Part shown: in pieces, positions 1 to 64,000 of the stretch
Layout: the number at the start of each line of letters is the position of its first letter
Numbering within the stretch: position 1 is the first letter of the stretch
Source of the DNA: an uncultured Verrucomicrobiales bacterium
GTDB taxonomy: Bacteria; Verrucomicrobiota; Verrucomicrobiia; Verrucomicrobiales; Akkermansiaceae
DNA: 64,000 bases
Assembly: GCA_937991965.1 (NCBI GenBank)
Contig: CALKLP010000112.1
Span: forward strand, 3,608 to 67,607
Reading direction: 5' to 3'
Notes under the pieces: generated by a model
The model's input: the letters and a program-made list of their open reading frames with translations, nothing else
Told to the model about the DNA's origin: nothing
Databases searched by the model: none
Position numbers and translations under genes: made by a program

Positions 1-304
1 AATAGGAGTTAGGGTATCATTGGTTCAACATGTCCGTTTCCAGAGGCGATCACCAAAAACGCTCCTTGCGTTTCGTTGCTCTGATTTATCCGATCTTTAC
101 CCTAGGCTTGTCTTAGAGAATGACCTTTCAGGCTTTCATGAAAATCGAGGAGATTTGCAAGGCATCGAAACCAAATCCTCTTTGCGTCGTCGCGACTTTG
201 CGGTTACACACTACTGCAGTTTTTAGGATAAATGGCACAGAACAATTTCCGCTCGTTTAAGCTTGAGATTCTGGGGAAGTCCATTAGCCTTTCGCGGTCA
301 GACT

Positions 305-1066
305 ATGAGTGCCTCCGCGAAGACTATTGGAATTATTCCGGCCCGAAAAGCTTCTACCCGCTTTCCGGGGAAACCGTTGGCTCTTCTCTGCGGAAAGCCA
401 CTCCTTCAATGGACGTATGAAAGAGCATGCGCTTGCTCGAGTCTCGATCTAGTGGTTATTGCGACCGATGATGATGAAATCGCAGAACGAGCGAGAGGAT
501 TTGGCGCAGAAGTGGTCATGACTCAGGTCGATCACCCTACAGGGACGGATCGCATTGCAGAAGCAGCAGCGCATTACCCCAGCGCAGAATACATTATCAA
601 TATTCAGGGAGATGAGCCCTTGATCGAGCCGGAGTTAGTTAACTCACTAGCGCGTATACTCCAGGGTGATTCGCATTATGATATCGTGACGGCCGCCAAT
701 GTGTTCGGCGAGGAAGATGTGAATGATCCCAATTATGTGAAGGTGGTCATGAATGCGAGCGGAGGCGCGCTCTATTTCTCACGCAGTCCGATTCCCTTCC
801 GCCGTCAGCCTACGCTAGAATTAGAGAATTTCCGACATAAGGGGGTGTATGGTTTTCAGCGAGAAGCCTTAGAGCGTTTTATAGCACTGCCGGAGGGGCT
901 GCTAGAACAGGCCGAGCAACTTGAGCAACTGCGCGCCTTGGAGCACGGAATGAGCATCCACGTGACCATTACCGAGGACACCTCAATCGGTCTCGATACG
1001 CCCGAGCAAGTGCCTCTGATCGAATCTCAACTTAACACTTTACTTACGACGAGTGAGAAACTTTAG
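305..1066 (+). CDS. kdsB: 3-deoxy-manno-octulosonate cytidylyltransferase (CMP-KDO synthetase)
   Basis: N-terminal IGIIPARKASTRFPGKPL nucleotide-binding motif and IQGDEPL motif, with length typical of KdsB. Start moved from the TTG at 263 to the ATG at 305 (MSASAKT). Confidence 0.9.
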   Translation: MSASAKTIGIIPARKASTRFPGKPLALLCGKPLLQWTYERACACSSLDLVVIATDDDEIAERARGFGAEVVMTQVDHPTGTDRIAEAAAHYPSAEYIINIQGDEPLIEPELVNSLARILQGDSHYDIVTAANVFGEEDVNDPNYVKVVMNASGGALYFSRSPIPFRRQPTLELENFRHKGVYGFQREALERFIALPEGLLEQAEQLEQLRALEHGMSIHVTITEDTSIGLDTPEQVPLIESQLNTLLTTSEKL

Positions 1067-1087
1067 TAAGCCAAAATACAACGCATC

Positions 1088-2710
1088 ATGAAATACATAT
1101 TTATCACCGGAGGAGTTGTTTCCTCACTTGGTAAAGGGCTCGCCGCTTCTTCCCTCGGTGCCCTTTTAGAACAACGAGGAATCAAGGTTATGATGCAGAA
1201 GTTTGACCCGTATCTGAATGTGGATCCGGGCACCATGAGTCCTTATCAGCACGGGGAAGTGTATGTGCTAGATGATGGCGCGGAGTGTGATCTCGACCTT
1301 GGGCATTACGAGCGTTTTACCTCGGGTGTTCTATCCAAATTCAATAATTTAACCTCTGGTCAGGTGTTTGATACCGTTATTCGCAAGGAACGTAACGGGG
1401 CGTATTTAGGTAAGACGGTGCAGTATATTCCGCATGTGACGGATGAGATTCAGAACCGTCTGGATGAAGTCACGAAGCGTAATCCGGATGTGGATATCTT
1501 GATGACTGAAATCGGTGGCACGGTGGGAGATATTGAAGGGCATCTTTTCCTAGAAGCTCTGCGCCAATTTGCGCACAAGGTTGGACGTGAGAATGTGTGT
1601 TTTATCCACGTGACTCTCCTCCCTAAACTAAGAGCGGCAGGGGAGGTTAAGACCAAGCCAACGCAGCAGTCGGTGGCGAAACTCCGAGAGATCGGAATCA
1701 TGCCAGATATGATTGTGTGTCGGGTAGAGAAGGAAGAAGAGCTGGATGAGAGTAACCGCCGGAAAATTGCGATGTTCTGTAATGTCGATGAAGACTCGGT
1801 GATTCCCTTTTCTGATGTGGAGCACACCATTTATGAGGGTCCTCTGAACCTAAGGAAGCACTTCATGGATCGCCTCGTTGTGAGGCGTTTGGGGATGGAT
1901 ATCCACAATCCGGACATCACGCAGTGGCAAGAGTTCGTCGATAAAATCATCAATCCTAAGCACCACGTTAAAATCGCGGTGGTCGGAAAGTATATCGAGC
2001 TCCAAGACGCCTATAAATCCATCTACGAGTCCATAACACACGCGGGAGCACACCACAGCACCAAGGTCGAGGTGGTCCGTATTGATTCTGAAGAGGTCGA
2101 GGAGAAGTCTGCAAAGGAAGTGATTGGCGAAGTCTGCGGAATCTTGATTCCGGGTGGATTTGGCGACCGTGGTACGGAAGGAAAAATTCAAGCAACACAG
2201 TACGCTCGTGAAAATAATATCCCGTTCTTTGGGATTTGTTTAGGAATGCAGATTGCCTCCATTGAATTTGCGCGAAATGTATGCGGTCTTGAAGAAGCGA
2301 ACTCTACGGAATTTGATAAAGATACGAAGAATCCGATTATCTCACTGCAGGAAGAACAGCAAGACATTGAGTCCAAAGGTGGAACAATGCGTCTGGGTTC
2401 TTGTGAGTCGATCGTCTTCTCTGGCACCTTGGCATCGAAGCTCTATGACAATGCCGACCGTATCAGTGAGCGTCACCGTCACCGCTATGAATTCAACTCT
2501 GGCTATCAAGATTTAATGCAAGAGAAAGGGCTGATGATTTCCTCTGTTTCGGCGAAGGAAGGGTTGGTAGAGATTATAGAAATTCCATCGCACCCCTTCT
2601 TTATCGCGGCGCAATTCCACCCAGAATTCAAGTCTAAGCCGAATAAGCCACATCCTCTCTTTGCTGGTTTTATCAAGGCCAGTATGGATTTCTGTGGTTG
2701 CAAGGACTAG
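1088..2710 (+). CDS. pyrG: CTP synthase
   Basis: 540 aa. MKYIFITGGVVSSLGKG N-terminus, GICLGMQ amidotransferase cysteine and HRHRYEFN motif; colinear with PyrG. Confidence 0.97.
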   Translation: MKYIFITGGVVSSLGKGLAASSLGALLEQRGIKVMMQKFDPYLNVDPGTMSPYQHGEVYVLDDGAECDLDLGHYERFTSGVLSKFNNLTSGQVFDTVIRKERNGAYLGKTVQYIPHVTDEIQNRLDEVTKRNPDVDILMTEIGGTVGDIEGHLFLEALRQFAHKVGRENVCFIHVTLLPKLRAAGEVKTKPTQQSVAKLREIGIMPDMIVCRVEKEEELDESNRRKIAMFCNVDEDSVIPFSDVEHTIYEGPLNLRKHFMDRLVVRRLGMDIHNPDITQWQEFVDKIINPKHHVKIAVVGKYIELQDAYKSIYESITHAGAHHSTKVEVVRIDSEEVEEKSAKEVIGEVCGILIPGGFGDRGTEGKIQATQYARENNIPFFGICLGMQIASIEFARNVCGLEEANSTEFDKDTKNPIISLQEEQQDIESKGGTMRLGSCESIVFSGTLASKLYDNADRISERHRHRYEFNSGYQDLMQEKGLMISSVSAKEGLVEIIEIPSHPFFIAAQFHPEFKSKPNKPHPLFAGFIKASMDFCGCKD

Positions 2711-2716
2711 TGAAAA

Positions 2717-3877
2717 TCAGAGCTTCAAGGCTTTGATCGCTACGTTGATCGGTCGGCATCCTTTTTTGAGTCCATATTTCTTACATTGTTTTACGAAGGT
2801 GAGATCCTTGTCGTAAATCGCAATATAGGCATTGGAGGGGCAATCGCCCTCGTCCCAGAATTGGAGATCGTAGTTCTTTAAGCGCTCCTCTATCAAGGGG
2901 TGGCGCTCTAGGAGTGAACGCGATTCAAGAATACACACCAGACGCTTCTTTTGGAAAAGCAGAGACGAGCATTCTTGAGCTTCATTGAGCCACTTTAGAT
3001 TAGGGAATTCCTGCCATCGATCTTGGAACCAAAAGCAATCGGAGGGTGAGGTCTGCATCCCAGTGGCTAATTGATCAAAGGCTTCTTGTTGGGTCAGAGT
3101 TTCTTGGTCGGTAAACGTAAGGCGCCATTTCGCGGGGGAGACCGTGTGCATGGCTACGGTGAATAGTGGAGAGCCGGTTTTCTCATGGAGGAGGTGTGGA
3201 AGGCGGCTGCATGGGGTAGGGCATCCGAAAAAGGCGACGTGTTCTCCGCGCTCGCCAATACGTTGATCCGAGAGAATGGAAACGATCCCTCGCTTTTTGA
3301 GCAGGCGTAATAGGGTAAAGGCCGGGTTCTTGAAGCTCACTAAGGTCATGCCTGCAGACTCTCGGCGCTTCAATACAAGCTCGTTAACGTGTGGATTGTT
3401 CAGAGGGCGATATATCGCACCCATGGGCACGGATTCGGGTAACTTCGCGGTGAACTTGGTGAGCAATTCCCAGTTTCCCATGTGAGCGAGCATGAGAACC
3501 GCGCCAGTGCTTTCTAAAGCCTCGGATAGTTTATCTAAGCCTTCAATTTCTAGATGATTGGAGAGATCTTCCGCCGGAATGTTATGTGCGATCAGGGTGC
3601 TCAGGAAGTTGCCGCCATTTCCACGAAAAACGGCCTCAACCTCTTCATCGGTAGGGTTTGCGAGTTTAGAGTCATTACTCATGACGACGCGGAGATTCCT
3701 TTTAACGATCGCACGGTACGAGGGGCTGAACCGGTAGAAGAGAGCACCTATAAATTCCCCGAGGGCGTAAATGGACTCGATAGAAAAGCAGCCTAAAATA
3801 CGTTCTAGGAGGACGTAGCCACAATACTCTATTTTCCAAGATATTCGAGTGAGGAGGGAAGGTGTCTTTTGACTCAT
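2717..3877 (-). CDS. LpxL/HtrB-family lipid A (Kdo2-lipid IVA) acyltransferase with extra C-terminal region
   Basis: HX4(D/E) acyltransferase motif in LAHMGNWELL and an N-terminal hydrophobic anchor. Start set at ATG 3877 (MSQKTPSLL), which forms an ATGA overlap with the stop of the upstream gene. About 95 aa lie beyond the usual family end. Confidence 0.75.
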   Translation of the reverse strand: MSQKTPSLLTRISWKIEYCGYVLLERILGCFSIESIYALGEFIGALFYRFSPSYRAIVKRNLRVVMSNDSKLANPTDEEVEAVFRGNGGNFLSTLIAHNIPAEDLSNHLEIEGLDKLSEALESTGAVLMLAHMGNWELLTKFTAKLPESVPMGAIYRPLNNPHVNELVLKRRESAGMTLVSFKNPAFTLLRLLKKRGIVSILSDQRIGERGEHVAFFGCPTPCSRLPHLLHEKTGSPLFTVAMHTVSPAKWRLTFTDQETLTQQEAFDQLATGMQTSPSDCFWFQDRWQEFPNLKWLNEAQECSSLLFQKKRLVCILESRSLLERHPLIEERLKNYDLQFWDEGDCPSNAYIAIYDKDLTFVKQCKKYGLKKGCRPINVAIKALKL

Positions 3878-4524
3878 GGAGATGGAGGCAATTCTTTTGG
3901 TGCGGTGCGCTTGGTAATGGGTAAGCAAAAGCCAACGGTGGCAACAAAAATAAAGTAACAGGCGAGAAGTTCCAGATAGGACTTCACGATAACGGGGATT
4001 CGCTCATCATAACCGGTGCCCAGGCTTTCTTCCCAAAAGTTTTTTGAGCCAAAAGCCTCTCCAAAAACATATGCTAGGATTACAGCAGCGGCTAGGAAGC
4101 CAGATGTTGGGCGTCGTGAGGCAAACCCCATAAACCGGGCGAGAGGCTTGGCATGACGGATGAAGAGATAGCCGATAATGACAAGAATGGGGAGCTGTAT
4201 CCACTCAGTTTCAATAGGGTCAATAATGGCCTCTAAAGGCTTTTCATACTCGCCTATTGCGGCACAGATCGCTCCGAGTCCAAGGGCGATAAAGATGGGT
4301 TTTAGGCGTCCTGCATGGCCTGCTGTGGCGAAGTAAATGGCAGCAGAAATGATGAGGAAGGCTAACTGGAGTAATTCGACGGCACCGTCCTCTCCAACCG
4401 CATTAAAACTAGATTTCGGGAGGAAGGCTGGGAATAAAATAAGAACAGAGCCTAAAGCAACAAGAACGAGCATCAGGAGGAACCCGAGCCGGCCACGTTG
4501 TGCATCTTTAGGAATATCGTTCAA
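3874..4524 (-). CDS. polytopic membrane protein, unknown function
   Basis: 216-aa ORF with about 6 hydrophobic segments, translationally coupled (ATGA) to the downstream acyltransferase. No family motif recognised. Confidence 0.5.
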   Translation of the reverse strand: MNDIPKDAQRGRLGFLLMLVLVALGSVLILFPAFLPKSSFNAVGEDGAVELLQLAFLIISAAIYFATAGHAGRLKPIFIALGLGAICAAIGEYEKPLEAIIDPIETEWIQLPILVIIGYLFIRHAKPLARFMGFASRRPTSGFLAAAVILAYVFGEAFGSKNFWEESLGTGYDERIPVIVKSYLELLACYFIFVATVGFCLPITKRTAPKELPPSP

Positions 4525-4562
4525 AGTTACTCACGTATAAGGGGTTATTGTAAGGGGGCAAA

Positions 4563-4590
4563 GACAAAAAAAGCTCCAAGATGGAGCTTC
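4563..4590 (-). terminator. rho-independent terminator downstream of ssb
   Basis: The minus strand reads GAAGCTCCATCTTGGAGCTTTTTTTGTCTT. This gives a perfect 8-bp stem (AAGCTCCA/TGGAGCTT), a 3-nt loop and a T-run, about 29 nt after the ssb stop. Confidence 0.7.
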
Positions 4591-4618
4591 TTCATGTTAA
4601 AGTCAGTTTAGTAAGTAA

Positions 4619-5119
4619 TCAAAACGGGATATCATCCTCGTCTTCAGGTTCAAACTGAGGTTGAGCAGGTGCTTGCTCTTGAGGTTGCTGCTGTTGGGGA
4701 GCGCTATCGTAGCTGTCGTTATTCTGATAGGCTGGTTTTTGTTGCTGAGGAGCGTTTCCGCCGCCGCTGTTATTACCTCCGCCACCACCGACGAATTGCA
4801 TATTTTCCGCAACTACCTTGAGCTTGGTACGCTTTTGGCCGGTGTTCTTATCATCCCAAGAGTCCATTTCTAAACGTCCTTCAATAAACACTTCACGGCC
4901 TTTGGCTAGATATTGACCTGCGAGCTCAGCTTGTCTGCGCCAAAGAGTGACATCCACGAAGGTTGTTTCTTCACGGCGTTCTGTGCCAGATTCTCCGCCA
5001 CCAACACGGCGTCCAACGGCGATGCCGATATCACACACTGGAGTTCCACTGGGGGTGAAACGCACTTCAGGGTCTCTTGTAAGACGCCCGAGGACCATTA
5101 CTTTATTAAAATCTCCCAT
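4619..5119 (-). CDS. ssb: single-stranded DNA-binding protein
   Basis: OB-fold N-terminus MGDFNKVMVLGRLTRDPEVRFTPSG, Gly/Gln/Pro-rich linker and canonical acidic tip DEDDIPF. Confidence 0.95.
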   Translation of the reverse strand: MGDFNKVMVLGRLTRDPEVRFTPSGTPVCDIGIAVGRRVGGGESGTERREETTFVDVTLWRRQAELAGQYLAKGREVFIEGRLEMDSWDDKNTGQKRTKLKVVAENMQFVGGGGGNNSGGGNAPQQQKPAYQNNDSYDSAPQQQQPQEQAPAQPQFEPEDEDDIPF

Positions 5120-5148
5120 AGTGCTCTCAGTATAATGGTGTTCAGATG

Positions 5149-5436
5149 CTAGTCAAGCTTTTGGTAATATTGCATGTAGATGTCAGGATTCAAAGCGAGT
5201 TTTGCTTTGATTCCGTCGATTGCTGATGGCTCAGCATCAAAGATGAAGTCAATATATTGCGCGCCGTCTAGCTTACGGGCGTTGTATGCGAAAGTTTTAC
5301 GTCCGAGAGGCTTAACTTCACCGAGAGTAGCTCCTCCTGCTTCGAGGTCTTTGGTGATTGCGTCTTGAAAGTCTTGGATGGATTGTGATTTACCTTTGGT
5401 GTCAATCACGATGAGGGCTTCGTATTTTCTGCTCAT
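5149..5436 (-). CDS. rpsF: 30S ribosomal protein S6
   Basis: 95 aa. LGRKTFAYNARKLDGAQYIDFIFDA matches the S6 core (G-R-R-x-L-A-Y ... Y). Conserved position directly upstream of ssb. Confidence 0.85.
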   Translation of the reverse strand: MSRKYEALIVIDTKGKSQSIQDFQDAITKDLEAGGATLGEVKPLGRKTFAYNARKLDGAQYIDFIFDAEPSAIDGIKAKLALNPDIYMQYYQKLD

Positions 5437-6005
5437 TCTTTAGTTGGATTAGAAGAATTATTGGTGGTGTTGAATTGATTGGCGGCTGCCTCAATCCCAC
5501 GGGTGAGGGAAACTAATACGGCTTGGGAGGCAGTTGCAAGCATGTTTTCAACAAGTTCGCGTTCATTCGGGGGAAATTTCCCCAAAACATGACCTGTGAG
5601 GGCTTCTCCGCTGGCTTTTCCTACTCCGAGCTTGAGTCTAGGGAAGTCTTTACTCCCGAGATGGTTGATGATTGACTTTACGCCGTTTTGTCCGCCGTGG
5701 CTTCCCTTTTGCCTGAGGCGGATAGAGCCTGTGTCTAAGGTGACGTCATCGGTAACAACTAAGATCTCTTCTGGCTTGATGTTATAGTAGCGGGCGAGTT
5801 TCCCGACACACTTTCCGCTCTCATTCATGAACGTCAGGGGCTTGACGAGGTAAACGTTTTGATATTTCACGGTTTCTCCGAGCCATTTTTTGTCTCGTTG
5901 GAATTCTGTGCCAGTTCCGCGGATGAGATCATCTAAAACGGCAAACCCGACATTATGGCGCGTGCCATCGTACTGCTTGCCTGGGTTTCCAAGGCCGACA
6001 ACCAT
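5433..6005 (-). CDS. pth: peptidyl-tRNA hydrolase
   Basis: MVVGLGNPGKQYDGTRHNVGF is the canonical Pth N-terminus, with GSHGGQNGVKS later. Start set at ATG 6005. The longer ORF to 6302 runs into rplY. Confidence 0.9.
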   Translation of the reverse strand: MVVGLGNPGKQYDGTRHNVGFAVLDDLIRGTGTEFQRDKKWLGETVKYQNVYLVKPLTFMNESGKCVGKLARYYNIKPEEILVVTDDVTLDTGSIRLRQKGSHGGQNGVKSIINHLGSKDFPRLKLGVGKASGEALTGHVLGKFPPNERELVENMLATASQAVLVSLTRGIEAAANQFNTTNNSSNPTKE

Positions 6006-6129
6006 CTTAATCTGGGATGATCCAGATGGTGTTATCTGTTCTGTTATTTCAGGCACGGGGGCATTAGATGAAAAAAGCCCGAGGTGTTCAAGAACACGCC
6101 GGGCTTTTTGGAAGACTTGTTTCAAGGTG

Positions 6130-6759
6130 TTACTCTGCAGCAGCTTCTTCAGTAGAGGCTTCTTCACTCGTTCCTTCATCATCCGTTCCTTCAACGGACT
6201 GAGCAACACGTGTTTTCGCAACAAGTGCGACAACAACCTTGTCATGAAGGCTTGGGGTAACTCCTTCTGGGAATTCCATTTCTCCAATGTGATGAGCTTC
6301 ACTTACATTGAGGTGAGTGATATCGGTGGTGAGTGTTTCCGGAAGATGCTGTGGAAGGCACTTAACTGGGATTGTGTAGAGTAGTTGCTCAAGAAGGCCA
6401 CCTGCTTTAACACCGATTGCGTCACCTGTAAGGGTGAGAGGGATGTCTGCCTTGATTTCTGTTTTGTCATTCAAGGCAAGAAAGTCTGCATGGACGATTT
6501 CTTGCTTAAGAGCATTGAACTGAATGTCTTGGATGAAAACCTTTTGCTTTGTGCCATCGACGTCGAGCTCAACAATGATGTTTGAGGATGGAGCGCCTTT
6601 GAGCAGGTCATTGAATGCTTTTTTCTGAATCTTCAGGTTTTGGTTGTCACCACCACCGCCGTAAACAACGCATGGGATGAAGCCTTCACGGCGCATTTCA
6701 TTGAGAACTCCGGAACCGGTTCTTTGGCGCGACTGCGCTGCTAGTAATCTTTTTGACAT
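6130..6759 (-). CDS. rplY: 50S ribosomal protein L25 / general stress protein Ctc form
   Basis: 209 aa. N-terminal RTGSGVLNEMRREGFIPCVVYGGG motif and acidic C-terminal tail. Conserved prs-ctc-pth order. Confidence 0.9.
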   Translation of the reverse strand: MSKRLLAAQSRQRTGSGVLNEMRREGFIPCVVYGGGGDNQNLKIQKKAFNDLLKGAPSSNIIVELDVDGTKQKVFIQDIQFNALKQEIVHADFLALNDKTEIKADIPLTLTGDAIGVKAGGLLEQLLYTIPVKCLPQHLPETLTTDITHLNVSEAHHIGEMEFPEGVTPSLHDKVVVALVAKTRVAQSVEGTDDEGTSEEASTEEAAAE

Positions 6760-6810
6760 ATCTAATTAGGGGTTTGAGTTTGACGTTTTTGCGCCAAGGG
6801 GAAGGGAGCC

Positions 6811-7755
6811 TTACCCTTTAATGTGGTCAATGTCAAACAATGAACTGACAGATTTTCCACTATTAATGCGCACGATCGCTTCTCCGAGGAAGGGGGCGAT
6901 GGAAAGAGGCTTCACTTTTTCACTGCTTTGAACCGGGGTGGAGTTGGTGGTAATCACTTCCTCGATAGGGGAATCCATGATGCGCTTGTGGCCTAGCTCT
7001 TGGATTACGGCGTGGGAAACACCTGCAAAAATGCGAGCGGCACCATTGTCTTTAAGCATTTGAGCAGCGGCACAAAGGGTCCCTGCAGTTTCGGTCATAT
7101 CATCGATAATGAAAACGTCGCGGCCTTTGACGTTGCCAATGACGTTCATGGCCTCGACCTGGGTGGCGCTGACACGGTGTTTAGCCACGATGGCAAACTC
7201 TGCACCGAGCGATTGAGAGTATTGCTTGGCGAGTTTCACGGCACCAACATCGGGGGAGACGACGGTGAGGTTCTCGGTATTGCCCTCTAGCTTTTCCCAA
7301 ATGTATTTTACAAGGGTCGGCTCCGCACTGAGGTGGTCGACGGGGATGTCGAAGAAGCCTTGGATCTGTGCGGCGTGAAGATCCATGGTGATAACGCGCT
7401 GAATCCCAGCGGCAGTGAGGAGGTTTGCAACTAGTTTCGCGGTGATCGGCATGCGTGACTCATCCTTACGATCCTGTCTGGCGTAGCCGAAAAAGGGAAT
7501 GACGGCGGTGATGCTCTTAGCACTGGCACGTCGCGCTGCGTCTACCGTGATCATAAGCTCCATGAGGTTATGGTTCGTTGGTGGGCAAGTTGGCTGGATG
7601 ATGAAGAGGTCTTGCCCTCTAACGTTCTCATTAATTTGAACAAGGGTCTCGCCATCGGGAAAGGCAGAAATGGTTACATCCGTGAGAGGGATTCCTGTGA
7701 CGGAAGCTACTTCTTTCGCGAGTTCGGGGTGAGCGGAGCCACTAATGAGTTTCAT
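6811..7755 (-). CDS. prs: ribose-phosphate pyrophosphokinase (PRPP synthetase)
   Basis: 314 aa. FGYARQDRK and PRPP-binding loop VFIIDDMTETAGTL. Confidence 0.95.
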   Translation of the reverse strand: MKLISGSAHPELAKEVASVTGIPLTDVTISAFPDGETLVQINENVRGQDLFIIQPTCPPTNHNLMELMITVDAARRASAKSITAVIPFFGYARQDRKDESRMPITAKLVANLLTAAGIQRVITMDLHAAQIQGFFDIPVDHLSAEPTLVKYIWEKLEGNTENLTVVSPDVGAVKLAKQYSQSLGAEFAIVAKHRVSATQVEAMNVIGNVKGRDVFIIDDMTETAGTLCAAAQMLKDNGAARIFAGVSHAVIQELGHKRIMDSPIEEVITTNSTPVQSSEKVKPLSIAPFLGEAIVRINSGKSVSSLFDIDHIKG

Positions 7756-7827
7756 AGATAGGGAGATTTGTAGCGAATTCGAACCGCTTTTCTAGCACAA
7801 AAATGAATATGTGCTTTTTCTTTGAGA

Positions 7828-9219
7828 CTACTTAGCTCCCCGACTAAAGAGAACGGCGGGCACAGTCATCAGGAGAATTTTCAGATCGAGCCAGAATGAC
7901 CAGTTATCGATGTATTTGAGGTCGAGGGCGACCCAGTCGTCAAAGTTGGTAATCGAGTTGCGTCCCCCCGCTTGCCAGAGGCAGGTGATTCCAGGTTTCA
8001 CACTGAGGCGACGGCGGTGCTCGGATTTTTGGAATTCCTCGACCTCATAGACAGGGAGAGGCCTAGGACCGACTAAGCTCATTTCACCGGTGAGGACATT
8101 GATGAGCTGGGGGAGTTCATCGATCGAGGTTTTGCGGAGGAAGCTTCCCCAACCAAAAACGCGTGGGTCATTATCAAGCTTGAAAACAGGGCCGTCCATT
8201 TCGTTACCAACATCTTGTTTAACTTTTGCGAGCTGGGCTTCGGCATCAATATGCATGGTACGGAATTTCCACATCGTAAAGGGGCGGCCACAGATGCCCG
8301 CGCGCTTCTGCCTAAAAAATACAGGGCCACTTGGGCTCTTAATCCGAATTCCGATGGCCGCGATGAGCCAAAGAGGTGAGGTGCAAACAATGAGGGTAAA
8401 AGCACCGAGGCGATCAAGCGCTTTTTTGGCGAGAATAGAGTAGCTGATGGAAGGGGTAGAGCTAAGCGTGATCATGGTACGCCCAGCAACGGTTTCAACG
8501 CTGGGGATGGAGAGTTTAGTCCGGAGGAAGTCAGAGACCACCATGGACTCGATACCCATGGATTCGCAGAGTTCAATAGCTGAACTGACTTTACTAAATT
8601 CTGTTTTGCCAGCTAGGAAGACTGCGGTAGCGACAGAGCGTTCTTTTAAGAGTTGTACCAATTCTTCTGTACTGACACTCTCTAGGTTGACCTCTTCTTG
8701 GAGATCCCACATCCAATATCTAGCCGCACTTATTCCGTTTTTGAATTCGTCAACTTCTTTACCACTTCCAAAAATTTGAACGGATTGTTTGAGAGCATCA
8801 TTTTCCTTTTTCTTTTTTTGATAATGGTGAACGATGGCACCTCGGATTGCGAGTAATGTACTTAAAATAACGGGAAAACCTAATAATAAAAAGCGGCTAT
8901 CGGAGAGCGCACGCGTCACAATCATGATGACGAGTAAGATAACAGAGCAGATAAATACACCACTGAGTAGTTTCTTAAAGTTTTCTCTAAATCGGCTCTG
9001 GGCTTGGTAATATCCTAGCCCTTCTAGGGTCAGAGGGATGATAGGAATAGCGACGGCAATAATGAGGTCGAGATTATCTAAAAGAGGTGAGGCATTCGGT
9101 GCTTGTCCTACGAGAGAACGGAACAATGGGCGCAATATAGCAACGACCCAAAAAGCTGTCCATACGAGGATGCCATCAATAATGAGTAAGAGTTGTCTTG
9201 GAACACCGTTGTCTTTCAT
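7828..9219 (-). CDS. polyprenyl-phosphate glycosyl-1-phosphate transferase (WbaP/EpsB-type priming enzyme)
   Basis: 463 aa. N-terminal TM bundle, central soluble region and a C-terminal bacterial sugar transferase domain (RPFTMWKFRTM, DELPQLINVLTGEMSLVGPRP). Confidence 0.9.
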   Translation of the reverse strand: MKDNGVPRQLLLIIDGILVWTAFWVVAILRPLFRSLVGQAPNASPLLDNLDLIIAVAIPIIPLTLEGLGYYQAQSRFRENFKKLLSGVFICSVILLVIMIVTRALSDSRFLLLGFPVILSTLLAIRGAIVHHYQKKKKENDALKQSVQIFGSGKEVDEFKNGISAARYWMWDLQEEVNLESVSTEELVQLLKERSVATAVFLAGKTEFSKVSSAIELCESMGIESMVVSDFLRTKLSIPSVETVAGRTMITLSSTPSISYSILAKKALDRLGAFTLIVCTSPLWLIAAIGIRIKSPSGPVFFRQKRAGICGRPFTMWKFRTMHIDAEAQLAKVKQDVGNEMDGPVFKLDNDPRVFGWGSFLRKTSIDELPQLINVLTGEMSLVGPRPLPVYEVEEFQKSEHRRRLSVKPGITCLWQAGGRNSITNFDDWVALDLKYIDNWSFWLDLKILLMTVPAVLFSRGAK

Positions 9220-9291
9220 ATTCTGAGGAGAAATAACTGCCTAGTTTTCACGTGTTTACAAACTAATTTAGTAAGTTTTAATAAAAAATCC

Positions 9292-11334
9292 TTACAGGCC
9301 TGCTCCATTGAAAAAGATGATGTCTTCAGCGGGGGTGACTTTTCCGGCTTCTAGGGTGGAGAGGTATTCTTTGGTTTTTTCGAGGTAATACTTTTTGGCT
9401 TTTTTTAGGAAGGGAGCTTTATATGTTCTTATGCTTCGTGCATATTGATCTGCTTTATGAAAATACGCCATCGCTTCTGAGGCGTCCCGTTTTTTAAACC
9501 AAAGATGCTCACCTTTAAGAATGAGGTATTTGGCCGCTAAGCGATCAATGTAGTATGATTGCCAGCGATTGTTGGATACCTCGAATGCTTTTGTAATTAG
9601 AGCCTCGCTTTGCTCAAGTTTTCCTAAGTATATTTTCGTTAATGCTAAATTTGTGATGAGCGTTAGGCGATATGGATGGATGGCGTATCCTGCTGCCAAT
9701 TTTTGCTCTGCTGCGTTTAACATTGCGTTTTTGTATAAGGGGTTGGAGGTGTAACTCGCATGATTTATGAGGGAGATCCCTAGCTCCTCTAATAGAATGG
9801 GTTCCGGAGCGATTTCTGCTACATGACCGGCTTCTTGAAGGTAAACCCCTTGGTTTGTATTCCATTTAGCATGGTCATACTTGACGAGTTTGATGTTATG
9901 AACAATTTGATTTTTTCCGATGAGAACGAGGATTATGGAGGCGCTGACGATCGTGACAGATTGTAAGATATGGGGAAGCCAAGCCGTCTTCTTGGGCCTA
10001 GTGCCAAGTCCGGGATCATTCGCGGCTAGATAACCATAGGATGCCCCAAGAATAAGAGCGAGCTGAATAAAAGTCGCTGCGTTATGCATGGTGAAATCCG
10101 CTAGCGCATGAACCATGATGCCAAGGGTGGCGGAAGTGGCGATAATGGGTGGGACAATCCAGTTTTCGTTCAGGAAACGTTGGCGATAGGCGGTCTTCCA
10201 TGTCATTGTGAGGATCATCGCAATTGTCCCTAAAATTAGAATTAACCCGATAACGCCATATTCTGCTAGAGTTTGAATATAGTCGTTGTGCACCATTTCA
10301 GGGTCACTGAAATGCTTAGTTGTCACATCTCGTTTTTCTCTTAATCTTGGGGCATGAGTCCAGTATGAACGCGGGCCGCTACCTATAATAGGGGATTCTA
10401 ACCAGAGAGAATATCCCATACTCATTGTTGAAATTCTCATGCCTGACATGACATCTTGCTCTAAATCTCCAGAGCCAGCTCTTGTTTCTTGTTCCGATAC
10501 CTTGTTGAAGGTTTGATAGAATCCAGCTCCTCCTCCAAACAGGCCCAAGATAGAGATTAAGATTACAGAAATGAGGATGTTTTGAGACCTTAAAGAACCG
10601 TGCTGAAAAAGCGCTTTGCCAGTGATTCCTAAAAGTAGACATACGATTACCGATAAGACTGTTACGGCCGCTCCTAGTCGGCTGCTGCTGCCGAACGCAG
10701 CGATTAGTGTGAAAGCGGCCATTAATATGCAGCCTAATTTGATAAGGACTTCTAAGGGCTTATTCCTGACCTTTAAGAAAACTAGTCCAGTAAGTGCAGC
10801 CGCATTTAGGCCACAATAGGAAGCAAAGGGGTTATAATGGCGGAAAAATCCGAAAAAGCCTTTCTGGTTAGGGAGTTTCCCCCATGCTTTTGGAAGCCCT
10901 TCGGCAATATCTTTTGGCAGGAGCGAAACCAGGATTTGGTAAGAATGAATGCCGAGTGCGATGGCGAGAACGGCAAAGAACATCTTCTTGCTCCGCGCGA
11001 TAATGCTCATCGCGACAAAGGTGATTAATCCATAATAAAGCACGGGGAAGTCCTTCCCTGCGAGAAAGGGTAATTCTGCAAACAGTCCACGTAAACCAAG
11101 ATAAAGTGTCAGGATCCCTAGGCTTGCATAGATTAGGGTGTTGCCTTTTGCAATTTTTGGGGGTTTAGCAAAGATTAATAGCGGCACAAGGGCTAAGAAA
11201 AACCACGATGGAGTGAAGAATCGGTGGTATTCGAAACCCACTACGTAAGCCTGGGTAACAATGATTCCCGCGACGAGTAGGAGGACGATGATGAACCTAA
11301 GAAAAAATGATGTCATGATAGTGTCGTGTTTCAA
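9292..11334 (-). CDS. O-antigen ligase/polymerase-like (Wzy_C) membrane protein with C-terminal TPR-like domain
   Basis: 680 aa. Many TM segments, the Wzy_C-type motif HNDYIQTLAEYGVIGLIL, and about 200 aa of helical-repeat (TPR-like) C-terminus. Confidence 0.75.
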   Translation of the reverse strand: MKHDTIMTSFFLRFIIVLLLVAGIIVTQAYVVGFEYHRFFTPSWFFLALVPLLIFAKPPKIAKGNTLIYASLGILTLYLGLRGLFAELPFLAGKDFPVLYYGLITFVAMSIIARSKKMFFAVLAIALGIHSYQILVSLLPKDIAEGLPKAWGKLPNQKGFFGFFRHYNPFASYCGLNAAALTGLVFLKVRNKPLEVLIKLGCILMAAFTLIAAFGSSSRLGAAVTVLSVIVCLLLGITGKALFQHGSLRSQNILISVILISILGLFGGGAGFYQTFNKVSEQETRAGSGDLEQDVMSGMRISTMSMGYSLWLESPIIGSGPRSYWTHAPRLREKRDVTTKHFSDPEMVHNDYIQTLAEYGVIGLILILGTIAMILTMTWKTAYRQRFLNENWIVPPIIATSATLGIMVHALADFTMHNAATFIQLALILGASYGYLAANDPGLGTRPKKTAWLPHILQSVTIVSASIILVLIGKNQIVHNIKLVKYDHAKWNTNQGVYLQEAGHVAEIAPEPILLEELGISLINHASYTSNPLYKNAMLNAAEQKLAAGYAIHPYRLTLITNLALTKIYLGKLEQSEALITKAFEVSNNRWQSYYIDRLAAKYLILKGEHLWFKKRDASEAMAYFHKADQYARSIRTYKAPFLKKAKKYYLEKTKEYLSTLEAGKVTPAEDIIFFNGAGL

Positions 11335-11350
11335 AAATTAGTTGGTTGAG

Positions 11351-12928
11351 CTATTGTTTCAACTTAAGTTGACCTCCACCAGAAAGGCGATCTGGAACAA
11401 AAACTAGATTGGCCTGGTGAAGATTTGTTTTTAAGCTTTTGGGGTCATTGGTAATCTCTTGGTGAATAAAGACTTTTCGACCTTGTTCTAGATGATTTTG
11501 AATGAAGTCATCTTGCGCCGCTGTTTCAAGGTCCACGGGAAATACTACAGACTTAAGGTTCGGATAATGGTAGCTAAGATATCGTGGAATACCGCTATGC
11601 TTTTCGTTTCTCAAAACGAGATCACCCGGCGCAGAGTCTCTAAGTTGGGGTTCAAGCGTAGCGTAATAGTAATCGCGATCAAGATTGGAGAGCAAGGAAA
11701 TGCCACCAAGGTAGTTTGTAGCGGTAAAGAATAGATAGAAACCTCCCAGTTTTCCATATGAGGCGCTCCCCATAAAGATGAGATATGGTAGGAGAATCAC
11801 AGGTAGAATCAAGGCCCACATTTCTGGGTTTCCTGGTTCAAACCATAAGATAAACACCGTACACATGAGGCTCCCAATCCATATTGCGGCAGATTCAGGT
11901 TTATCAAATAGAGTGCGAAAGAATGACTTATTTAGCGTCAGTTTTTTTAACTGGGTAAGAAGGATGCCACCTCCAACAATGAACAAGGCGACGAGCATGC
12001 TGATCCAACCCACTTTATGCCAGAGGGGGGTGCCTTGAGCCATGAATCGCTCTTCGTAGAGATACCTCTCTCTAAATAAACCATTACTCAGTAAGTCATA
12101 GACGCGATCAAACCCCATAATTAGGTTCGTGCCAACGACTGAGGCGCCCAAGCCTACGGCGGCCTTTGGGAATGATTTTAGAGTGAGATTTTTGGCGTTT
12201 TCTTTTTTTGTTAGGGGTGTTTCCTTTTTAGATTTTGTAAGGCCTTCTACGATATTGAGATTCTGTTGTTGATAGCGGTCTACGGTATAGAAAGAAGCAA
12301 AGGTTGCCACTCCTAAGGCAGCAACGAAAACGAATAAACTGCGGTATCTCTTAGAGAAAAAATAGTATCCTACTCCGATGACAGCAGTTGGCACAATACA
12401 GATGGTATGGACCAGAGTGGCAGACACCCCAATTATGGCTACAGTGAGAGGCCAAAATAATCCTTTAGAATGACGGCTACTCATTAAGGTCAAAAGAAAT
12501 AGACTCTGCCCGAACCAAGCCATGGCATTGATCTCTGCGGCATGAGTATATCGCCAAAAGTTATATGTTACCGAAAGAATAGCGATGACCAGCAAGGATT
12601 TTCCATGAGTGAGTCCTATCTTAACGAGGAAAAAATAGAGGCAAGCAATACTAGCTAGAGCACAGATCGTCGAAATCCCAATGAGTGTAGATAAGGGTTC
12701 AACAACAGCGAAGACATTTACAAAACTATGAACTTCATCACAAATAATATGATAGAGCTTATGGTTTGGGTGAATGAGTTGTGCCCAGTCATCTGTATCT
12801 CTAACTTGCTGGGCGTATTGATAGGCATCTTCGGTCTCCGTATGGTTATTAATACGCGGTGTTAACAAGATGATCAGTAAGACGCCCCATCCCAGTAAGT
12901 AAAAGGCTCTATTTTTTTTACTTTGCAT
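11351..12928 (-). CDS. polytopic membrane protein, GT-C-like (candidate lipid-linked-sugar glycosyltransferase)
   Basis: 525 aa with roughly a dozen hydrophobic segments. Acidic TETEDAYQYA lies in the first loop after TM1, and about 110 aa at the C-terminus are hydrophilic. Coding is well supported; the GT-C function is inferred from architecture only. Confidence 0.45.
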   Translation of the reverse strand: MQSKKNRAFYLLGWGVLLIILLTPRINNHTETEDAYQYAQQVRDTDDWAQLIHPNHKLYHIICDEVHSFVNVFAVVEPLSTLIGISTICALASIACLYFFLVKIGLTHGKSLLVIAILSVTYNFWRYTHAAEINAMAWFGQSLFLLTLMSSRHSKGLFWPLTVAIIGVSATLVHTICIVPTAVIGVGYYFFSKRYRSLFVFVAALGVATFASFYTVDRYQQQNLNIVEGLTKSKKETPLTKKENAKNLTLKSFPKAAVGLGASVVGTNLIMGFDRVYDLLSNGLFRERYLYEERFMAQGTPLWHKVGWISMLVALFIVGGGILLTQLKKLTLNKSFFRTLFDKPESAAIWIGSLMCTVFILWFEPGNPEMWALILPVILLPYLIFMGSASYGKLGGFYLFFTATNYLGGISLLSNLDRDYYYATLEPQLRDSAPGDLVLRNEKHSGIPRYLSYHYPNLKSVVFPVDLETAAQDDFIQNHLEQGRKVFIHQEITNDPKSLKTNLHQANLVFVPDRLSGGGQLKLKQ

Positions 12929-12931
12929 GAT

Positions 12932-13681
12932 TTAGATCGATAATTTCTTGAAGATGCATTCCGGAATCAATTTTATACACAGCATAATAGAGAACCAATA
13001 GAACGGCAAATAGACGATATTGCGTTTTGTTTCTTCTGCTCTTAGGATTCCGGCCGCGATGCTTGCTGGTTTAGCCCAAAGAAGGCCTTTTTCGAGATGG
13101 CTTGTCATGGGGGTATCTACAAAGCCGGGTTTCACGGTCAGAACAGTTATTTCTGAGGAATGTAGGCGGCCGCGTAGTCCTTGCAAATAGAGAGATAAAG
13201 CTCCTTTTGAAGCCCCGTAGAAATAGTTGGACTTTCGTCCGCGATCACCAGCGACGGAAGAAATGACGGAGATCTGACCAGAGATAGCTTTCTCTAAAAA
13301 ATATTGCGCAGCGCTTTCACAAACTGCTACGGCACTAAGGTAATTTACATGATGGCTGTTGATTGCGGCAGAGAAATCATTTTGGAGTTCTTCCTGCTCG
13401 GGTAGGCATCCATGAGCGACTAGGACTTTGCTTATCCCTTGGAGCGTCTTGTCTGCTTGGTTAAAGCAGTTTTTAATTTCATCATAGTTTGTAAAATTTA
13501 TCGCTAAGGTATGTACCGTGTCAGGAGAAGACCCTGATCTTATTTCCAGGTCTTTTGCAGTGCGTGTTAGAGTATTGGTATTTCGACCTACGAGGAAGAC
13601 TTGTCCGCCATTACTTAAAATTAATTGGGCATATTCTTCCGCAATCGCAGAAGTGCCTCCAAAGATGAGAACTTTATTCAT
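12932..13681 (-). CDS. short-chain dehydrogenase, DprE2-like (polyprenyl-P-2-keto-ribose reductase candidate)
   Basis: 249 aa. VLIFGGTSAIA Rossmann motif and YGASK (YxxxK). The C-terminus ...IKLIPECIFKKLSI closely resembles the mycobacterial DprE2 end (...IPRSIFRKLPI, recalled from memory). Confidence 0.8.
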   Translation of the reverse strand: MNKVLIFGGTSAIAEEYAQLILSNGGQVFLVGRNTNTLTRTAKDLEIRSGSSPDTVHTLAINFTNYDEIKNCFNQADKTLQGISKVLVAHGCLPEQEELQNDFSAAINSHHVNYLSAVAVCESAAQYFLEKAISGQISVISSVAGDRGRKSNYFYGASKGALSLYLQGLRGRLHSSEITVLTVKPGFVDTPMTSHLEKGLLWAKPASIAAGILRAEETKRNIVYLPFYWFSIMLCIKLIPECIFKKLSI

Positions 13682-14678
13682 AGGAATTGAATTTACGTTT
13701 TAGCTTCTTACATAAACCATAATCAATATAGCGAGCAACGATGTAAGAGGTTGAAATTGAAAATGTGAAATATACGATGGTTGAGAGGATAGTATTTGAA
13801 TCGGATAACCCTAAAATTTTAAGAAGCGATTTCCCGCCAACATTATGGAGTAAGTATAAAGGGTAAGAAATGTAGCCGAGAAAGAGAAGAGGCCTCCAAG
13901 AGAGCGCTTTTTGGATATGGATATTAAAGAACAGTAAAAGAGAGAAGGAAACCAGAACAACAGAGGCAAGCTCATAAGAAATAAAACTTAATCTAAACTG
14001 GGAATAATCGTTGCCTGTATTTCCAGAGAAAGCCAACCCGATGGCGATTAAAAGAAAAAGGATGGTTACTTGCCACGTGGTTACCTCTTTGTTCCTTTTT
14101 AAATAATAGATCATTCCCAGCGCGAAATAGCTTCCAAAGTCGAGGAGGCTGACGGATTTGATTATTTTAGGAATCTCCCAAGGGATAAGATTACAGAATA
14201 AAACAATACTGGAATGAGCGATGAGTGAAAGGTAAACTACTCGTGTTTTCAGCTTAAAGAGAACAATAGCAAAGGCGATATACCCATAAAATACCGCCTC
14301 TAGAAGAAGTGTCCAATACACTGGGTCAACATGACCAAAGCCAAGAAACTTATGAAAGAAAAGGTAATTTGAGCCTAAAGCTAGGACACTACCAGAGTAG
14401 TTCCCCGAAATACAAAGCAAGAAAATAGAAATGCTGAGGCAAACAAAATAGGTGGGATAAACTCTGATGAAGCGATTTTTTAAGAATGTCATGGCATTCA
14501 TCTTAGTTCGTGCGGAATACATAATCACATATCCTGAAATGATAAAGAAAATGTGAACGCCATAGCTACCGATTGCAAAGAACGCACTCGAGTTGGGGGT
14601 CAATTGCGCATAGTGAAAAATCACAACCATGATGGCGGCAACCCCTCTTAATCCGTCAATATATTTGGCTCTCTCCAT
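13674..14678 (-). CDS. acyltransferase family 3 (membrane O-acyltransferase)
   Basis: 334 aa. N-terminal IDGLRGVAAIMVVIFHY motif and about 10 TM segments. Confidence 0.8.
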   Translation of the reverse strand: MERAKYIDGLRGVAAIMVVIFHYAQLTPNSSAFFAIGSYGVHIFFIISGYVIMYSARTKMNAMTFLKNRFIRVYPTYFVCLSISIFLLCISGNYSGSVLALGSNYLFFHKFLGFGHVDPVYWTLLLEAVFYGYIAFAIVLFKLKTRVVYLSLIAHSSIVLFCNLIPWEIPKIIKSVSLLDFGSYFALGMIYYLKRNKEVTTWQVTILFLLIAIGLAFSGNTGNDYSQFRLSFISYELASVVLVSFSLLLFFNIHIQKALSWRPLLFLGYISYPLYLLHNVGGKSLLKILGLSDSNTILSTIVYFTFSISTSYIVARYIDYGLCKKLKRKFNSYE

Positions 14679-14696
14679 AGGGACTTTAGCGGGAGT

Positions 14697-16043
14697 TTAT
14701 TTTTGATGATGACATCTCTGCCAGAAGTCGGAGGAAAACTTGGGATCGATAAATTTCTCAAATTCCAAGATCTGAGGGTAGAAAGATGCAAAGTCTGTCA
14801 TCCGGCTATCCTTGGCGGGGTATAAACACCCGCTAGCTTCTTTAACGATCTTATCTAAACGGTTAAACAACTCTTTGACCGGCATCCCATTGTTTGGGAA
14901 ATCAAGAGCGAGTGTAATACCTGGACGGCTAAACGAGAGCATTCCATCAGAGGGGATGTCTCCGAATCGTTTTAAAACGGCGAGAAAGGACCCTTGCTTC
15001 GAATGCGAAATTTCTGACAGCATAGCTCTGGTCGTCTCCAGTGCATGTTCATGAGGAATAACGGATTGATATTGGAAAAATCCTTGTTTTCCATAGAGTT
15101 TATTCCAGTTATTGAGCGTATCTAAGGGGTAGAAAAAGGGATCGTAATGCACTTTTCCTTTAGGCCGCTTTGCTTTCTGTAAGTTGTAATAGAAGGCGTT
15201 AAAGAGTCTTATATTGAAAGGGGAGAGTAAAAGACTGGGAGCATTGAAAGGGATACTGGCCTTCGGGTCAGTATGGACGCTTAGCTCTCCATTGGTGGCG
15301 TGATTGCCCCCCATATAGATTCCACGACCTAAACTCGCGCCTTTTGATAAACAATCAATCCAAGAGACAGAGTGCTCGAACTCTCCATCATGGTTCTGAC
15401 TGATTTCAAAAAACTCATCAATATTACGAAAAGGAATTGATTTCACATCGAGATGAGAGGATGAAATCTTTTTTAGCTGAAGGGTGACATCTATGATGAG
15501 GCCTGTTAGCCCGAGGCCGCCAATGGTAGCGTGAAACCATTCTTTATTGTTCTCCCTTGAGCACACCATGAGGGACCCATCTGACCGTAATAAGGAAAAT
15601 TGAATGACGTTATTACCAAAGGCTCCCGCGACATGATGATTCTTGCCATGCACATCGTTCGCCACAGCTCCGCCGAGCGTAATGAATTTGGTGCCAGGAG
15701 TAGTGGGTAAGAAGCATCCCCTAGGAACGATTACACGCAGAACTTCATCCAGAGAGATTCCTGCCTCCGCTGTCAGTAGTCCCGCATCAGGGTCGAAGGA
15801 GATGAGCTTATTCATTCCTGTGGTCTCGATAACATCTCCTTCAGAATTCAAACATGAGTCTCCGTAACTGCGCCCTAGACCATAAGCTAATATTTTTCCA
15901 TTCTCCTCAGAAAGTGCGTCCTTTAGGCGCTGCGGGTCACTCGTAGATATCGCTCTACTGGGAGCGGCATTAAGGCGCCCCCAAGATTGGAATTGTTTAT
16001 GGTACCACGGTGACATATGTAACGAATTATCTAACAAAGACAA
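14697..16043 (-). CDS. FAD-dependent oxidase, DprE1-like (polyprenyl-P-ribose 2'-oxidase candidate)
   Basis: 448 aa. Colinear with recalled M. tuberculosis DprE1 through WGR, GLGRSYGD, PGTKFITLGGAVANDVHGKNHH, GGLGLTG, FFQYQSVIP and LYPAKDSR (catalytic Lys context). Confidence 0.88.
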   Translation of the reverse strand: MSLLDNSLHMSPWYHKQFQSWGRLNAAPSRAISTSDPQRLKDALSEENGKILAYGLGRSYGDSCLNSEGDVIETTGMNKLISFDPDAGLLTAEAGISLDEVLRVIVPRGCFLPTTPGTKFITLGGAVANDVHGKNHHVAGAFGNNVIQFSLLRSDGSLMVCSRENNKEWFHATIGGLGLTGLIIDVTLQLKKISSSHLDVKSIPFRNIDEFFEISQNHDGEFEHSVSWIDCLSKGASLGRGIYMGGNHATNGELSVHTDPKASIPFNAPSLLLSPFNIRLFNAFYYNLQKAKRPKGKVHYDPFFYPLDTLNNWNKLYGKQGFFQYQSVIPHEHALETTRAMLSEISHSKQGSFLAVLKRFGDIPSDGMLSFSRPGITLALDFPNNGMPVKELFNRLDKIVKEASGCLYPAKDSRMTDFASFYPQILEFEKFIDPKFSSDFWQRCHHQK

Positions 16044-16893
16044 TAACCATAACCATCCACACTGCCATACAGAGGGCGATAATCGGTTTTTTTAAAACAA
16101 GCTTCTCGGGTCGCTCAACGTCTGCCGAGCGATTTGCCTCCAGAGAGTAAGCTACGAGTGCTATTAAAACGGGGATAGCTGTCAGCCAAAACCCATTGGA
16201 ATGAGCTCTAGCCTTATAGCAGTATAGGAGGTAGCACCCAGAAATAAGAATCGATACCACCCAGATAGCTTTTGAGGCATCGATCCGTGCATACCAATTT
16301 AAGGAATTTCTCGTTGCGCCAATGGGAACCTCTTCCTGTCCCAGCTTTTTTAACTCCCCAGCTCTCTTACCCAAAGCAAGAAGTAGAGCTAACAAATACG
16401 TGATAAGCATTAACCACTCAGAGGGGTACAGCGTCAAGGCAAAGGCTCCAGCGGCGACCCTTAGAACAAACCCAAAGGAAATGGAGGCAATATCTAGAAT
16501 GGGAATTTTACGAAGAGAGACGGTATAGAGAGAGTTAATTAAAATGTAGCCTATTAGGCACAGGCTGGTCTTGCCAAAACCGTAAGCAATGGACGTGATT
16601 AATAGCGACGAGACGATACATGATAGGCATAATGCCAAGGCCGCTTTTCCAGAAACCTTACCACTCGCAATCGCTCTGTTTCGCTTGCGAGGATGTTGAC
16701 GATCTTCGTCTCTATTCCATAGATCATTAAAGACATATCCAGCACTTGCGATTAGAGAAAATGTGATTAGTACAGGTAATACTTGTAGCCATTTCTCTAC
16801 CTCAAAGGCTTGTCCAGAAAAGAAAAGAGCGGCCAAACAAAAGCCACTCTTTAACCACTGCTCCGGGCGCAACGCTTTGATGTGATATTTCAT
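16027..16893 (-). CDS. UbiA-family prenyl-phosphate phosphoribosyltransferase-like (DPPR synthase candidate)
   Basis: 288 aa with about 8 TM segments. NDLWNRDEDRQHPRKRNRAIASGKV resembles the Rv3806c-type Asp-rich loop (DR-x-HP-x-KR-x-R-x-IA-x-G). Overlaps the DprE1-like gene by 17 nt. Confidence 0.8.
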   Translation of the reverse strand: MKYHIKALRPEQWLKSGFCLAALFFSGQAFEVEKWLQVLPVLITFSLIASAGYVFNDLWNRDEDRQHPRKRNRAIASGKVSGKAALALCLSCIVSSLLITSIAYGFGKTSLCLIGYILINSLYTVSLRKIPILDIASISFGFVLRVAAGAFALTLYPSEWLMLITYLLALLLALGKRAGELKKLGQEEVPIGATRNSLNWYARIDASKAIWVVSILISGCYLLYCYKARAHSNGFWLTAIPVLIALVAYSLEANRSADVERPEKLVLKKPIIALCMAVWMVMVIVFVR

Positions 16894-16895
16894 AC

Positions 16896-17585
16896 TTAGT
16901 AGTTTTTCAAGAAGGTGGAGCCATATTGCTCGATGAAGTCATAAGCTCGCTTTTGCGCGGCGGTTCGCTCTTCGCCCTCATCTAGATAGACATACGTCAT
17001 GATGGAAGGGTACCCCCAGCGTGTATTGCGGTTATAGAACATATTTTCTTTTGCGGAGATGAGAGCGCGTTGTAAGGAGTCATGGGTGCTGGTCTTACTA
17101 CCGACCCACCAGTATACATAATGGGCCTGAATTTTCTTCAATGTATCATCAGCTTGCATCTGCATCATTTCTAGATGGAGGTCTTTGACGCGGAGTTTTT
17201 TGCCATTGATGGTAAGCTCCTTGACCGTGGCTTGCTTGATGCTCCAACCTTGAGCTACCAGGCAGACCTCTGGGCGGTGGAGGGAGCGCTGATCACTACC
17301 ACTGAGAATCAAGGTCGCGGAGATGCTTCGTTGTAACGCATCATTTTGGGAGATGGCATCCTTTGGGTAATACATTCGTTTCAGCATTCCTGTGTCAGAG
17401 GGGAGCCATTCCTTTTCTACTTCGGAAACCTCTCGATCGTAAGAAGCATGATTCGGAATTTCCTCTGGCAGGATAAGAGTAAGTCCAGTTTGTGGATCGG
17501 TGGCAGCATTTGGAAACTTATAGCATAAGAAAACCGTTACAACTGTAAGGGTAACAACAATGAGGCATCTAAAAATTTGATTCAT
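16896..17585 (-). CDS. EpsI-family exosortase-associated protein
   Basis: 229 aa. N-terminal anchor and HRPEVCLVAQGW motif. Sits immediately downstream of the exosortase. Confidence 0.8.
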   Translation of the reverse strand: MNQIFRCLIVVTLTVVTVFLCYKFPNAATDPQTGLTLILPEEIPNHASYDREVSEVEKEWLPSDTGMLKRMYYPKDAISQNDALQRSISATLILSGSDQRSLHRPEVCLVAQGWSIKQATVKELTINGKKLRVKDLHLEMMQMQADDTLKKIQAHYVYWWVGSKTSTHDSLQRALISAKENMFYNRNTRWGYPSIMTYVYLDEGEERTAAQKRAYDFIEQYGSTFLKNY

Positions 17586-17590
17586 AAGAG

Positions 17591-18532
17591 TTAAACCGTT
17601 TTCGTAACTACTGTTTTATTCTTCTTCCGCTCCAGAAAGGCGGAGAGCGCGATCATTCCAGAAAGGGCAACTACAAAGACCGCTAAACCCGCTCCAATAT
17701 GGTAATGTGAGGGATCATGCTCCCCCCGTCCAATCGCAAATTCCTTGCCGAATAGAAGGGTGCCCCAGTAGAGCAACATCATTCTTACCACGTTACCCAC
17801 AATCGCAAACACTCCTGAAGAAATGAAAAGGATGAGGCGGCTTAGATCTTTCTTCAGAGTAATATATCCATAAAAGAGCGAAATCATGGCGAGTGCGAAA
17901 AAGGAGCGCAACCCGCTACAAGCGGCAGCTACGGTAAGGGAAAAGCGCTCTCCCGCGATATACTCTGAGGTGGGTGCAGAGCGGATGCTTGTTCCTTCCT
18001 TAATAAAATCCTCTCCGATGAGAGTCATGACGCCAGAAGTGAGGGTAGTCATGATTTTCTGCAGGGGGAGGGAGACTTTATCAATCAAGAAGATCCAAGG
18101 CCACATCATACTTAAGAGGATCCAGAGCCAAAGCCCTTTCATAAACACCTTGAGCCCAAAGTGCAGAATGACGATTCCTCCCACCATGAGGTGTAAAGCA
18201 CCGTAGCCAATATACTTTTGATTCGCCTTATACCCCCCGAAGTATAAGAAAAAAGCGAGTAATAAGAGTGGCAGCCCAAGCCAACTCCAGGTGTTTTTTA
18301 TGCCCTTAAACTGATCTCGCGTTATCCACAGTAATCCCGCGACGATGAAAGGTACTGCATAGCCAAACATCCATTCCCCATTTTCCATCTTATAGCCACG
18401 GGTTACATCTCCCCATAGTGGAGATCGGCTAAAGCCGTAACCTGTAGAATATTTTTGCATGAAAAGCAAATACAATAGACAGACAAACGACAGTAGCGCA
18501 GTTCCTAGAGCGATGTTCTGTGATTTATTCAT
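17591..18532 (-). CDS. exosortase (Xrt family transpeptidase)
   Basis: 313 aa polytopic protein with the catalytic-Cys motif AACSGLRSFFAL; paired with EpsI. Confidence 0.85.
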   Translation of the reverse strand: MNKSQNIALGTALLSFVCLLYLLFMQKYSTGYGFSRSPLWGDVTRGYKMENGEWMFGYAVPFIVAGLLWITRDQFKGIKNTWSWLGLPLLLLAFFLYFGGYKANQKYIGYGALHLMVGGIVILHFGLKVFMKGLWLWILLSMMWPWIFLIDKVSLPLQKIMTTLTSGVMTLIGEDFIKEGTSIRSAPTSEYIAGERFSLTVAAACSGLRSFFALAMISLFYGYITLKKDLSRLILFISSGVFAIVGNVVRMMLLYWGTLLFGKEFAIGRGEHDPSHYHIGAGLAVFVVALSGMIALSAFLERKKNKTVVTKTV

Positions 18533-18562
18533 TATAATGGCGAGGAAATGGAAGGGGATGGC

Positions 18563-19132
18563 TTATCCCTCTTGGGACTGTAGCCAATCCTTGATCACTA
18601 CTGTCAAGATGTGGTTGATAATGAGGTGGCCGTCCTCCACAGGCCCATATTCGTTGGAGGGGAGATGGATGGCGACATCAGAAAGCTCTTTCATCTTACC
18701 GCCTGAGAAACCGAGCCAACCCATGGTGATGGCACCATTTTCTTTGGCGTATTCGAAGGCCTTAACGCAGTTTGGAGAGTTCCCACTGCACGAAATGCCA
18801 ATGACGACATCTCCAGGTTCTAGCCAGTTTTTCAGCTGTCCTACAAAAATCTCATCATAATCAAAGTCGTTCGCTAGCGCCGTGAAGTGGGCGACATTAT
18901 CGGCCAAACCTACCACTCGGAGAGGTCTTACACCGTTGACAGTCGCGCCTTTGTTAAGGTCACAAGCCACGTGTGATGCTGTAGAGGCACTTCCGCCGTT
19001 ACCGCAGACATAGATCGTCTTTTTATCTCGCCAAGCTTTCTTGTACACCTCTGCGCACGCCTCAATCGCCTCTTCACTAATAGCATCAAGGCAAATTGCT
19101 AATTCTTTTTTATATTCTGTTAGTATATTCAT
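18563..19132 (-). CDS. gmhA: sedoheptulose-7-phosphate isomerase (SIS domain)
   Basis: 189 aa. VCGNGGSASTASHVACDL and GISCSGNSPN motifs. Confidence 0.85.
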   Translation of the reverse strand: MNILTEYKKELAICLDAISEEAIEACAEVYKKAWRDKKTIYVCGNGGSASTASHVACDLNKGATVNGVRPLRVVGLADNVAHFTALANDFDYDEIFVGQLKNWLEPGDVVIGISCSGNSPNCVKAFEYAKENGAITMGWLGFSGGKMKELSDVAIHLPSNEYGPVEDGHLIINHILTVVIKDWLQSQEG

Positions 19133-20091
19133 CGTAAAATTGTATTTTCGTTATCTAATAAATACCGCACGGTATCACGGAGGCTTTGCTCGATCGAAAC
19201 CGTCGGCTTCCATCCCAAGTCTTTTAGGTTGCTCGTGTCGAGATGGACTACAGGACTATCGCCGACCCATCCTCGTTCTCCACCAGTGAACTGGAATTCG
19301 ACGTCTGTTAAGCCCATTTCATCAATAACGATTTGGGCAAGTTCCGTCACCTGCATAAAGTCATCGTGACCAAGGTTGTAAATTCCTACCCGATCTTTCC
19401 CATGCTCAATAGAACGGAAAATCCCGGAAATTCCATCTCTTACATCAAGGTAAGATTTGCGTTGCTTCCCGTCACCCAGGATTTCTAAAGATTTAGGATT
19501 CGCCCGCAGTTTTTTGAAGAAATCATAGATAACTCCATGGGAGTAGCGAGGCCCTGTCCAACTCACAAAGCGGAAAATGCGAGCCTGAATATCAAAGTAT
19601 TCTGAATACGCTTGAATCATGGCCTCCCCCGCATACTTACTCGCTCCATAGAGGGAAGTTTGTATGGGCGCCACTTTTTCTGGGGTAGGGAACACATCTG
19701 GTTCACCATACACGGTCGCGCTACTGGCAAAGGCCAGCGTCTTCACTCCAGCTAAGGCAGAGGCTTCGCAGACATTCCACGTCGCAATGGTGTTTTGTTC
19801 TAGATCGATCCGGCGGTTTTTAAGGCCACCGCGAACGTCTGCGTTCGCTTGGAAATGCACCACCAATTCCGCTCCATCAATCTCAGACTTAATTCTCTCA
19901 AAGTCTAACACATCCGCTTTCACCTTTCGTAAACGAGCGTCAGCGTTCCACTGATCGAGGTAAAAGTCCTGCCCTGTGCGTAAATCATCATAAACGACGA
20001 CCTCTTGCCAGCCGTCCTGCATGAGCTTATCTACGACGTGACTCCCGATGAAGCCACTGCCGCCTGTTACTACTGCTTTTGTCTTATCCAT
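19129..20091 (-). CDS. NAD-dependent nucleotide-sugar epimerase/dehydratase (extended SDR)
   Basis: 320 aa. VVTGGSGFIGSHVV and YGASKYAGE (YxxxK). 4-nt overlap with gmhA. Confidence 0.8.
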   Translation of the reverse strand: MDKTKAVVTGGSGFIGSHVVDKLMQDGWQEVVVYDDLRTGQDFYLDQWNADARLRKVKADVLDFERIKSEIDGAELVVHFQANADVRGGLKNRRIDLEQNTIATWNVCEASALAGVKTLAFASSATVYGEPDVFPTPEKVAPIQTSLYGASKYAGEAMIQAYSEYFDIQARIFRFVSWTGPRYSHGVIYDFFKKLRANPKSLEILGDGKQRKSYLDVRDGISGIFRSIEHGKDRVGIYNLGHDDFMQVTELAQIVIDEMGLTDVEFQFTGGERGWVGDSPVVHLDTSNLKDLGWKPTVSIEQSLRDTVRYLLDNENTILR

Positions 20092-20102
20092 AGTTTTATC
20101 AA

Positions 20103-21086
20103 TTACTTCTCTATATACAGCACCCGCGTGCCCTGACTTTCAAGGTGAAAAGGAACCTCTCTCATATCGGAGAGTGCCCTCCGCAGATCATCCTGCTTAT
20201 CTGGATCACAGTAAAACATGAGGAACCCACCGCCACCGGCACCAAGGAGCTTTCCTCCGGTCGCCCCCGCGGCGATTGCCGAGTCATACCACCCATCAAT
20301 CTGAGGGTTAGAGATCTTGGAAGCTAACTTTTTCTTCTCTAGCCAGCCTTCATGCATTTTTTTGCCAACCGATTCGATGATACCGCGACTCAGTTCACTC
20401 TCTAGTTCCTCCGCCATGCCCTTCATGCTCTGGAGGGAACGAAACTTATCACCTGCGTCTTCCGTATTCTTCTTTTGCTCGGAGAGGATTCCCGATGCGC
20501 TCCGCGTAATCCCAGTATAAAACATCATCAAACGCTCATCTAGAGCCTGACGTTTTGCCCGCTCAAGGATGATCGGGTTGACATGCACCTCGCCATCTCC
20601 CTTGAAACGAATGGAGTTCAGTCCGCCATACGCCGCCGCATATTGATCTTGCTTCCCTATCGGTTCACCGAGCGTGTCGATCTCAACTTCACAAGCCCCG
20701 CGCCCACAACCTTCGGCACCGATGTTTTCGCCTTTGTGCGCATGTAAGGCCTTCAGGAGCCCCACCGTGAAGGCGCTTGAACTCCCAAGCCCACTTCCTT
20801 TTGACGGAATATCTGCAAAGCTCGTGATCTCGATCGGCGCGCCGACTCCAGCCCTTTTCATACACTCACGGATCAAAGGGTGCTGAATCTCTGAGACTTC
20901 ATCAACCTCTTCTGTTTTAGAATACTTCAGTACGATCTTCTTCTCGAAGAACTCATGAACTGCCAGATAGATGGAAAGGCTAATCGCGGTGCTGACCACT
21001 AAGCCATCTTCTTGCTCGTAAAATGCAGCGAGGTCTGTCCCTCCGCCAGCAAAGCTGACGCGTAAGGGCGTTTTTGTAATAATCAT
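20103..21086 (-). CDS. hddA: GHMP-family D-glycero-alpha-D-manno-heptose-7-phosphate kinase
   Basis: 327 aa. MIITKTPLRVSFAGGGTDL N-terminus, GHMP motif PSKGSGLGSSSAF and GAGGGGF near the C-terminus. Confidence 0.8.
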   Translation of the reverse strand: MIITKTPLRVSFAGGGTDLAAFYEQEDGLVVSTAISLSIYLAVHEFFEKKIVLKYSKTEEVDEVSEIQHPLIRECMKRAGVGAPIEITSFADIPSKGSGLGSSSAFTVGLLKALHAHKGENIGAEGCGRGACEVEIDTLGEPIGKQDQYAAAYGGLNSIRFKGDGEVHVNPIILERAKRQALDERLMMFYTGITRSASGILSEQKKNTEDAGDKFRSLQSMKGMAEELESELSRGIIESVGKKMHEGWLEKKKLASKISNPQIDGWYDSAIAAGATGGKLLGAGGGGFLMFYCDPDKQDDLRRALSDMREVPFHLESQGTRVLYIEK

Positions 21087-21097
21087 AGTCTTTAAAG

Positions 21098-21775
21098 TTA
21101 GCCATTGAAGGCGATAGTCGTGTTTACTCGGCGTTGCCTTACTCCTAAGAGTCTGGTGAGTAATTTTTCAATCAGCACTAATTTTGCTTTTGATTTAGGG
21201 CGGTTATAATAACGCTTTTGGGAAGGTTTTTCTCCTATATATTTGCCTATTAGTTCTATTGCTCGATCATTACCTGATACTGAGATCAAATCTTCAAAAG
21301 GAATTTTAAGGCAATCTATGGGTGCCCAATACTGATCGAATTTTTGGCAAGTATCGATATATTCTCCATACTCCTCTGTGCTTAGGAATTTACGCAGGGA
21401 GGGCTTCATTTTTTCTAAACTCCTTACCGGTTCAATAATGAATGCTTGGGCCACCACCTTCTCCGTAATTTCGCGACGCAACTTCTGATTCTTGATACCA
21501 GAAAAATGGGTCTTACACACACACTTACCTAGCTCGCCAAATTGCTGAGCATCCATATTTTGGTGATAAGCGTGGTCTAGTTCGACGTAGAGAGTTTCGG
21601 TCCTAAGCGGCGGAAAGTTGTTAAGGATTAGATCAATCAATAAGTGAGTCCCAGAACGCATTTTAGACTTCACTAACACAGGCCTTCCTTCGCATAAAGG
21701 TAGAGGGCCTGGTGGCGAGGTGAGCTTTGGGTTGCCGTGGTGAGGCAGAAGCTTACTAGCGATTTTTCTAAGCAT
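21098..21775 (-). CDS. sulfotransferase-like protein (RSGTHLL-type PAPS loop), paralog of 37527..38222
   Basis: 225 aa. KMRSGTHLLIDLILNNFP aligns with PRSGTHLLIDAILNNFP of the paralog. Both also share KTH and a C-terminal NTTI-x-F-x-G. Confidence 0.6.
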   Translation of the reverse strand: MLRKIASKLLPHHGNPKLTSPPGPLPLCEGRPVLVKSKMRSGTHLLIDLILNNFPPLRTETLYVELDHAYHQNMDAQQFGELGKCVCKTHFSGIKNQKLRREITEKVVAQAFIIEPVRSLEKMKPSLRKFLSTEEYGEYIDTCQKFDQYWAPIDCLKIPFEDLISVSGNDRAIELIGKYIGEKPSQKRYYNRPKSKAKLVLIEKLLTRLLGVRQRRVNTTIAFNG

Positions 21776-23078
21776 GATCTCCTAGCGTTTGTTTCACAAA
21801 GTCGGCGAGGGAGCGTGCACAAAAGTCTGCTTTTAAGGCTTGGCCCTCTTCTTTCTCCCCAAGATAGCAAGTCCTTACCCCTGCGCCCTGTCCGGCCACG
21901 ATATCTCGCCATGTATCACCAATCATCACGACCTCTGCCAGATCCAAGTGATGGTCTTCCTCCGCTTGATAGAGCATTCCTGAGCCCGGCTTGCGACAAT
22001 CGCTCGCCCGGCGGAACTCTTTCACTCCATCACCATGGTGCGTCTCGGGGTGGAACGGAGAGTAATAAATCTGCTCGATCTTCCCCCCCGCTGCTTCAAT
22101 CACCGCAGTCACCTTCTCGTTAATCGCCTCCAACGTTGGCACATCACAGAGCCCCCGCGCAATCACCGGTTGGTTCGTGATGAGATAACACGTCCAGCCA
22201 GCCGCACACAGTTTCCCTACCGCCTCCGCGGCTTCAGGAATCATCTCAATCTTCTCAGGCGTATCAATGAGCCCTCGTTCGTAATTTAGCGTTCCGTCTC
22301 GGTCAAGAAAGGCGACTTTCAGAGTTCTGGGATTCTCCCGTGCCGCGCGTGAGCGCTCCTTCCGCTTGAGATAGTTCTCCACTAGCGCGAGCCGATCAGG
22401 CGTCCCCATATCACGGACAAACCCGCCAACCTCTAGCTCCAATCCACGGAGACGACCCTGCGTCTGCAGAATCGCCGGGAAAATATTGCGTCCATAGTCA
22501 CTGGGCTTATCCCGCGGAATGTAGTCTAAAATCTTCTTATTGCAGGCATAGATCGCCACATTCCCATAGTTCTTATACAAGCGTCCTTCCTCTTGCTCGA
22601 AGATGAAATCCTGCACTTCCCCGTCAGCATTGACATCAACCAGGTGCGAGTCCCAGGGGTGATCTGATTGCCTAACGAGTAGAGAGGCTACTACATCGGA
22701 ATCTCCTGCGTCATGGAAGTCCGCCAAGCGACGCGCATCGAAGTCCACAAAGACATCTCCATAAACCAGTAAGAAATTGTCCTCGAGTCGATCCGCCACC
22801 AAGGGTAACGCTCCCGCCGTGCCCAATGGCTCCGGTTCAATAAAGACCTCAACCGTAGCTCCTGTAAGAGGACTCTCCTCATAATGCTCCACAATCATCT
22901 CCCCGAGATGTCCCGCCATCAGGATGAAGTCCGTAAAGCCCTGCTCCACTAACATCGCGATCGTCCGGTCCAAGAGGACCTTTCCTGCCACTGGTAATAA
23001 CGGCTTAGGGCTATTCTTCGTTAAGGGCGCTAGACGAGTTCCTTTTCCTCCACAGAGGATGACTGCTTGTTTGATCAT
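21768..23078 (-). CDS. bifunctional heptose-1-phosphate guanylyltransferase (HddC-like) / D,D-heptose-1,7-bisphosphate phosphatase (GmhB-like)
   Basis: 436 aa. N-terminal AVILCGGKGTRLAPLT sugar-nucleotidyltransferase domain. The C-terminal HAD domain has AFLDRDGTLN (DxDxT), CRKPGSGML and GDTWRD. Confidence 0.85.
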   Translation of the reverse strand: MIKQAVILCGGKGTRLAPLTKNSPKPLLPVAGKVLLDRTIAMLVEQGFTDFILMAGHLGEMIVEHYEESPLTGATVEVFIEPEPLGTAGALPLVADRLEDNFLLVYGDVFVDFDARRLADFHDAGDSDVVASLLVRQSDHPWDSHLVDVNADGEVQDFIFEQEEGRLYKNYGNVAIYACNKKILDYIPRDKPSDYGRNIFPAILQTQGRLRGLELEVGGFVRDMGTPDRLALVENYLKRKERSRAARENPRTLKVAFLDRDGTLNYERGLIDTPEKIEMIPEAAEAVGKLCAAGWTCYLITNQPVIARGLCDVPTLEAINEKVTAVIEAAGGKIEQIYYSPFHPETHHGDGVKEFRRASDCRKPGSGMLYQAEEDHHLDLAEVVMIGDTWRDIVAGQGAGVRTCYLGEKEEGQALKADFCARSLADFVKQTLGDHA

Positions 23079-23113
23079 AAATTCGTTTGAGTTTTCGTTT
23101 GCGGGCCTGCTCC

Positions 23114-24247
23114 TTATCCGATCAATTTCTGAATTGCCTCGACCCTCTCTTGCGCGAGGAGGTCAAAGTCAAAAGCCTTCGCCCGCTCAATCCCGCCTTG
23201 CGCCAACTCAGCATACTTAGCCTCATTCGTATGCAAGGTCCGCAGCGCCTTTGCCGCCACGTCAGGCTTATCAAAGTCCACAATCAAAGCCTGCCCATCC
23301 GTTACCTCATGCATCACTGGAATGTCATTGACGACACATGGGCGTCCGCAAGCCATGGACTCAATCACGCAACGCCCAAAGGTCTCCTCCCGGCTCGCGA
23401 GGACAAAGAACTTCGACTGACGGTAGAGCATCGCTAAGTCCTCATCATCGACCCAGCCCAGTTTCGTCACATGCTGGTCAATCCCTAGGGTCTCGGCATG
23501 CTCCATCGCACGCTCAAAGCCGTCGCCCCAGCCGCCACCCCCAACCATCACGATCGGAAGCGTTGCCTTCTCTTCATCAGAGAGCAGCGCATAGGCATTA
23601 AAGAACTTCTCCGCCTGCTTGTAGGGGTAGAAGTTGGAACACCAATAGAGGTAACCGGGCTCGATCGCGAACTTTTCTTTCAGCTTCGCGACTTCGCTTG
23701 CTTCTGCCTCGGGCACGTAGAACTCATGCTGCAGGCCTTCATAGCTCTGCATGATCTTAGGCTTCACCTCGGGGTTTACCTCCAGGATTTGGGAAATGGC
23801 GAACTCGGTATTGGTAATGATCAAGTCGGCCTTGGCCAGTCCGCTAGAGGCGGCCCACTTTCTGTAAAGACTGCGCAGGAAACCTACTTCATTATCCTTC
23901 GTTAAGTGTTGGAGAGAGAGCATATGCATCGCCACCGGGAGGCCCGCCGTCACCAGTGGCACAAAGCCCACCGTTACGAGGCACTCCACCCCACGCTTTT
24001 TCGCATCAGGGGCGACTTTGAAATGATCCGCGAGGAGACGCTCCTTCATGCGGTTACTCCCCGCGTAGTCACGAACGACCGTCAAGCGTTCATGCTCAAC
24101 CGCCCAGTCGTGCTCCGGGGCCACATAGACAACCCATTCTAGATTGGGGTATTGCTCTAAAGAGCGCCCCACGAGTTCGACGAATAGACTGGTGAGCCCC
24201 GTTTTGCGAAGAGGATTTTCACAGAGTAAAGAGAGTGCGAGTTTCAT
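23114..24247 (-). CDS. glycosyltransferase family 4 (GT-B, GT1 clan)
   Basis: 377 aa. C-terminal ASREETFGRCVIESMACGRPCVV (EX7E-type motif). Confidence 0.85.
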   Translation of the reverse strand: MKLALSLLCENPLRKTGLTSLFVELVGRSLEQYPNLEWVVYVAPEHDWAVEHERLTVVRDYAGSNRMKERLLADHFKVAPDAKKRGVECLVTVGFVPLVTAGLPVAMHMLSLQHLTKDNEVGFLRSLYRKWAASSGLAKADLIITNTEFAISQILEVNPEVKPKIMQSYEGLQHEFYVPEAEASEVAKLKEKFAIEPGYLYWCSNFYPYKQAEKFFNAYALLSDEEKATLPIVMVGGGGWGDGFERAMEHAETLGIDQHVTKLGWVDDEDLAMLYRQSKFFVLASREETFGRCVIESMACGRPCVVNDIPVMHEVTDGQALIVDFDKPDVAAKALRTLHTNEAKYAELAQGGIERAKAFDFDLLAQERVEAIQKLIG

Positions 24248-24264
24248 TGAGATTTAAGCTAGAT

Positions 24265-26223
24265 TTATTTCGTATTAAGAGGAGACAACCACCCTATCTG
24301 ATCAACCCTTTGTGCATAAAAAGACGCCCCAGCAAGCGAATGGTGGGCTCCGTCATAGGTAAACTTTTGAAATTGCGTATCGATTATATGATACACCTGA
24401 GCATCCTCATCTTTAGCGTAATCATCTCGGTTTAACACCACCACGTCCAGATCCTTCTCGATCTGATCGATGATCGCCTGTGATTTGAGAACAGACGGGT
24501 TTAGTTGGCGCCTTATAGTCTGCTTATAATGCTCCTCGTTAATAATGTGCACTAGCTTATTCGCACTCACCTCACCTGAGTTTATCCGGTCAGCGTAGCG
24601 CTGAAAAATTTTATCCGCGAAGGTAGTATTTCCATAGCCTTCGAACTCATAAATATTGCGCGTGATGGCAACAACTTTTCCATCTGCTAGGAAGCGCTTT
24701 GTCACCTTTTTTAGGTAATCTGCATCTTCACGGTTATACCGCGAGCAGATCATGATTACATCGGCTTGATTATAATTGGGCGACGTTAATAGTCCCGTAT
24801 CTTCCTTTAAGGCATTACGGATTTCTACTCCAAAGCGGGCGATTTGATACCGATCACTCGTATCCTTACTAAGCGTGAGGACGTTATACATATCCTTACA
24901 ATGGGAGTTACCCACAATGAGTAGCTTTTGGCGGGTATCTTCACTGGAATACCAAGGTTCAAGGTCATAAGAATTCCCTGCCACTTTATAGTCTTCACTT
25001 CCGCTTAGAGTCCGTAGTTTTGTCCAGGTGTTTTGCTGGAGTATTTTGTTGTCTGGTTGATAAGCTTTGATCAGAAGGTTTTGGTATTGTCCGCGACTGG
25101 AGAACCCATTGGTAGCCATCCCTAATCCCCCAAAGACAAGGAAAAATATAGAATAGATAGCCGCGGAGGTGAATGCTGCTCTACGAGAAATCCAAGACTT
25201 ATTCCGGAATGGGTTTTCAATGTATTTCCAGCTCAGGTATGCCAGCGGAAAAACTCCAATCGACAAGGCTCCGAATAACCACTTACTCTGCTCTGGAAAC
25301 GCAACATAGCGAGTGTAAGCAAAGATAGGTTGATGCCAGAGATATGCGCTGTAGCTAATCAGACCTATCATCACCATCGGCTTGAGAGACAGAATTCTCG
25401 CAACAGTCGTACCAGCATTACAATACAGAATAATCAGGAAGGTTCCCATCGTGGGTAAAAGCATCCAGACACTCGGATTCCGTGTGAAGCTATCATAGAA
25501 GAAGATAGAGCCTAGGATCATCAGAAGCCCAGCCCAGGAGAACACCTCTTGCCCCCCACGACTCGCTTGAATCCGACTCGTAATTCCTTCGTAAGAAAGC
25601 ACAAAGGCCGCGATAGAACCAATTAACATCTCCCAAGCACGAAATGGCAGAAGGAAGAAGTTGGCCGTCGGGCGGTAATGAGAGAGCACCTCTGCTCCGA
25701 TCAGGGAGAGAATCGCACCAAGAATGATTAACCCAAAGGTAGACTTTTTAGACCAACGATAAAAAAGGTATAAGAACGGGGGGAATATAATATAATACTG
25801 CTCCTCTACAGCCAAACTCCAAGTGTGTAAGAGCGGTTTTAATTCGCTGGCAGTATCCCAGTAGCTCGATTCTTGCCAGAAGAGGAAGTTAGATCCGCAG
25901 AGAATCGTTGCTACCACACTCTCCGCAAAGTCTTGAAAATCACTGGGCATCAAAATCTGCCATCCCACAATCGCAGAAGCCAACAAGACAACAAACAGTG
26001 CAGGCAAAAGCCTTCTGATCCGCCGCTCATAAAACCGACCCACCGAGAACTTCCCCTCGTCCAACTCCTTCATTAAGATCGAGGTGATTAGGTAACCACT
26101 AATCACGAAGAAAATATCTACTCCCGCATATCCTCCACCAAAGAGGGTAAACCCCGCGTGAAAAAGAATCACAGGAACAACAGCGATAGCTCGTAAGCCG
26201 TCTATTTCAGGACGATAGGTCAA
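24265..26223 (-). CDS. acyltransferase family 3 with C-terminal SGNH-like domain (OafA/OatA-type O-acetyltransferase)
   Basis: 652 aa. RPEIDGLRAIAVVPVILFHAG, about 10 TM segments, then about 270 soluble aa containing LLIVGNSHCKDM (block-I-like). Confidence 0.85.
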   Translation of the reverse strand: MTYRPEIDGLRAIAVVPVILFHAGFTLFGGGYAGVDIFFVISGYLITSILMKELDEGKFSVGRFYERRIRRLLPALFVVLLASAIVGWQILMPSDFQDFAESVVATILCGSNFLFWQESSYWDTASELKPLLHTWSLAVEEQYYIIFPPFLYLFYRWSKKSTFGLIILGAILSLIGAEVLSHYRPTANFFLLPFRAWEMLIGSIAAFVLSYEGITSRIQASRGGQEVFSWAGLLMILGSIFFYDSFTRNPSVWMLLPTMGTFLIILYCNAGTTVARILSLKPMVMIGLISYSAYLWHQPIFAYTRYVAFPEQSKWLFGALSIGVFPLAYLSWKYIENPFRNKSWISRRAAFTSAAIYSIFFLVFGGLGMATNGFSSRGQYQNLLIKAYQPDNKILQQNTWTKLRTLSGSEDYKVAGNSYDLEPWYSSEDTRQKLLIVGNSHCKDMYNVLTLSKDTSDRYQIARFGVEIRNALKEDTGLLTSPNYNQADVIMICSRYNREDADYLKKVTKRFLADGKVVAITRNIYEFEGYGNTTFADKIFQRYADRINSGEVSANKLVHIINEEHYKQTIRRQLNPSVLKSQAIIDQIEKDLDVVVLNRDDYAKDEDAQVYHIIDTQFQKFTYDGAHHSLAGASFYAQRVDQIGWLSPLNTK

Positions 26224-26240
26224 TAGATAAATTGTTAGAT

Positions 26241-27020
26241 TTAAAATTCATAGCCAAACTTTTCTATAATGAGGAAGTCTTTTTCATCTACTAACGTCGC
26301 TAATTCATCATTATAATATGCTTGATATGACTTTAACCGCGTAGTGGTATTACTTTTTTTCCCCGCCCAATCCTCAAACACTTTTTCCCAGCCAAGAGGA
26401 GGGGAGAGGTGATCTTCCATAATCGATCTCATGTCTTCAGTTAAATATTCGATTCGATAGTAATGATCCACAAAACTTTCAGATATGAACTTTTCTTTAA
26501 ATGTCTTGGCATTTGGAATACGCATTGTGCGGTATGACGGAACAACGACATCGAATAACCATCGTGACATCATGCCCACATCTTTCCAAGGTTTCTGATT
26601 TATTAACCGATCAAGCTTATTAATCCACAAAACACTTTTATTACCTTCTTTAATGAATCTAGTAGGAAGCAAAAGAGAGTTTCTATCCATTACATCTCCA
26701 GTCAGTATAATCTTTAACCATTGTCGAAAACCCTCTACCGTATCTGAGCTTCCATAAGTTTTCGAGTAAAGCTCTGGTTGCGCTTTAAAGAAAGCGATAG
26801 GCGGACTGTTTTGCTCTTTACTGTGGTGGAATAAAGAGACATAAAAATCCCATGGATTTCTTACCCCACAAAAAATTAACTTTCCTTTATCTTCCTTCTT
26901 CAGAGATCCATGCCATTTACTTTTCTTATCTTCCCCAAACACCTCAATCAAAAGTTTCTTCACATGCGTCCCTGCTGTTTTCTGAAAATGAACGTAAATA
27001 AAATTATTTTTTTTATACAT
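26241..27020 (-). CDS. sulfotransferase family 2-like protein
   Basis: 259 aa. N-terminal FIYVHFQKTAGTHVKKLL resembles the Sulfotransfer_2 PAPS loop (hIPKTGGT). Confidence 0.6.
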   Translation of the reverse strand: MYKKNNFIYVHFQKTAGTHVKKLLIEVFGEDKKSKWHGSLKKEDKGKLIFCGVRNPWDFYVSLFHHSKEQNSPPIAFFKAQPELYSKTYGSSDTVEGFRQWLKIILTGDVMDRNSLLLPTRFIKEGNKSVLWINKLDRLINQKPWKDVGMMSRWLFDVVVPSYRTMRIPNAKTFKEKFISESFVDHYYRIEYLTEDMRSIMEDHLSPPLGWEKVFEDWAGKKSNTTTRLKSYQAYYNDELATLVDEKDFLIIEKFGYEF

Positions 27021-27037
27021 AATTAACTATATCTTTC

Positions 27038-28117
27038 TCAACCTAAGCTTTGGTAAACATCCTTGAGAAGTGTGACATGTGAACCTAGTTGAAACCGCTT
27101 CAAGTTTACTTCGCCCAGTTCTCGCAAGTCACGCCTCAAATTATTATCTGAAAATACTCTTTTAATCTGAGAAGCTAAGGCTAACGCATTATCCACCTCG
27201 TGGAATAGGGCTCCTTTCCCAGCGATTTCTGGAAGGCAGCTCGCATCTGAGCATATTAAGGGGATTCCAGCAGCTTGGGCCTCAATAATTGGTAACCCAA
27301 AGCCCTCGTAAGCGGAGGGGAAGCAAAACAAGTCACAAGCACCTAAAAGTTCTGAGACCTTAGAATGGGGTAGGTAGCCAAGCTCGATAAGGTAGCCATT
27401 TTTCTTTAAGGAGGAAACCAGATTGTTGAGGCGATCATCGTGAAATTCTAATTTTGCGCCCACTCGGATCAACTTCGCATTGAGGCCTTCTTTGGTGATT
27501 TTCCTTACCGCCTCCAGGAGCACTTTGATATTTTTTTTGGGGTCATTCGTCCCCACAGAGAGGATATAATGATCTGCTTGATATTTCCCTAGCCACTTTT
27601 CACGCCCTACTACCTTGTCATGACGGGTAAACTTATCCAAATCGATTTCATGATACCCCACGGAAATTTTATTTGCGGGAATATCTAAGAATTGCATTAA
27701 AAGATCTGCCACATTTTGTGAAACTGCTACTAAATGGTTCGCCTTCTTAAGTTTTAACATGCGCTTTTTCCAAGAGGATAGAGAATACCCTGATAGCTCA
27801 GGGTAAGCGAAATGTGTAAGGTCATGTACGGTTACTACTGATCGTTGATTTGACTGAATCAAGTGAGCATACCCATGGTCTAGGTGGTGTAATAGGGCGT
27901 CATCTCCAAGTTTCTTAACAGCTCTCGGGAGGTGCATATACTTGTAGTAATATTTGGCAAATTTATTCGATAAGGATGTCGGAATATTGAGTTCCTCATT
28001 ACGGTAAACATAGTCAGAGAAACCGAATTGCTGAAAGCCATTGATAACGATGTCACGATACACTTGCATCGATCGCCACCCTTCAAAATCACATGAGTTG
28101 ATTAAGTTAACAGTCAT
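27038..28117 (-). CDS. glycosyltransferase family 4
   Basis: 359 aa. FPSAYEGFGLPIIEAQAAGIPLI motif. Confidence 0.85.
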   Translation of the reverse strand: MTVNLINSCDFEGWRSMQVYRDIVINGFQQFGFSDYVYRNEELNIPTSLSNKFAKYYYKYMHLPRAVKKLGDDALLHHLDHGYAHLIQSNQRSVVTVHDLTHFAYPELSGYSLSSWKKRMLKLKKANHLVAVSQNVADLLMQFLDIPANKISVGYHEIDLDKFTRHDKVVGREKWLGKYQADHYILSVGTNDPKKNIKVLLEAVRKITKEGLNAKLIRVGAKLEFHDDRLNNLVSSLKKNGYLIELGYLPHSKVSELLGACDLFCFPSAYEGFGLPIIEAQAAGIPLICSDASCLPEIAGKGALFHEVDNALALASQIKRVFSDNNLRRDLRELGEVNLKRFQLGSHVTLLKDVYQSLG

Positions 28118-29199
28118 TAAGTGTTTCTGTTTTCCAGATAGTCATGGATACGCTTAGCCGAGCTAGCAGCAGAGTAATCCTCTGCAATTCGTAAGCTCTC
28201 AGCCATCATGCTTTTCAGTTTCTTTATGTCTCTAAACTTGCGGAGCATCTCGGCAGCCTCTTTTACATTCTCTGGATTAAAGGAGTAACCATTTACCCCT
28301 TCTTCTACCATCACGTGAGACCCCGCGTTTTTAGAAATAAAGAGCGCTAATCCTCTGGACGCAACTTCTTGCGTCACCGCGCCGTAAGTATCATAGCGCG
28401 AGGGCAATACAAAAACATCATGCTGATCAATGACTTCTCTCTGTCGCGCTCCCTCAAGGAAGCCCGCAGCCGTAACTTGTTCGCTTAACCCTCGTTGCTT
28501 GATTTCATCCTCAAGCCAAATCATTTCACCATCCCCAATTACAGTGAAGTGGAAGTCAAACTCTCCTCTTATCTCCTCAAGTATCGTGAGGAAGAGATCT
28601 AAGCCTTTACGAGGAATCACTTGACCTAGGAAAACAAGTCTCAATAAATCGGAATCAGGCTCTTTCAGTACTGAAGAGATTTGTGCATTCACCGCATGAA
28701 AGGCTCTAATCGTCTTACCACCAGGCACTAGATCACTCTTCATTGCGGCAGGCGAGTGCGCAATAACACACTCTGTTCTCGGACCTACCCACTTCCTGAC
28801 TACCTTTGAAACCGCAGACAAGAGATTAGTATTAGACTGTCCAATTTCAGTTGATATCATTGCTCTTCCTTTACTTCTCCATAAATATAGAAAAGCATGT
28901 AGATTAAAGAATCCAGTTTCATGAACAATAAGGTAATCCGGATTCTGCGCACGTATGATATTGGAATAGTTATGCACCGCTAAGTTTCCTACCTTATTTA
29001 CCTCTCTTACCTTCATCTCATGCACATCCACAAGATCTGCTTTAGGGATAACTAAGCTCTTCTCAAATCGATGACTCTTGTAGTGCTTCTCATGCTTATT
29101 TACGGTGATGTAGGTAACCTGGTAATATTGAGCCAATGATTCATAGAGCGCCTTATAATACACTGCTTGTGATTGGTTAATGATAACAATTTTCTTCAT
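28117..29199 (-). CDS. glycosyltransferase family 4
   Basis: 360 aa. LPSRYDTYGAVTQEVASRGLALF motif; GT-B architecture. Confidence 0.8.
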   Translation of the reverse strand: MKKIVIINQSQAVYYKALYESLAQYYQVTYITVNKHEKHYKSHRFEKSLVIPKADLVDVHEMKVREVNKVGNLAVHNYSNIIRAQNPDYLIVHETGFFNLHAFLYLWRSKGRAMISTEIGQSNTNLLSAVSKVVRKWVGPRTECVIAHSPAAMKSDLVPGGKTIRAFHAVNAQISSVLKEPDSDLLRLVFLGQVIPRKGLDLFLTILEEIRGEFDFHFTVIGDGEMIWLEDEIKQRGLSEQVTAAGFLEGARQREVIDQHDVFVLPSRYDTYGAVTQEVASRGLALFISKNAGSHVMVEEGVNGYSFNPENVKEAAEMLRKFRDIKKLKSMMAESLRIAEDYSAASSAKRIHDYLENRNT

Positions 29200-29203
29200 T
29201 AAT

Positions 29204-29866
29204 TTAGATCTCTCTATTTCTTAGAATTTCCTCTAGCAACCCATTATCTCGTAATGATTTCACCAAATTGTGCCCTCCGTAGTCAAAAACTTGAATATCC
29301 ACGCCCTTTACTTCTCTAACATTTTCAGCATGGAGCAAATCAAGCTTATCGGTTTTCGAAGCTATTACGGTAGCACTCCAACCGTCTACAGGAGTAATGC
29401 TCTTCAAATCCCAAATTTTCTCTTTACACCATCCTGTTAAGTATAATTTAAAAATCTGTTTGCCCCAACGTCGATCTTTATGCATGAGTCGCTTTCTAGG
29501 ATTGACAAATGTTTGAGGACTGAAGGCAATCGCTTTTGATTTTGGAATCATGCTAGAAAACAACAAAGCGGCAAACCCACCCATTGAATTACCTACCATA
29601 ATCACAGACTTGGCGTCATTATCATTAATAATAGATTCTAAGTGGTTTTTAGTTTCTGTTATGTTTGTTGACACTCCTGGCAGCCCCCTATGATACCATG
29701 CTTGGCGCAAATCCCTAATAAAAACACGACTATCAGAGAGAATGTTCGATGCTTTACTAAACTCGTATGGAGGCATCCCCATTCCTGCTGCAATGCCCCC
29801 AAAGATAAAGTAAATTTGACTCGAGCCTTCTACCAACTCAATTTTTATAGCTTCATTATTTTTCAC
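29204..29866 (-). CDS. alpha/beta-hydrolase-like protein
   Basis: 220 aa. Nucleophile-elbow motif VGNSMGGFAAL. No further family assignment possible. Confidence 0.5.
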   Translation of the reverse strand: MKNNEAIKIELVEGSSQIYFIFGGIAAGMGMPPYEFSKASNILSDSRVFIRDLRQAWYHRGLPGVSTNITETKNHLESIINDNDAKSVIMVGNSMGGFAALLFSSMIPKSKAIAFSPQTFVNPRKRLMHKDRRWGKQIFKLYLTGWCKEKIWDLKSITPVDGWSATVIASKTDKLDLLHAENVREVKGVDIQVFDYGGHNLVKSLRDNGLLEEILRNREI

Positions 29867-29903
29867 AAATACGATTAAAGATAACTTTCACCACAAGGCC
29901 AAT

Positions 29904-31433
29904 TTAGACTTTAGCCCGTTTAATTTTTTTGAAAACCATAATATAAACTTCAAAAATCATCTCCCTAACTTTTGAATTCGTTAAAAGATAGATTAAGCAA
30001 ATAATCACCGTAGCTAAAAGCGATAAAGCGACTTCGAGTATCTCAGAGTTTATCATCTTCTGTAAACTTTTGCTGAATAGGGGAATTATATACGTAACCA
30101 ACACGATTGGACTTACTATTGTAGTAATACTCCATACCAGATTTTGAAAGAATTTCTCCCGTAAGCTGCTAGATCTGTTTAGTATACAAATACTTGATAG
30201 GAAGACTTCTAGGACACTCAAGATTGCTAATAAAATAAGGTAACCTGTCAATCCGAAGCTACCAAGAGCGAGAGCGCCTAGACATACCAGACTAATAAGT
30301 TTCATTAAGTTAACGCCTAGCTTAATTCCTAATCTGGAAGCTGCGAGATCATAGTTGAATAATAGATTACAATGAGATCTAGGAAATCGAACAATAATTG
30401 CTAAGCTCACAAATGGTATAATCTTAGTTACCAGCTCTACATCTCTAAGCCATACACTATATAGTAAATTTGGTTTAAAGCTTATGAGGCAGATACCACA
30501 GATCAGAAGAGTGTTTGTTACCCACATAGACTTCTCCAAAAGCTTTAATTTACGCGTCTCATTTCCCTCTGCATCTAATTCTGCCAAACGAGGCATAACG
30601 ACATTCCCCACAGATGCAGAAAGGTTGCCTATCACAATGAATGGAACCATTAATAGCGTGAAATATCCGATGGAGGCGATGGATAAATACTGCCCTAAAA
30701 GCCATTTTTCTATAAAAGCTATTAGGGCTCCGACAAAGCCGACCAATACATTAATTGATCCTAACTTCCCTATTGAACTAAAGGTGTTTCTACTGATTCT
30801 AAATTGCAAAAACTCTCGTTTGATCGGGAGCCATACAAGAAGTGCTGATAGAATAGCAAAAACTATTTCTACTACAAGCAGGTTTTGAAAATAGCTAAGA
30901 GGGTTTCCATCAGTAACCAAAAGAGCGATATAACCTCCGACTGCGATACATATCTGCTTCCCATTAATAATTAGTGCTCTTATTAACCCATGCTGGCGTC
31001 CATTAATAACACCAACATAGCTACTAGTAAAACTCTGGAAACCAATCGAGAGAAAAAGGTATGTAAAACAGCTGACTGCAGCTTCATATGATAACTCTCC
31101 CAAGTCGGCCTTTCCAATCGCTATTTTGGCTAACCAAGGGCAAATTAGAATAATAATACAGAGAATGATAAGAGATAACCCTTCGTTCATTCGAATAACA
31201 GGATATTGAGGTTGGCCACTTGTTAATCTAACTGCAATATCACGAGTTACTACGGGTCGCATCGAGGTGCTCACCATAAACAAAACCTGAACCGTGGCTA
31301 CCCCAAGTGCTATCAATCCAAAGGCATCCTGCCCCATCAAAGGCAAGTAAAGCGGCAACATGATAAAACTCGATAATGAGGAAACCATGCGTGCCAAAAA
31401 TGCAATAGAAAGGTTTTTTTTTACAATGCTCAT
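29904..31433 (-). CDS. Wzx-type (MOP superfamily) oligosaccharide flippase
   Basis: 509 aa with about 12-14 hydrophobic helices and no soluble domain. Sits among GT genes. Assigned from architecture and context. Confidence 0.65.
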   Translation of the reverse strand: MSIVKKNLSIAFLARMVSSLSSFIMLPLYLPLMGQDAFGLIALGVATVQVLFMVSTSMRPVVTRDIAVRLTSGQPQYPVIRMNEGLSLIILCIIILICPWLAKIAIGKADLGELSYEAAVSCFTYLFLSIGFQSFTSSYVGVINGRQHGLIRALIINGKQICIAVGGYIALLVTDGNPLSYFQNLLVVEIVFAILSALLVWLPIKREFLQFRISRNTFSSIGKLGSINVLVGFVGALIAFIEKWLLGQYLSIASIGYFTLLMVPFIVIGNLSASVGNVVMPRLAELDAEGNETRKLKLLEKSMWVTNTLLICGICLISFKPNLLYSVWLRDVELVTKIIPFVSLAIIVRFPRSHCNLLFNYDLAASRLGIKLGVNLMKLISLVCLGALALGSFGLTGYLILLAILSVLEVFLSSICILNRSSSLREKFFQNLVWSITTIVSPIVLVTYIIPLFSKSLQKMINSEILEVALSLLATVIICLIYLLTNSKVREMIFEVYIMVFKKIKRAKV

Positions 31434-31440
31434 GCTTGGT

Positions 31441-32292
31441 TTAAATAGTTTTCACTATTTTTGTTAAGCTTTCTTTTATCTCATCTAGAAATTTATATTC
31501 TGGCTCTAGCATTAGCTTAACGGCATCAATTTGTTCTTGAGGAAACGTAGGTTTAGCTGCTTCCATTTTGTTCGAATGACTCGCTTTTAAGTCAATACAC
31601 AATCTCTTACTTAATTCTTCAATCCCAGTTTTATAATCATCTAAAAAAAGGATGTGATTCACTCTATTAATTGCATTTTTAGCTTCATCAATATTGAGCT
31701 TGCGGGAAAACATATACAGTTGGTTTAGTAGGAATCGTTTCTTCAGCGAATGAGCAAAGCTTAGTAAGTTCCCTGACTGTTCTGCACCTGGACCTAGCCA
31801 TGACATTTGAGCATTAATTTTATGTCTAATAGAGCCTGCCCCTCCACGCTTCCACCTTCTTTGGTTCATCCCATAGAGAGAAATAATACGCTCTAAAGGG
31901 TCTCTAAAACAGGTTATAGTAAATGTATTCTCGGGTAGCCGAACATAATGAGAAGGAAAATGAGAACAGGCAAAAAAATAATTTCCTTCTTCGATCAAAG
32001 GGTGATTAAATCGAACATACACTTTGTTTTCCGTAAAATATCTACGATTAGGCGAAGTGTTAATACCATCACTCACAACATGATGGTCATCACCATCAAT
32101 GCTGTAAAATGACCGCTTTAAGGACGATCCCGCAGCCTTTGGAATATGATGAAAGTAAACTCTCTTGTAACCGGTGGGCAATTCGTAACCTGAATTAAAG
32201 TAGTTTTGAGCCTTTTCATTTTCTTCAACGCTTTTGCGGAGTTGGAAGTTTTGGCTTAATCGCGCAAGATTGATTTTTATACTATCATTCAT
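31441..32292 (-). CDS. sulfotransferase family 2-like protein
   Basis: 283 aa. RVYFHHIPKAAGSSLKRSF PAPS-loop-like motif. Confidence 0.55.
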   Translation of the reverse strand: MNDSIKINLARLSQNFQLRKSVEENEKAQNYFNSGYELPTGYKRVYFHHIPKAAGSSLKRSFYSIDGDDHHVVSDGINTSPNRRYFTENKVYVRFNHPLIEEGNYFFACSHFPSHYVRLPENTFTITCFRDPLERIISLYGMNQRRWKRGGAGSIRHKINAQMSWLGPGAEQSGNLLSFAHSLKKRFLLNQLYMFSRKLNIDEAKNAINRVNHILFLDDYKTGIEELSKRLCIDLKASHSNKMEAAKPTFPQEQIDAVKLMLEPEYKFLDEIKESLTKIVKTI

Positions 32293-33088
32293 CTTTAAAT
32301 TGTTTAACTAAGGATCGGCTTACCAATTTTGCCGAGGGCAAGTTGAGGTGTATTTGATCAGTCAAACGTAATTGATCAGTATCAAAATCGTCCATTTTAA
32401 TGATCTGGTGCCCAAGATTCTTCAGATATTCCCCGATGTAGCGGTTCGGAACGGCTCTACTCGGAATTTCAATAAATACTACGCGGTTCGCACGGCTCTG
32501 TATTGTAATTCCTAGCTCCTTGAAATATGCTTTTTGTTCCTTGGTAAGAGGGACATCTTTATCCTCCAGAGGAGACTCAATGAGCCGTCCCGGGCTTCGG
32601 TTGTCATTCCAGCTCTTGAGACGGGTATAAAGCATGTCTGAAGGTCTATACTGGTAACTTAAGACCGGCGCAGTCGCCCTAAGATCTGCCTCCAAAGAGC
32701 TTTCATATTCGATCACTTCCGCGCCTTGGCTCGTGACCTCGTAACCAAGACCATTTAACTCAATCACTGCGATCTCAGTATGGAGACCACTGTTCATAAA
32801 CAGTTCAAGCGCGCTATTACCCCCGCCTCCATCCATTCCTAGGTTCAGTATTAAGCCGTTTTCTGGCGGAAAAAACCGAGGTAGAAGCCGGCCAATCATC
32901 GATGAGCCAAGTAAAGTTATATGAGCGTCCTCTCCTCGTTTTTTCGCACTCTTGAGCAGATCTATTCGCGCAAAGTTTGATTGTAATCCTGCCGCGCTGA
33001 AATCCGCCTTTAAACCAAGAGGCTGTGTGATCCCCCAATTCAGCACCACCACCGCTAAGGCAGTGAGTATCATAACAGCTATTTTCAC
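32285..33088 (-). CDS. membrane-anchored periplasmic protein, SGNH/DltD-like candidate partner of the MBOAT
   Basis: 267 aa. N-terminal anchor, ITLLGSSM (block-I-like Ser), LGMDGGG, and DQIHLN near the C-terminus (DxxH-like). Lies directly downstream of the MBOAT gene. Confidence 0.45.
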   Translation of the reverse strand: MKIAVMILTALAVVVLNWGITQPLGLKADFSAAGLQSNFARIDLLKSAKKRGEDAHITLLGSSMIGRLLPRFFPPENGLILNLGMDGGGGNSALELFMNSGLHTEIAVIELNGLGYEVTSQGAEVIEYESSLEADLRATAPVLSYQYRPSDMLYTRLKSWNDNRSPGRLIESPLEDKDVPLTKEQKAYFKELGITIQSRANRVVFIEIPSRAVPNRYIGEYLKNLGHQIIKMDDFDTDQLRLTDQIHLNLPSAKLVSRSLVKQFKDE

Positions 33089-33096
33089 GGTTTAAT

Positions 33097-34563
33097 TTAA
33101 AATTGAAAGTAAATGAAGGATCCAGCCGAACCATAGTTCAGAATAATACAGGCAAGGAGTATCCCCAAAAGTGGTACCTCGGCCCAACTCACTACACGAT
33201 AGTTCAGTAAACCTTGCTGATCGAAAGCGCGTTCTGGGGGAGATTTTAAAATTCCGTAGAAATGATGGATCACCACAGGTAAGCTGAAGAGCACTATCCC
33301 GAACAGAATATTAGGAGAAAAGGAAAGTGAGCCAGAGATAACCTCCTGCCAGTAGAGAAAAAAGCTCGAGAAATCAGGAAGAATGAAAAAGAGCCAAAGA
33401 ATCGTAACCATGGTAAAGACTACCAATCCCTGGAGGATTTTCAGAATCAGAGGAGAGTCTTGAGACGTTGGGAGGAATCCTCCTTTAATGAGTGCTCGTT
33501 CGCTTGCTAAAAGGAGTCCATGCGCCCCACCCCAGACTAAGTAATTCCATCCTGCACCATGCCATAAGCCACCGAGGAGCATGACAATAATAAGATTACG
33601 GTAGGTTAACCAAGTCCCCATTCTGTTTCCGCCTAATGGGAAATATAAGTATTCCTTGAGCCAACTCGAAAGTGAAATGTGCCAACGAGTCCAGAATTCT
33701 GAAAAGGATTGACTGATGTAGGGAAGGTTAAAATTACACGGAAAGCGGTAACCAAAGAGAGCCCCTAATCCCAGAGCGATTAATGAATATCCTGCAAAGT
33801 CCGCGTAAATTTGACAAGAATACCCGAAGAGAGCGAACAGTAAGTCAATCGGCTTCAGAGCCCCAAACTCATCATGACTGAGATACACGGTAAAGTCTTT
33901 CAAGTTATCGGCCACTACCATTTTTAAAAAAAAACCGATAATGAGGTAACGCACAGCGAGATTCCAATGAATCTCTCGCGGAGTTACTCGCTTGAATTGA
34001 GGTAAAAAATCGCGCGCTTTCACGATCGGACCTGCGACTAGTTGTGGAAAGAAGGCAATATAAGTGACCACTTCCAAGAGGCATCGCCCAAGAGATTGTT
34101 TGGCTAAGTGCGTTCTCAGTTCCTTCTCGCGATACACGTCAATAACGAGGGAAATACCTTGGAAAGTGAAGAATGATATTCCAATGGGAAGAATAATATT
34201 TCCCCAATCAATCCCCGCCCAGGAAGGGTTCTCTTGTCCGCTAATCGAAGTTGCGAGCAGACCTCCGTATTTAAAGAATGCCAGACACAGGAGGTTTCCA
34301 ATCACTCCGATAACCACAAGAGCTTTCTGTGGTGAGTCTTGTCGCGACAATACGCGAGCGATGAGAGCGTTAAAGATCGAAGACCCCAGGAGAAGTGGAA
34401 GTAAGATGGCCTGCCCCCAACCATAAAATACGATACTGGCCACAAGAATTACTGCTACTTGCATACTCCGCCCACATTTTAATTGGCTAAACGCCAAATA
34501 GAGAGCAAGTGCACATAGACACAGCAACATAAATTCTAGGCTATTAAAGAGCATATTGGTCAA
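33097..34563 (-). CDS. MBOAT-family membrane O-acyltransferase (AlgI/DltB/PatA-like)
   Basis: 488 aa. FWTRWHISLSSWLKEYLYFPLGGNR signature containing the catalytic His. Confidence 0.9.
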   Translation of the reverse strand: MTNMLFNSLEFMLLCLCALALYLAFSQLKCGRSMQVAVILVASIVFYGWGQAILLPLLLGSSIFNALIARVLSRQDSPQKALVVIGVIGNLLCLAFFKYGGLLATSISGQENPSWAGIDWGNIILPIGISFFTFQGISLVIDVYREKELRTHLAKQSLGRCLLEVVTYIAFFPQLVAGPIVKARDFLPQFKRVTPREIHWNLAVRYLIIGFFLKMVVADNLKDFTVYLSHDEFGALKPIDLLFALFGYSCQIYADFAGYSLIALGLGALFGYRFPCNFNLPYISQSFSEFWTRWHISLSSWLKEYLYFPLGGNRMGTWLTYRNLIIVMLLGGLWHGAGWNYLVWGGAHGLLLASERALIKGGFLPTSQDSPLILKILQGLVVFTMVTILWLFFILPDFSSFFLYWQEVISGSLSFSPNILFGIVLFSLPVVIHHFYGILKSPPERAFDQQGLLNYRVVSWAEVPLLGILLACIILNYGSAGSFIYFQF

Positions 34564-35728
34564 TTACCGCCTGATAATGAGCAGTCAGCGTTTCTGCATA
34601 GTGATCTTTAGGGATCGCTTCCCCCACCAAATCATGAAATTGGCCGAGACGCCCAGCTTTCCAATCCTCGATAAGCACCTGACTCATTCCAAGGGGCTCC
34701 CATGGAAGCCAGCGACCATTCTGGGGATCACTTAAGATCATCTCTGCGCCATAATGCTCCGTTAAATACAGCCGTAGTCCAAGAGCCCCAGCCTCAATTT
34801 CAGCAAGCGAGAAGGCCTCGAAATGTGACGGAAAAAGCAACGCTTCTGCTGCGGAGAGGTGTTGCTCAATATCGGTGACTAGTCCCGCATAGACGGTGAA
34901 ATCATCAGAGATTCGCTTACTAGCGACCTTTTTCCTGAAATCAGAGATCGTTTGCTCACTGCCTCCTAAAATAAGCATTCTAAAGGGCGCTCCTTCTCTG
35001 CGAGCTAATTCAACTGCCTCCATTGCTTGGAGGAGTCCCTTACGCTCAAAGTGCGCAAAGGCGGAAAAGGTAAAGACGATTTCTTCTGGTAGAAAACCGT
35101 AGCGGGCACGCATCGGTTCGCGGTATTGCTTCCTCACTTTTGGGCTGAAGCGATCAGGGTCATAAGCATTCGGTATGATTGCGAGATTACCAACCCCATG
35201 GCCAATTTCTCGGTGAATTTTCTCTCCCAATTTCCGACTCACTACCCACCAGTTTTTTGTGCTATTCGGAGTGTTGGATACGGATTGCTCCTCCTTAATC
35301 GCTTGGTTCACAAGTATACGACGTAAGAAACCGAGCTTCAGCGTGCCTTTCCTCTTCGCAACCTCTTCCGCAAACACGGTATTAGAAAAGTGCAGGAAGC
35401 GAATATTAGCCTTAACGGCATAGAAGCCACTGGTATGAACAATCGTATTTTCAGGAGGCCATGCCGCCGCCTTCTCGATTCGACTATCGACTTCACGCTT
35501 AAAGACCAGAGCCTGTAGCGCCCACGGATTCACCTTCTTAAAAGGTATCCAATGAACCTTTGGGTGATCGGCGACTTCGCATTGAGTTGCCCACACTTCA
35601 ATTTCACTAAAGAGGGGAGCAATAAACTCAAGAGAAGTAATCCAACTACGCATAGTCGGGCTCTCTGCTATTACATTAGGATCAATTATTAATAAGCGTG
35701 GCTTCATTATCTTTTTCACTGAGGGCAC
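34544..35728 (-). CDS. glycosyltransferase family 4
   Basis: 394 aa. FPSHFEAFSLAEIEAGALGLRLY motif. Confidence 0.75.
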   Translation of the reverse strand: MPSVKKIMKPRLLIIDPNVIAESPTMRSWITSLEFIAPLFSEIEVWATQCEVADHPKVHWIPFKKVNPWALQALVFKREVDSRIEKAAAWPPENTIVHTSGFYAVKANIRFLHFSNTVFAEEVAKRKGTLKLGFLRRILVNQAIKEEQSVSNTPNSTKNWWVVSRKLGEKIHREIGHGVGNLAIIPNAYDPDRFSPKVRKQYREPMRARYGFLPEEIVFTFSAFAHFERKGLLQAMEAVELARREGAPFRMLILGGSEQTISDFRKKVASKRISDDFTVYAGLVTDIEQHLSAAEALLFPSHFEAFSLAEIEAGALGLRLYLTEHYGAEMILSDPQNGRWLPWEPLGMSQVLIEDWKAGRLGQFHDLVGEAIPKDHYAETLTAHYQAVIDQYAL

Positions 35729-36438
35729 TCCAAATCATAAGATAGCAACGCAAAATCGCGTTTGTAATACTCTCTCACAAAATCAATTGTCTCCTGATCG
35801 TAATAATCCTTTGTTTTCGGTCTTTCACTCCCTTCGGGAATTGGCTTACCAGTTAGAGGGTCTTTATATAGCGAAACATGCTGTTGCGCTGGCAATCCTA
35901 TTTCCAACCCAATAGATTGGCAAAAGGCAGGAAGCTCTGAGGTTATATTTTCTAATTTTATGATTTTATCTACCATCAAATTGTCATCTTCATCAACTAT
36001 GTAATCACTCTGAGGAATAACGTGGTAATAGTTGTCATGACTTCCCAAATAGTTATTTTCTAAAATATTAGGGAAATAGTTTAAAACAAAGTCTCGGAAA
36101 GACCAATATTTGCTTTTTTTGTTAAAAAGGCGGTACCTAAATGAAGCGTGTCTTCCGTTGTAAGCAGAAACAAGTTTACTGTAGGGGTTTCTGACAAGTG
36201 TAAACTTTGTGTTTTGATCCCATTGCTGTTGTGTAATCCATCCCTTACTCACGTAATCACGAGCACGAAGATGCCCTTTACTCGGAGGCCCCTTCCAAGG
36301 GCGAAGATTAGGCCCTAAAATCAATCCGCGTAATTGATAGTGGTTATAACCCAGCTTCTTAAGTAAGTGCCATTCTACACTGGTTCCAGCAGTCTTGGGG
36401 ATATGAATGAAAATTAAATTATGCTTGTAACAGTGCAT
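35716..36438 (-). CDS. sulfotransferase family 2-like protein
   Basis: 240 aa. LIFIHIPKTAGTSVEWHL closely matches the Sulfotransfer_2 PAPS loop. Confidence 0.7.
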   Translation of the reverse strand: MHCYKHNLIFIHIPKTAGTSVEWHLLKKLGYNHYQLRGLILGPNLRPWKGPPSKGHLRARDYVSKGWITQQQWDQNTKFTLVRNPYSKLVSAYNGRHASFRYRLFNKKSKYWSFRDFVLNYFPNILENNYLGSHDNYYHVIPQSDYIVDEDDNLMVDKIIKLENITSELPAFCQSIGLEIGLPAQQHVSLYKDPLTGKPIPEGSERPKTKDYYDQETIDFVREYYKRDFALLSYDLECPQ

Positions 36439-36452
36439 ACAGTTTATAACTA

Positions 36453-37520
36453 CTATTTTGAATACTTTTTACGAAGGTAATTACGTGAAGGGATTTCCAA
36501 GAACTTGTAACTGAAAAAAGAAGAGAGAAGAGTTACCGAAAGTAGGGCAACGACTATCCAAAAACCGTTAATTTCAGGTAATTTTGTGTGAAGACCATAA
36601 AATATTTTACCTACAATCGGATGAATTAAATACAATGAGTAAGAAATAAGCCCTAAGAAAACCATCACGCGAGACGACAGCAATTTAACAGTTATACTGT
36701 CTCTATCATATGCCAAGTGCAGGACCCAAAGCGGGGCGATAACATAGGCTATCAATATGAAGTATGGTGATAACAATTCCTTAAGGATACACGACCCGAT
36801 TATAAAAAGAAAAAATAAGTTGTCCCATTTAGGGGATAGCTTGACACTTTTGTTACAGAAAGCTTTTGCTAAAAAACAGCCGCTTATAAAGCCACTAAAC
36901 GATCTAACTACGCCTGGGATTCCCGTCATTCTCGATAGGTTATATTCATAATGGCAGATATACGTTGAGAAGCAGATCAACATGAACAACGTTGCCAAAC
37001 ACAATAGAGATGTATTTGAAAAATTACAAAACTTGAAGTGCTGTGATAACTTTGAGAAAACGGGAAAACAAAGCAAGTAAGCAAGCCATTCGAAAGATAC
37101 TGACCAAGAAGTTTTAATCCATTGATTTACCGACAGTGGATACCATTCATGAATAAGTAAAAGTTGAACAAAAAAGTCCTTCATCGCATAATCATTACCT
37201 ATACTTACACCTAACCAACTCCCAATAATATACATTACGAAAACTAAAAGTAAACAGACAGTGTGGAGTGGGAATATTCTTGCAACCCTGGCAACGACAT
37301 AATTTCTAGACGAGCTCTTATCTAGCTTGTCATCATAAATTACAGAAAGGATGAATCCTGAGAGAAGGAAAAATAAATCTACACACAATGCGCCATTAAA
37401 CCATCCAAACATACCTAGTGTCTGGAATTGTGGAAAAGCAAGATCAATGTTTAGGTGTAATGCAGTAACCGATAATGCCAAAAAACCTCTCAACCCAGTA
37501 TGACTTTTGATGTGTAGCAT
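36453..37520 (-). CDS. acyltransferase family 3 (membrane O-acyltransferase)
   Basis: 355 aa. HTGLRGFLALSVTALHL N-terminal motif and about 10 TM segments. Confidence 0.8.
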   Translation of the reverse strand: MLHIKSHTGLRGFLALSVTALHLNIDLAFPQFQTLGMFGWFNGALCVDLFFLLSGFILSVIYDDKLDKSSSRNYVVARVARIFPLHTVCLLLVFVMYIIGSWLGVSIGNDYAMKDFFVQLLLIHEWYPLSVNQWIKTSWSVSFEWLAYLLCFPVFSKLSQHFKFCNFSNTSLLCLATLFMLICFSTYICHYEYNLSRMTGIPGVVRSFSGFISGCFLAKAFCNKSVKLSPKWDNLFFLFIIGSCILKELLSPYFILIAYVIAPLWVLHLAYDRDSITVKLLSSRVMVFLGLISYSLYLIHPIVGKIFYGLHTKLPEINGFWIVVALLSVTLLSSFFSYKFLEIPSRNYLRKKYSK

Positions 37521-37526
37521 TGTGAA

Positions 37527-38222
37527 TTATCCTTTAAACTGAATAGTCGTATTGAACGCCAAAGGGGAACGATATCCTAACAATCTAGTCATCGCTTTAA
37601 GAATTCCCGTTCGGATCACTTGATTTCGCTGGGGAGGGGGGACGAACTTCTTTCTGAGACTCAATTGAAACTGTGTACTGAGTTCCTCGAGAGAAGGCTG
37701 CAAAGCTTCAGAGTCAGTTAGAGTATCAAAATCAATTGAGTAATTTGCCTTACCCTGCCAATATTGATAAAAGGATTTCAGTTCTGCCTCTATGTTGAGT
37801 TCTCCGAAACTGCTCTGGTAGCTTTTCAAGATGGATTCGGGGTGGCGCTTTACTAGAATAACAATTGCATTCTCGCTGACCTTCTCGAGATCGGATGCCA
37901 CAGATCTCTCATGAGTAAAGAGTGCGCGGTGTGGGTAATGAGTTTTCACCACTACAGACTTATCATGACAATGGTCATATGAACGTTGCACAAACTCTGG
38001 ATGCGACATTTGATCAAAATCAAGATAAAGTGCACTTCCAGCATAGTTAGGGAAATTATTTAGGATTGCATCAATCAATAAATGTGTTCCGCTGCGAGGA
38101 AAACTGGCGACTACGATTGGACGACCACCTCCTTTTTTCGAAAGTTTCCCAGGAGGAGCTACTACTTTACCACTAGTACCTCTAAAAATAAGCTTATATA
38201 AGGTTTTTAACACTGCCTTCAT
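37527..38222 (-). CDS. sulfotransferase-like protein (RSGTHLL-type PAPS loop), paralog of 21098..21775
   Basis: 231 aa. VVASFPRSGTHLLIDAILNNFP, VVVKTHYP and C-terminal NTTIQFKG. Confidence 0.6.
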   Translation of the reverse strand: MKAVLKTLYKLIFRGTSGKVVAPPGKLSKKGGGRPIVVASFPRSGTHLLIDAILNNFPNYAGSALYLDFDQMSHPEFVQRSYDHCHDKSVVVKTHYPHRALFTHERSVASDLEKVSENAIVILVKRHPESILKSYQSSFGELNIEAELKSFYQYWQGKANYSIDFDTLTDSEALQPSLEELSTQFQLSLRKKFVPPPQRNQVIRTGILKAMTRLLGYRSPLAFNTTIQFKG

Positions 38223-39721
38223 CGTTCTTCAACGAGAGACTCCACTTCCTGAATAAAAGCGTCTTCTCTAGATTGTTGCCTCTTTTTATAGGTGATTTTA
38301 CGTTGCCCGATAATCGCACACACCAAAATCCCCACCGGTAACATGGAAATAATATTATTGGGTTGTGTCGCGTAATTCCCCCCTAAAAATAAACGCATGA
38401 AAAGGGTTACAAGAAGACAAGCTGCCCCTATCCTAACCATCTTATTCATTAGAGGATCCGTAGCCATAAAAATTAATCGAGACAAAGCTTTGAGCAGTAT
38501 TAAGCCCACGACCGCGAGAAGCAACATCCCTGAAATCCCAGTAGTAAAGAAGAGACTAGTTATGGCATTGTGTGAGTAGAAGCGATCCCCCCATTTCGAT
38601 TTACTAACCTCCTCGAAAGAGGCAATGCCAATGAGTGACCAATTACCGAGATCACAGAACTGGGTAAGTGGCTCGAGCCTAGCTCCAAGAGTCAATAGTG
38701 TAACTCGCCTCTTGTCTTCAATAAAGAACATCATATCAGCGACATAAGCATTGATATCTCCCAAGTTATCCATGATATACTGAGAATAAGCAATAACTAA
38801 AAGGAGTACAGTTGAGCCTGCTAATATAGTGCTCCAAAACAATTTTTTACTCTTAAATAGGTAATAAATAATTAAGACGACCATCGGAGTAAGCATAGAA
38901 GTTCTACCGTCAGTATGAAAAATAGCAACTAGACTTACTAAAAATAAAAAAATGAAGAGAGCTCTAAGCTTTTTGAAGGTAATGGCATGCCAAAAACACA
39001 AAGCGTAAAAGAAGCCCACAAAACCAAAATGGAGTTGAGATGAGCCAAATCCGATAGGGCTATTAAAGCCATACCTCATAGCAATGTATTCGAGAGGAGT
39101 GTTAGTTACTGAGAGGGTCGTGCGTGCATACCAATAATCAACTAGAGAGTAATCTACATAGTATTGCCAGAGTCCAAGAATAGGCCAAGGAGTAAGAATA
39201 AAAATAAGGTGCCGAGCATACTTGATTATTTGAACTTCAGGCTCCTCATAAAAAATTGTGATGGCCAGTGCAATCCCTAGAATACCAGCTCCATTTGTGA
39301 TATCTTGGATCATTTTAACTCCGCCACCACTTCCTGATACCGAGATTAAAAGCGCATAGAGAAGAATCCCAACGAAAAGTAATACCTGAGGTTTCTGAAT
39401 CTTGTATTTACTTAAAGGAACAAATACAATAATTGAAGTCCACAGTGCTCCAATTGTTAACATCGACATAGACAGGATTTCAATAACCGTCAATTGAGAG
39501 GGAATCCCGTAATAAGTCGCAAGTTTCTTGAAGAAGTCTGCATAACAAGTCTCCATCGTAATTAGATAAATTCCTATTTTTGGACGAATGAAGGTTAAAA
39601 GCGCCCCTCCAATCCCGATAACTTTAATTAACCCTGAAATCCCCCCGGTATCATTTAGGAGGACCGTAGGAACGAAGAAGGCGGCCACGATGAGGCCGAT
39701 AATGATAATGACGATTTTCAT
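38219..39721 (-). CDS. Wzy-type polymerase / O-antigen-ligase-like polytopic membrane protein
   Basis: 500 aa with more than 10 hydrophobic segments and one larger loop. No soluble catalytic domain. Assigned from context with Wzx and GTs. Confidence 0.5.
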   Translation of the reverse strand: MKIVIIIIGLIVAAFFVPTVLLNDTGGISGLIKVIGIGGALLTFIRPKIGIYLITMETCYADFFKKLATYYGIPSQLTVIEILSMSMLTIGALWTSIIVFVPLSKYKIQKPQVLLFVGILLYALLISVSGSGGGVKMIQDITNGAGILGIALAITIFYEEPEVQIIKYARHLIFILTPWPILGLWQYYVDYSLVDYWYARTTLSVTNTPLEYIAMRYGFNSPIGFGSSQLHFGFVGFFYALCFWHAITFKKLRALFIFLFLVSLVAIFHTDGRTSMLTPMVVLIIYYLFKSKKLFWSTILAGSTVLLLVIAYSQYIMDNLGDINAYVADMMFFIEDKRRVTLLTLGARLEPLTQFCDLGNWSLIGIASFEEVSKSKWGDRFYSHNAITSLFFTTGISGMLLLAVVGLILLKALSRLIFMATDPLMNKMVRIGAACLLVTLFMRLFLGGNYATQPNNIISMLPVGILVCAIIGQRKITYKKRQQSREDAFIQEVESLVEER

Positions 39722-39830
39722 TTAGATAAACTGAGGGGGGGCTCTTTAGCGTTTATGAGATACATGAGACGAACACAGATTGTGCCTTAACAAAGACTTT
39801 GACAAGGGGACGTTGTGTCCTTCTAAACCA

Positions 39831-40574
39831 TTACCTTTTTTTAAAAAAGTGATAAACGAATAGGGAATTATATTTCAGGTAACGCTTCCATAAACGCGAA
39901 GGTTCGCGGACTAATCGATAGAGCCAAGTTAAGCCTAAAGGACCAAGAAATCTGGGAGCATCTTCTTTGGTTCCTGCATTCACATCAAAAGCAAAACCGA
40001 CGGCTAACATTGCTTTTCCAGGTAGATCGGTTTTCCATTGGTTAATAAAAGCCTGTTGCTTGGGGGTGCCTAAGCCGATCCAAACGATATCGGCATCCGT
40101 GGCCGCAATCGTCTTTATAATCTCCGCTTCTTCTGCAGGCTTGAAATACCCATTCCGATAGCCAGAAATTTTTAGCTCAGGCTGGAGTTGAGATAAGTTT
40201 TCGATCAGCTTATCGATACACTCTTGGTTGCCTCCGAGAAAGTAGTGCTTCAAATTCAGGTCTCCATATCGAATAGAGTAATCAAGAAAGTCTGGCCCGT
40301 AAACCCGTTCACTTTTCTTTCCCCCATTTAACTTCACTGCCCAGGTTAGAACTTGGCTATCTGGAATGAAGTAATCGACGGAGCTTGTGGTCTCCGCAAA
40401 TTCTGGTTCGGTTGCTCTGGCGGCGACAATATGAGCATTGGTAAAGTCCACAGATAGGCCACCTTCTTTCTGGTTAGAAGGTTTAGAGACCCAGTTCTCA
40501 AGAACTTCTTGCACTTCAGCGTGGTTCGCGACCAAGCAAGGAGTAGAAATTACGTTTATAGTTTCCTGTGCCAT
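39831..40574 (-). CDS. WecB/TagA/CpsF-family glycosyltransferase (GT26)
   Basis: 247 aa. VWIGLGTPKQQAFI and WLYRLVREPSRLWKRY family motifs. Confidence 0.85.
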   Translation of the reverse strand: MAQETINVISTPCLVANHAEVQEVLENWVSKPSNQKEGGLSVDFTNAHIVAARATEPEFAETTSSVDYFIPDSQVLTWAVKLNGGKKSERVYGPDFLDYSIRYGDLNLKHYFLGGNQECIDKLIENLSQLQPELKISGYRNGYFKPAEEAEIIKTIAATDADIVWIGLGTPKQQAFINQWKTDLPGKAMLAVGFAFDVNAGTKEDAPRFLGPLGLTWLYRLVREPSRLWKRYLKYNSLFVYHFFKKR

Positions 40575-40595
40575 TTCATGGTGTTTGGTAAGAGC

Positions 40596-41651
40596 TTACG
40601 ATGCGGTGCAAGCTTGGTAGATTTCACGGAGAATATCCTCGATGTTATATTGATACTTCCAGTCAGGGTAATGTGACTGGAACTTGCGAACATCAGAGAT
40701 ATACCAGATATGGTCTCCAATTCTGTTGTCTTCGAGATAAGAATATTCTAACTTGTTTCCTGAAAGTTCTTCTCCGATCCGAATCGCTTCCATCATGGAG
40801 CAGTTGGAATGACGACTCCCTCCGATATTATACACTTCGCCACATCTGGGCTTCTCATAAACGTGCCTGAAGGCGGAGACTAAGTCGGCCGCGTGAATGT
40901 TATCTCTCACTTGTTTTCCTTTATAGCCAAAGATGCGGTAGGGATTTTTCTCTACAATGCACTTCATTAGGTAAGCCAAGAATCCGTGCAATTCTGCCCC
41001 TGCATGGGCAGGCCCCGTGAGGCACCCTCCTCTGAATACCGCAGTCTTCATCCCGAAGTATTTCCCATACTCTTGCACCATTACGTCGGCGGCGACCTTG
41101 CTGGCTCCAAAGATCGAATGCTTACACTGATCTAGGGACATATTCTCATCGATGCCGATAGAGTAGGGGTGGTTCTCACTAATCTCCCAACGCTCTTCCA
41201 GTTCAACTAATGGCAAGCTGTTTGGTAAGTCGCCGTAAACCTTGTTCGTGCTAGTGAAAATGAATACGGCCTCTGGGGCATATAGGCGGGTCGCCTCTAG
41301 CATATGGAGGGTTCCGGTAGCATTCACTCCAAAATCTGTCAAAGGCTCTTTGGCGGCCCAATCATGGGAAGGCTGAGCAGCGGTATGAACAACGAGATCG
41401 ATATCAGCTCCATATTCTTGAAAGATCTCTGCAATATCTTCAAAATTCCGGATATCAACGATCTTAGGAATAAAATTATCATAGCTAGAGATAAGTTCGT
41501 CTTCGACATGTTTAGTAGAGGCCTCTTGACCAAAGAAGTAGGCACGCATGTCATTATCTATTCCGATTACTCGATGCCCTGAAGCGAGGAACGCTTTTGT
41601 AGTCTCAGAACCTATAAGTCCATTAGAGCCTGTTACGATTGCTGTTTTCAT
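40596..41651 (-). CDS. NAD-dependent sugar epimerase, CDP-paratose-2-epimerase-like extended SDR
   Basis: 351 aa. [20 protein letters not shown] and [13 protein letters not shown] resemble the tyvelose-epimerase family as recalled. Confidence 0.75.
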
Positions 41652-41688
41652 TGTAAGTTTTTTTCTGATAGAGTCTAACGCGTTTGCA

Positions 41689-42672
41689 CTAATAGCGTCG
41701 GTTGAGTTCCCATTGCCAAGCGGTTTTGAGGATGTGGTGTAGGTCGCTTTTTTCTGCCACCCAACCTAGTTCCTGTTTGGCGAGAGAGGGGGCGGCGATG
41801 AGTTCTGCGGGGTCACCAGCGCGGCGACCTTCTTCGATCACGGTGATTTCTTTGCCGGTGATGGCGCGGGCGGCTTCGATTACTTCTTTGACGCTGTAGC
41901 CTTGTCCGGTGCCGAGGTTGCATTTTAGCGGGGGCTTCTCTTCTTGTAGATATGTGAGGGCTTGGTAATGAGCGCTGGCGAGGTCATCGACATGGATGTA
42001 GTCACGGACGCAACTGCCATCTGGTGTGTCGTAATCGGTGCCGAAGACTTTGATGGCGTCTCGCTTGCCGAGCGCGGTTTCTAGAATGAGAGGGATGAGG
42101 TGAGTCTCGGGATCGTGTGACTCTCCGATGAGGCCATCTTCGCTCGCACCACAGGCGTTAAAGTAACGTAGGCAAACACTCTTGAGTCCCCAGGCGCGGT
42201 AGCAGTCGTCTAGGACCTTTTCCAACATGAGCTTGCTTTCTCCGTAGGCATTGATCGGGGTTTGAGATTCCTGTTCGGTAATCGGGATGACCTGTGGTTC
42301 ACCATAGGTGGCGCAGGTGGAGGAGAAGATGAATTGACGACATCCGTGTCTCTGCATTGCTTGCAGCAAGGCGAGGGGGCGCGCCATGTTATTCTCATAA
42401 TACTTAAGCGGGTTTTCTACCGATTCTCCTACGTAGGTGTAGGCCGCGAAGTGGATGACAGCGGAGAATGAGTGCTCGGAAAAGAGTTGGTTTACGACCT
42501 GCGCATCACCGAGGTCTCCGTTCACAAGCATTACAGACTCATCAACAATCGCCTTTGGGTGTCCGTAGACGAGGTTATCGAGGACGACAACCTGGATGCC
42601 TTGAGAGACAAGAAGGCGAACGGTATGAGAGCCGATATATCCTGCTCCGCCAGTGACTAATACCTTTTTCAT
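41689..42672 (-). CDS. galE: UDP-glucose 4-epimerase
   Basis: 327 aa. [24 protein letters not shown] and [11 protein letters not shown]. Confidence 0.9.
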
Positions 42673-43041
42673 GGGGTTTTTATTTCGTAGAAGTGACGAT
42701 TCGTCGCTTAAGGGTGTGATGTTTCGTTTTAAAGCGACCAGTGGTCCGTTTCTACGCGCAATGCGGTTCGATAGGGAGATCTGTATGATTGGCGCGTTCC
42801 GCTTCGTTCTCGAAGAGGTTGATCGCTTCTGCGAGTTGGGAAAGGGACTCTGTGAGGATGGCTCTTTACTGGCGATTTCGATTTGGTCGAGTCACGGGTA
42901 AGTTATAGCTCAAGGGAGCGCGGGCGTCTCGCCCGCTTCTAGGGGAAAGCCTAGCAAAGAGTTAGAGAGGTGGATTTTAGCTAGACGATGACTTTGGGAG
43001 GATGCCAAAGTGGGGCACGCAGGAAGAGCGTTGCGCTACCC

Positions 43042-43512
43042 TTAAACTTCTTTTGGGAAATCAGGGAATAATGTGGATAGTGTTGTTTCTCCAGTAGGGA
43101 GGTAGAAGGAGATATTTCCTTCTAGGTCACACATCCAAACTTCTTCGGCACCTTGGGAGAAGTAGAGTTCGCGCTTTAGAGTCATTTCCGTTTCGGAGTT
43201 GGAGGGCGAAACTACTTCAATGCAGAGTTGTGGCGCGATAGGAAAGGTTATGAGATCAATGAACTGATCTATATAAGCATCTGAAGCCCAAGCAATGTCT
43301 GCAACTTTCACTCCACTGTTCGTATCAATGGGACATTCGGAGAGCACATCACCAGAAGTCATTTTGTTTCCGATGTAACGGGCTATCCTAGCTTGTAAAA
43401 GGCTATGCTTGTTTGAAGCTGGACTCATAATGATATTTCCGTGACGGTTTGTCTCGATCTTGTAGGGAAGATCTTGGAGGCTTTTATCAGCACATACTGT
43501 TTCCCAGGTCAT
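43042..43512 (-). CDS. Uma2-family (DUF820) putative endonuclease
   Basis: 156 aa. IIMSPASNKHSLLQARI, VADIAW and CIEVVSPSNSETEMTLKRELYFSQGAEEVWMCD match the Uma2 PD-(D/E)xK-like pattern. Confidence 0.7.
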   Translation of the reverse strand: MTWETVCADKSLQDLPYKIETNRHGNIIMSPASNKHSLLQARIARYIGNKMTSGDVLSECPIDTNSGVKVADIAWASDAYIDQFIDLITFPIAPQLCIEVVSPSNSETEMTLKRELYFSQGAEEVWMCDLEGNISFYLPTGETTLSTLFPDFPKEV

Positions 43513-43548
43513 GGTTAAATTATAGTCTAGAAATCAGTTTTGAAAAGT

Positions 43549-44475
43549 TTAAACGACGGTGCGGAAGTATTCGATGGTCTTATCGAGTCCTTCGTCGAGG
43601 GAGATTTTTGGTTCCCAATCGAGCTTTTCTTTCGCGAGCGAAATGTCGGGTTGACGTTGCTTGGGGTCGTCTCCTGGGAGGTCTTGGAAGGTGAGCTTTG
43701 ATTTACCACCTACCTTGGTGAGCACTTTTTCGGCGAGCTCTAGCATGGTGAATTCACCGGGGTTACCAATGTTGACCGGAGTAGTCATATCACTCCCCAT
43801 GAGGCGGATGAAGCCTTCGATGAGGTCGTCTACGTAACAGAAGGAGCGCGTTTGCTGGCCATCTCCATAGATGGTGATGTCTTCACCACGAAGGGCTTGG
43901 CAGATGAAATTGGAGACCACACGTCCATCATCTGGGTTCATGCGTGGGCCGTAAGTGTTAAAGATACGGACAATGCGGATATCGACCCCGTTTTGGCGAT
44001 GGTAATCTGTGAAGAGCGTTTCCGCCGCGCGTTTTCCTTCGTCATAGCAAGAGCGAATTCCAATTGGATTCACATGTCCCCAATAACTTTCTGGCTGCGG
44101 GTGAACCTGAGGATCACCATAGACTTCTGATGTCGAGGCTTGGAAGACTCGCGCTTTCACCCGCTTGGCCGCACCGAGGCAGTTAATCGCCCCCATGACT
44201 GAGGTCTTCATGGTCTTAATGGCATTGTATTGATAATGCGGTGGTGAGGCAGGGCAAGCAAGGTTGTAGATTTCATCGACTTCGACTTTGAAGGGGTCAG
44301 TGACATCATGACGGAAGCGCTCGAAGTGAGGGCTGCCAATCATATGATAGATGTTGCTTTTTGATCCAGTGAAGTAGTTGTCCATACAGACGACGTCGTT
44401 ACCTTCATTGAGAAGTCGTTCACAGAGATGGGAGCCGAGGAAGCCGGCGCCGCCAGTTACAAGTATGCGTTTCAT
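43549..44475 (-). CDS. uxs: UDP-glucuronate decarboxylase (UDP-xylose synthase)
   Basis: 308 aa. Near-colinear with UXS: [60 protein letters not shown] and [10 protein letters not shown]. Confidence 0.92.
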
Positions 44476-44574
44476 TTAAATGGGGAAAGGGTTTTAGGTG
44501 ATTAGGTTTTAAGTGTTAGGTATGAAAACTGATAGCTTCTGTCCTTAATTTCTCGTGGAGTCTCTGACATTTCA

Positions 44575-45216
44575 CTATTCAGAGGTGTCGACTTCCGCGT
44601 TCATCTTGAGCCAAGCCGAGTAGGCGGTTGGCTTGTTGATGTAAGTGGGATTGGATTTGAGTTCTTGAATTCCAGCTTGGTAGAGTTTTCTGAGTTCTGG
44701 TAGTGCTTCTGGCAGGTGAGTTTCTAGGAGTTTCTTTGTTTCTTGAATGTGATTGTCATTTGTTCTGGCGATCAGTCTGGCGCAATCGAGGAGGTCTTGC
44801 CGGCTGCCTGTGTTCATTTTACTGAGAATGAGCCAAGGAAAAGGGATAGTAGGCTCATTTCTTATGATCTGACTCTGGGCTGCGGAGATTGCGTTAGAAA
44901 CCCAAGGTGCACTGGAGTTAATAAGGCAGAGGTATTGTTTCGTGCGCTTAAGGATGAAGAAATCGTGGGTGTGCCAGAAGTAATCGTAGTGCGATGAATG
45001 CTTTTTTAGGCTTTGGACGGCGTCTTGTTGGTGCCGTGCCTCGATAAGGAGGTCTAAGGAAAAGGTTCGGCGTTCTGGGAGGTGCGGAATCATGGCTTGT
45101 GCGCCAAAGATCGCATAGGGAACAGAGAGCTTTTGAGTGAGTTTAGCAGGGCGGTAACGCGTTCTATAGGGAACTGGCTTGAGGTGCTCTAGAGGGTTCC
45201 AAGCCATGGCAGGCAT
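44575..45216 (-). CDS. hypothetical protein (possible nucleotidyltransferase-fold)
   Basis: 213-aa ORF. FGAQAM...RRTFSLDLLIE weakly resembles the G-x-x-A...S/T-x-D-h-D NTase motif. No confident family. Confidence 0.45.
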   Translation of the reverse strand: MPAMAWNPLEHLKPVPYRTRYRPAKLTQKLSVPYAIFGAQAMIPHLPERRTFSLDLLIEARHQQDAVQSLKKHSSHYDYFWHTHDFFILKRTKQYLCLINSSAPWVSNAISAAQSQIIRNEPTIPFPWLILSKMNTGSRQDLLDCARLIARTNDNHIQETKKLLETHLPEALPELRKLYQAGIQELKSNPTYINKPTAYSAWLKMNAEVDTSE

Positions 45217-45295
45217 TGATTCGGATTATTCTCGTACAGAGACACGGGGACACGGGGACACAGAGAGCTTGAATTTTAGAAGTTGGGCTCAATCG

Positions 45296-46384
45296 TCATT
45301 TCAAGGCATTGGTCACCTGCTCAATCTCTGCCGTAGAAAGGTAGGGATTCATGGGCAGTGAGAGGCATTGGGAGGCTACTTTTTCGGTCACGGGGAAATC
45401 TCCTTGTTTGTAGCCTAGTTCGGCAAAAACGGGTTGGAGGTGGAGAGGAACGGCGTAGTAACTGACGCTGGGAATTCCTTTCTCGCTGAGTTTTGCCTGG
45501 AGTTGAGCAGGCTCGGGGGCGAGGATGGTGTATTGTGCCCATACCGAGGTGTTACCGCTCAGGACGGTAGGAGCTTGCACCTGTAAGGGGGAGTTCTTGA
45601 GCGCATTTGTGTAGGCGCTTGCAACCTCGTTTCGCTTTTGGATTTCATCATCAAAGATGGCGATTTTCTCAAGTAGAATCGCGGCTTGGATGGTGTCGAA
45701 ACGGCCATTGATCCCGAGAATGGGGTGATGGTGTTTCTCCGCTTGGCCGTGCACGCGGATTTGGCGCATGCGGTCGGCGAGGTCATCATCATTCGTGAAG
45801 AGGGCGCCGCCATCGCCGTAGCAACCGAGAGGCTTAGAGGGGAAAAAACTAGTTGATCCAATGGTCGAGAGGCCTCCCGAGGCTTGGCCATGGTGATGAG
45901 CGCCGTAGCACTGCGCGGCGTCTTCGATGACGGGGAGGTTGTGTTTCTCAGCAATGGCGTTGATGGCTTTCATGTCGGCGGGTTGTCCGTAGATTCCGAC
46001 AGGCATGATAGCTTTCGTATTGGAAGTGATGGCGGCTTCTAGAAGGGCCGGATCCATGTTCCAAGACTGTTCACTGATGTCGATAAAGACTGGAGTTGCT
46101 CCCGCGAGGGCAATGACCTCGGCGGTGGAAATCCAAGTGTAAGGCACGGTGATGACTTCATCTCCCGGGCCGATTCCTAAGGCCATGAGGGCGATAAGGA
46201 GAGAGTCCGTGCCACTAGCAGTGGTGATGCAATGGGCCACGCTAGTGCGTGCGGCTAAAAGAGTTTCAGCTTCACGCACTTCTGGTCCCAAGACGTATTG
46301 GCCATGTGCAAGGACGTTTTGAATACGCGCATCGATCTTGTCTTTGATCAGCGATTGCTGAGTTTTTAAGTCAATGAATTGCAT
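45296..46384 (-). CDS. DegT/DnrJ/EryC1/StrS-family PLP-dependent sugar aminotransferase
   Basis: MQFIDLKTQQ start (ATG 46384; an alternative ATG lies at 46408) and PLP-Lys context FFPSKPLGCYGDGG. Confidence 0.9.
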   Translation of the reverse strand: MQFIDLKTQQSLIKDKIDARIQNVLAHGQYVLGPEVREAETLLAARTSVAHCITTASGTDSLLIALMALGIGPGDEVITVPYTWISTAEVIALAGATPVFIDISEQSWNMDPALLEAAITSNTKAIMPVGIYGQPADMKAINAIAEKHNLPVIEDAAQCYGAHHHGQASGGLSTIGSTSFFPSKPLGCYGDGGALFTNDDDLADRMRQIRVHGQAEKHHHPILGINGRFDTIQAAILLEKIAIFDDEIQKRNEVASAYTNALKNSPLQVQAPTVLSGNTSVWAQYTILAPEPAQLQAKLSEKGIPSVSYYAVPLHLQPVFAELGYKQGDFPVTEKVASQCLSLPMNPYLSTAEIEQVTNALK

Positions 46385-46536
46385 GTGCTGTAAGGATGCG
46401 CTGAGCAAGTCACTTTCTAAGCCGAGGCTCTTGCTTGGTGCAACAGGGATTACAGAATCTACTGTCGCGTGAGATGGAAGGGGGCATCTCGGAGATGGCT
46501 TGGCAGAATGCCAAGACTTCTTTCTTTGTGGCGCTC

Positions 46537-47781
46537 TTAGATGATCATCCCGGCGGCCACGGTTTCATTCGTTCCAGGGTCGACCAGAATGAAGGAGCCT
46601 GTGTTACGGTTGCGACGGTAGGAGTCGTGAATGAGTGGAGCTGCTGTTCGGAGTGAGATTCGGCCGATGTCATTCATTTCGAAGGTTTCGACATCCTCGA
46701 TTTTAGAAATAGTGTTGATATCTACCTTATACTTGATCTCTTGCAGGATGGCCTTCGTCTCATGTGAGGTATGCTTAACGAGCAGCTTTTGACGGAGCTT
46801 CATTGGGGTCTTGGAGAACCAGCAGATGCGGGCTTCAATGTCTTGCTCTACTTTTGGCTGGTTGCCGGGCTTAGCGATCATGTCACCACGAGAAATGTCG
46901 ATTTCGTCCTCTAGGGTCATGACCACCGATTGCGGTGCGAAGGCTTGTTCTAGCTCTTCTTCTCCACAGTGAATAGATTTAACCTTAGATTTGAAGCCGC
47001 TAGGCATAACGGTGATGTCGTCTCCTTTCTTAAAAACTCCGCCAGCGACACGTCCTGAGAATCCACGGAAGTCAGGGAATTTGTCTGATTGAGGGCGAAT
47101 AACCCACTGCACTGGGAAGCGGGCATCAACATGGTTTTCTTCACCACCAACATATACATTTTCCAAGTGGTTTAGGAAAGTTGGCCCTTGATACCAATCC
47201 GTGTGTTCCGACTTATCCACAACATTGTCCCCGAGAAGAGCTGAAATTGGAATTGGTTGGATCGATACGATGTTACCGAGGCGCGAGGCGAATGACTGGT
47301 ATTCTTCGACGATTTCCTTAAAGCGCTCTTCTGAGAAATCAACGAGGTCCATCTTGTTAACCGCAAGGATAACGTGTTGGATCTTCAGAAGGTCGGCGAT
47401 GAAGGAGTGACGCTTCGTCTGCTCAATGACACCGGTGCGGGCATCAACAAGGATGATCGCTAGGTCCGCGGTCGAGGCTCCTGTGACCATATTACGCGTG
47501 TATTGAATGTGCCCTGGGGTGTCCGCAATAATGAACTTACGATTTGGGGTGGCAAAATAGCGGTAAGCTACGTCGATCGTGATCCCTTGCTCCCTCTCGG
47601 CTTTGAGTCCATCTGTAAGGAGAGCGAGGTTGATATTTTCGTCGCCCTTTTTCTTTGAGCTGGTTTCGACCGCTTCCATTTGGTCTTCGAAAATGCTTTT
47701 GGAATCATAGAGAAGTCTTCCGATGAGAGTGGATTTTCCGTCATCTACGGAGCCAGCGGTGGTGAATCTGAGTAAGTCCAT
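46537..47781 (-). CDS. cysN: sulfate adenylyltransferase subunit 1 (GTPase), no fused APS kinase
   Basis: 414 aa. GSVDDGKSTLIGRLL, DTPGH and NKMD G-motifs. Confidence 0.92.
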   Translation of the reverse strand: MDLLRFTTAGSVDDGKSTLIGRLLYDSKSIFEDQMEAVETSSKKKGDENINLALLTDGLKAEREQGITIDVAYRYFATPNRKFIIADTPGHIQYTRNMVTGASTADLAIILVDARTGVIEQTKRHSFIADLLKIQHVILAVNKMDLVDFSEERFKEIVEEYQSFASRLGNIVSIQPIPISALLGDNVVDKSEHTDWYQGPTFLNHLENVYVGGEENHVDARFPVQWVIRPQSDKFPDFRGFSGRVAGGVFKKGDDITVMPSGFKSKVKSIHCGEEELEQAFAPQSVVMTLEDEIDISRGDMIAKPGNQPKVEQDIEARICWFSKTPMKLRQKLLVKHTSHETKAILQEIKYKVDINTISKIEDVETFEMNDIGRISLRTAAPLIHDSYRRNRNTGSFILVDPGTNETVAAGMII

Positions 47782-47892
47782 GGTAGTAAAGTGTGTTTGG
47801 TTTATTGGGTAAGAGCTTAGGGGGTATAGATAGTCCTAAGCTGGGTGTAATTGGTCTCTTTTAATCTGCTGTTAGAGTAGTTGAAATACTGA

Positions 47893-48795
47893 TTAAAAGT
47901 ATCCTTCTTTCTTACGGTCTTCCATCGCAGTTTCAGAGCGTTTGTCATCGGCGCGGTTTCCACGCTCGGTTTGACGTGCTGCTGCCACTTCTTCGATTAC
48001 GCCGTCGATGTCGTCAGCGTCGGACTCAAAACATCCGGTGATGGTGGCATCACCCATGGTGCGGAAGCGAATCTTACGTCGAACCACTTCTTCCCCTTCA
48101 CGAGGTTGTACGTGCTCACAAACGGCGAGGATAGAGCCATTACGAATAAGGGTATCGCGCTCGTGGGCATAATACATGGATGGGAGCTCGATATTTTCCT
48201 TTTTGATATACATCCAAATGTCCATTTCGGTGAAGTTGGAGATTGGAAAAACACGGAAGTGTTCTCCTTGGTGCTTATTGCCATTAAAGATGTTCCAGAG
48301 CTCAGGGCGTTGGTTCTTAGGGTCCCATACGCCGAAGTCATCACGGTGCGAGAAGAAGCGTTCCTTGGCACGGGCTTTCTCCTCGTCACGACGTCCACCA
48401 CCAAGACAGGCGTCAAATTGGTGTTCCTCGATGGTGTCAAGGAGCGTAGTAGTCTGGAGCTTGTTACGTGAGGCATTTGCGCCTTTTTCTTCAACCACGC
48501 GGCCGTCATCGATCGACTTCTGAACGGAGCCCACGATGAGTTCAGCGTTGATATCTTTCACGAACTTGTCGCGGAAATCAATGGTGTTTTGGAAGTTATG
48601 TCCTGTGTCAACGTGGACAAGTGGGAAGGGGAGACGTGATGGGTAAAAGGCTTTGTAGGCGATGTGAGCCATGACGATGGAGTCTTTTCCTCCCGAGAAG
48701 AGCAAAGCAGGGTTCTCAAACTGTGCCGCGGTCTCGCGCAGCACGAACATAGCTTCAGCTTCGATTTCTGCTAAGTGGTCTAGCGTGTAGTTCAT
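47893..48795 (-). CDS. cysD: sulfate adenylyltransferase subunit 2
   Basis: PP-loop FSGGKDS and C-terminal MEDRKKEGYF. Start set at ATG 48795 (MNYTLDHL), forming an ATGA overlap with the cysC stop. Confidence 0.92.
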   Translation of the reverse strand: MNYTLDHLAEIEAEAMFVLRETAAQFENPALLFSGGKDSIVMAHIAYKAFYPSRLPFPLVHVDTGHNFQNTIDFRDKFVKDINAELIVGSVQKSIDDGRVVEEKGANASRNKLQTTTLLDTIEEHQFDACLGGGRRDEEKARAKERFFSHRDDFGVWDPKNQRPELWNIFNGNKHQGEHFRVFPISNFTEMDIWMYIKKENIELPSMYYAHERDTLIRNGSILAVCEHVQPREGEEVVRRKIRFRTMGDATITGCFESDADDIDGVIEEVAAARQTERGNRADDKRSETAMEDRKKEGYF

Positions 48796-49391
48796 AAATT
48801 CTGTTGGTTTTGGATAAAGGTGTTTAACGTGCTTACACACTGTTCTAATGAAAATTGCTCGGTGTCGAGTCTCAATTCTGGGCTCGCTGGCACTTCAAAG
48901 CCACTGTCTTTCCCGGTGAAGTTTTTAACCTCACCGGCGGCAGCCTTGGCGTAGAGTCCTTTGACATCGCGTTGCGCGCAGGTCTCAAAGCTGGCGTGAA
49001 CGTAGATTTCATGAAAGTCTGCGCCTACAATCTCGCGAGCCATGTCGCGGAGAGCTTGCTTGGGAGTGATCACGGAAACAAAGGTAATTATGCCCTGGGA
49101 GGCAAACAATTTAGCGACTTCAGAGGCGCGACGCACATTTTCGAGGCGGTCTTCATCGGTGAAGGAGAGATTGTTGTTTACACCCGTTCGGAGGTTGTCT
49201 CCATCAAGAATTGTGGTCATTCTCCCTTGTTCATGAAGTTGGCGCTCGATAGCGTTGGCGATCGTGGACTTTCCTGATCCCGAGAGTCCATACATCCAGT
49301 AAACTGCTCCTTTTTGGCTCAATAAGGTCTCTTTTTCCTCGCGCTTTAGGAAGCGAGAAAACTCGGGGTGGATGTCGTTTTGGATGCTCAT
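48792..49391 (-). CDS. cysC: adenylyl-sulfate (APS) kinase
   Basis: 199 aa. P-loop GLSGSGKSTIA and LDGDNLR. Confidence 0.92.
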   Translation of the reverse strand: MSIQNDIHPEFSRFLKREEKETLLSQKGAVYWMYGLSGSGKSTIANAIERQLHEQGRMTTILDGDNLRTGVNNNLSFTDEDRLENVRRASEVAKLFASQGIITFVSVITPKQALRDMAREIVGADFHEIYVHASFETCAQRDVKGLYAKAAAGEVKNFTGKDSGFEVPASPELRLDTEQFSLEQCVSTLNTFIQNQQNL

Positions 49392-49405
49392 GAGGGAGAT
49401 TGTTC

Positions 49406-50206
49406 CTATTTGATAGACGGGGGATTACTTCTATACTTTACTAATTGACCTAGGATAGAAAAGATAAATTTAGTATTGTTGATGGCGTAACGCTTCCAGA
49501 GGCGGCGAGGTTCTTTGTATACTCGATAGAGCCACTCAAATCCTGAGCGTTGGATGATGCTTGGGGCCTGCCCGACACGGCCTGAAATGAAGTCGAAGGC
49601 GGCGCCAACTCCTAACATGGTGAATCCCTGATTCCAATCTTTGTTTAGGTCAGGGTGTTTGCGAAGAAATTCGTTCATGAAGCACTCTTGCTTCGGGGTA
49701 CTGAGGCCGACCCAGAGAAAGTGTGGGCGGCATTGGCAAAGGTCAGAGAGTAGAGCTTCTTCCTCTTTTGGATTTAAGGGGCGGAACGGCGGGGTGTAAG
49801 TGCCAACGATCTTGGCGTTTGGGTATTTGAGAAGAACGCTTTGTTTTAGTTCTTCGGCGACGCCTTCATTTCCGCCGTAGAAGTAATGTGTGATTTCCTC
49901 CTCTTGCGTATCGCGGAGAAAGTCAGCCATGAGGTCAGGACCATAAACGCGCCCCATGGATTCGTATCCATAAGCTTTTCCGAGCCATACCATTGGCATG
50001 CCATCGGGCGTACTCAGAAAGGAATCGTTATGGATTTGGCGAAGATCAGGGTTGTGTTGTGATTCCACTACCCCGTGGACTCCTGTTACCGTGACGTATC
50101 CACAATGCGTAGGATTTTGGGAGGCATCAAGTAGGAGTTTCTTAGCGGACTCCAGATTCAAGACAGAGATTCCTGTTCCTAAAACATTGACTCGTGGAAC
50201 AGGCAT
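49406..50206 (-). CDS. WecB/TagA/CpsF-family glycosyltransferase (GT26)
   Basis: 266 aa. LWVGLSTPKQECFM and WLYRVYKEPRRLWKRY. Confidence 0.85.
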   Translation of the reverse strand: MPVPRVNVLGTGISVLNLESAKKLLLDASQNPTHCGYVTVTGVHGVVESQHNPDLRQIHNDSFLSTPDGMPMVWLGKAYGYESMGRVYGPDLMADFLRDTQEEEITHYFYGGNEGVAEELKQSVLLKYPNAKIVGTYTPPFRPLNPKEEEALLSDLCQCRPHFLWVGLSTPKQECFMNEFLRKHPDLNKDWNQGFTMLGVGAAFDFISGRVGQAPSIIQRSGFEWLYRVYKEPRRLWKRYAINNTKFIFSILGQLVKYRSNPPSIK

Positions 50207-50214
50207 AAGAGTAA

Positions 50215-51207
50215 TTAGATAGCTACGTGCTCGCCCGCTTTACGGCGATTATATTGCTCTTTGATCCAGTGGTACGTTTTTTCCATGCCAGTGGCGAGGT
50301 CGATCTCGGGCTCCCAACCTAGGGTGCTTTTGATGAGTTCGTTATCAGAGTTTCTTCCACGGACGCCTTGTGGGGCATTGAGGTTGTAGTTACGCTTTAG
50401 CTCTACTCCTGCGATTTTTTCGACAATATTAAGAAGCTCATTAATCGTCACGAGTTCAGAACGTCCACAGTTTAAAGGATCTGTGAAGTTAGATTCCATG
50501 AGTTTGTCGATGCCTGTGATGCAGTCATCAATATACATGAAGGAGCGTGTCTGCTCACCGTCGCCCCAGATTTCGATTTCGTGGTTGCCGCTCTCAATCG
50601 CTTCGATGACCTTACGGCACATCGCAGCAGGAGCTTTTTCGCGTCCACCATCCCAAGTTCCGTTAGGGCCATAGACATTGTGGAAGCGGAAGACCTTTGA
50701 TGCATAACCGAACTCTTCCTCGAAGTTCTTGCAGAGTCGCTCGGAGAAGAGCTTTTCCCATCCGTACCCGTCTTCTGGCATTGCGGGGTAGGCATCAGAT
50801 TCTTTCAGTGCGACTACGTCCGTCTCTGTTTGACGATAATCTGGATAAACACAGGCGCTGGAGGAGTAGAAATATTTCTCTGCGCCACAGTCCTTAGCTG
50901 CCATCAGCATGTGAGTGTTGATGAGGACACTTAGCATACAAAGGGACTTATTGTTCTCGATAAAGCCCATTCCGCCCATGTTGCAAGCGAGATTGTACAC
51001 TTCATCACAGCCTTCGACGAGGGAGTAGCATGCGCTCTTGTCTTCCAAATTTACCGAGTGGTTTACGGCTTGTTCGTGGAGTTGATACCATTGATTCGTA
51101 GGCTTAATGTCAGCCACTACCACTTGGTTGCCACGCTCCAGGTGAACTCGTGCGAGTTCACCTGCGATGAATCCGCCCCCACCGGCGATTAAAACTTTCT
51201 TACTCAT
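50215..51207 (-). CDS. GDP-mannose 3,5-epimerase-like extended SDR
   Basis: 330 aa. Matches the recalled plant GME in blocks: NLACNMGGMGFI, YSSSACVYPD, LKESDAYPAMPEDGYGWEKL, RFHNVYGPNGTWDGGREKAPAAMCRK, GVRGRNSDNELIKSTLGW and YHWIKEQ. Confidence 0.85.
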   Translation of the reverse strand: MSKKVLIAGGGGFIAGELARVHLERGNQVVVADIKPTNQWYQLHEQAVNHSVNLEDKSACYSLVEGCDEVYNLACNMGGMGFIENNKSLCMLSVLINTHMLMAAKDCGAEKYFYSSSACVYPDYRQTETDVVALKESDAYPAMPEDGYGWEKLFSERLCKNFEEEFGYASKVFRFHNVYGPNGTWDGGREKAPAAMCRKVIEAIESGNHEIEIWGDGEQTRSFMYIDDCITGIDKLMESNFTDPLNCGRSELVTINELLNIVEKIAGVELKRNYNLNAPQGVRGRNSDNELIKSTLGWEPEIDLATGMEKTYHWIKEQYNRRKAGEHVAI

Positions 51208-51426
51208 GTCTGTATTAGTATTGGGGGGTAGATGCTTTAACGCTACCGCCCTTGGTCACGTTACGGAGTGTAACAACCAATATTCTTCTTCACAAAATCT
51301 GCACCAGTCGGCACATTGTCTTTAGTAACATATTCCCATAAGATGTTCACAAAAAAATGAACTTTATTTCTCGCTGATAAATCTTGAGTTTTGGAGGGGG
51401 GTGAGTTTCAGTTTCCTATCCACATA

Positions 51427-52773
51427 ATGCCGCAGTTTTCGATCAGACATCTCTTATTCCTTGCTTTCACCGTGATTGGAGGTTTTACGGCGTATTATCT
51501 GTTTCAATGGGAGCGTGAGGAGACCTTCAAGTATTTGAGTAGCTATCCAGAAGCTTATGCCCCACTTCATCAGGCGCGCCCATACCTGCTTAGTGGTCTC
51601 GCGTTACTTCCTGCCATCGCGTCATTATTTTACTGCGGCTCAGGTATTCTAGACCGCTATTTGATCCGGAAATTTTTAGGGGTGCTCTTACTAGCTCTTG
51701 TGGGATTTATTTCGATCTGGCTTCTTTTGGAGATCGAAAGTAGAACAAACACCCTCAAGCGTGCAGGATTAAACCTAGAAGAGAAGTGTATGTATTTCAT
51801 TGTTCAGCTCCCTTACATCGTCACTATGATGATGCCGTTTGTGTTGCTGATATCGTGTCTATTTACACTCAGTCAGCTCTCTAATCATCGCGAGGTGATC
51901 GGGATGATTCAAACGGGAAGAGGCTTTTTTCGGCTAGTCTCCCCTCTGATCATCTTTGGGGTGATAATTTCTTTGGGCATTTCCATTTTGAATTACCAAT
52001 GGGTCTCTTGGGGGATGATGTACAAGGACGGGATGCTAGATGCCGCGCAGCACGACACATTTACGCGAGCTAGAAACATCGTTTATGCTCATCCAGATAC
52101 TAAGAGATTTTGGTATGTAGGCTTGTTCCCAAATGATCATTTCGAAGGTGAGGCGTTGAAAAATATAGAGATTACCTTTCCGTCTGAATCTGAGATGCCA
52201 GAAAAAAGATTGAAAATCGAGGAGGCGAGTTGGGATCACAAGACAGGTCACTGGCGCTTAAAGGGGGTTCAAGAAATTCTTTTAGAAAACCAATCGATTC
52301 CGCAGATCCTCCCTAAAGTTGACGATCTTGTGGTTGAGGATTGGATCGAAACTCCATCGCAATTAATCTCCACAGGGCTCCCTGCCAATTCGTTAGGAGT
52401 TCCTCAGTTGAAAGACTCGCTGAGTTCTAAGGTCGAGGGGCATTGGATTGATCGACAGCCTTATTTGACTCAGATTCAGAGTCGCTTAGCGAAGCCCTGG
52501 ATGTGCTTAGTGGCGATTCTCTTAGCGGCTCCGCTTGGGGTTGTGTTCTCGCGGAGAGGCGCTTTTGGTGGCGTTATTACCGCGCTCGTCTTGTGCTTGT
52601 GCCTCTTCTTTTTTGATGAAGTCTTCGTGACGATGGGGGCTAGTGGCCATCTCAATCCTATTTTTGCGGCGTGGGGAGTGAACCTTATCTTTACCCTTCT
52701 GGCACTGGTTTTGATTCAGCGTCGTTTGAGTGGACAGCCCATTTTCCAGAGTATTAAAAATCTCTTTTCGTGA
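51427..52773 (+). CDS. LptF/LptG-family (YjgP/YjgQ) permease
   Basis: ILDRYLIRKFLGVLLLAL family N-terminal motif, three TM segments, a large periplasmic loop and three more TM segments. Start taken as ATG 51427; the track ORF begins at TTG 51391. Confidence 0.8.
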   Translation: MPQFSIRHLLFLAFTVIGGFTAYYLFQWEREETFKYLSSYPEAYAPLHQARPYLLSGLALLPAIASLFYCGSGILDRYLIRKFLGVLLLALVGFISIWLLLEIESRTNTLKRAGLNLEEKCMYFIVQLPYIVTMMMPFVLLISCLFTLSQLSNHREVIGMIQTGRGFFRLVSPLIIFGVIISLGISILNYQWVSWGMMYKDGMLDAAQHDTFTRARNIVYAHPDTKRFWYVGLFPNDHFEGEALKNIEITFPSESEMPEKRLKIEEASWDHKTGHWRLKGVQEILLENQSIPQILPKVDDLVVEDWIETPSQLISTGLPANSLGVPQLKDSLSSKVEGHWIDRQPYLTQIQSRLAKPWMCLVAILLAAPLGVVFSRRGAFGGVITALVLCLCLFFFDEVFVTMGASGHLNPIFAAWGVNLIFTLLALVLIQRRLSGQPIFQSIKNLFS

Positions 52774-52780
52774 AAACGGG

Positions 52781-53386
52781 TTAGCTTTTGGGCGAAAATA
52801 TGGGCGTGTTAATATGGATTATTGCCCCGAGAGCGATTAGGAGAGCTCCGTTCATCTCAAAGAGCTCTTCTGCAAACACAAAGTCGCTCTTTTCACACAG
52901 AGCACCGATAAGAAGTAAAACACACCCGATGATTACAGTGATTGAGACCACGGAGCGTAAGCAGGTTTTCATTGTTGAAACCAACGTTCCTTTGGTCTGT
53001 AAATACAGTCTAACGAGAAGGATTGCATATCCGAGACCAAAAAGGCAATCTCGGCCTAAATCAGCTCCCAAAAATTGAAAAATGGCAGGGACATCGAGTT
53101 TCTCCATGTCAACTTCTCGGACAAAAAAAAGCAGGCAGGTGACTCCAAATAAAGCAGTTAGATCTCGCTCGATTCCATTCTTTTGAAGGAGCCTGGATAA
53201 AAGCAAAATACCTGAAAAGATAAAGGCTTGGGCAGTGACCGTTTCGATAAAGCCACCTTCATTAAATAGAATTAAGCCGTTACCAAAATGCTCTAGAAGA
53301 ATGACACAATTCAAGCCTATAATGAAGATGATGGAGAGCGAAATCGTCTTCAGAGGCAGAAAGCCGTGTTGTGTATTCCGAATCAT
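52781..53386 (-). CDS. polytopic membrane protein, unknown function
   Basis: 201-aa ORF with about 6 hydrophobic segments. No motif recognised. Confidence 0.45.
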   Translation of the reverse strand: MIRNTQHGFLPLKTISLSIIFIIGLNCVILLEHFGNGLILFNEGGFIETVTAQAFIFSGILLLSRLLQKNGIERDLTALFGVTCLLFFVREVDMEKLDVPAIFQFLGADLGRDCLFGLGYAILLVRLYLQTKGTLVSTMKTCLRSVVSITVIIGCVLLLIGALCEKSDFVFAEELFEMNGALLIALGAIIHINTPIFSPKS

Positions 53387-53456
53387 ATCAGGAGGAAGAA
53401 TTAATCTCGTAATAGAATAGGTAAAGCTTCGATTCGGGATAATGCATGATTACTGC

Positions 53457-62250: not shown

Positions 62251-63929
62251 TTGTTCGCTTGATGAATCTGGATCTGCGTGAAGGGGATCTCCCAGCCATA
62301 TTCGTTACAGGCATTGAGCGCGAAGCGCTGGAGGTAACAGCCAATTTCCTTATAGAGAGGAGCGACATCACCCGTGAATTCGGCGTTGATTTCGTAATCG
62401 AGGGATGAAGAGCCTGCCTCTGCGAACTCAATGAAAAAGTCCTTTAACTGCGCAGGATCATCGAGCTCAGCGAGTAGTTCCTTTTTAATGTAAGCTTCCA
62501 TTTGCTTTTCGATCTCCGTAGTGGCGATCGCCTGATACTTGTAATCAATGCCGAAGATAATGCTGGAGCGGAATCCGTTGGCGGAGAGGTTGACCGGGTT
62601 CATTTCTAAGAAGGCGGGAGTGGAGATGGATCGCATGCTGCCGCCGACTTCTTTGAGCGTGACGTGCTCGATCGTCTGACGTGTAATTTCGCCCACGACG
62701 TCATCTTCTAGCAAAACCCAGTCTCCTTTTTCTGAAGGGAAATAAGGCTCATCTTTTTTAAAGCTGCGGGAGTGCATGCCTACTAAGTCTCCCAGTGGAA
62801 TGCGGAGTCGCCCGCCTTCAAGGTTGGGATTGATAAGGCGAGAGTAGAACTTAATTTCATCTACAATCCAAGGAAGGTCATTGAAAATAATGCGCTCTTG
62901 CTCCCTGACCGCGCCAATGTTCAAGATCAAGCGCACCTCCTCCACCATGTCGGGGATTTTATCTTTTACCATCCAGAAAACGACGATGAGAAGCAGCGCG
63001 AACACACTGATCAAAAGCCAGTTGTTACAAAGGAGAAAGACGATTGGGATGAGCAAGGTCGCTAGCACCAGCGAACCTAAAAATACAGCCCCATCAATGG
63101 TAGCGAGGTATTCATAACTGAAGCGTTGAGACGCCCCCTTATTCTTCTTGCTGTATTCCATGAACTTCTTGAAGGCGAAATTCGCCCCGAAGAATACGAG
63201 CGAGAAAACGAGGAGGGCAATCAATAGGTGAAGCCCTGTAGACTTGATAAAGGCGGCGAATTTAGCGGATGCGGATTCCATCGGCTTCGTATTCTTCGCG
63301 TTGATTTCATCGAGCACCTGCTGTAAGGTGGCGCTCTTAGCATTCGCCAGTTTGGCGCGACTCGCGTAATCAGCCTGTAGATCGGTGAGTTTTTGGATGA
63401 ATTCAGGGGAGCCCCCTTGATGCTCTGCGATGTAGGCATTAATCTGCTCCACTGCCTTGCCAGAACCTTCTCCTTGCGCCTTGAGTTGTTCAATCGCGAG
63501 ACGAAGATCTTCCTTCTCACGGAGCGAGGCCGTGGTCTCCTTGATCGCACCAAAAAAGGGCTGCAGAATATTCATGAACTCCTCCTCAAGGGTGGATTGT
63601 TCTTCCTCTTCTGCGTAGAGGTCGATCACTTCTTCTCCGACAACGCTGGTTTCGAAGTCTTGTTCGAGCTGGTGTAATTTGGCTAAATCTTCGCTTTGAT
63701 TCGGGGATTCTTGATCCTTCAGGTTTGTTTGTAAGACCTCGATTTGCTTGTAGAGCTCAATGATGACCTGTGAGGACGCAGATTTTTCAGTCGAAGGTGT
63801 GAGTTGTTCCGGAAGAGTAACGGTCGTGTTCTGCGCGGTAAGTGGTAGCGCAAGAATACAGAGGAAGGTAAGAAAGTGTCTAAGCTTGTTCACAGAGACT
63901 GTGATAAAGAAACTGTAACTTTTTTCCAA
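62247..63929 (-). CDS. MscS-family mechanosensitive channel-like protein with N-terminal periplasmic coiled-coil
   Basis: 560 aa. Signal/anchor, long helical acidic region and 3-4 TM segments. Then GDWVLLEDDVVGEITRQTIEHVTLKEVGGSMRSISTPAFLEMNPVNLS, which resembles the MscS beta-domain. Confidence 0.6.
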   Translation of the reverse strand: MEKSYSFFITVSVNKLRHFLTFLCILALPLTAQNTTVTLPEQLTPSTEKSASSQVIIELYKQIEVLQTNLKDQESPNQSEDLAKLHQLEQDFETSVVGEEVIDLYAEEEEQSTLEEEFMNILQPFFGAIKETTASLREKEDLRLAIEQLKAQGEGSGKAVEQINAYIAEHQGGSPEFIQKLTDLQADYASRAKLANAKSATLQQVLDEINAKNTKPMESASAKFAAFIKSTGLHLLIALLVFSLVFFGANFAFKKFMEYSKKNKGASQRFSYEYLATIDGAVFLGSLVLATLLIPIVFLLCNNWLLISVFALLLIVVFWMVKDKIPDMVEEVRLILNIGAVREQERIIFNDLPWIVDEIKFYSRLINPNLEGGRLRIPLGDLVGMHSRSFKKDEPYFPSEKGDWVLLEDDVVGEITRQTIEHVTLKEVGGSMRSISTPAFLEMNPVNLSANGFRSSIIFGIDYKYQAIATTEIEKQMEAYIKKELLAELDDPAQLKDFFIEFAEAGSSSLDYEINAEFTGDVAPLYKEIGCYLQRFALNACNEYGWEIPFTQIQIHQANN

Positions 63930-64000
63930 TAAAAAAGATCTTGAGAGGCTTTAAAGAGCAATATAATTCTCGTTCTCTAATAACTCAATTAGCTGCTCTA

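What the first reader, a model, noticed from the sequence alone, without database searches (positions are those of the whole stretch)
21098..38222. Five sulfotransferase-like genes of two different families interleaved with glycosyltransferases
Seen in sequence: two paralogs (21098..21775 and 37527..38222) share (K/P)-x-RSGTHLLID-x-ILNNFP, KTH and a C-terminal NTTI-x-F-x-G. Three further ORFs (26241..27020, 31441..32292, 35716..36438) carry an N-terminal h-H-h-P/Q-K-T/A-A-G-T/S loop (FIHIPKTAGTS, VHFQKTAGTH, HHIPKAAGSS), like Sulfotransfer_2 carbohydrate sulfotransferases. Each sits next to a GT, a flippase or an acyltransferase. Together with the in-locus cysDNC genes, this predicts a multiply sulfated polysaccharide or glycoconjugate. 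Genetically defined bacterial sulfated polysaccharides are rare (rhizobial Nod factor/LPS sulfation and a few cyanobacterial EPS loci), and five sulfotransferases in one locus is a very high density.
Basis: partly seen in the sequence, partly recalled or inferred. Interest (0 to 1): 0.75.

Follow-up and report, generated by a model that had tools for sequence, protein, structure and literature searches.

The report
Five-sulfotransferase polysaccharide locus with PAPS genes
A roughly 43-kb sugar-polymer gene cluster in a marine Rubritalea-like bacterium carries five enzymes predicted to add sulfate, plus the genes that make the sulfate donor, so it very probably builds a heavily sulfated surface polysaccharide; this kind of locus is already known in bacteria, though it is rarely this densely equipped.

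Summary
All five ORFs exist at the stated coordinates on the minus strand and carry the quoted motifs.

All five belong to the PAPS-dependent sulfotransferase superfamily, with graded support.
- **35716-36438:** full-length Pfam Sulfotransfer_2 match, 65.9 bits.
- **31441-32292:** passes the Pfam cutoff. Its family profile best matches heparan-sulfate 2-O- and 6-O-sulfotransferase structures.
- **26241-27020:** below the cutoff alone, but its family hits only Sulfotransfer_2, and its model matches almost only sulfotransferase structures.
- **21098-21775 and 37527-38222:** paralogs (E 9e-21) of a small family that Pfam and NCBIfam do not model. A bridging family links them to solved sulfotransferases (hhalign E 8e-25, then PDB E 3e-13).

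All five keep the 5'-PSB loop and the R-x7-S 3'-PB motif, and none has a membrane segment.

cysN, cysD and cysC lie in the same minus-strand gene array, together with 5 GT4, 2 WecG, Wzx-like and Wzy-like genes, acyltransferases and an exosortase.

The best reading is cytoplasmic, PAPS-dependent sulfation of a lipid-linked repeat unit.

Comparable loci are published: Vibrio KMM 8419 (3 sulfotransferases plus cysCND), Cobetia, and Synechocystis synechan. This is therefore a new member of a known kind. The un-modelled family and the count of five are its notable features. No biochemistry was tested.

The parts
21098..21775 (-). ST-A1: 225-aa soluble sulfotransferase-like protein of an un-modelled family ('family A'), embedded in the heptose-nucleotide cassette
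   Evidence: No Pfam or NCBIfam hit on its own. Family invariants are R40-S-G42-T43-H44, K88/H90, R118...S126 and N218-T219. The AF2 model has pLDDT 92.9, with these motifs in strand-loop-helix elements. The family profile links to sister family A8 at hhalign E 8e-25, and A8 hits SULT structures at E 3e-13. There is no TM segment, and GC is 0.42 against 0.52-0.54 in the flanking genes. The position between NTP_transferase/HAD and GHMP kinase is conserved in L042 and L043.
37527..38222 (-). ST-A2: 231-aa paralog of ST-A1 (family A), between an AT3 acyltransferase and the Wzy-like gene
   Evidence: BLASTP against A1 gives E 9e-21. Pfam Sulfotransfer_3 scores 25.6 bits (cutoff 27, E 1.7e-5), with weaker Sulfotransfer_1 and Sulfotransfer_4 hits. 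It overlaps the upstream Wzy-like gene by 4 nt. Syntenic copies exist in L020 and L044.
26241..27020 (-). ST-B1: 259-aa Sulfotransfer_2-like protein (divergent subfamily)
   Evidence: Pfam Sulfotransfer_2 scores 16.2 bits, below the cutoff. A profile search finds 1944 relatives; 15 of 50 sampled hit only Sulfotransfer_2. The family HMM hits B3 at 1.5e-10. The best PDB profile hit is Arabidopsis sulfotransferase 1q44, aligning H...RNPxDxxVS. The AF2 model has pLDDT 92, and 49 of the top 50 Foldseek hits are sulfotransferases, though weak (E >= 0.02).
31441..32292 (-). ST-B2: 283-aa Sulfotransfer_2 family protein (HS2ST-like motifs), next to the Wzx-like gene
   Evidence: Pfam Sulfotransfer_2 scores 26.9 bits against a cutoff of 22. 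Some homologues are named 'sulfotransferase family 2 domain-containing protein' by NCBI. Invariants are H49, K52, G55, S57, S110-H111 and R130-x7-S138. The family profile's best PDB hits are heparan sulfate 2-O-sulfotransferase (E 0.0015) and 6-O-sulfotransferase (E 0.005), aligned motif to motif.
35716..36438 (-). ST-B3: 240-aa canonical Sulfotransfer_2 family protein
   Evidence: Pfam Sulfotransfer_2 scores 65.9 bits, E 7.9e-18, over the full-length profile 7-252/252. It overlaps the downstream GT4 gene by 13 nt. Orthologues at 61-70% identity keep synteny in L020 and L044.
46537..47781 (-). cysN: ATP sulfurylase GTPase subunit
   Evidence: Pfam GTP_EFTU plus eEF1A-C-like domains. It is 75% identical to the Rubritalea marina gene, which sits two genes from a family-A gene with DegT between them.
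47893..48840 (-). cysD: ATP sulfurylase small subunit. The listed ORF start overlaps cysC by 49 nt, so the true start is probably further downstream.
   Evidence: Pfam PAPS_reduct, E 2.8e-38. The overlap is shown.
48792..49391 (-). cysC: APS kinase, which makes PAPS
   Evidence: Pfam APS_kinase, E 3.1e-56.
7828..9219 (-). Priming polyprenyl-phosphate sugar-phosphate transferase; the last gene of the minus-strand array at the low-coordinate end
   Evidence: Pfam Bac_transf, E 9e-66. It has 5 TM-like segments.
23114..35728 (-). Assembly and modification core, interleaved with ST-B1 and ST-B2. It holds four GT4 glycosyltransferases (23114, 27038, 28117, 34544), an AT3-SGNH acyltransferase (24265), a Wzx-like flippase (29904), and an MBOAT (33097) with its single-TM partner (32285).
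   Evidence: Pfam results. The NCBIfam Wzx_like match is weak. The Wzx-like protein has 13 TM-like segments.
38219..39721 (-). Wzy-like repeat-unit polymerase candidate (500 aa, 9 TM-like segments)
   Evidence: Pfam Wzy_C scores 27.6 bits, below the cutoff. NCBIfam glyco_rpt_poly is weak. One search gives the TM count.
18563..23078 (-). Heptose-nucleotide cassette: SIS isomerase (GmhA-like), epimerase, GHMP kinase (HddA-like), [ST-A1], and an NTP-transferase/HAD fusion (HddC/GmhB-like)
   Evidence: Pfam results. The same cassette, with a family-A gene inside it, occurs in L042 and L043. L044 has a related NTP-HAD, GHMP, SIS cassette without a family-A gene inside.
16896..18532 (-). Exosortase EpsH and its partner EpsI, embedded in the same operon
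   Evidence: Pfam Exosortase_EpsH, E 6.5e-33, and DUF3485. NCBIfam exosortase and EpsI models also match.
39831..51207 (-). Upstream (5') part of the array: two WecG/GT26 glycosyltransferases (39831, 49406), four SDR epimerase/dehydratases, a DegT aminotransferase (45296), a Uma2 gene, an unknown 213-aa gene, and cysNDC
   Evidence: Pfam results.

Best explanation
The region 7828-51207 is one tightly packed minus-strand array of about 41 genes. It encodes a Wzx/Wzy-type, exosortase-associated envelope or extracellular polysaccharide in a Rubritalea-like member of the Verrucomicrobiota.

Proposed mechanism:
1. CysD and CysN activate sulfate to APS, and CysC phosphorylates APS to PAPS.
2. A Bac_transf enzyme, five GT4 and two WecG glycosyltransferases build a repeat unit on polyprenyl phosphate at the cytoplasmic face. 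The sugars include heptose and an amino sugar.
3. Five soluble cytoplasmic sulfotransferases from four lineages (A1/A2, B1, B2, B3) each move the sulfuryl group from PAPS to a particular hydroxyl, or possibly an amino group, of that unit.
4. The unit is also acylated by AT3 and MBOAT enzymes, then flipped by the Wzx-like protein and polymerised by a Wzy-like protein.

What is shown: homology of all five to sulfotransferases, conservation of the PAPS-binding motifs, absence of membrane segments, operon packing, and the presence of the PAPS genes.

What is inferred: PAPS use, carbohydrate acceptors, timing before flipping, and all five acting on one polymer.
For: **Family assignment**
- Pfam gives only sulfotransferase families for B3 (65.9 bits), B2 (26.9 bits), B1 (16.2 bits) and A2 (25.6 bits).
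- In the B1 family, 15 of 50 members hit Sulfotransfer_2 only, and the B1 HMM hits B3 at 1.5e-10.
- The B2 profile best matches HS2ST and HS6ST.
- Family A links to sister family A8 at hhalign prob 99.6%, E 8e-25. A8 matches SULT2A8 at 3.1e-13 and more than 50 other sulfotransferase structures.
- The family-A profile alone has SULT1 structures as its three top PDB hits, aligned motif to motif.

**Motifs**
- The 5'-PSB loop and R-x7-S are conserved in every family alignment.
- In confident AF2 models they fall in strand-loop-helix elements (pLDDT 92.9 and 92.0).
- A conserved His lies in the catalytic-base region for A, B1 and B2.

**Location and context**
- None of the five has a TM-like segment, and gaps and overlaps of -20 to +37 nt tie them to neighbouring GT, AT, Wzx and Wzy genes.
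- cysN, cysD and cysC are in the operon.
- Family-A genes lie near cysCDN in Rubritalea marina (L010). The longer sister-family genes lie next to cysC/D in Phycisphaerae (L029, L033, L038).
- The most frequent neighbours of family-A genes in 21 other genomes are GT4, Sulfotransfer_1, GT2, Sulfotransfer_3 and Wzy_C.
- Syntenic multi-sulfotransferase loci exist (L020, L044).

**Literature**
- PAPS genes plus sulfotransferase genes in a polysaccharide cluster accompany chemically proven sulfated CPS in Vibrio and Cobetia (PMC11641403, PMC11766843).
- A sulfotransferase-bearing Wzx/Wzy cluster makes sulfated synechan in Synechocystis (PMC8205485).
Against: - There are no biochemical data for any of these five proteins or their close homologues.
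- A1 has no direct hit in Pfam or NCBIfam, and A2 is just below the Pfam cutoff.
- Foldseek on the A1 model returns a mixture of shikimate and other nucleotide kinases with sulfotransferases, all at TM below 0.6.
- Foldseek E-values for B1 are weak, at 0.02 or more.
- Family A ends just before the position of the SULT C-terminal RKGxxGDW element (alignments). It therefore lacks one of the cofactor-contacting elements of cytosolic sulfotransferases.
- The locus has two Wzy_C proteins and two WecG genes, so it may encode more than one glycan.
- No OPX or PCP export gene was found in the window.
- cysDNC could also serve ordinary sulfur assimilation.
Confidence: 0.75

Rival explanations
1. The five sulfotransferases do not decorate one multiply sulfated polymer. 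The array is a composite of two or more pathways, for example an O-antigen or LPS-linked glycan, an exosortase-associated EPS, and possibly glycosylated PEP-CTERM proteins. Each product would then receive only one or two sulfates.
For: - The array holds two Wzy_C-type proteins (9292-11334 and 38219-39721), two WecG genes, and a separate GT-C-like/DprE1/UbiA module.
- A 369-nt gap followed by a Uma2 gene interrupts it at 42673-43512.
- A1 is tied to the heptose cassette, whereas A2, B3, B2 and B1 travel as a separate syntenic block in L020 and L044.
- In Vibrio KMM 8419 the three sulfotransferases of one large locus were assigned to CPS and O-antigen separately (PMC11641403).
Against: - Only one Wzx-like flippase and one priming transferase were detected.
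- The genes are nearly contiguous on one strand, with many overlaps.
Confidence: 0.3
2. Family A (A1, A2) is not a sulfotransferase. It would be another P-loop-fold group-transfer enzyme, such as a small sugar or nucleotide kinase that phosphorylates the glycan or a heptose intermediate. Only B1-B3 would then sulfate.
For: - The top two Foldseek hits for the A1 model are shikimate kinases (E 5e-4, TMt 0.55).
- A1 sits among heptose-phosphate and nucleotide pathway genes.
- Neither A1 nor A2 passes a Pfam cutoff.
- Family A lacks the C-terminal RKG-type element.
Against: - There is no Walker A GxxxxGK[ST]. The invariant loop is R-S-G-T-H, as in Sulfotransfer_3- and TPST-type PSB loops.
- K-T-H and R-x7-S are invariant and align to the catalytic His and the 3'-PB of SULTs.
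- The only Pfam families hit repeatedly by family members are Sulfotransfer_3 (10 of 37) and Sulfotransfer_1 (3 of 37).
- The sister family joined at hhalign E 8e-25 matches only sulfotransferases in the PDB at significant E-values.
- The genes sit next to cysC/D/N in several phyla.
Confidence: 0.08
3. The sulfotransferases act on non-polysaccharide acceptors, such as envelope lipids, a secondary metabolite, or tyrosines of secreted PEP-CTERM proteins. cysDNC would be simply the housekeeping sulfate-assimilation operon that happens to lie here.
For: - Acceptor specificity cannot be read from sequence.
- Bacterial sulfotransferases for lipids and lipo-oligosaccharides are known (mycobacterial Stf enzymes and rhizobial NodH, cited in PMC8205485).
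- A PEP-CTERM protein gene lies at 58700-59401.
- No second cys operon could be checked, because only this window is available.
Against: - Every sulfotransferase gene is translationally packed between glycan-assembly genes.
- The B2 family is closest to carbohydrate O-sulfotransferases, HS2ST and HS6ST.
- Neighbours of family-A genes across 21 genomes are dominated by GTs, Wzy, flippases and other sulfotransferases.
- No lipid or polyketide biosynthesis genes are in the array.
Confidence: 0.07

Closest known systems
Vibrio sp. KMM 8419 sulfated capsular polysaccharide / O-antigen locus (PMC11641403) and Cobetia marina KMM 1449 CPS locus (PMC11766843)
   Same: These are marine Gram-negative polysaccharide gene clusters. 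They combine PAPS synthesis genes (cysC, cysN, cysD, a second copy in Vibrio) with sulfotransferase, glycosyltransferase, acyltransferase and nucleotide-sugar genes. Sulfate in the product is proven by NMR. The authors call PAPS genes plus sulfotransferase genes in a polysaccharide cluster a hallmark of sulfated polysaccharide synthesis.
   Different: Those capsules are exported by a Kps-type ABC transporter, and the clusters hold one to three sulfotransferases spread over 70-80 genes. Here the system is Wzx/Wzy-like with an embedded exosortase, in Verrucomicrobiota. It has five sulfotransferases in about 17 kb, two of them from a family that no Pfam or NCBIfam model captures. No chemistry is available here.
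Synechocystis sp. PCC 6803 xss cluster for synechan (PMC8205485)
   Same: It is a Wzx/Wzy-dependent EPS cluster with eight GTs and two sulfotransferases from distinct subfamilies (XssA, XssE). The sugar-to-sulfate stoichiometry roughly matches the gene numbers. The model has cytoplasmic sulfation of the lipid-linked repeat unit.
   Different: The xss cluster is cyanobacterial and plasmid-borne, has no PAPS genes in the cluster, and is regulated by XssQ/R/S. It has two sulfotransferases rather than five. Sequence relatedness of XssA and XssE to the five proteins here was not tested.
Pontiella sulfatireligans F21 putative sulfated glycosaminoglycan-like EPS cluster (PMC7356697)
   Same: It comes from the same superphylum (Verrucomicrobiota/PVC). 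It has a sulfotransferase in a cluster with GT2 and GT4 genes and an aminotransferase, and sulfated exopolymer was detected by dye binding. A family-A homologue is present in a Pontiella MAG (L017).
   Different: That cluster has one PF13469 sulfotransferase and no cysDNC was reported in it. The polymer structure is unknown.
Eukaryotic carbohydrate and cytosolic sulfotransferases (HS2ST, HS6ST, SULT1/2; PDB 3f5f, 5t03, 7d1x, 2zpt)
   Same: They share the 5'-PSB strand-loop-helix, the R-x7-S 3'-PB motif, and a conserved His in the catalytic-base region. They are the best or only significant structural relatives of the B2 profile, the A8 bridging profile and the A3 profile.
   Different: Sequence identity is about 10-16%. 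The bacterial proteins are shorter (225-283 aa) and soluble, with no Golgi anchor. Family A stops before the SULT C-terminal RKGxxGDW element.

Membership tests
PAPS-dependent sulfotransferase superfamily (Pfam Sulfotransfer_1/2/3) | Significant match to a curated sulfotransferase profile | tested here: met
   B3 scores 65.9 bits and B2 26.9 bits against the PF03567 cutoff of 22. B1 (16.2 bits) and A2 (25.6 bits against 27) are individually below cutoff, and A1 has no hit. At family level, 15 of 50 B1 relatives hit PF03567 only, the B1 HMM hits B3 at 1.5e-10, and 10 of 37 family-A members hit PF13469. Family A also links to A8 at hhalign E 8e-25 and A8 to SULT structures at 3e-13. The feature is therefore met directly for two proteins and transitively for three.
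PAPS-dependent sulfotransferase superfamily (Pfam Sulfotransfer_1/2/3) | 5'-phosphosulfate-binding (PSB) loop, [KR]-[ST]-[GA]-[GST]-[ST], between the first beta strand and a helix | tested here: met
   A1 and A2 have R-S-G-T-H, invariant in 37 sequences. B1 has Q-K-T-A-G-T-H, with K14 invariant. B2 has P-K-A-A-G-S-S, with K52, G55 and S57 conserved. B3 has P-K-T-A-G-T-S. In the models the motif lies in E33-36/loop/H43-53 (A1) and E7-10/loop/H17-28 (B1).
PAPS-dependent sulfotransferase superfamily (Pfam Sulfotransfer_1/2/3) | 3'-phosphate-binding (3'-PB) motif: Arg at the end of a beta strand and Ser eight residues later in the following helix (R-x7-S) | tested here: met
   A1 has R118...S126, with R invariant and S at 90% or more. 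A2 has the aligned RHPESILKS. B1 has R54-NPWDFYV-S62, both invariant. B2 has R130-DPLERII-S138, both invariant. B3 has RNPYSKLVS. HMMER aligns these to the RNxxDxxVS of SULT, AtSOT and HS2ST structures.
PAPS-dependent sulfotransferase superfamily (Pfam Sulfotransfer_1/2/3) | Conserved catalytic base, His in most families | tested here: inconclusive
   Family A has invariant K88-T-H90, aligned to the VKTHLP of SULT1. B1 has H37 at 90% or more, aligned to the SH of 1q44. B2 has invariant S110-H111, in the stretch aligned near the GHVS segment of HS2ST. B3 was not examined in a family alignment. Conservation is consistent with a catalytic role, but that role was not tested.
PAPS-dependent sulfotransferase superfamily (Pfam Sulfotransfer_1/2/3) | Sulfotransferase fold by structure comparison | tested here: inconclusive
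   For the B1 model, 49 of the top 50 PDB hits are sulfotransferases, but E is 0.02 or more and TM is 0.38-0.47. For the A1 model, the hits mix shikimate and other kinases with TPST2, SULT1A1 and Stf1, at TM 0.37-0.58.
PAPS-dependent sulfotransferase superfamily (Pfam Sulfotransfer_1/2/3) | Binding of PAPS and transfer of sulfate to an acceptor | not testable with these tools
   This requires biochemistry or a cofactor-aware co-fold.
Sulfated-polysaccharide biosynthesis gene cluster (PAPS genes + sulfotransferases + glycan assembly, as in PMC11641403) | PAPS synthesis genes inside the cluster | tested here: met
   cysN, cysD and cysC lie at 46537-49391, flanked by DegT and WecG on the same strand.
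Sulfated-polysaccharide biosynthesis gene cluster (PAPS genes + sulfotransferases + glycan assembly, as in PMC11641403) | Glycan assembly genes: a priming transferase, GTs, and a flippase/polymerase or ABC transporter | tested here: met
   Bac_transf, five GT4 and two WecG genes are present. The Wzx-like (E 1e-4) and Wzy-like matches are weak but come from polytopic proteins.
Sulfated-polysaccharide biosynthesis gene cluster (PAPS genes + sulfotransferases + glycan assembly, as in PMC11641403) | Outer-membrane export and chain-length components (OPX/PCP) | tested here: not met
   No Poly_export, Wzz or GNVR type hit was found among the ORFs of at least 150 aa that were scanned. As with xssT of synechan, these genes may lie elsewhere in the genome (PMC8205485).
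Sulfated-polysaccharide biosynthesis gene cluster (PAPS genes + sulfotransferases + glycan assembly, as in PMC11641403) | Sulfate esters demonstrated in the product | not testable with these tools
P-loop nucleotide/sugar kinases (rival for family A) | Walker A motif GxxxxGK[ST] | tested here: not met
   The invariant loop in 37 family-A sequences is [MP]-R-S-G-T-H-L, with no GK[ST]. No kinase family appears in the Pfam scans of members.

The most novel reading that the evidence does not exclude
Family A would be a previously unrecognised, minimal (about 225-aa) sulfotransferase clade.
- It carries the signature RSGTHLLIDxxLNNFP ... KTH ... R-x7-S ... TRLLG ... NTTI.
- About 40 sequence clusters are known, all 'hypothetical', with no Pfam or NCBIfam model.
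- It has lost the C-terminal cofactor-binding element of SULTs.

Its A1 branch, conserved inside a heptose-nucleotide cassette (NTP-transferase/HAD, ST, GHMP kinase, epimerase, SIS), would sulfate a heptose residue or a heptose intermediate. That would give a sulfated heptose-containing glycan, which to my knowledge has not been described in bacteria. The locus as a whole would make a polysaccharide with four or five sulfates per repeat.
Probability: 0.2. Interest if true: 0.65.

Novelty: new member of a known kind. Interest (0 to 1): 0.5.

Why it matters
Bacterial sulfated polysaccharides are few, and the enzymes that sulfate them are almost entirely uncharacterised. The synechan paper (PMC8205485) still described sulfated polysaccharides as exclusive to cyanobacteria among bacteria.

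A compact locus with five soluble sulfotransferases from four lineages, together with its own PAPS supply, offers two things:
- **Enzyme candidates.** It is a ready source of regio-specific carbohydrate sulfotransferases for making designer sulfated glycans.
- **An ecological lead.** It suggests that marine Verrucomicrobiota, better known as degraders of algal sulfated glycans, also produce such polymers. That would bear on marine sulfur and carbon cycling.

Recognising family A would also let annotation pipelines flag sulfation loci that are now labelled 'hypothetical protein'.

Tried and rejected
- **Single-sequence phmmer against the PDB.** A1, A2 and B3 gave only chance hits. Profiles were needed.
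- **NCBIfam on the five proteins.** Nothing was found.
- **Exact look-up of A1's contig.** It is not on record, so the source genome could not be fetched. Cluster look-up gave no names or accessions. The organism was therefore inferred only from 57-81% amino-acid identity of the cys, epimerase and WecG genes to Rubritalea marina DSM 17716 (L010).
- **Foldseek on the A1 model.** It did not separate kinases from sulfotransferases, so fold alone was rejected as a discriminator for family A.
- **Direct profile-profile comparison of family A with the B1 family.** It was not significant (E 0.059). The two classes cannot be joined directly, only through the wider superfamily.
- **Further sulfotransferases among the unassigned ORFs.** I checked 32285, 44575, 29204 and 11351. 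They have no sulfotransferase motifs or HMM hits. 32285 is probably the partner of the MBOAT, and 11351 is a polytopic GT-C-like protein.
- **Model coordinates.** They are not exposed to the sandbox, so PAPS-pocket geometry could be judged only from secondary-structure placement of the motifs.
- **Literature search for Rubritalea plus sulfotransferase.** Nothing relevant was found.

Full report
**1. What is there**

Between 7828 and 51207, every substantial ORF lies on the minus strand. Gaps are mostly -20 to +40 nt, which points to one long co-transcribed array. Pfam and NCBIfam scans of all of them show a polysaccharide locus. The components are:
- **Assembly:** a Bac_transf priming transferase (7828), five GT4 glycosyltransferases (23114, 27038, 28117, 34544 and others), and two WecG/GT26 genes (39831, 49406).
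- **Flipping and polymerisation:** two Wzy_C-type polytopic proteins (9292, 38219) and a 13-TM Wzx-like protein (29904).
- **Acylation:** three AT3 acyltransferases and an MBOAT with a single-TM partner.
- **Nucleotide sugars:** six SDR epimerase/dehydratases, a DegT aminotransferase, and a heptose-nucleotide cassette of SIS, epimerase, GHMP kinase and an NTP-transferase/HAD fusion.
- **Lipid-linked pentose module:** a UbiA/DprE1-like/SDR module.
- **Exosortase:** the EpsH/EpsI pair.
- **PAPS supply:** cysN, cysD and cysC (46537-49391).

The flanks are housekeeping genes of a Gram-negative organism: kdsB, pyrG, an LpxL-like gene, ssb, pth, rplY, prs and lptF/G. The cys, epimerase and WecG proteins are 57-81% identical to those of Rubritalea marina DSM 17716 (L010). 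The window therefore most likely comes from a Rubritalea-like member of the Verrucomicrobiota. This is inferred; the source contig could not be retrieved.

**2. The observation**

All five ORFs and their motifs are real.
- A1 (21098-21775) and A2 (37527-38222) align over their full length at 31% identity, E 9e-21.
- B1 (26241-27020), B2 (31441-32292) and B3 (35716-36438) share the H-x-x-K-[TA]-A-G-[TS] loop and an R-[ND]-P-x4-[VI]-S element.
- Otherwise the three B proteins are barely similar pairwise (E 1e-4 and 1e-3, N-terminal loop only). They belong to three subfamilies, not one set of paralogs.
- HMMs built here for family A and for the B1 family, plus phmmer with B2 and B3, found exactly these five among all window ORFs of at least 80 aa.

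There are two small errors in the finding. The three loop sequences were listed against the wrong ORFs. And A1 is not next to a GT, flippase or acyltransferase; it lies inside the heptose cassette.

**3. Are they sulfotransferases?**

*B3.* Unambiguous: Pfam Sulfotransfer_2 at 65.9 bits across the whole profile.

*B2.*
- It passes the Pfam cutoff (26.9 against 22 bits).
- Four of its ten database homologues carry PF03567, and two are named sulfotransferase family 2 proteins by NCBI.
- Its family profile's best PDB matches are heparan sulfate 2-O-sulfotransferase (E 0.0015) and 6-O-sulfotransferase (E 0.005).
- In those matches the PSB loop and the RDPxxRxxS motif align to their counterparts.

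*B1.*
- It is below the cutoff alone (16.2 bits), and the word-indexed search found only four close homologues.
- An exhaustive profile search found 1944 relatives.
- Of 50 sampled, 15 hit Sulfotransfer_2 and no other family.
- The family HMM hits B3 at 1.5e-10.
- The best PDB profile hit is an Arabidopsis sulfotransferase, aligned at H...RNPxDxxVS.
- A confident AF2 model (pLDDT 92) returns 49 sulfotransferases among its top 50 Foldseek hits, though at weak scores.

*Family A.* This is the interesting case.
- Only 42 sequence clusters were found among 5.8 billion, none with a precomputed Pfam domain and the few that are named all called 'hypothetical protein'.
- A1 has no Pfam or NCBIfam hit, and A2 is just under the Sulfotransfer_3 cutoff.
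- A 37-sequence alignment shows invariant R-S-G-T-H, D48, N52-N53, K88/H90, R118 (with S126 at 90% or more), W150, K204/T207/R208 and N218-T219.
- The family profile's top three PDB hits are SULT1 enzymes (E 0.03-0.09). RSGTHL aligns to PKSGTTW, VKTHYP to VKTHLP, and the R...S to RNAKDVVVS.
- 10 of 37 members touch Sulfotransfer_3, and 3 of 37 touch Sulfotransfer_1.

The decisive link is transitive. The genome scan recovered a longer sister family of about 285 aa with the same RSGTHLxID loop (alignment A8). hhalign joins A3 and A8 at 99.6% probability, E 8e-25, over 176 columns. The A8 profile matches SULT2A8 at 3.1e-13 and more than 50 other sulfotransferase structures, and nothing else at significant E-values.

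Foldseek on the A1 model (pLDDT 92.9) mixed small nucleotide kinases with TPST2, SULT1A1 and Stf1. That is expected for a shared P-loop-like core and is not decisive. The absence of a Walker A GK[ST] argues against a kinase.

One real difference from SULTs remains. Family A terminates at the NTTI motif. By the A8-SULT2A8 alignment, that motif lies just upstream of the RKGxxGDW element, so this cofactor-contacting segment is missing.

**4. Context evidence**

- None of the five has a hydrophobic segment (maximum 19-residue Kyte-Doolittle mean of 1.27 or less). All are packed against glycan-assembly genes, with 4-13-nt overlaps for A1, A2, B2 and B3.
- In R. marina, the order is cysC-cysD-cysN-DegT, then a family-A gene (L010).
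- In three Phycisphaerae MAGs, an A8-type sister-family gene abuts cysC/cysD (L029, L033, L038).
- A census of 110 ORFs flanking family-A genes in 21 other genomes was run. The commonest domains are GT4 (9), Sulfotransfer_1 (7), GT2 (5), Sulfotransfer_3 (3), Wzy_C (3), flippases, pyruvyl transferase and AT3.
- The A1 position between the NTP-transferase/HAD and GHMP-kinase genes is conserved in two metagenomic contigs (L042, L043; 56% identity).
- The block Wzy/A2/AT3/B3/.../Wzx recurs in L020.
- L044 is a syntenic locus with A2-like, B3-like and B1-like genes, a Sulfotransfer_3 gene and a fifth weak sulfotransferase-like gene. Several methyltransferases are added there.
- High sulfotransferase density is therefore a lineage trait with modular variation. 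In contrast, the 41 species-representative loci fetched around family-A genes have only one or two hits to my family-A and B HMMs within 20 kb. Canonical Sulfotransfer_1/3 genes were not counted there.

**5. Mechanism**

Best-supported model (confidence 0.75):
1. CysDN and CysC make PAPS.
2. The five soluble enzymes sulfate distinct positions of a polyprenyl-diphosphate-linked repeat unit on the cytoplasmic side. This matches the model proposed for synechan (PMC8205485).
3. Acylation, Wzx flipping and Wzy polymerisation follow.

Shown here: homology, motif conservation, solubility, operon packing and PAPS gene linkage. Inferred: PAPS use, carbohydrate acceptors, timing, and whether all five serve one polymer.

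Rivals:
- A composite locus making several glycans (0.3, not exclusive with sulfation).
- Family A as a kinase-like enzyme (0.08).
- Non-glycan acceptors, with cysDNC as housekeeping (0.07).

**6. Comparison with what is known, and novelty**

- Clusters that combine PAPS genes and sulfotransferases with glycan assembly are documented with product chemistry in Vibrio sp. KMM 8419 (three sulfotransferases and a second cysCND copy in an 80-gene locus; PMC11641403) and Cobetia marina (PMC11766843).
- A Wzx/Wzy cluster with two sulfotransferases makes synechan (PMC8205485).
- Pontiella, from the same superphylum, makes sulfated exopolymers and has a sulfotransferase-bearing cluster (PMC7356697).

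The present locus is therefore a new member of a known kind. Its distinguishing points are:
- five sulfotransferases of four lineages within 17 kb;
- an un-modelled minimal sulfotransferase family, one copy of which is conserved inside a heptose cassette;
- exosortase linkage;
- a Verrucomicrobiota host.

No paper in the library connects Rubritalea with sulfotransferases.

**7. Verdict**

Rarity is somewhat overstated. I score interest at 0.5: useful and well founded, with a modestly novel enzyme family, but not a new kind of system.

Noticed in passing
window 11351-16893 (-): There is a mycobacterial-type decaprenyl-phospho-arabinose-like module in a Verrucomicrobiota-like genome. It comprises a UbiA prenyl/phosphoribosyl transferase (16027-16893), a DprE1 homologue (14697-16043; E 3.9e-74 to solved DprE1 structures), an SDR that could be DprE2-like (12932-13681), an AT3 acyltransferase, and an 8-TM GT-C-like protein with no family hit (11351-12928). 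This suggests a polyprenyl-phosphate-linked pentofuranose donor used on the periplasmic side of the same glycan pathway.
   Followed up: partly
window 16896-18532 (-) and 58700-59401 (+): Exosortase EpsH and EpsI are embedded in the middle of the polysaccharide operon. A 233-aa protein with a PEP-CTERM sorting signal lies about 7.5 kb beyond the high-coordinate end of the array, next to an ECF sigma factor and a Ser/Thr kinase. This may be a regulatory or substrate link to the sulfated glycan.
   Followed up: partly
window 21098-21775, 26241-27020, 31441-32292, 35716-36438, 37527-38222: All five sulfotransferase genes have clearly lower G+C (0.36-0.42) than the adjacent nucleotide-sugar genes (0.48-0.55). 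A1 (0.42) is flanked by genes at 0.52 and 0.54. This fits modular or horizontal acquisition of the modification genes, yet the A1 insertion point is conserved in L042 and L043.
   Followed up: partly
L044:1-18763 (metagenomic contig ERZ6863811): This is a syntenic sister locus with 53-88% identical MBOAT, GT4, Wzx and heptose genes. It carries A2-like, B3-like and B1-like genes, a Pfam Sulfotransfer_3 gene and a weak fifth sulfotransferase-like ORF (6362-7111). It also has four methyltransferase genes absent from the window. Sulfation and methylation modules therefore seem to be swapped between related loci.
   Followed up: partly
L027-L039 (e.g. L030:9959-10813, L029:2218-3087, L038:9956-10825): A longer sister family of family A (about 285 aa) has the same RSGTHLxID loop and a PESTA motif in place of NTTI. 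It occurs in Planctomycetota, Phycisphaerae and Verrucomicrobiales, often directly beside cysC/cysD. It gives strong matches to SULT structures and bridges family A to the superfamily.
   Followed up: yes
window 42673-43512 (-): The only large intergenic gap in the array (369 nt) precedes a Uma2-family putative endonuclease gene (43042-43512), inserted between epimerase genes. It may be a mobile or selfish insertion, or an internal promoter region.
   Followed up: no
window 47893-49391 (-): The mechanically listed cysD ORF (GTG start at 48840) overlaps the 3' end of cysC by 49 nt. The true cysD start is probably further downstream. cysN here is the GTPase subunit only (414 aa), and cysC is a separate gene, unlike the fused CysNC reported for Cobetia (PMC11766843).
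   Followed up: no
L042:10727-11500: In the related contig, an extra 257-aa ORF lies between the A1 orthologue and the GHMP kinase. It has only a faint Sulfotransfer_1 hit (E 0.016). It could be yet another divergent sulfotransferase associated with the heptose cassette.
   Followed up: no
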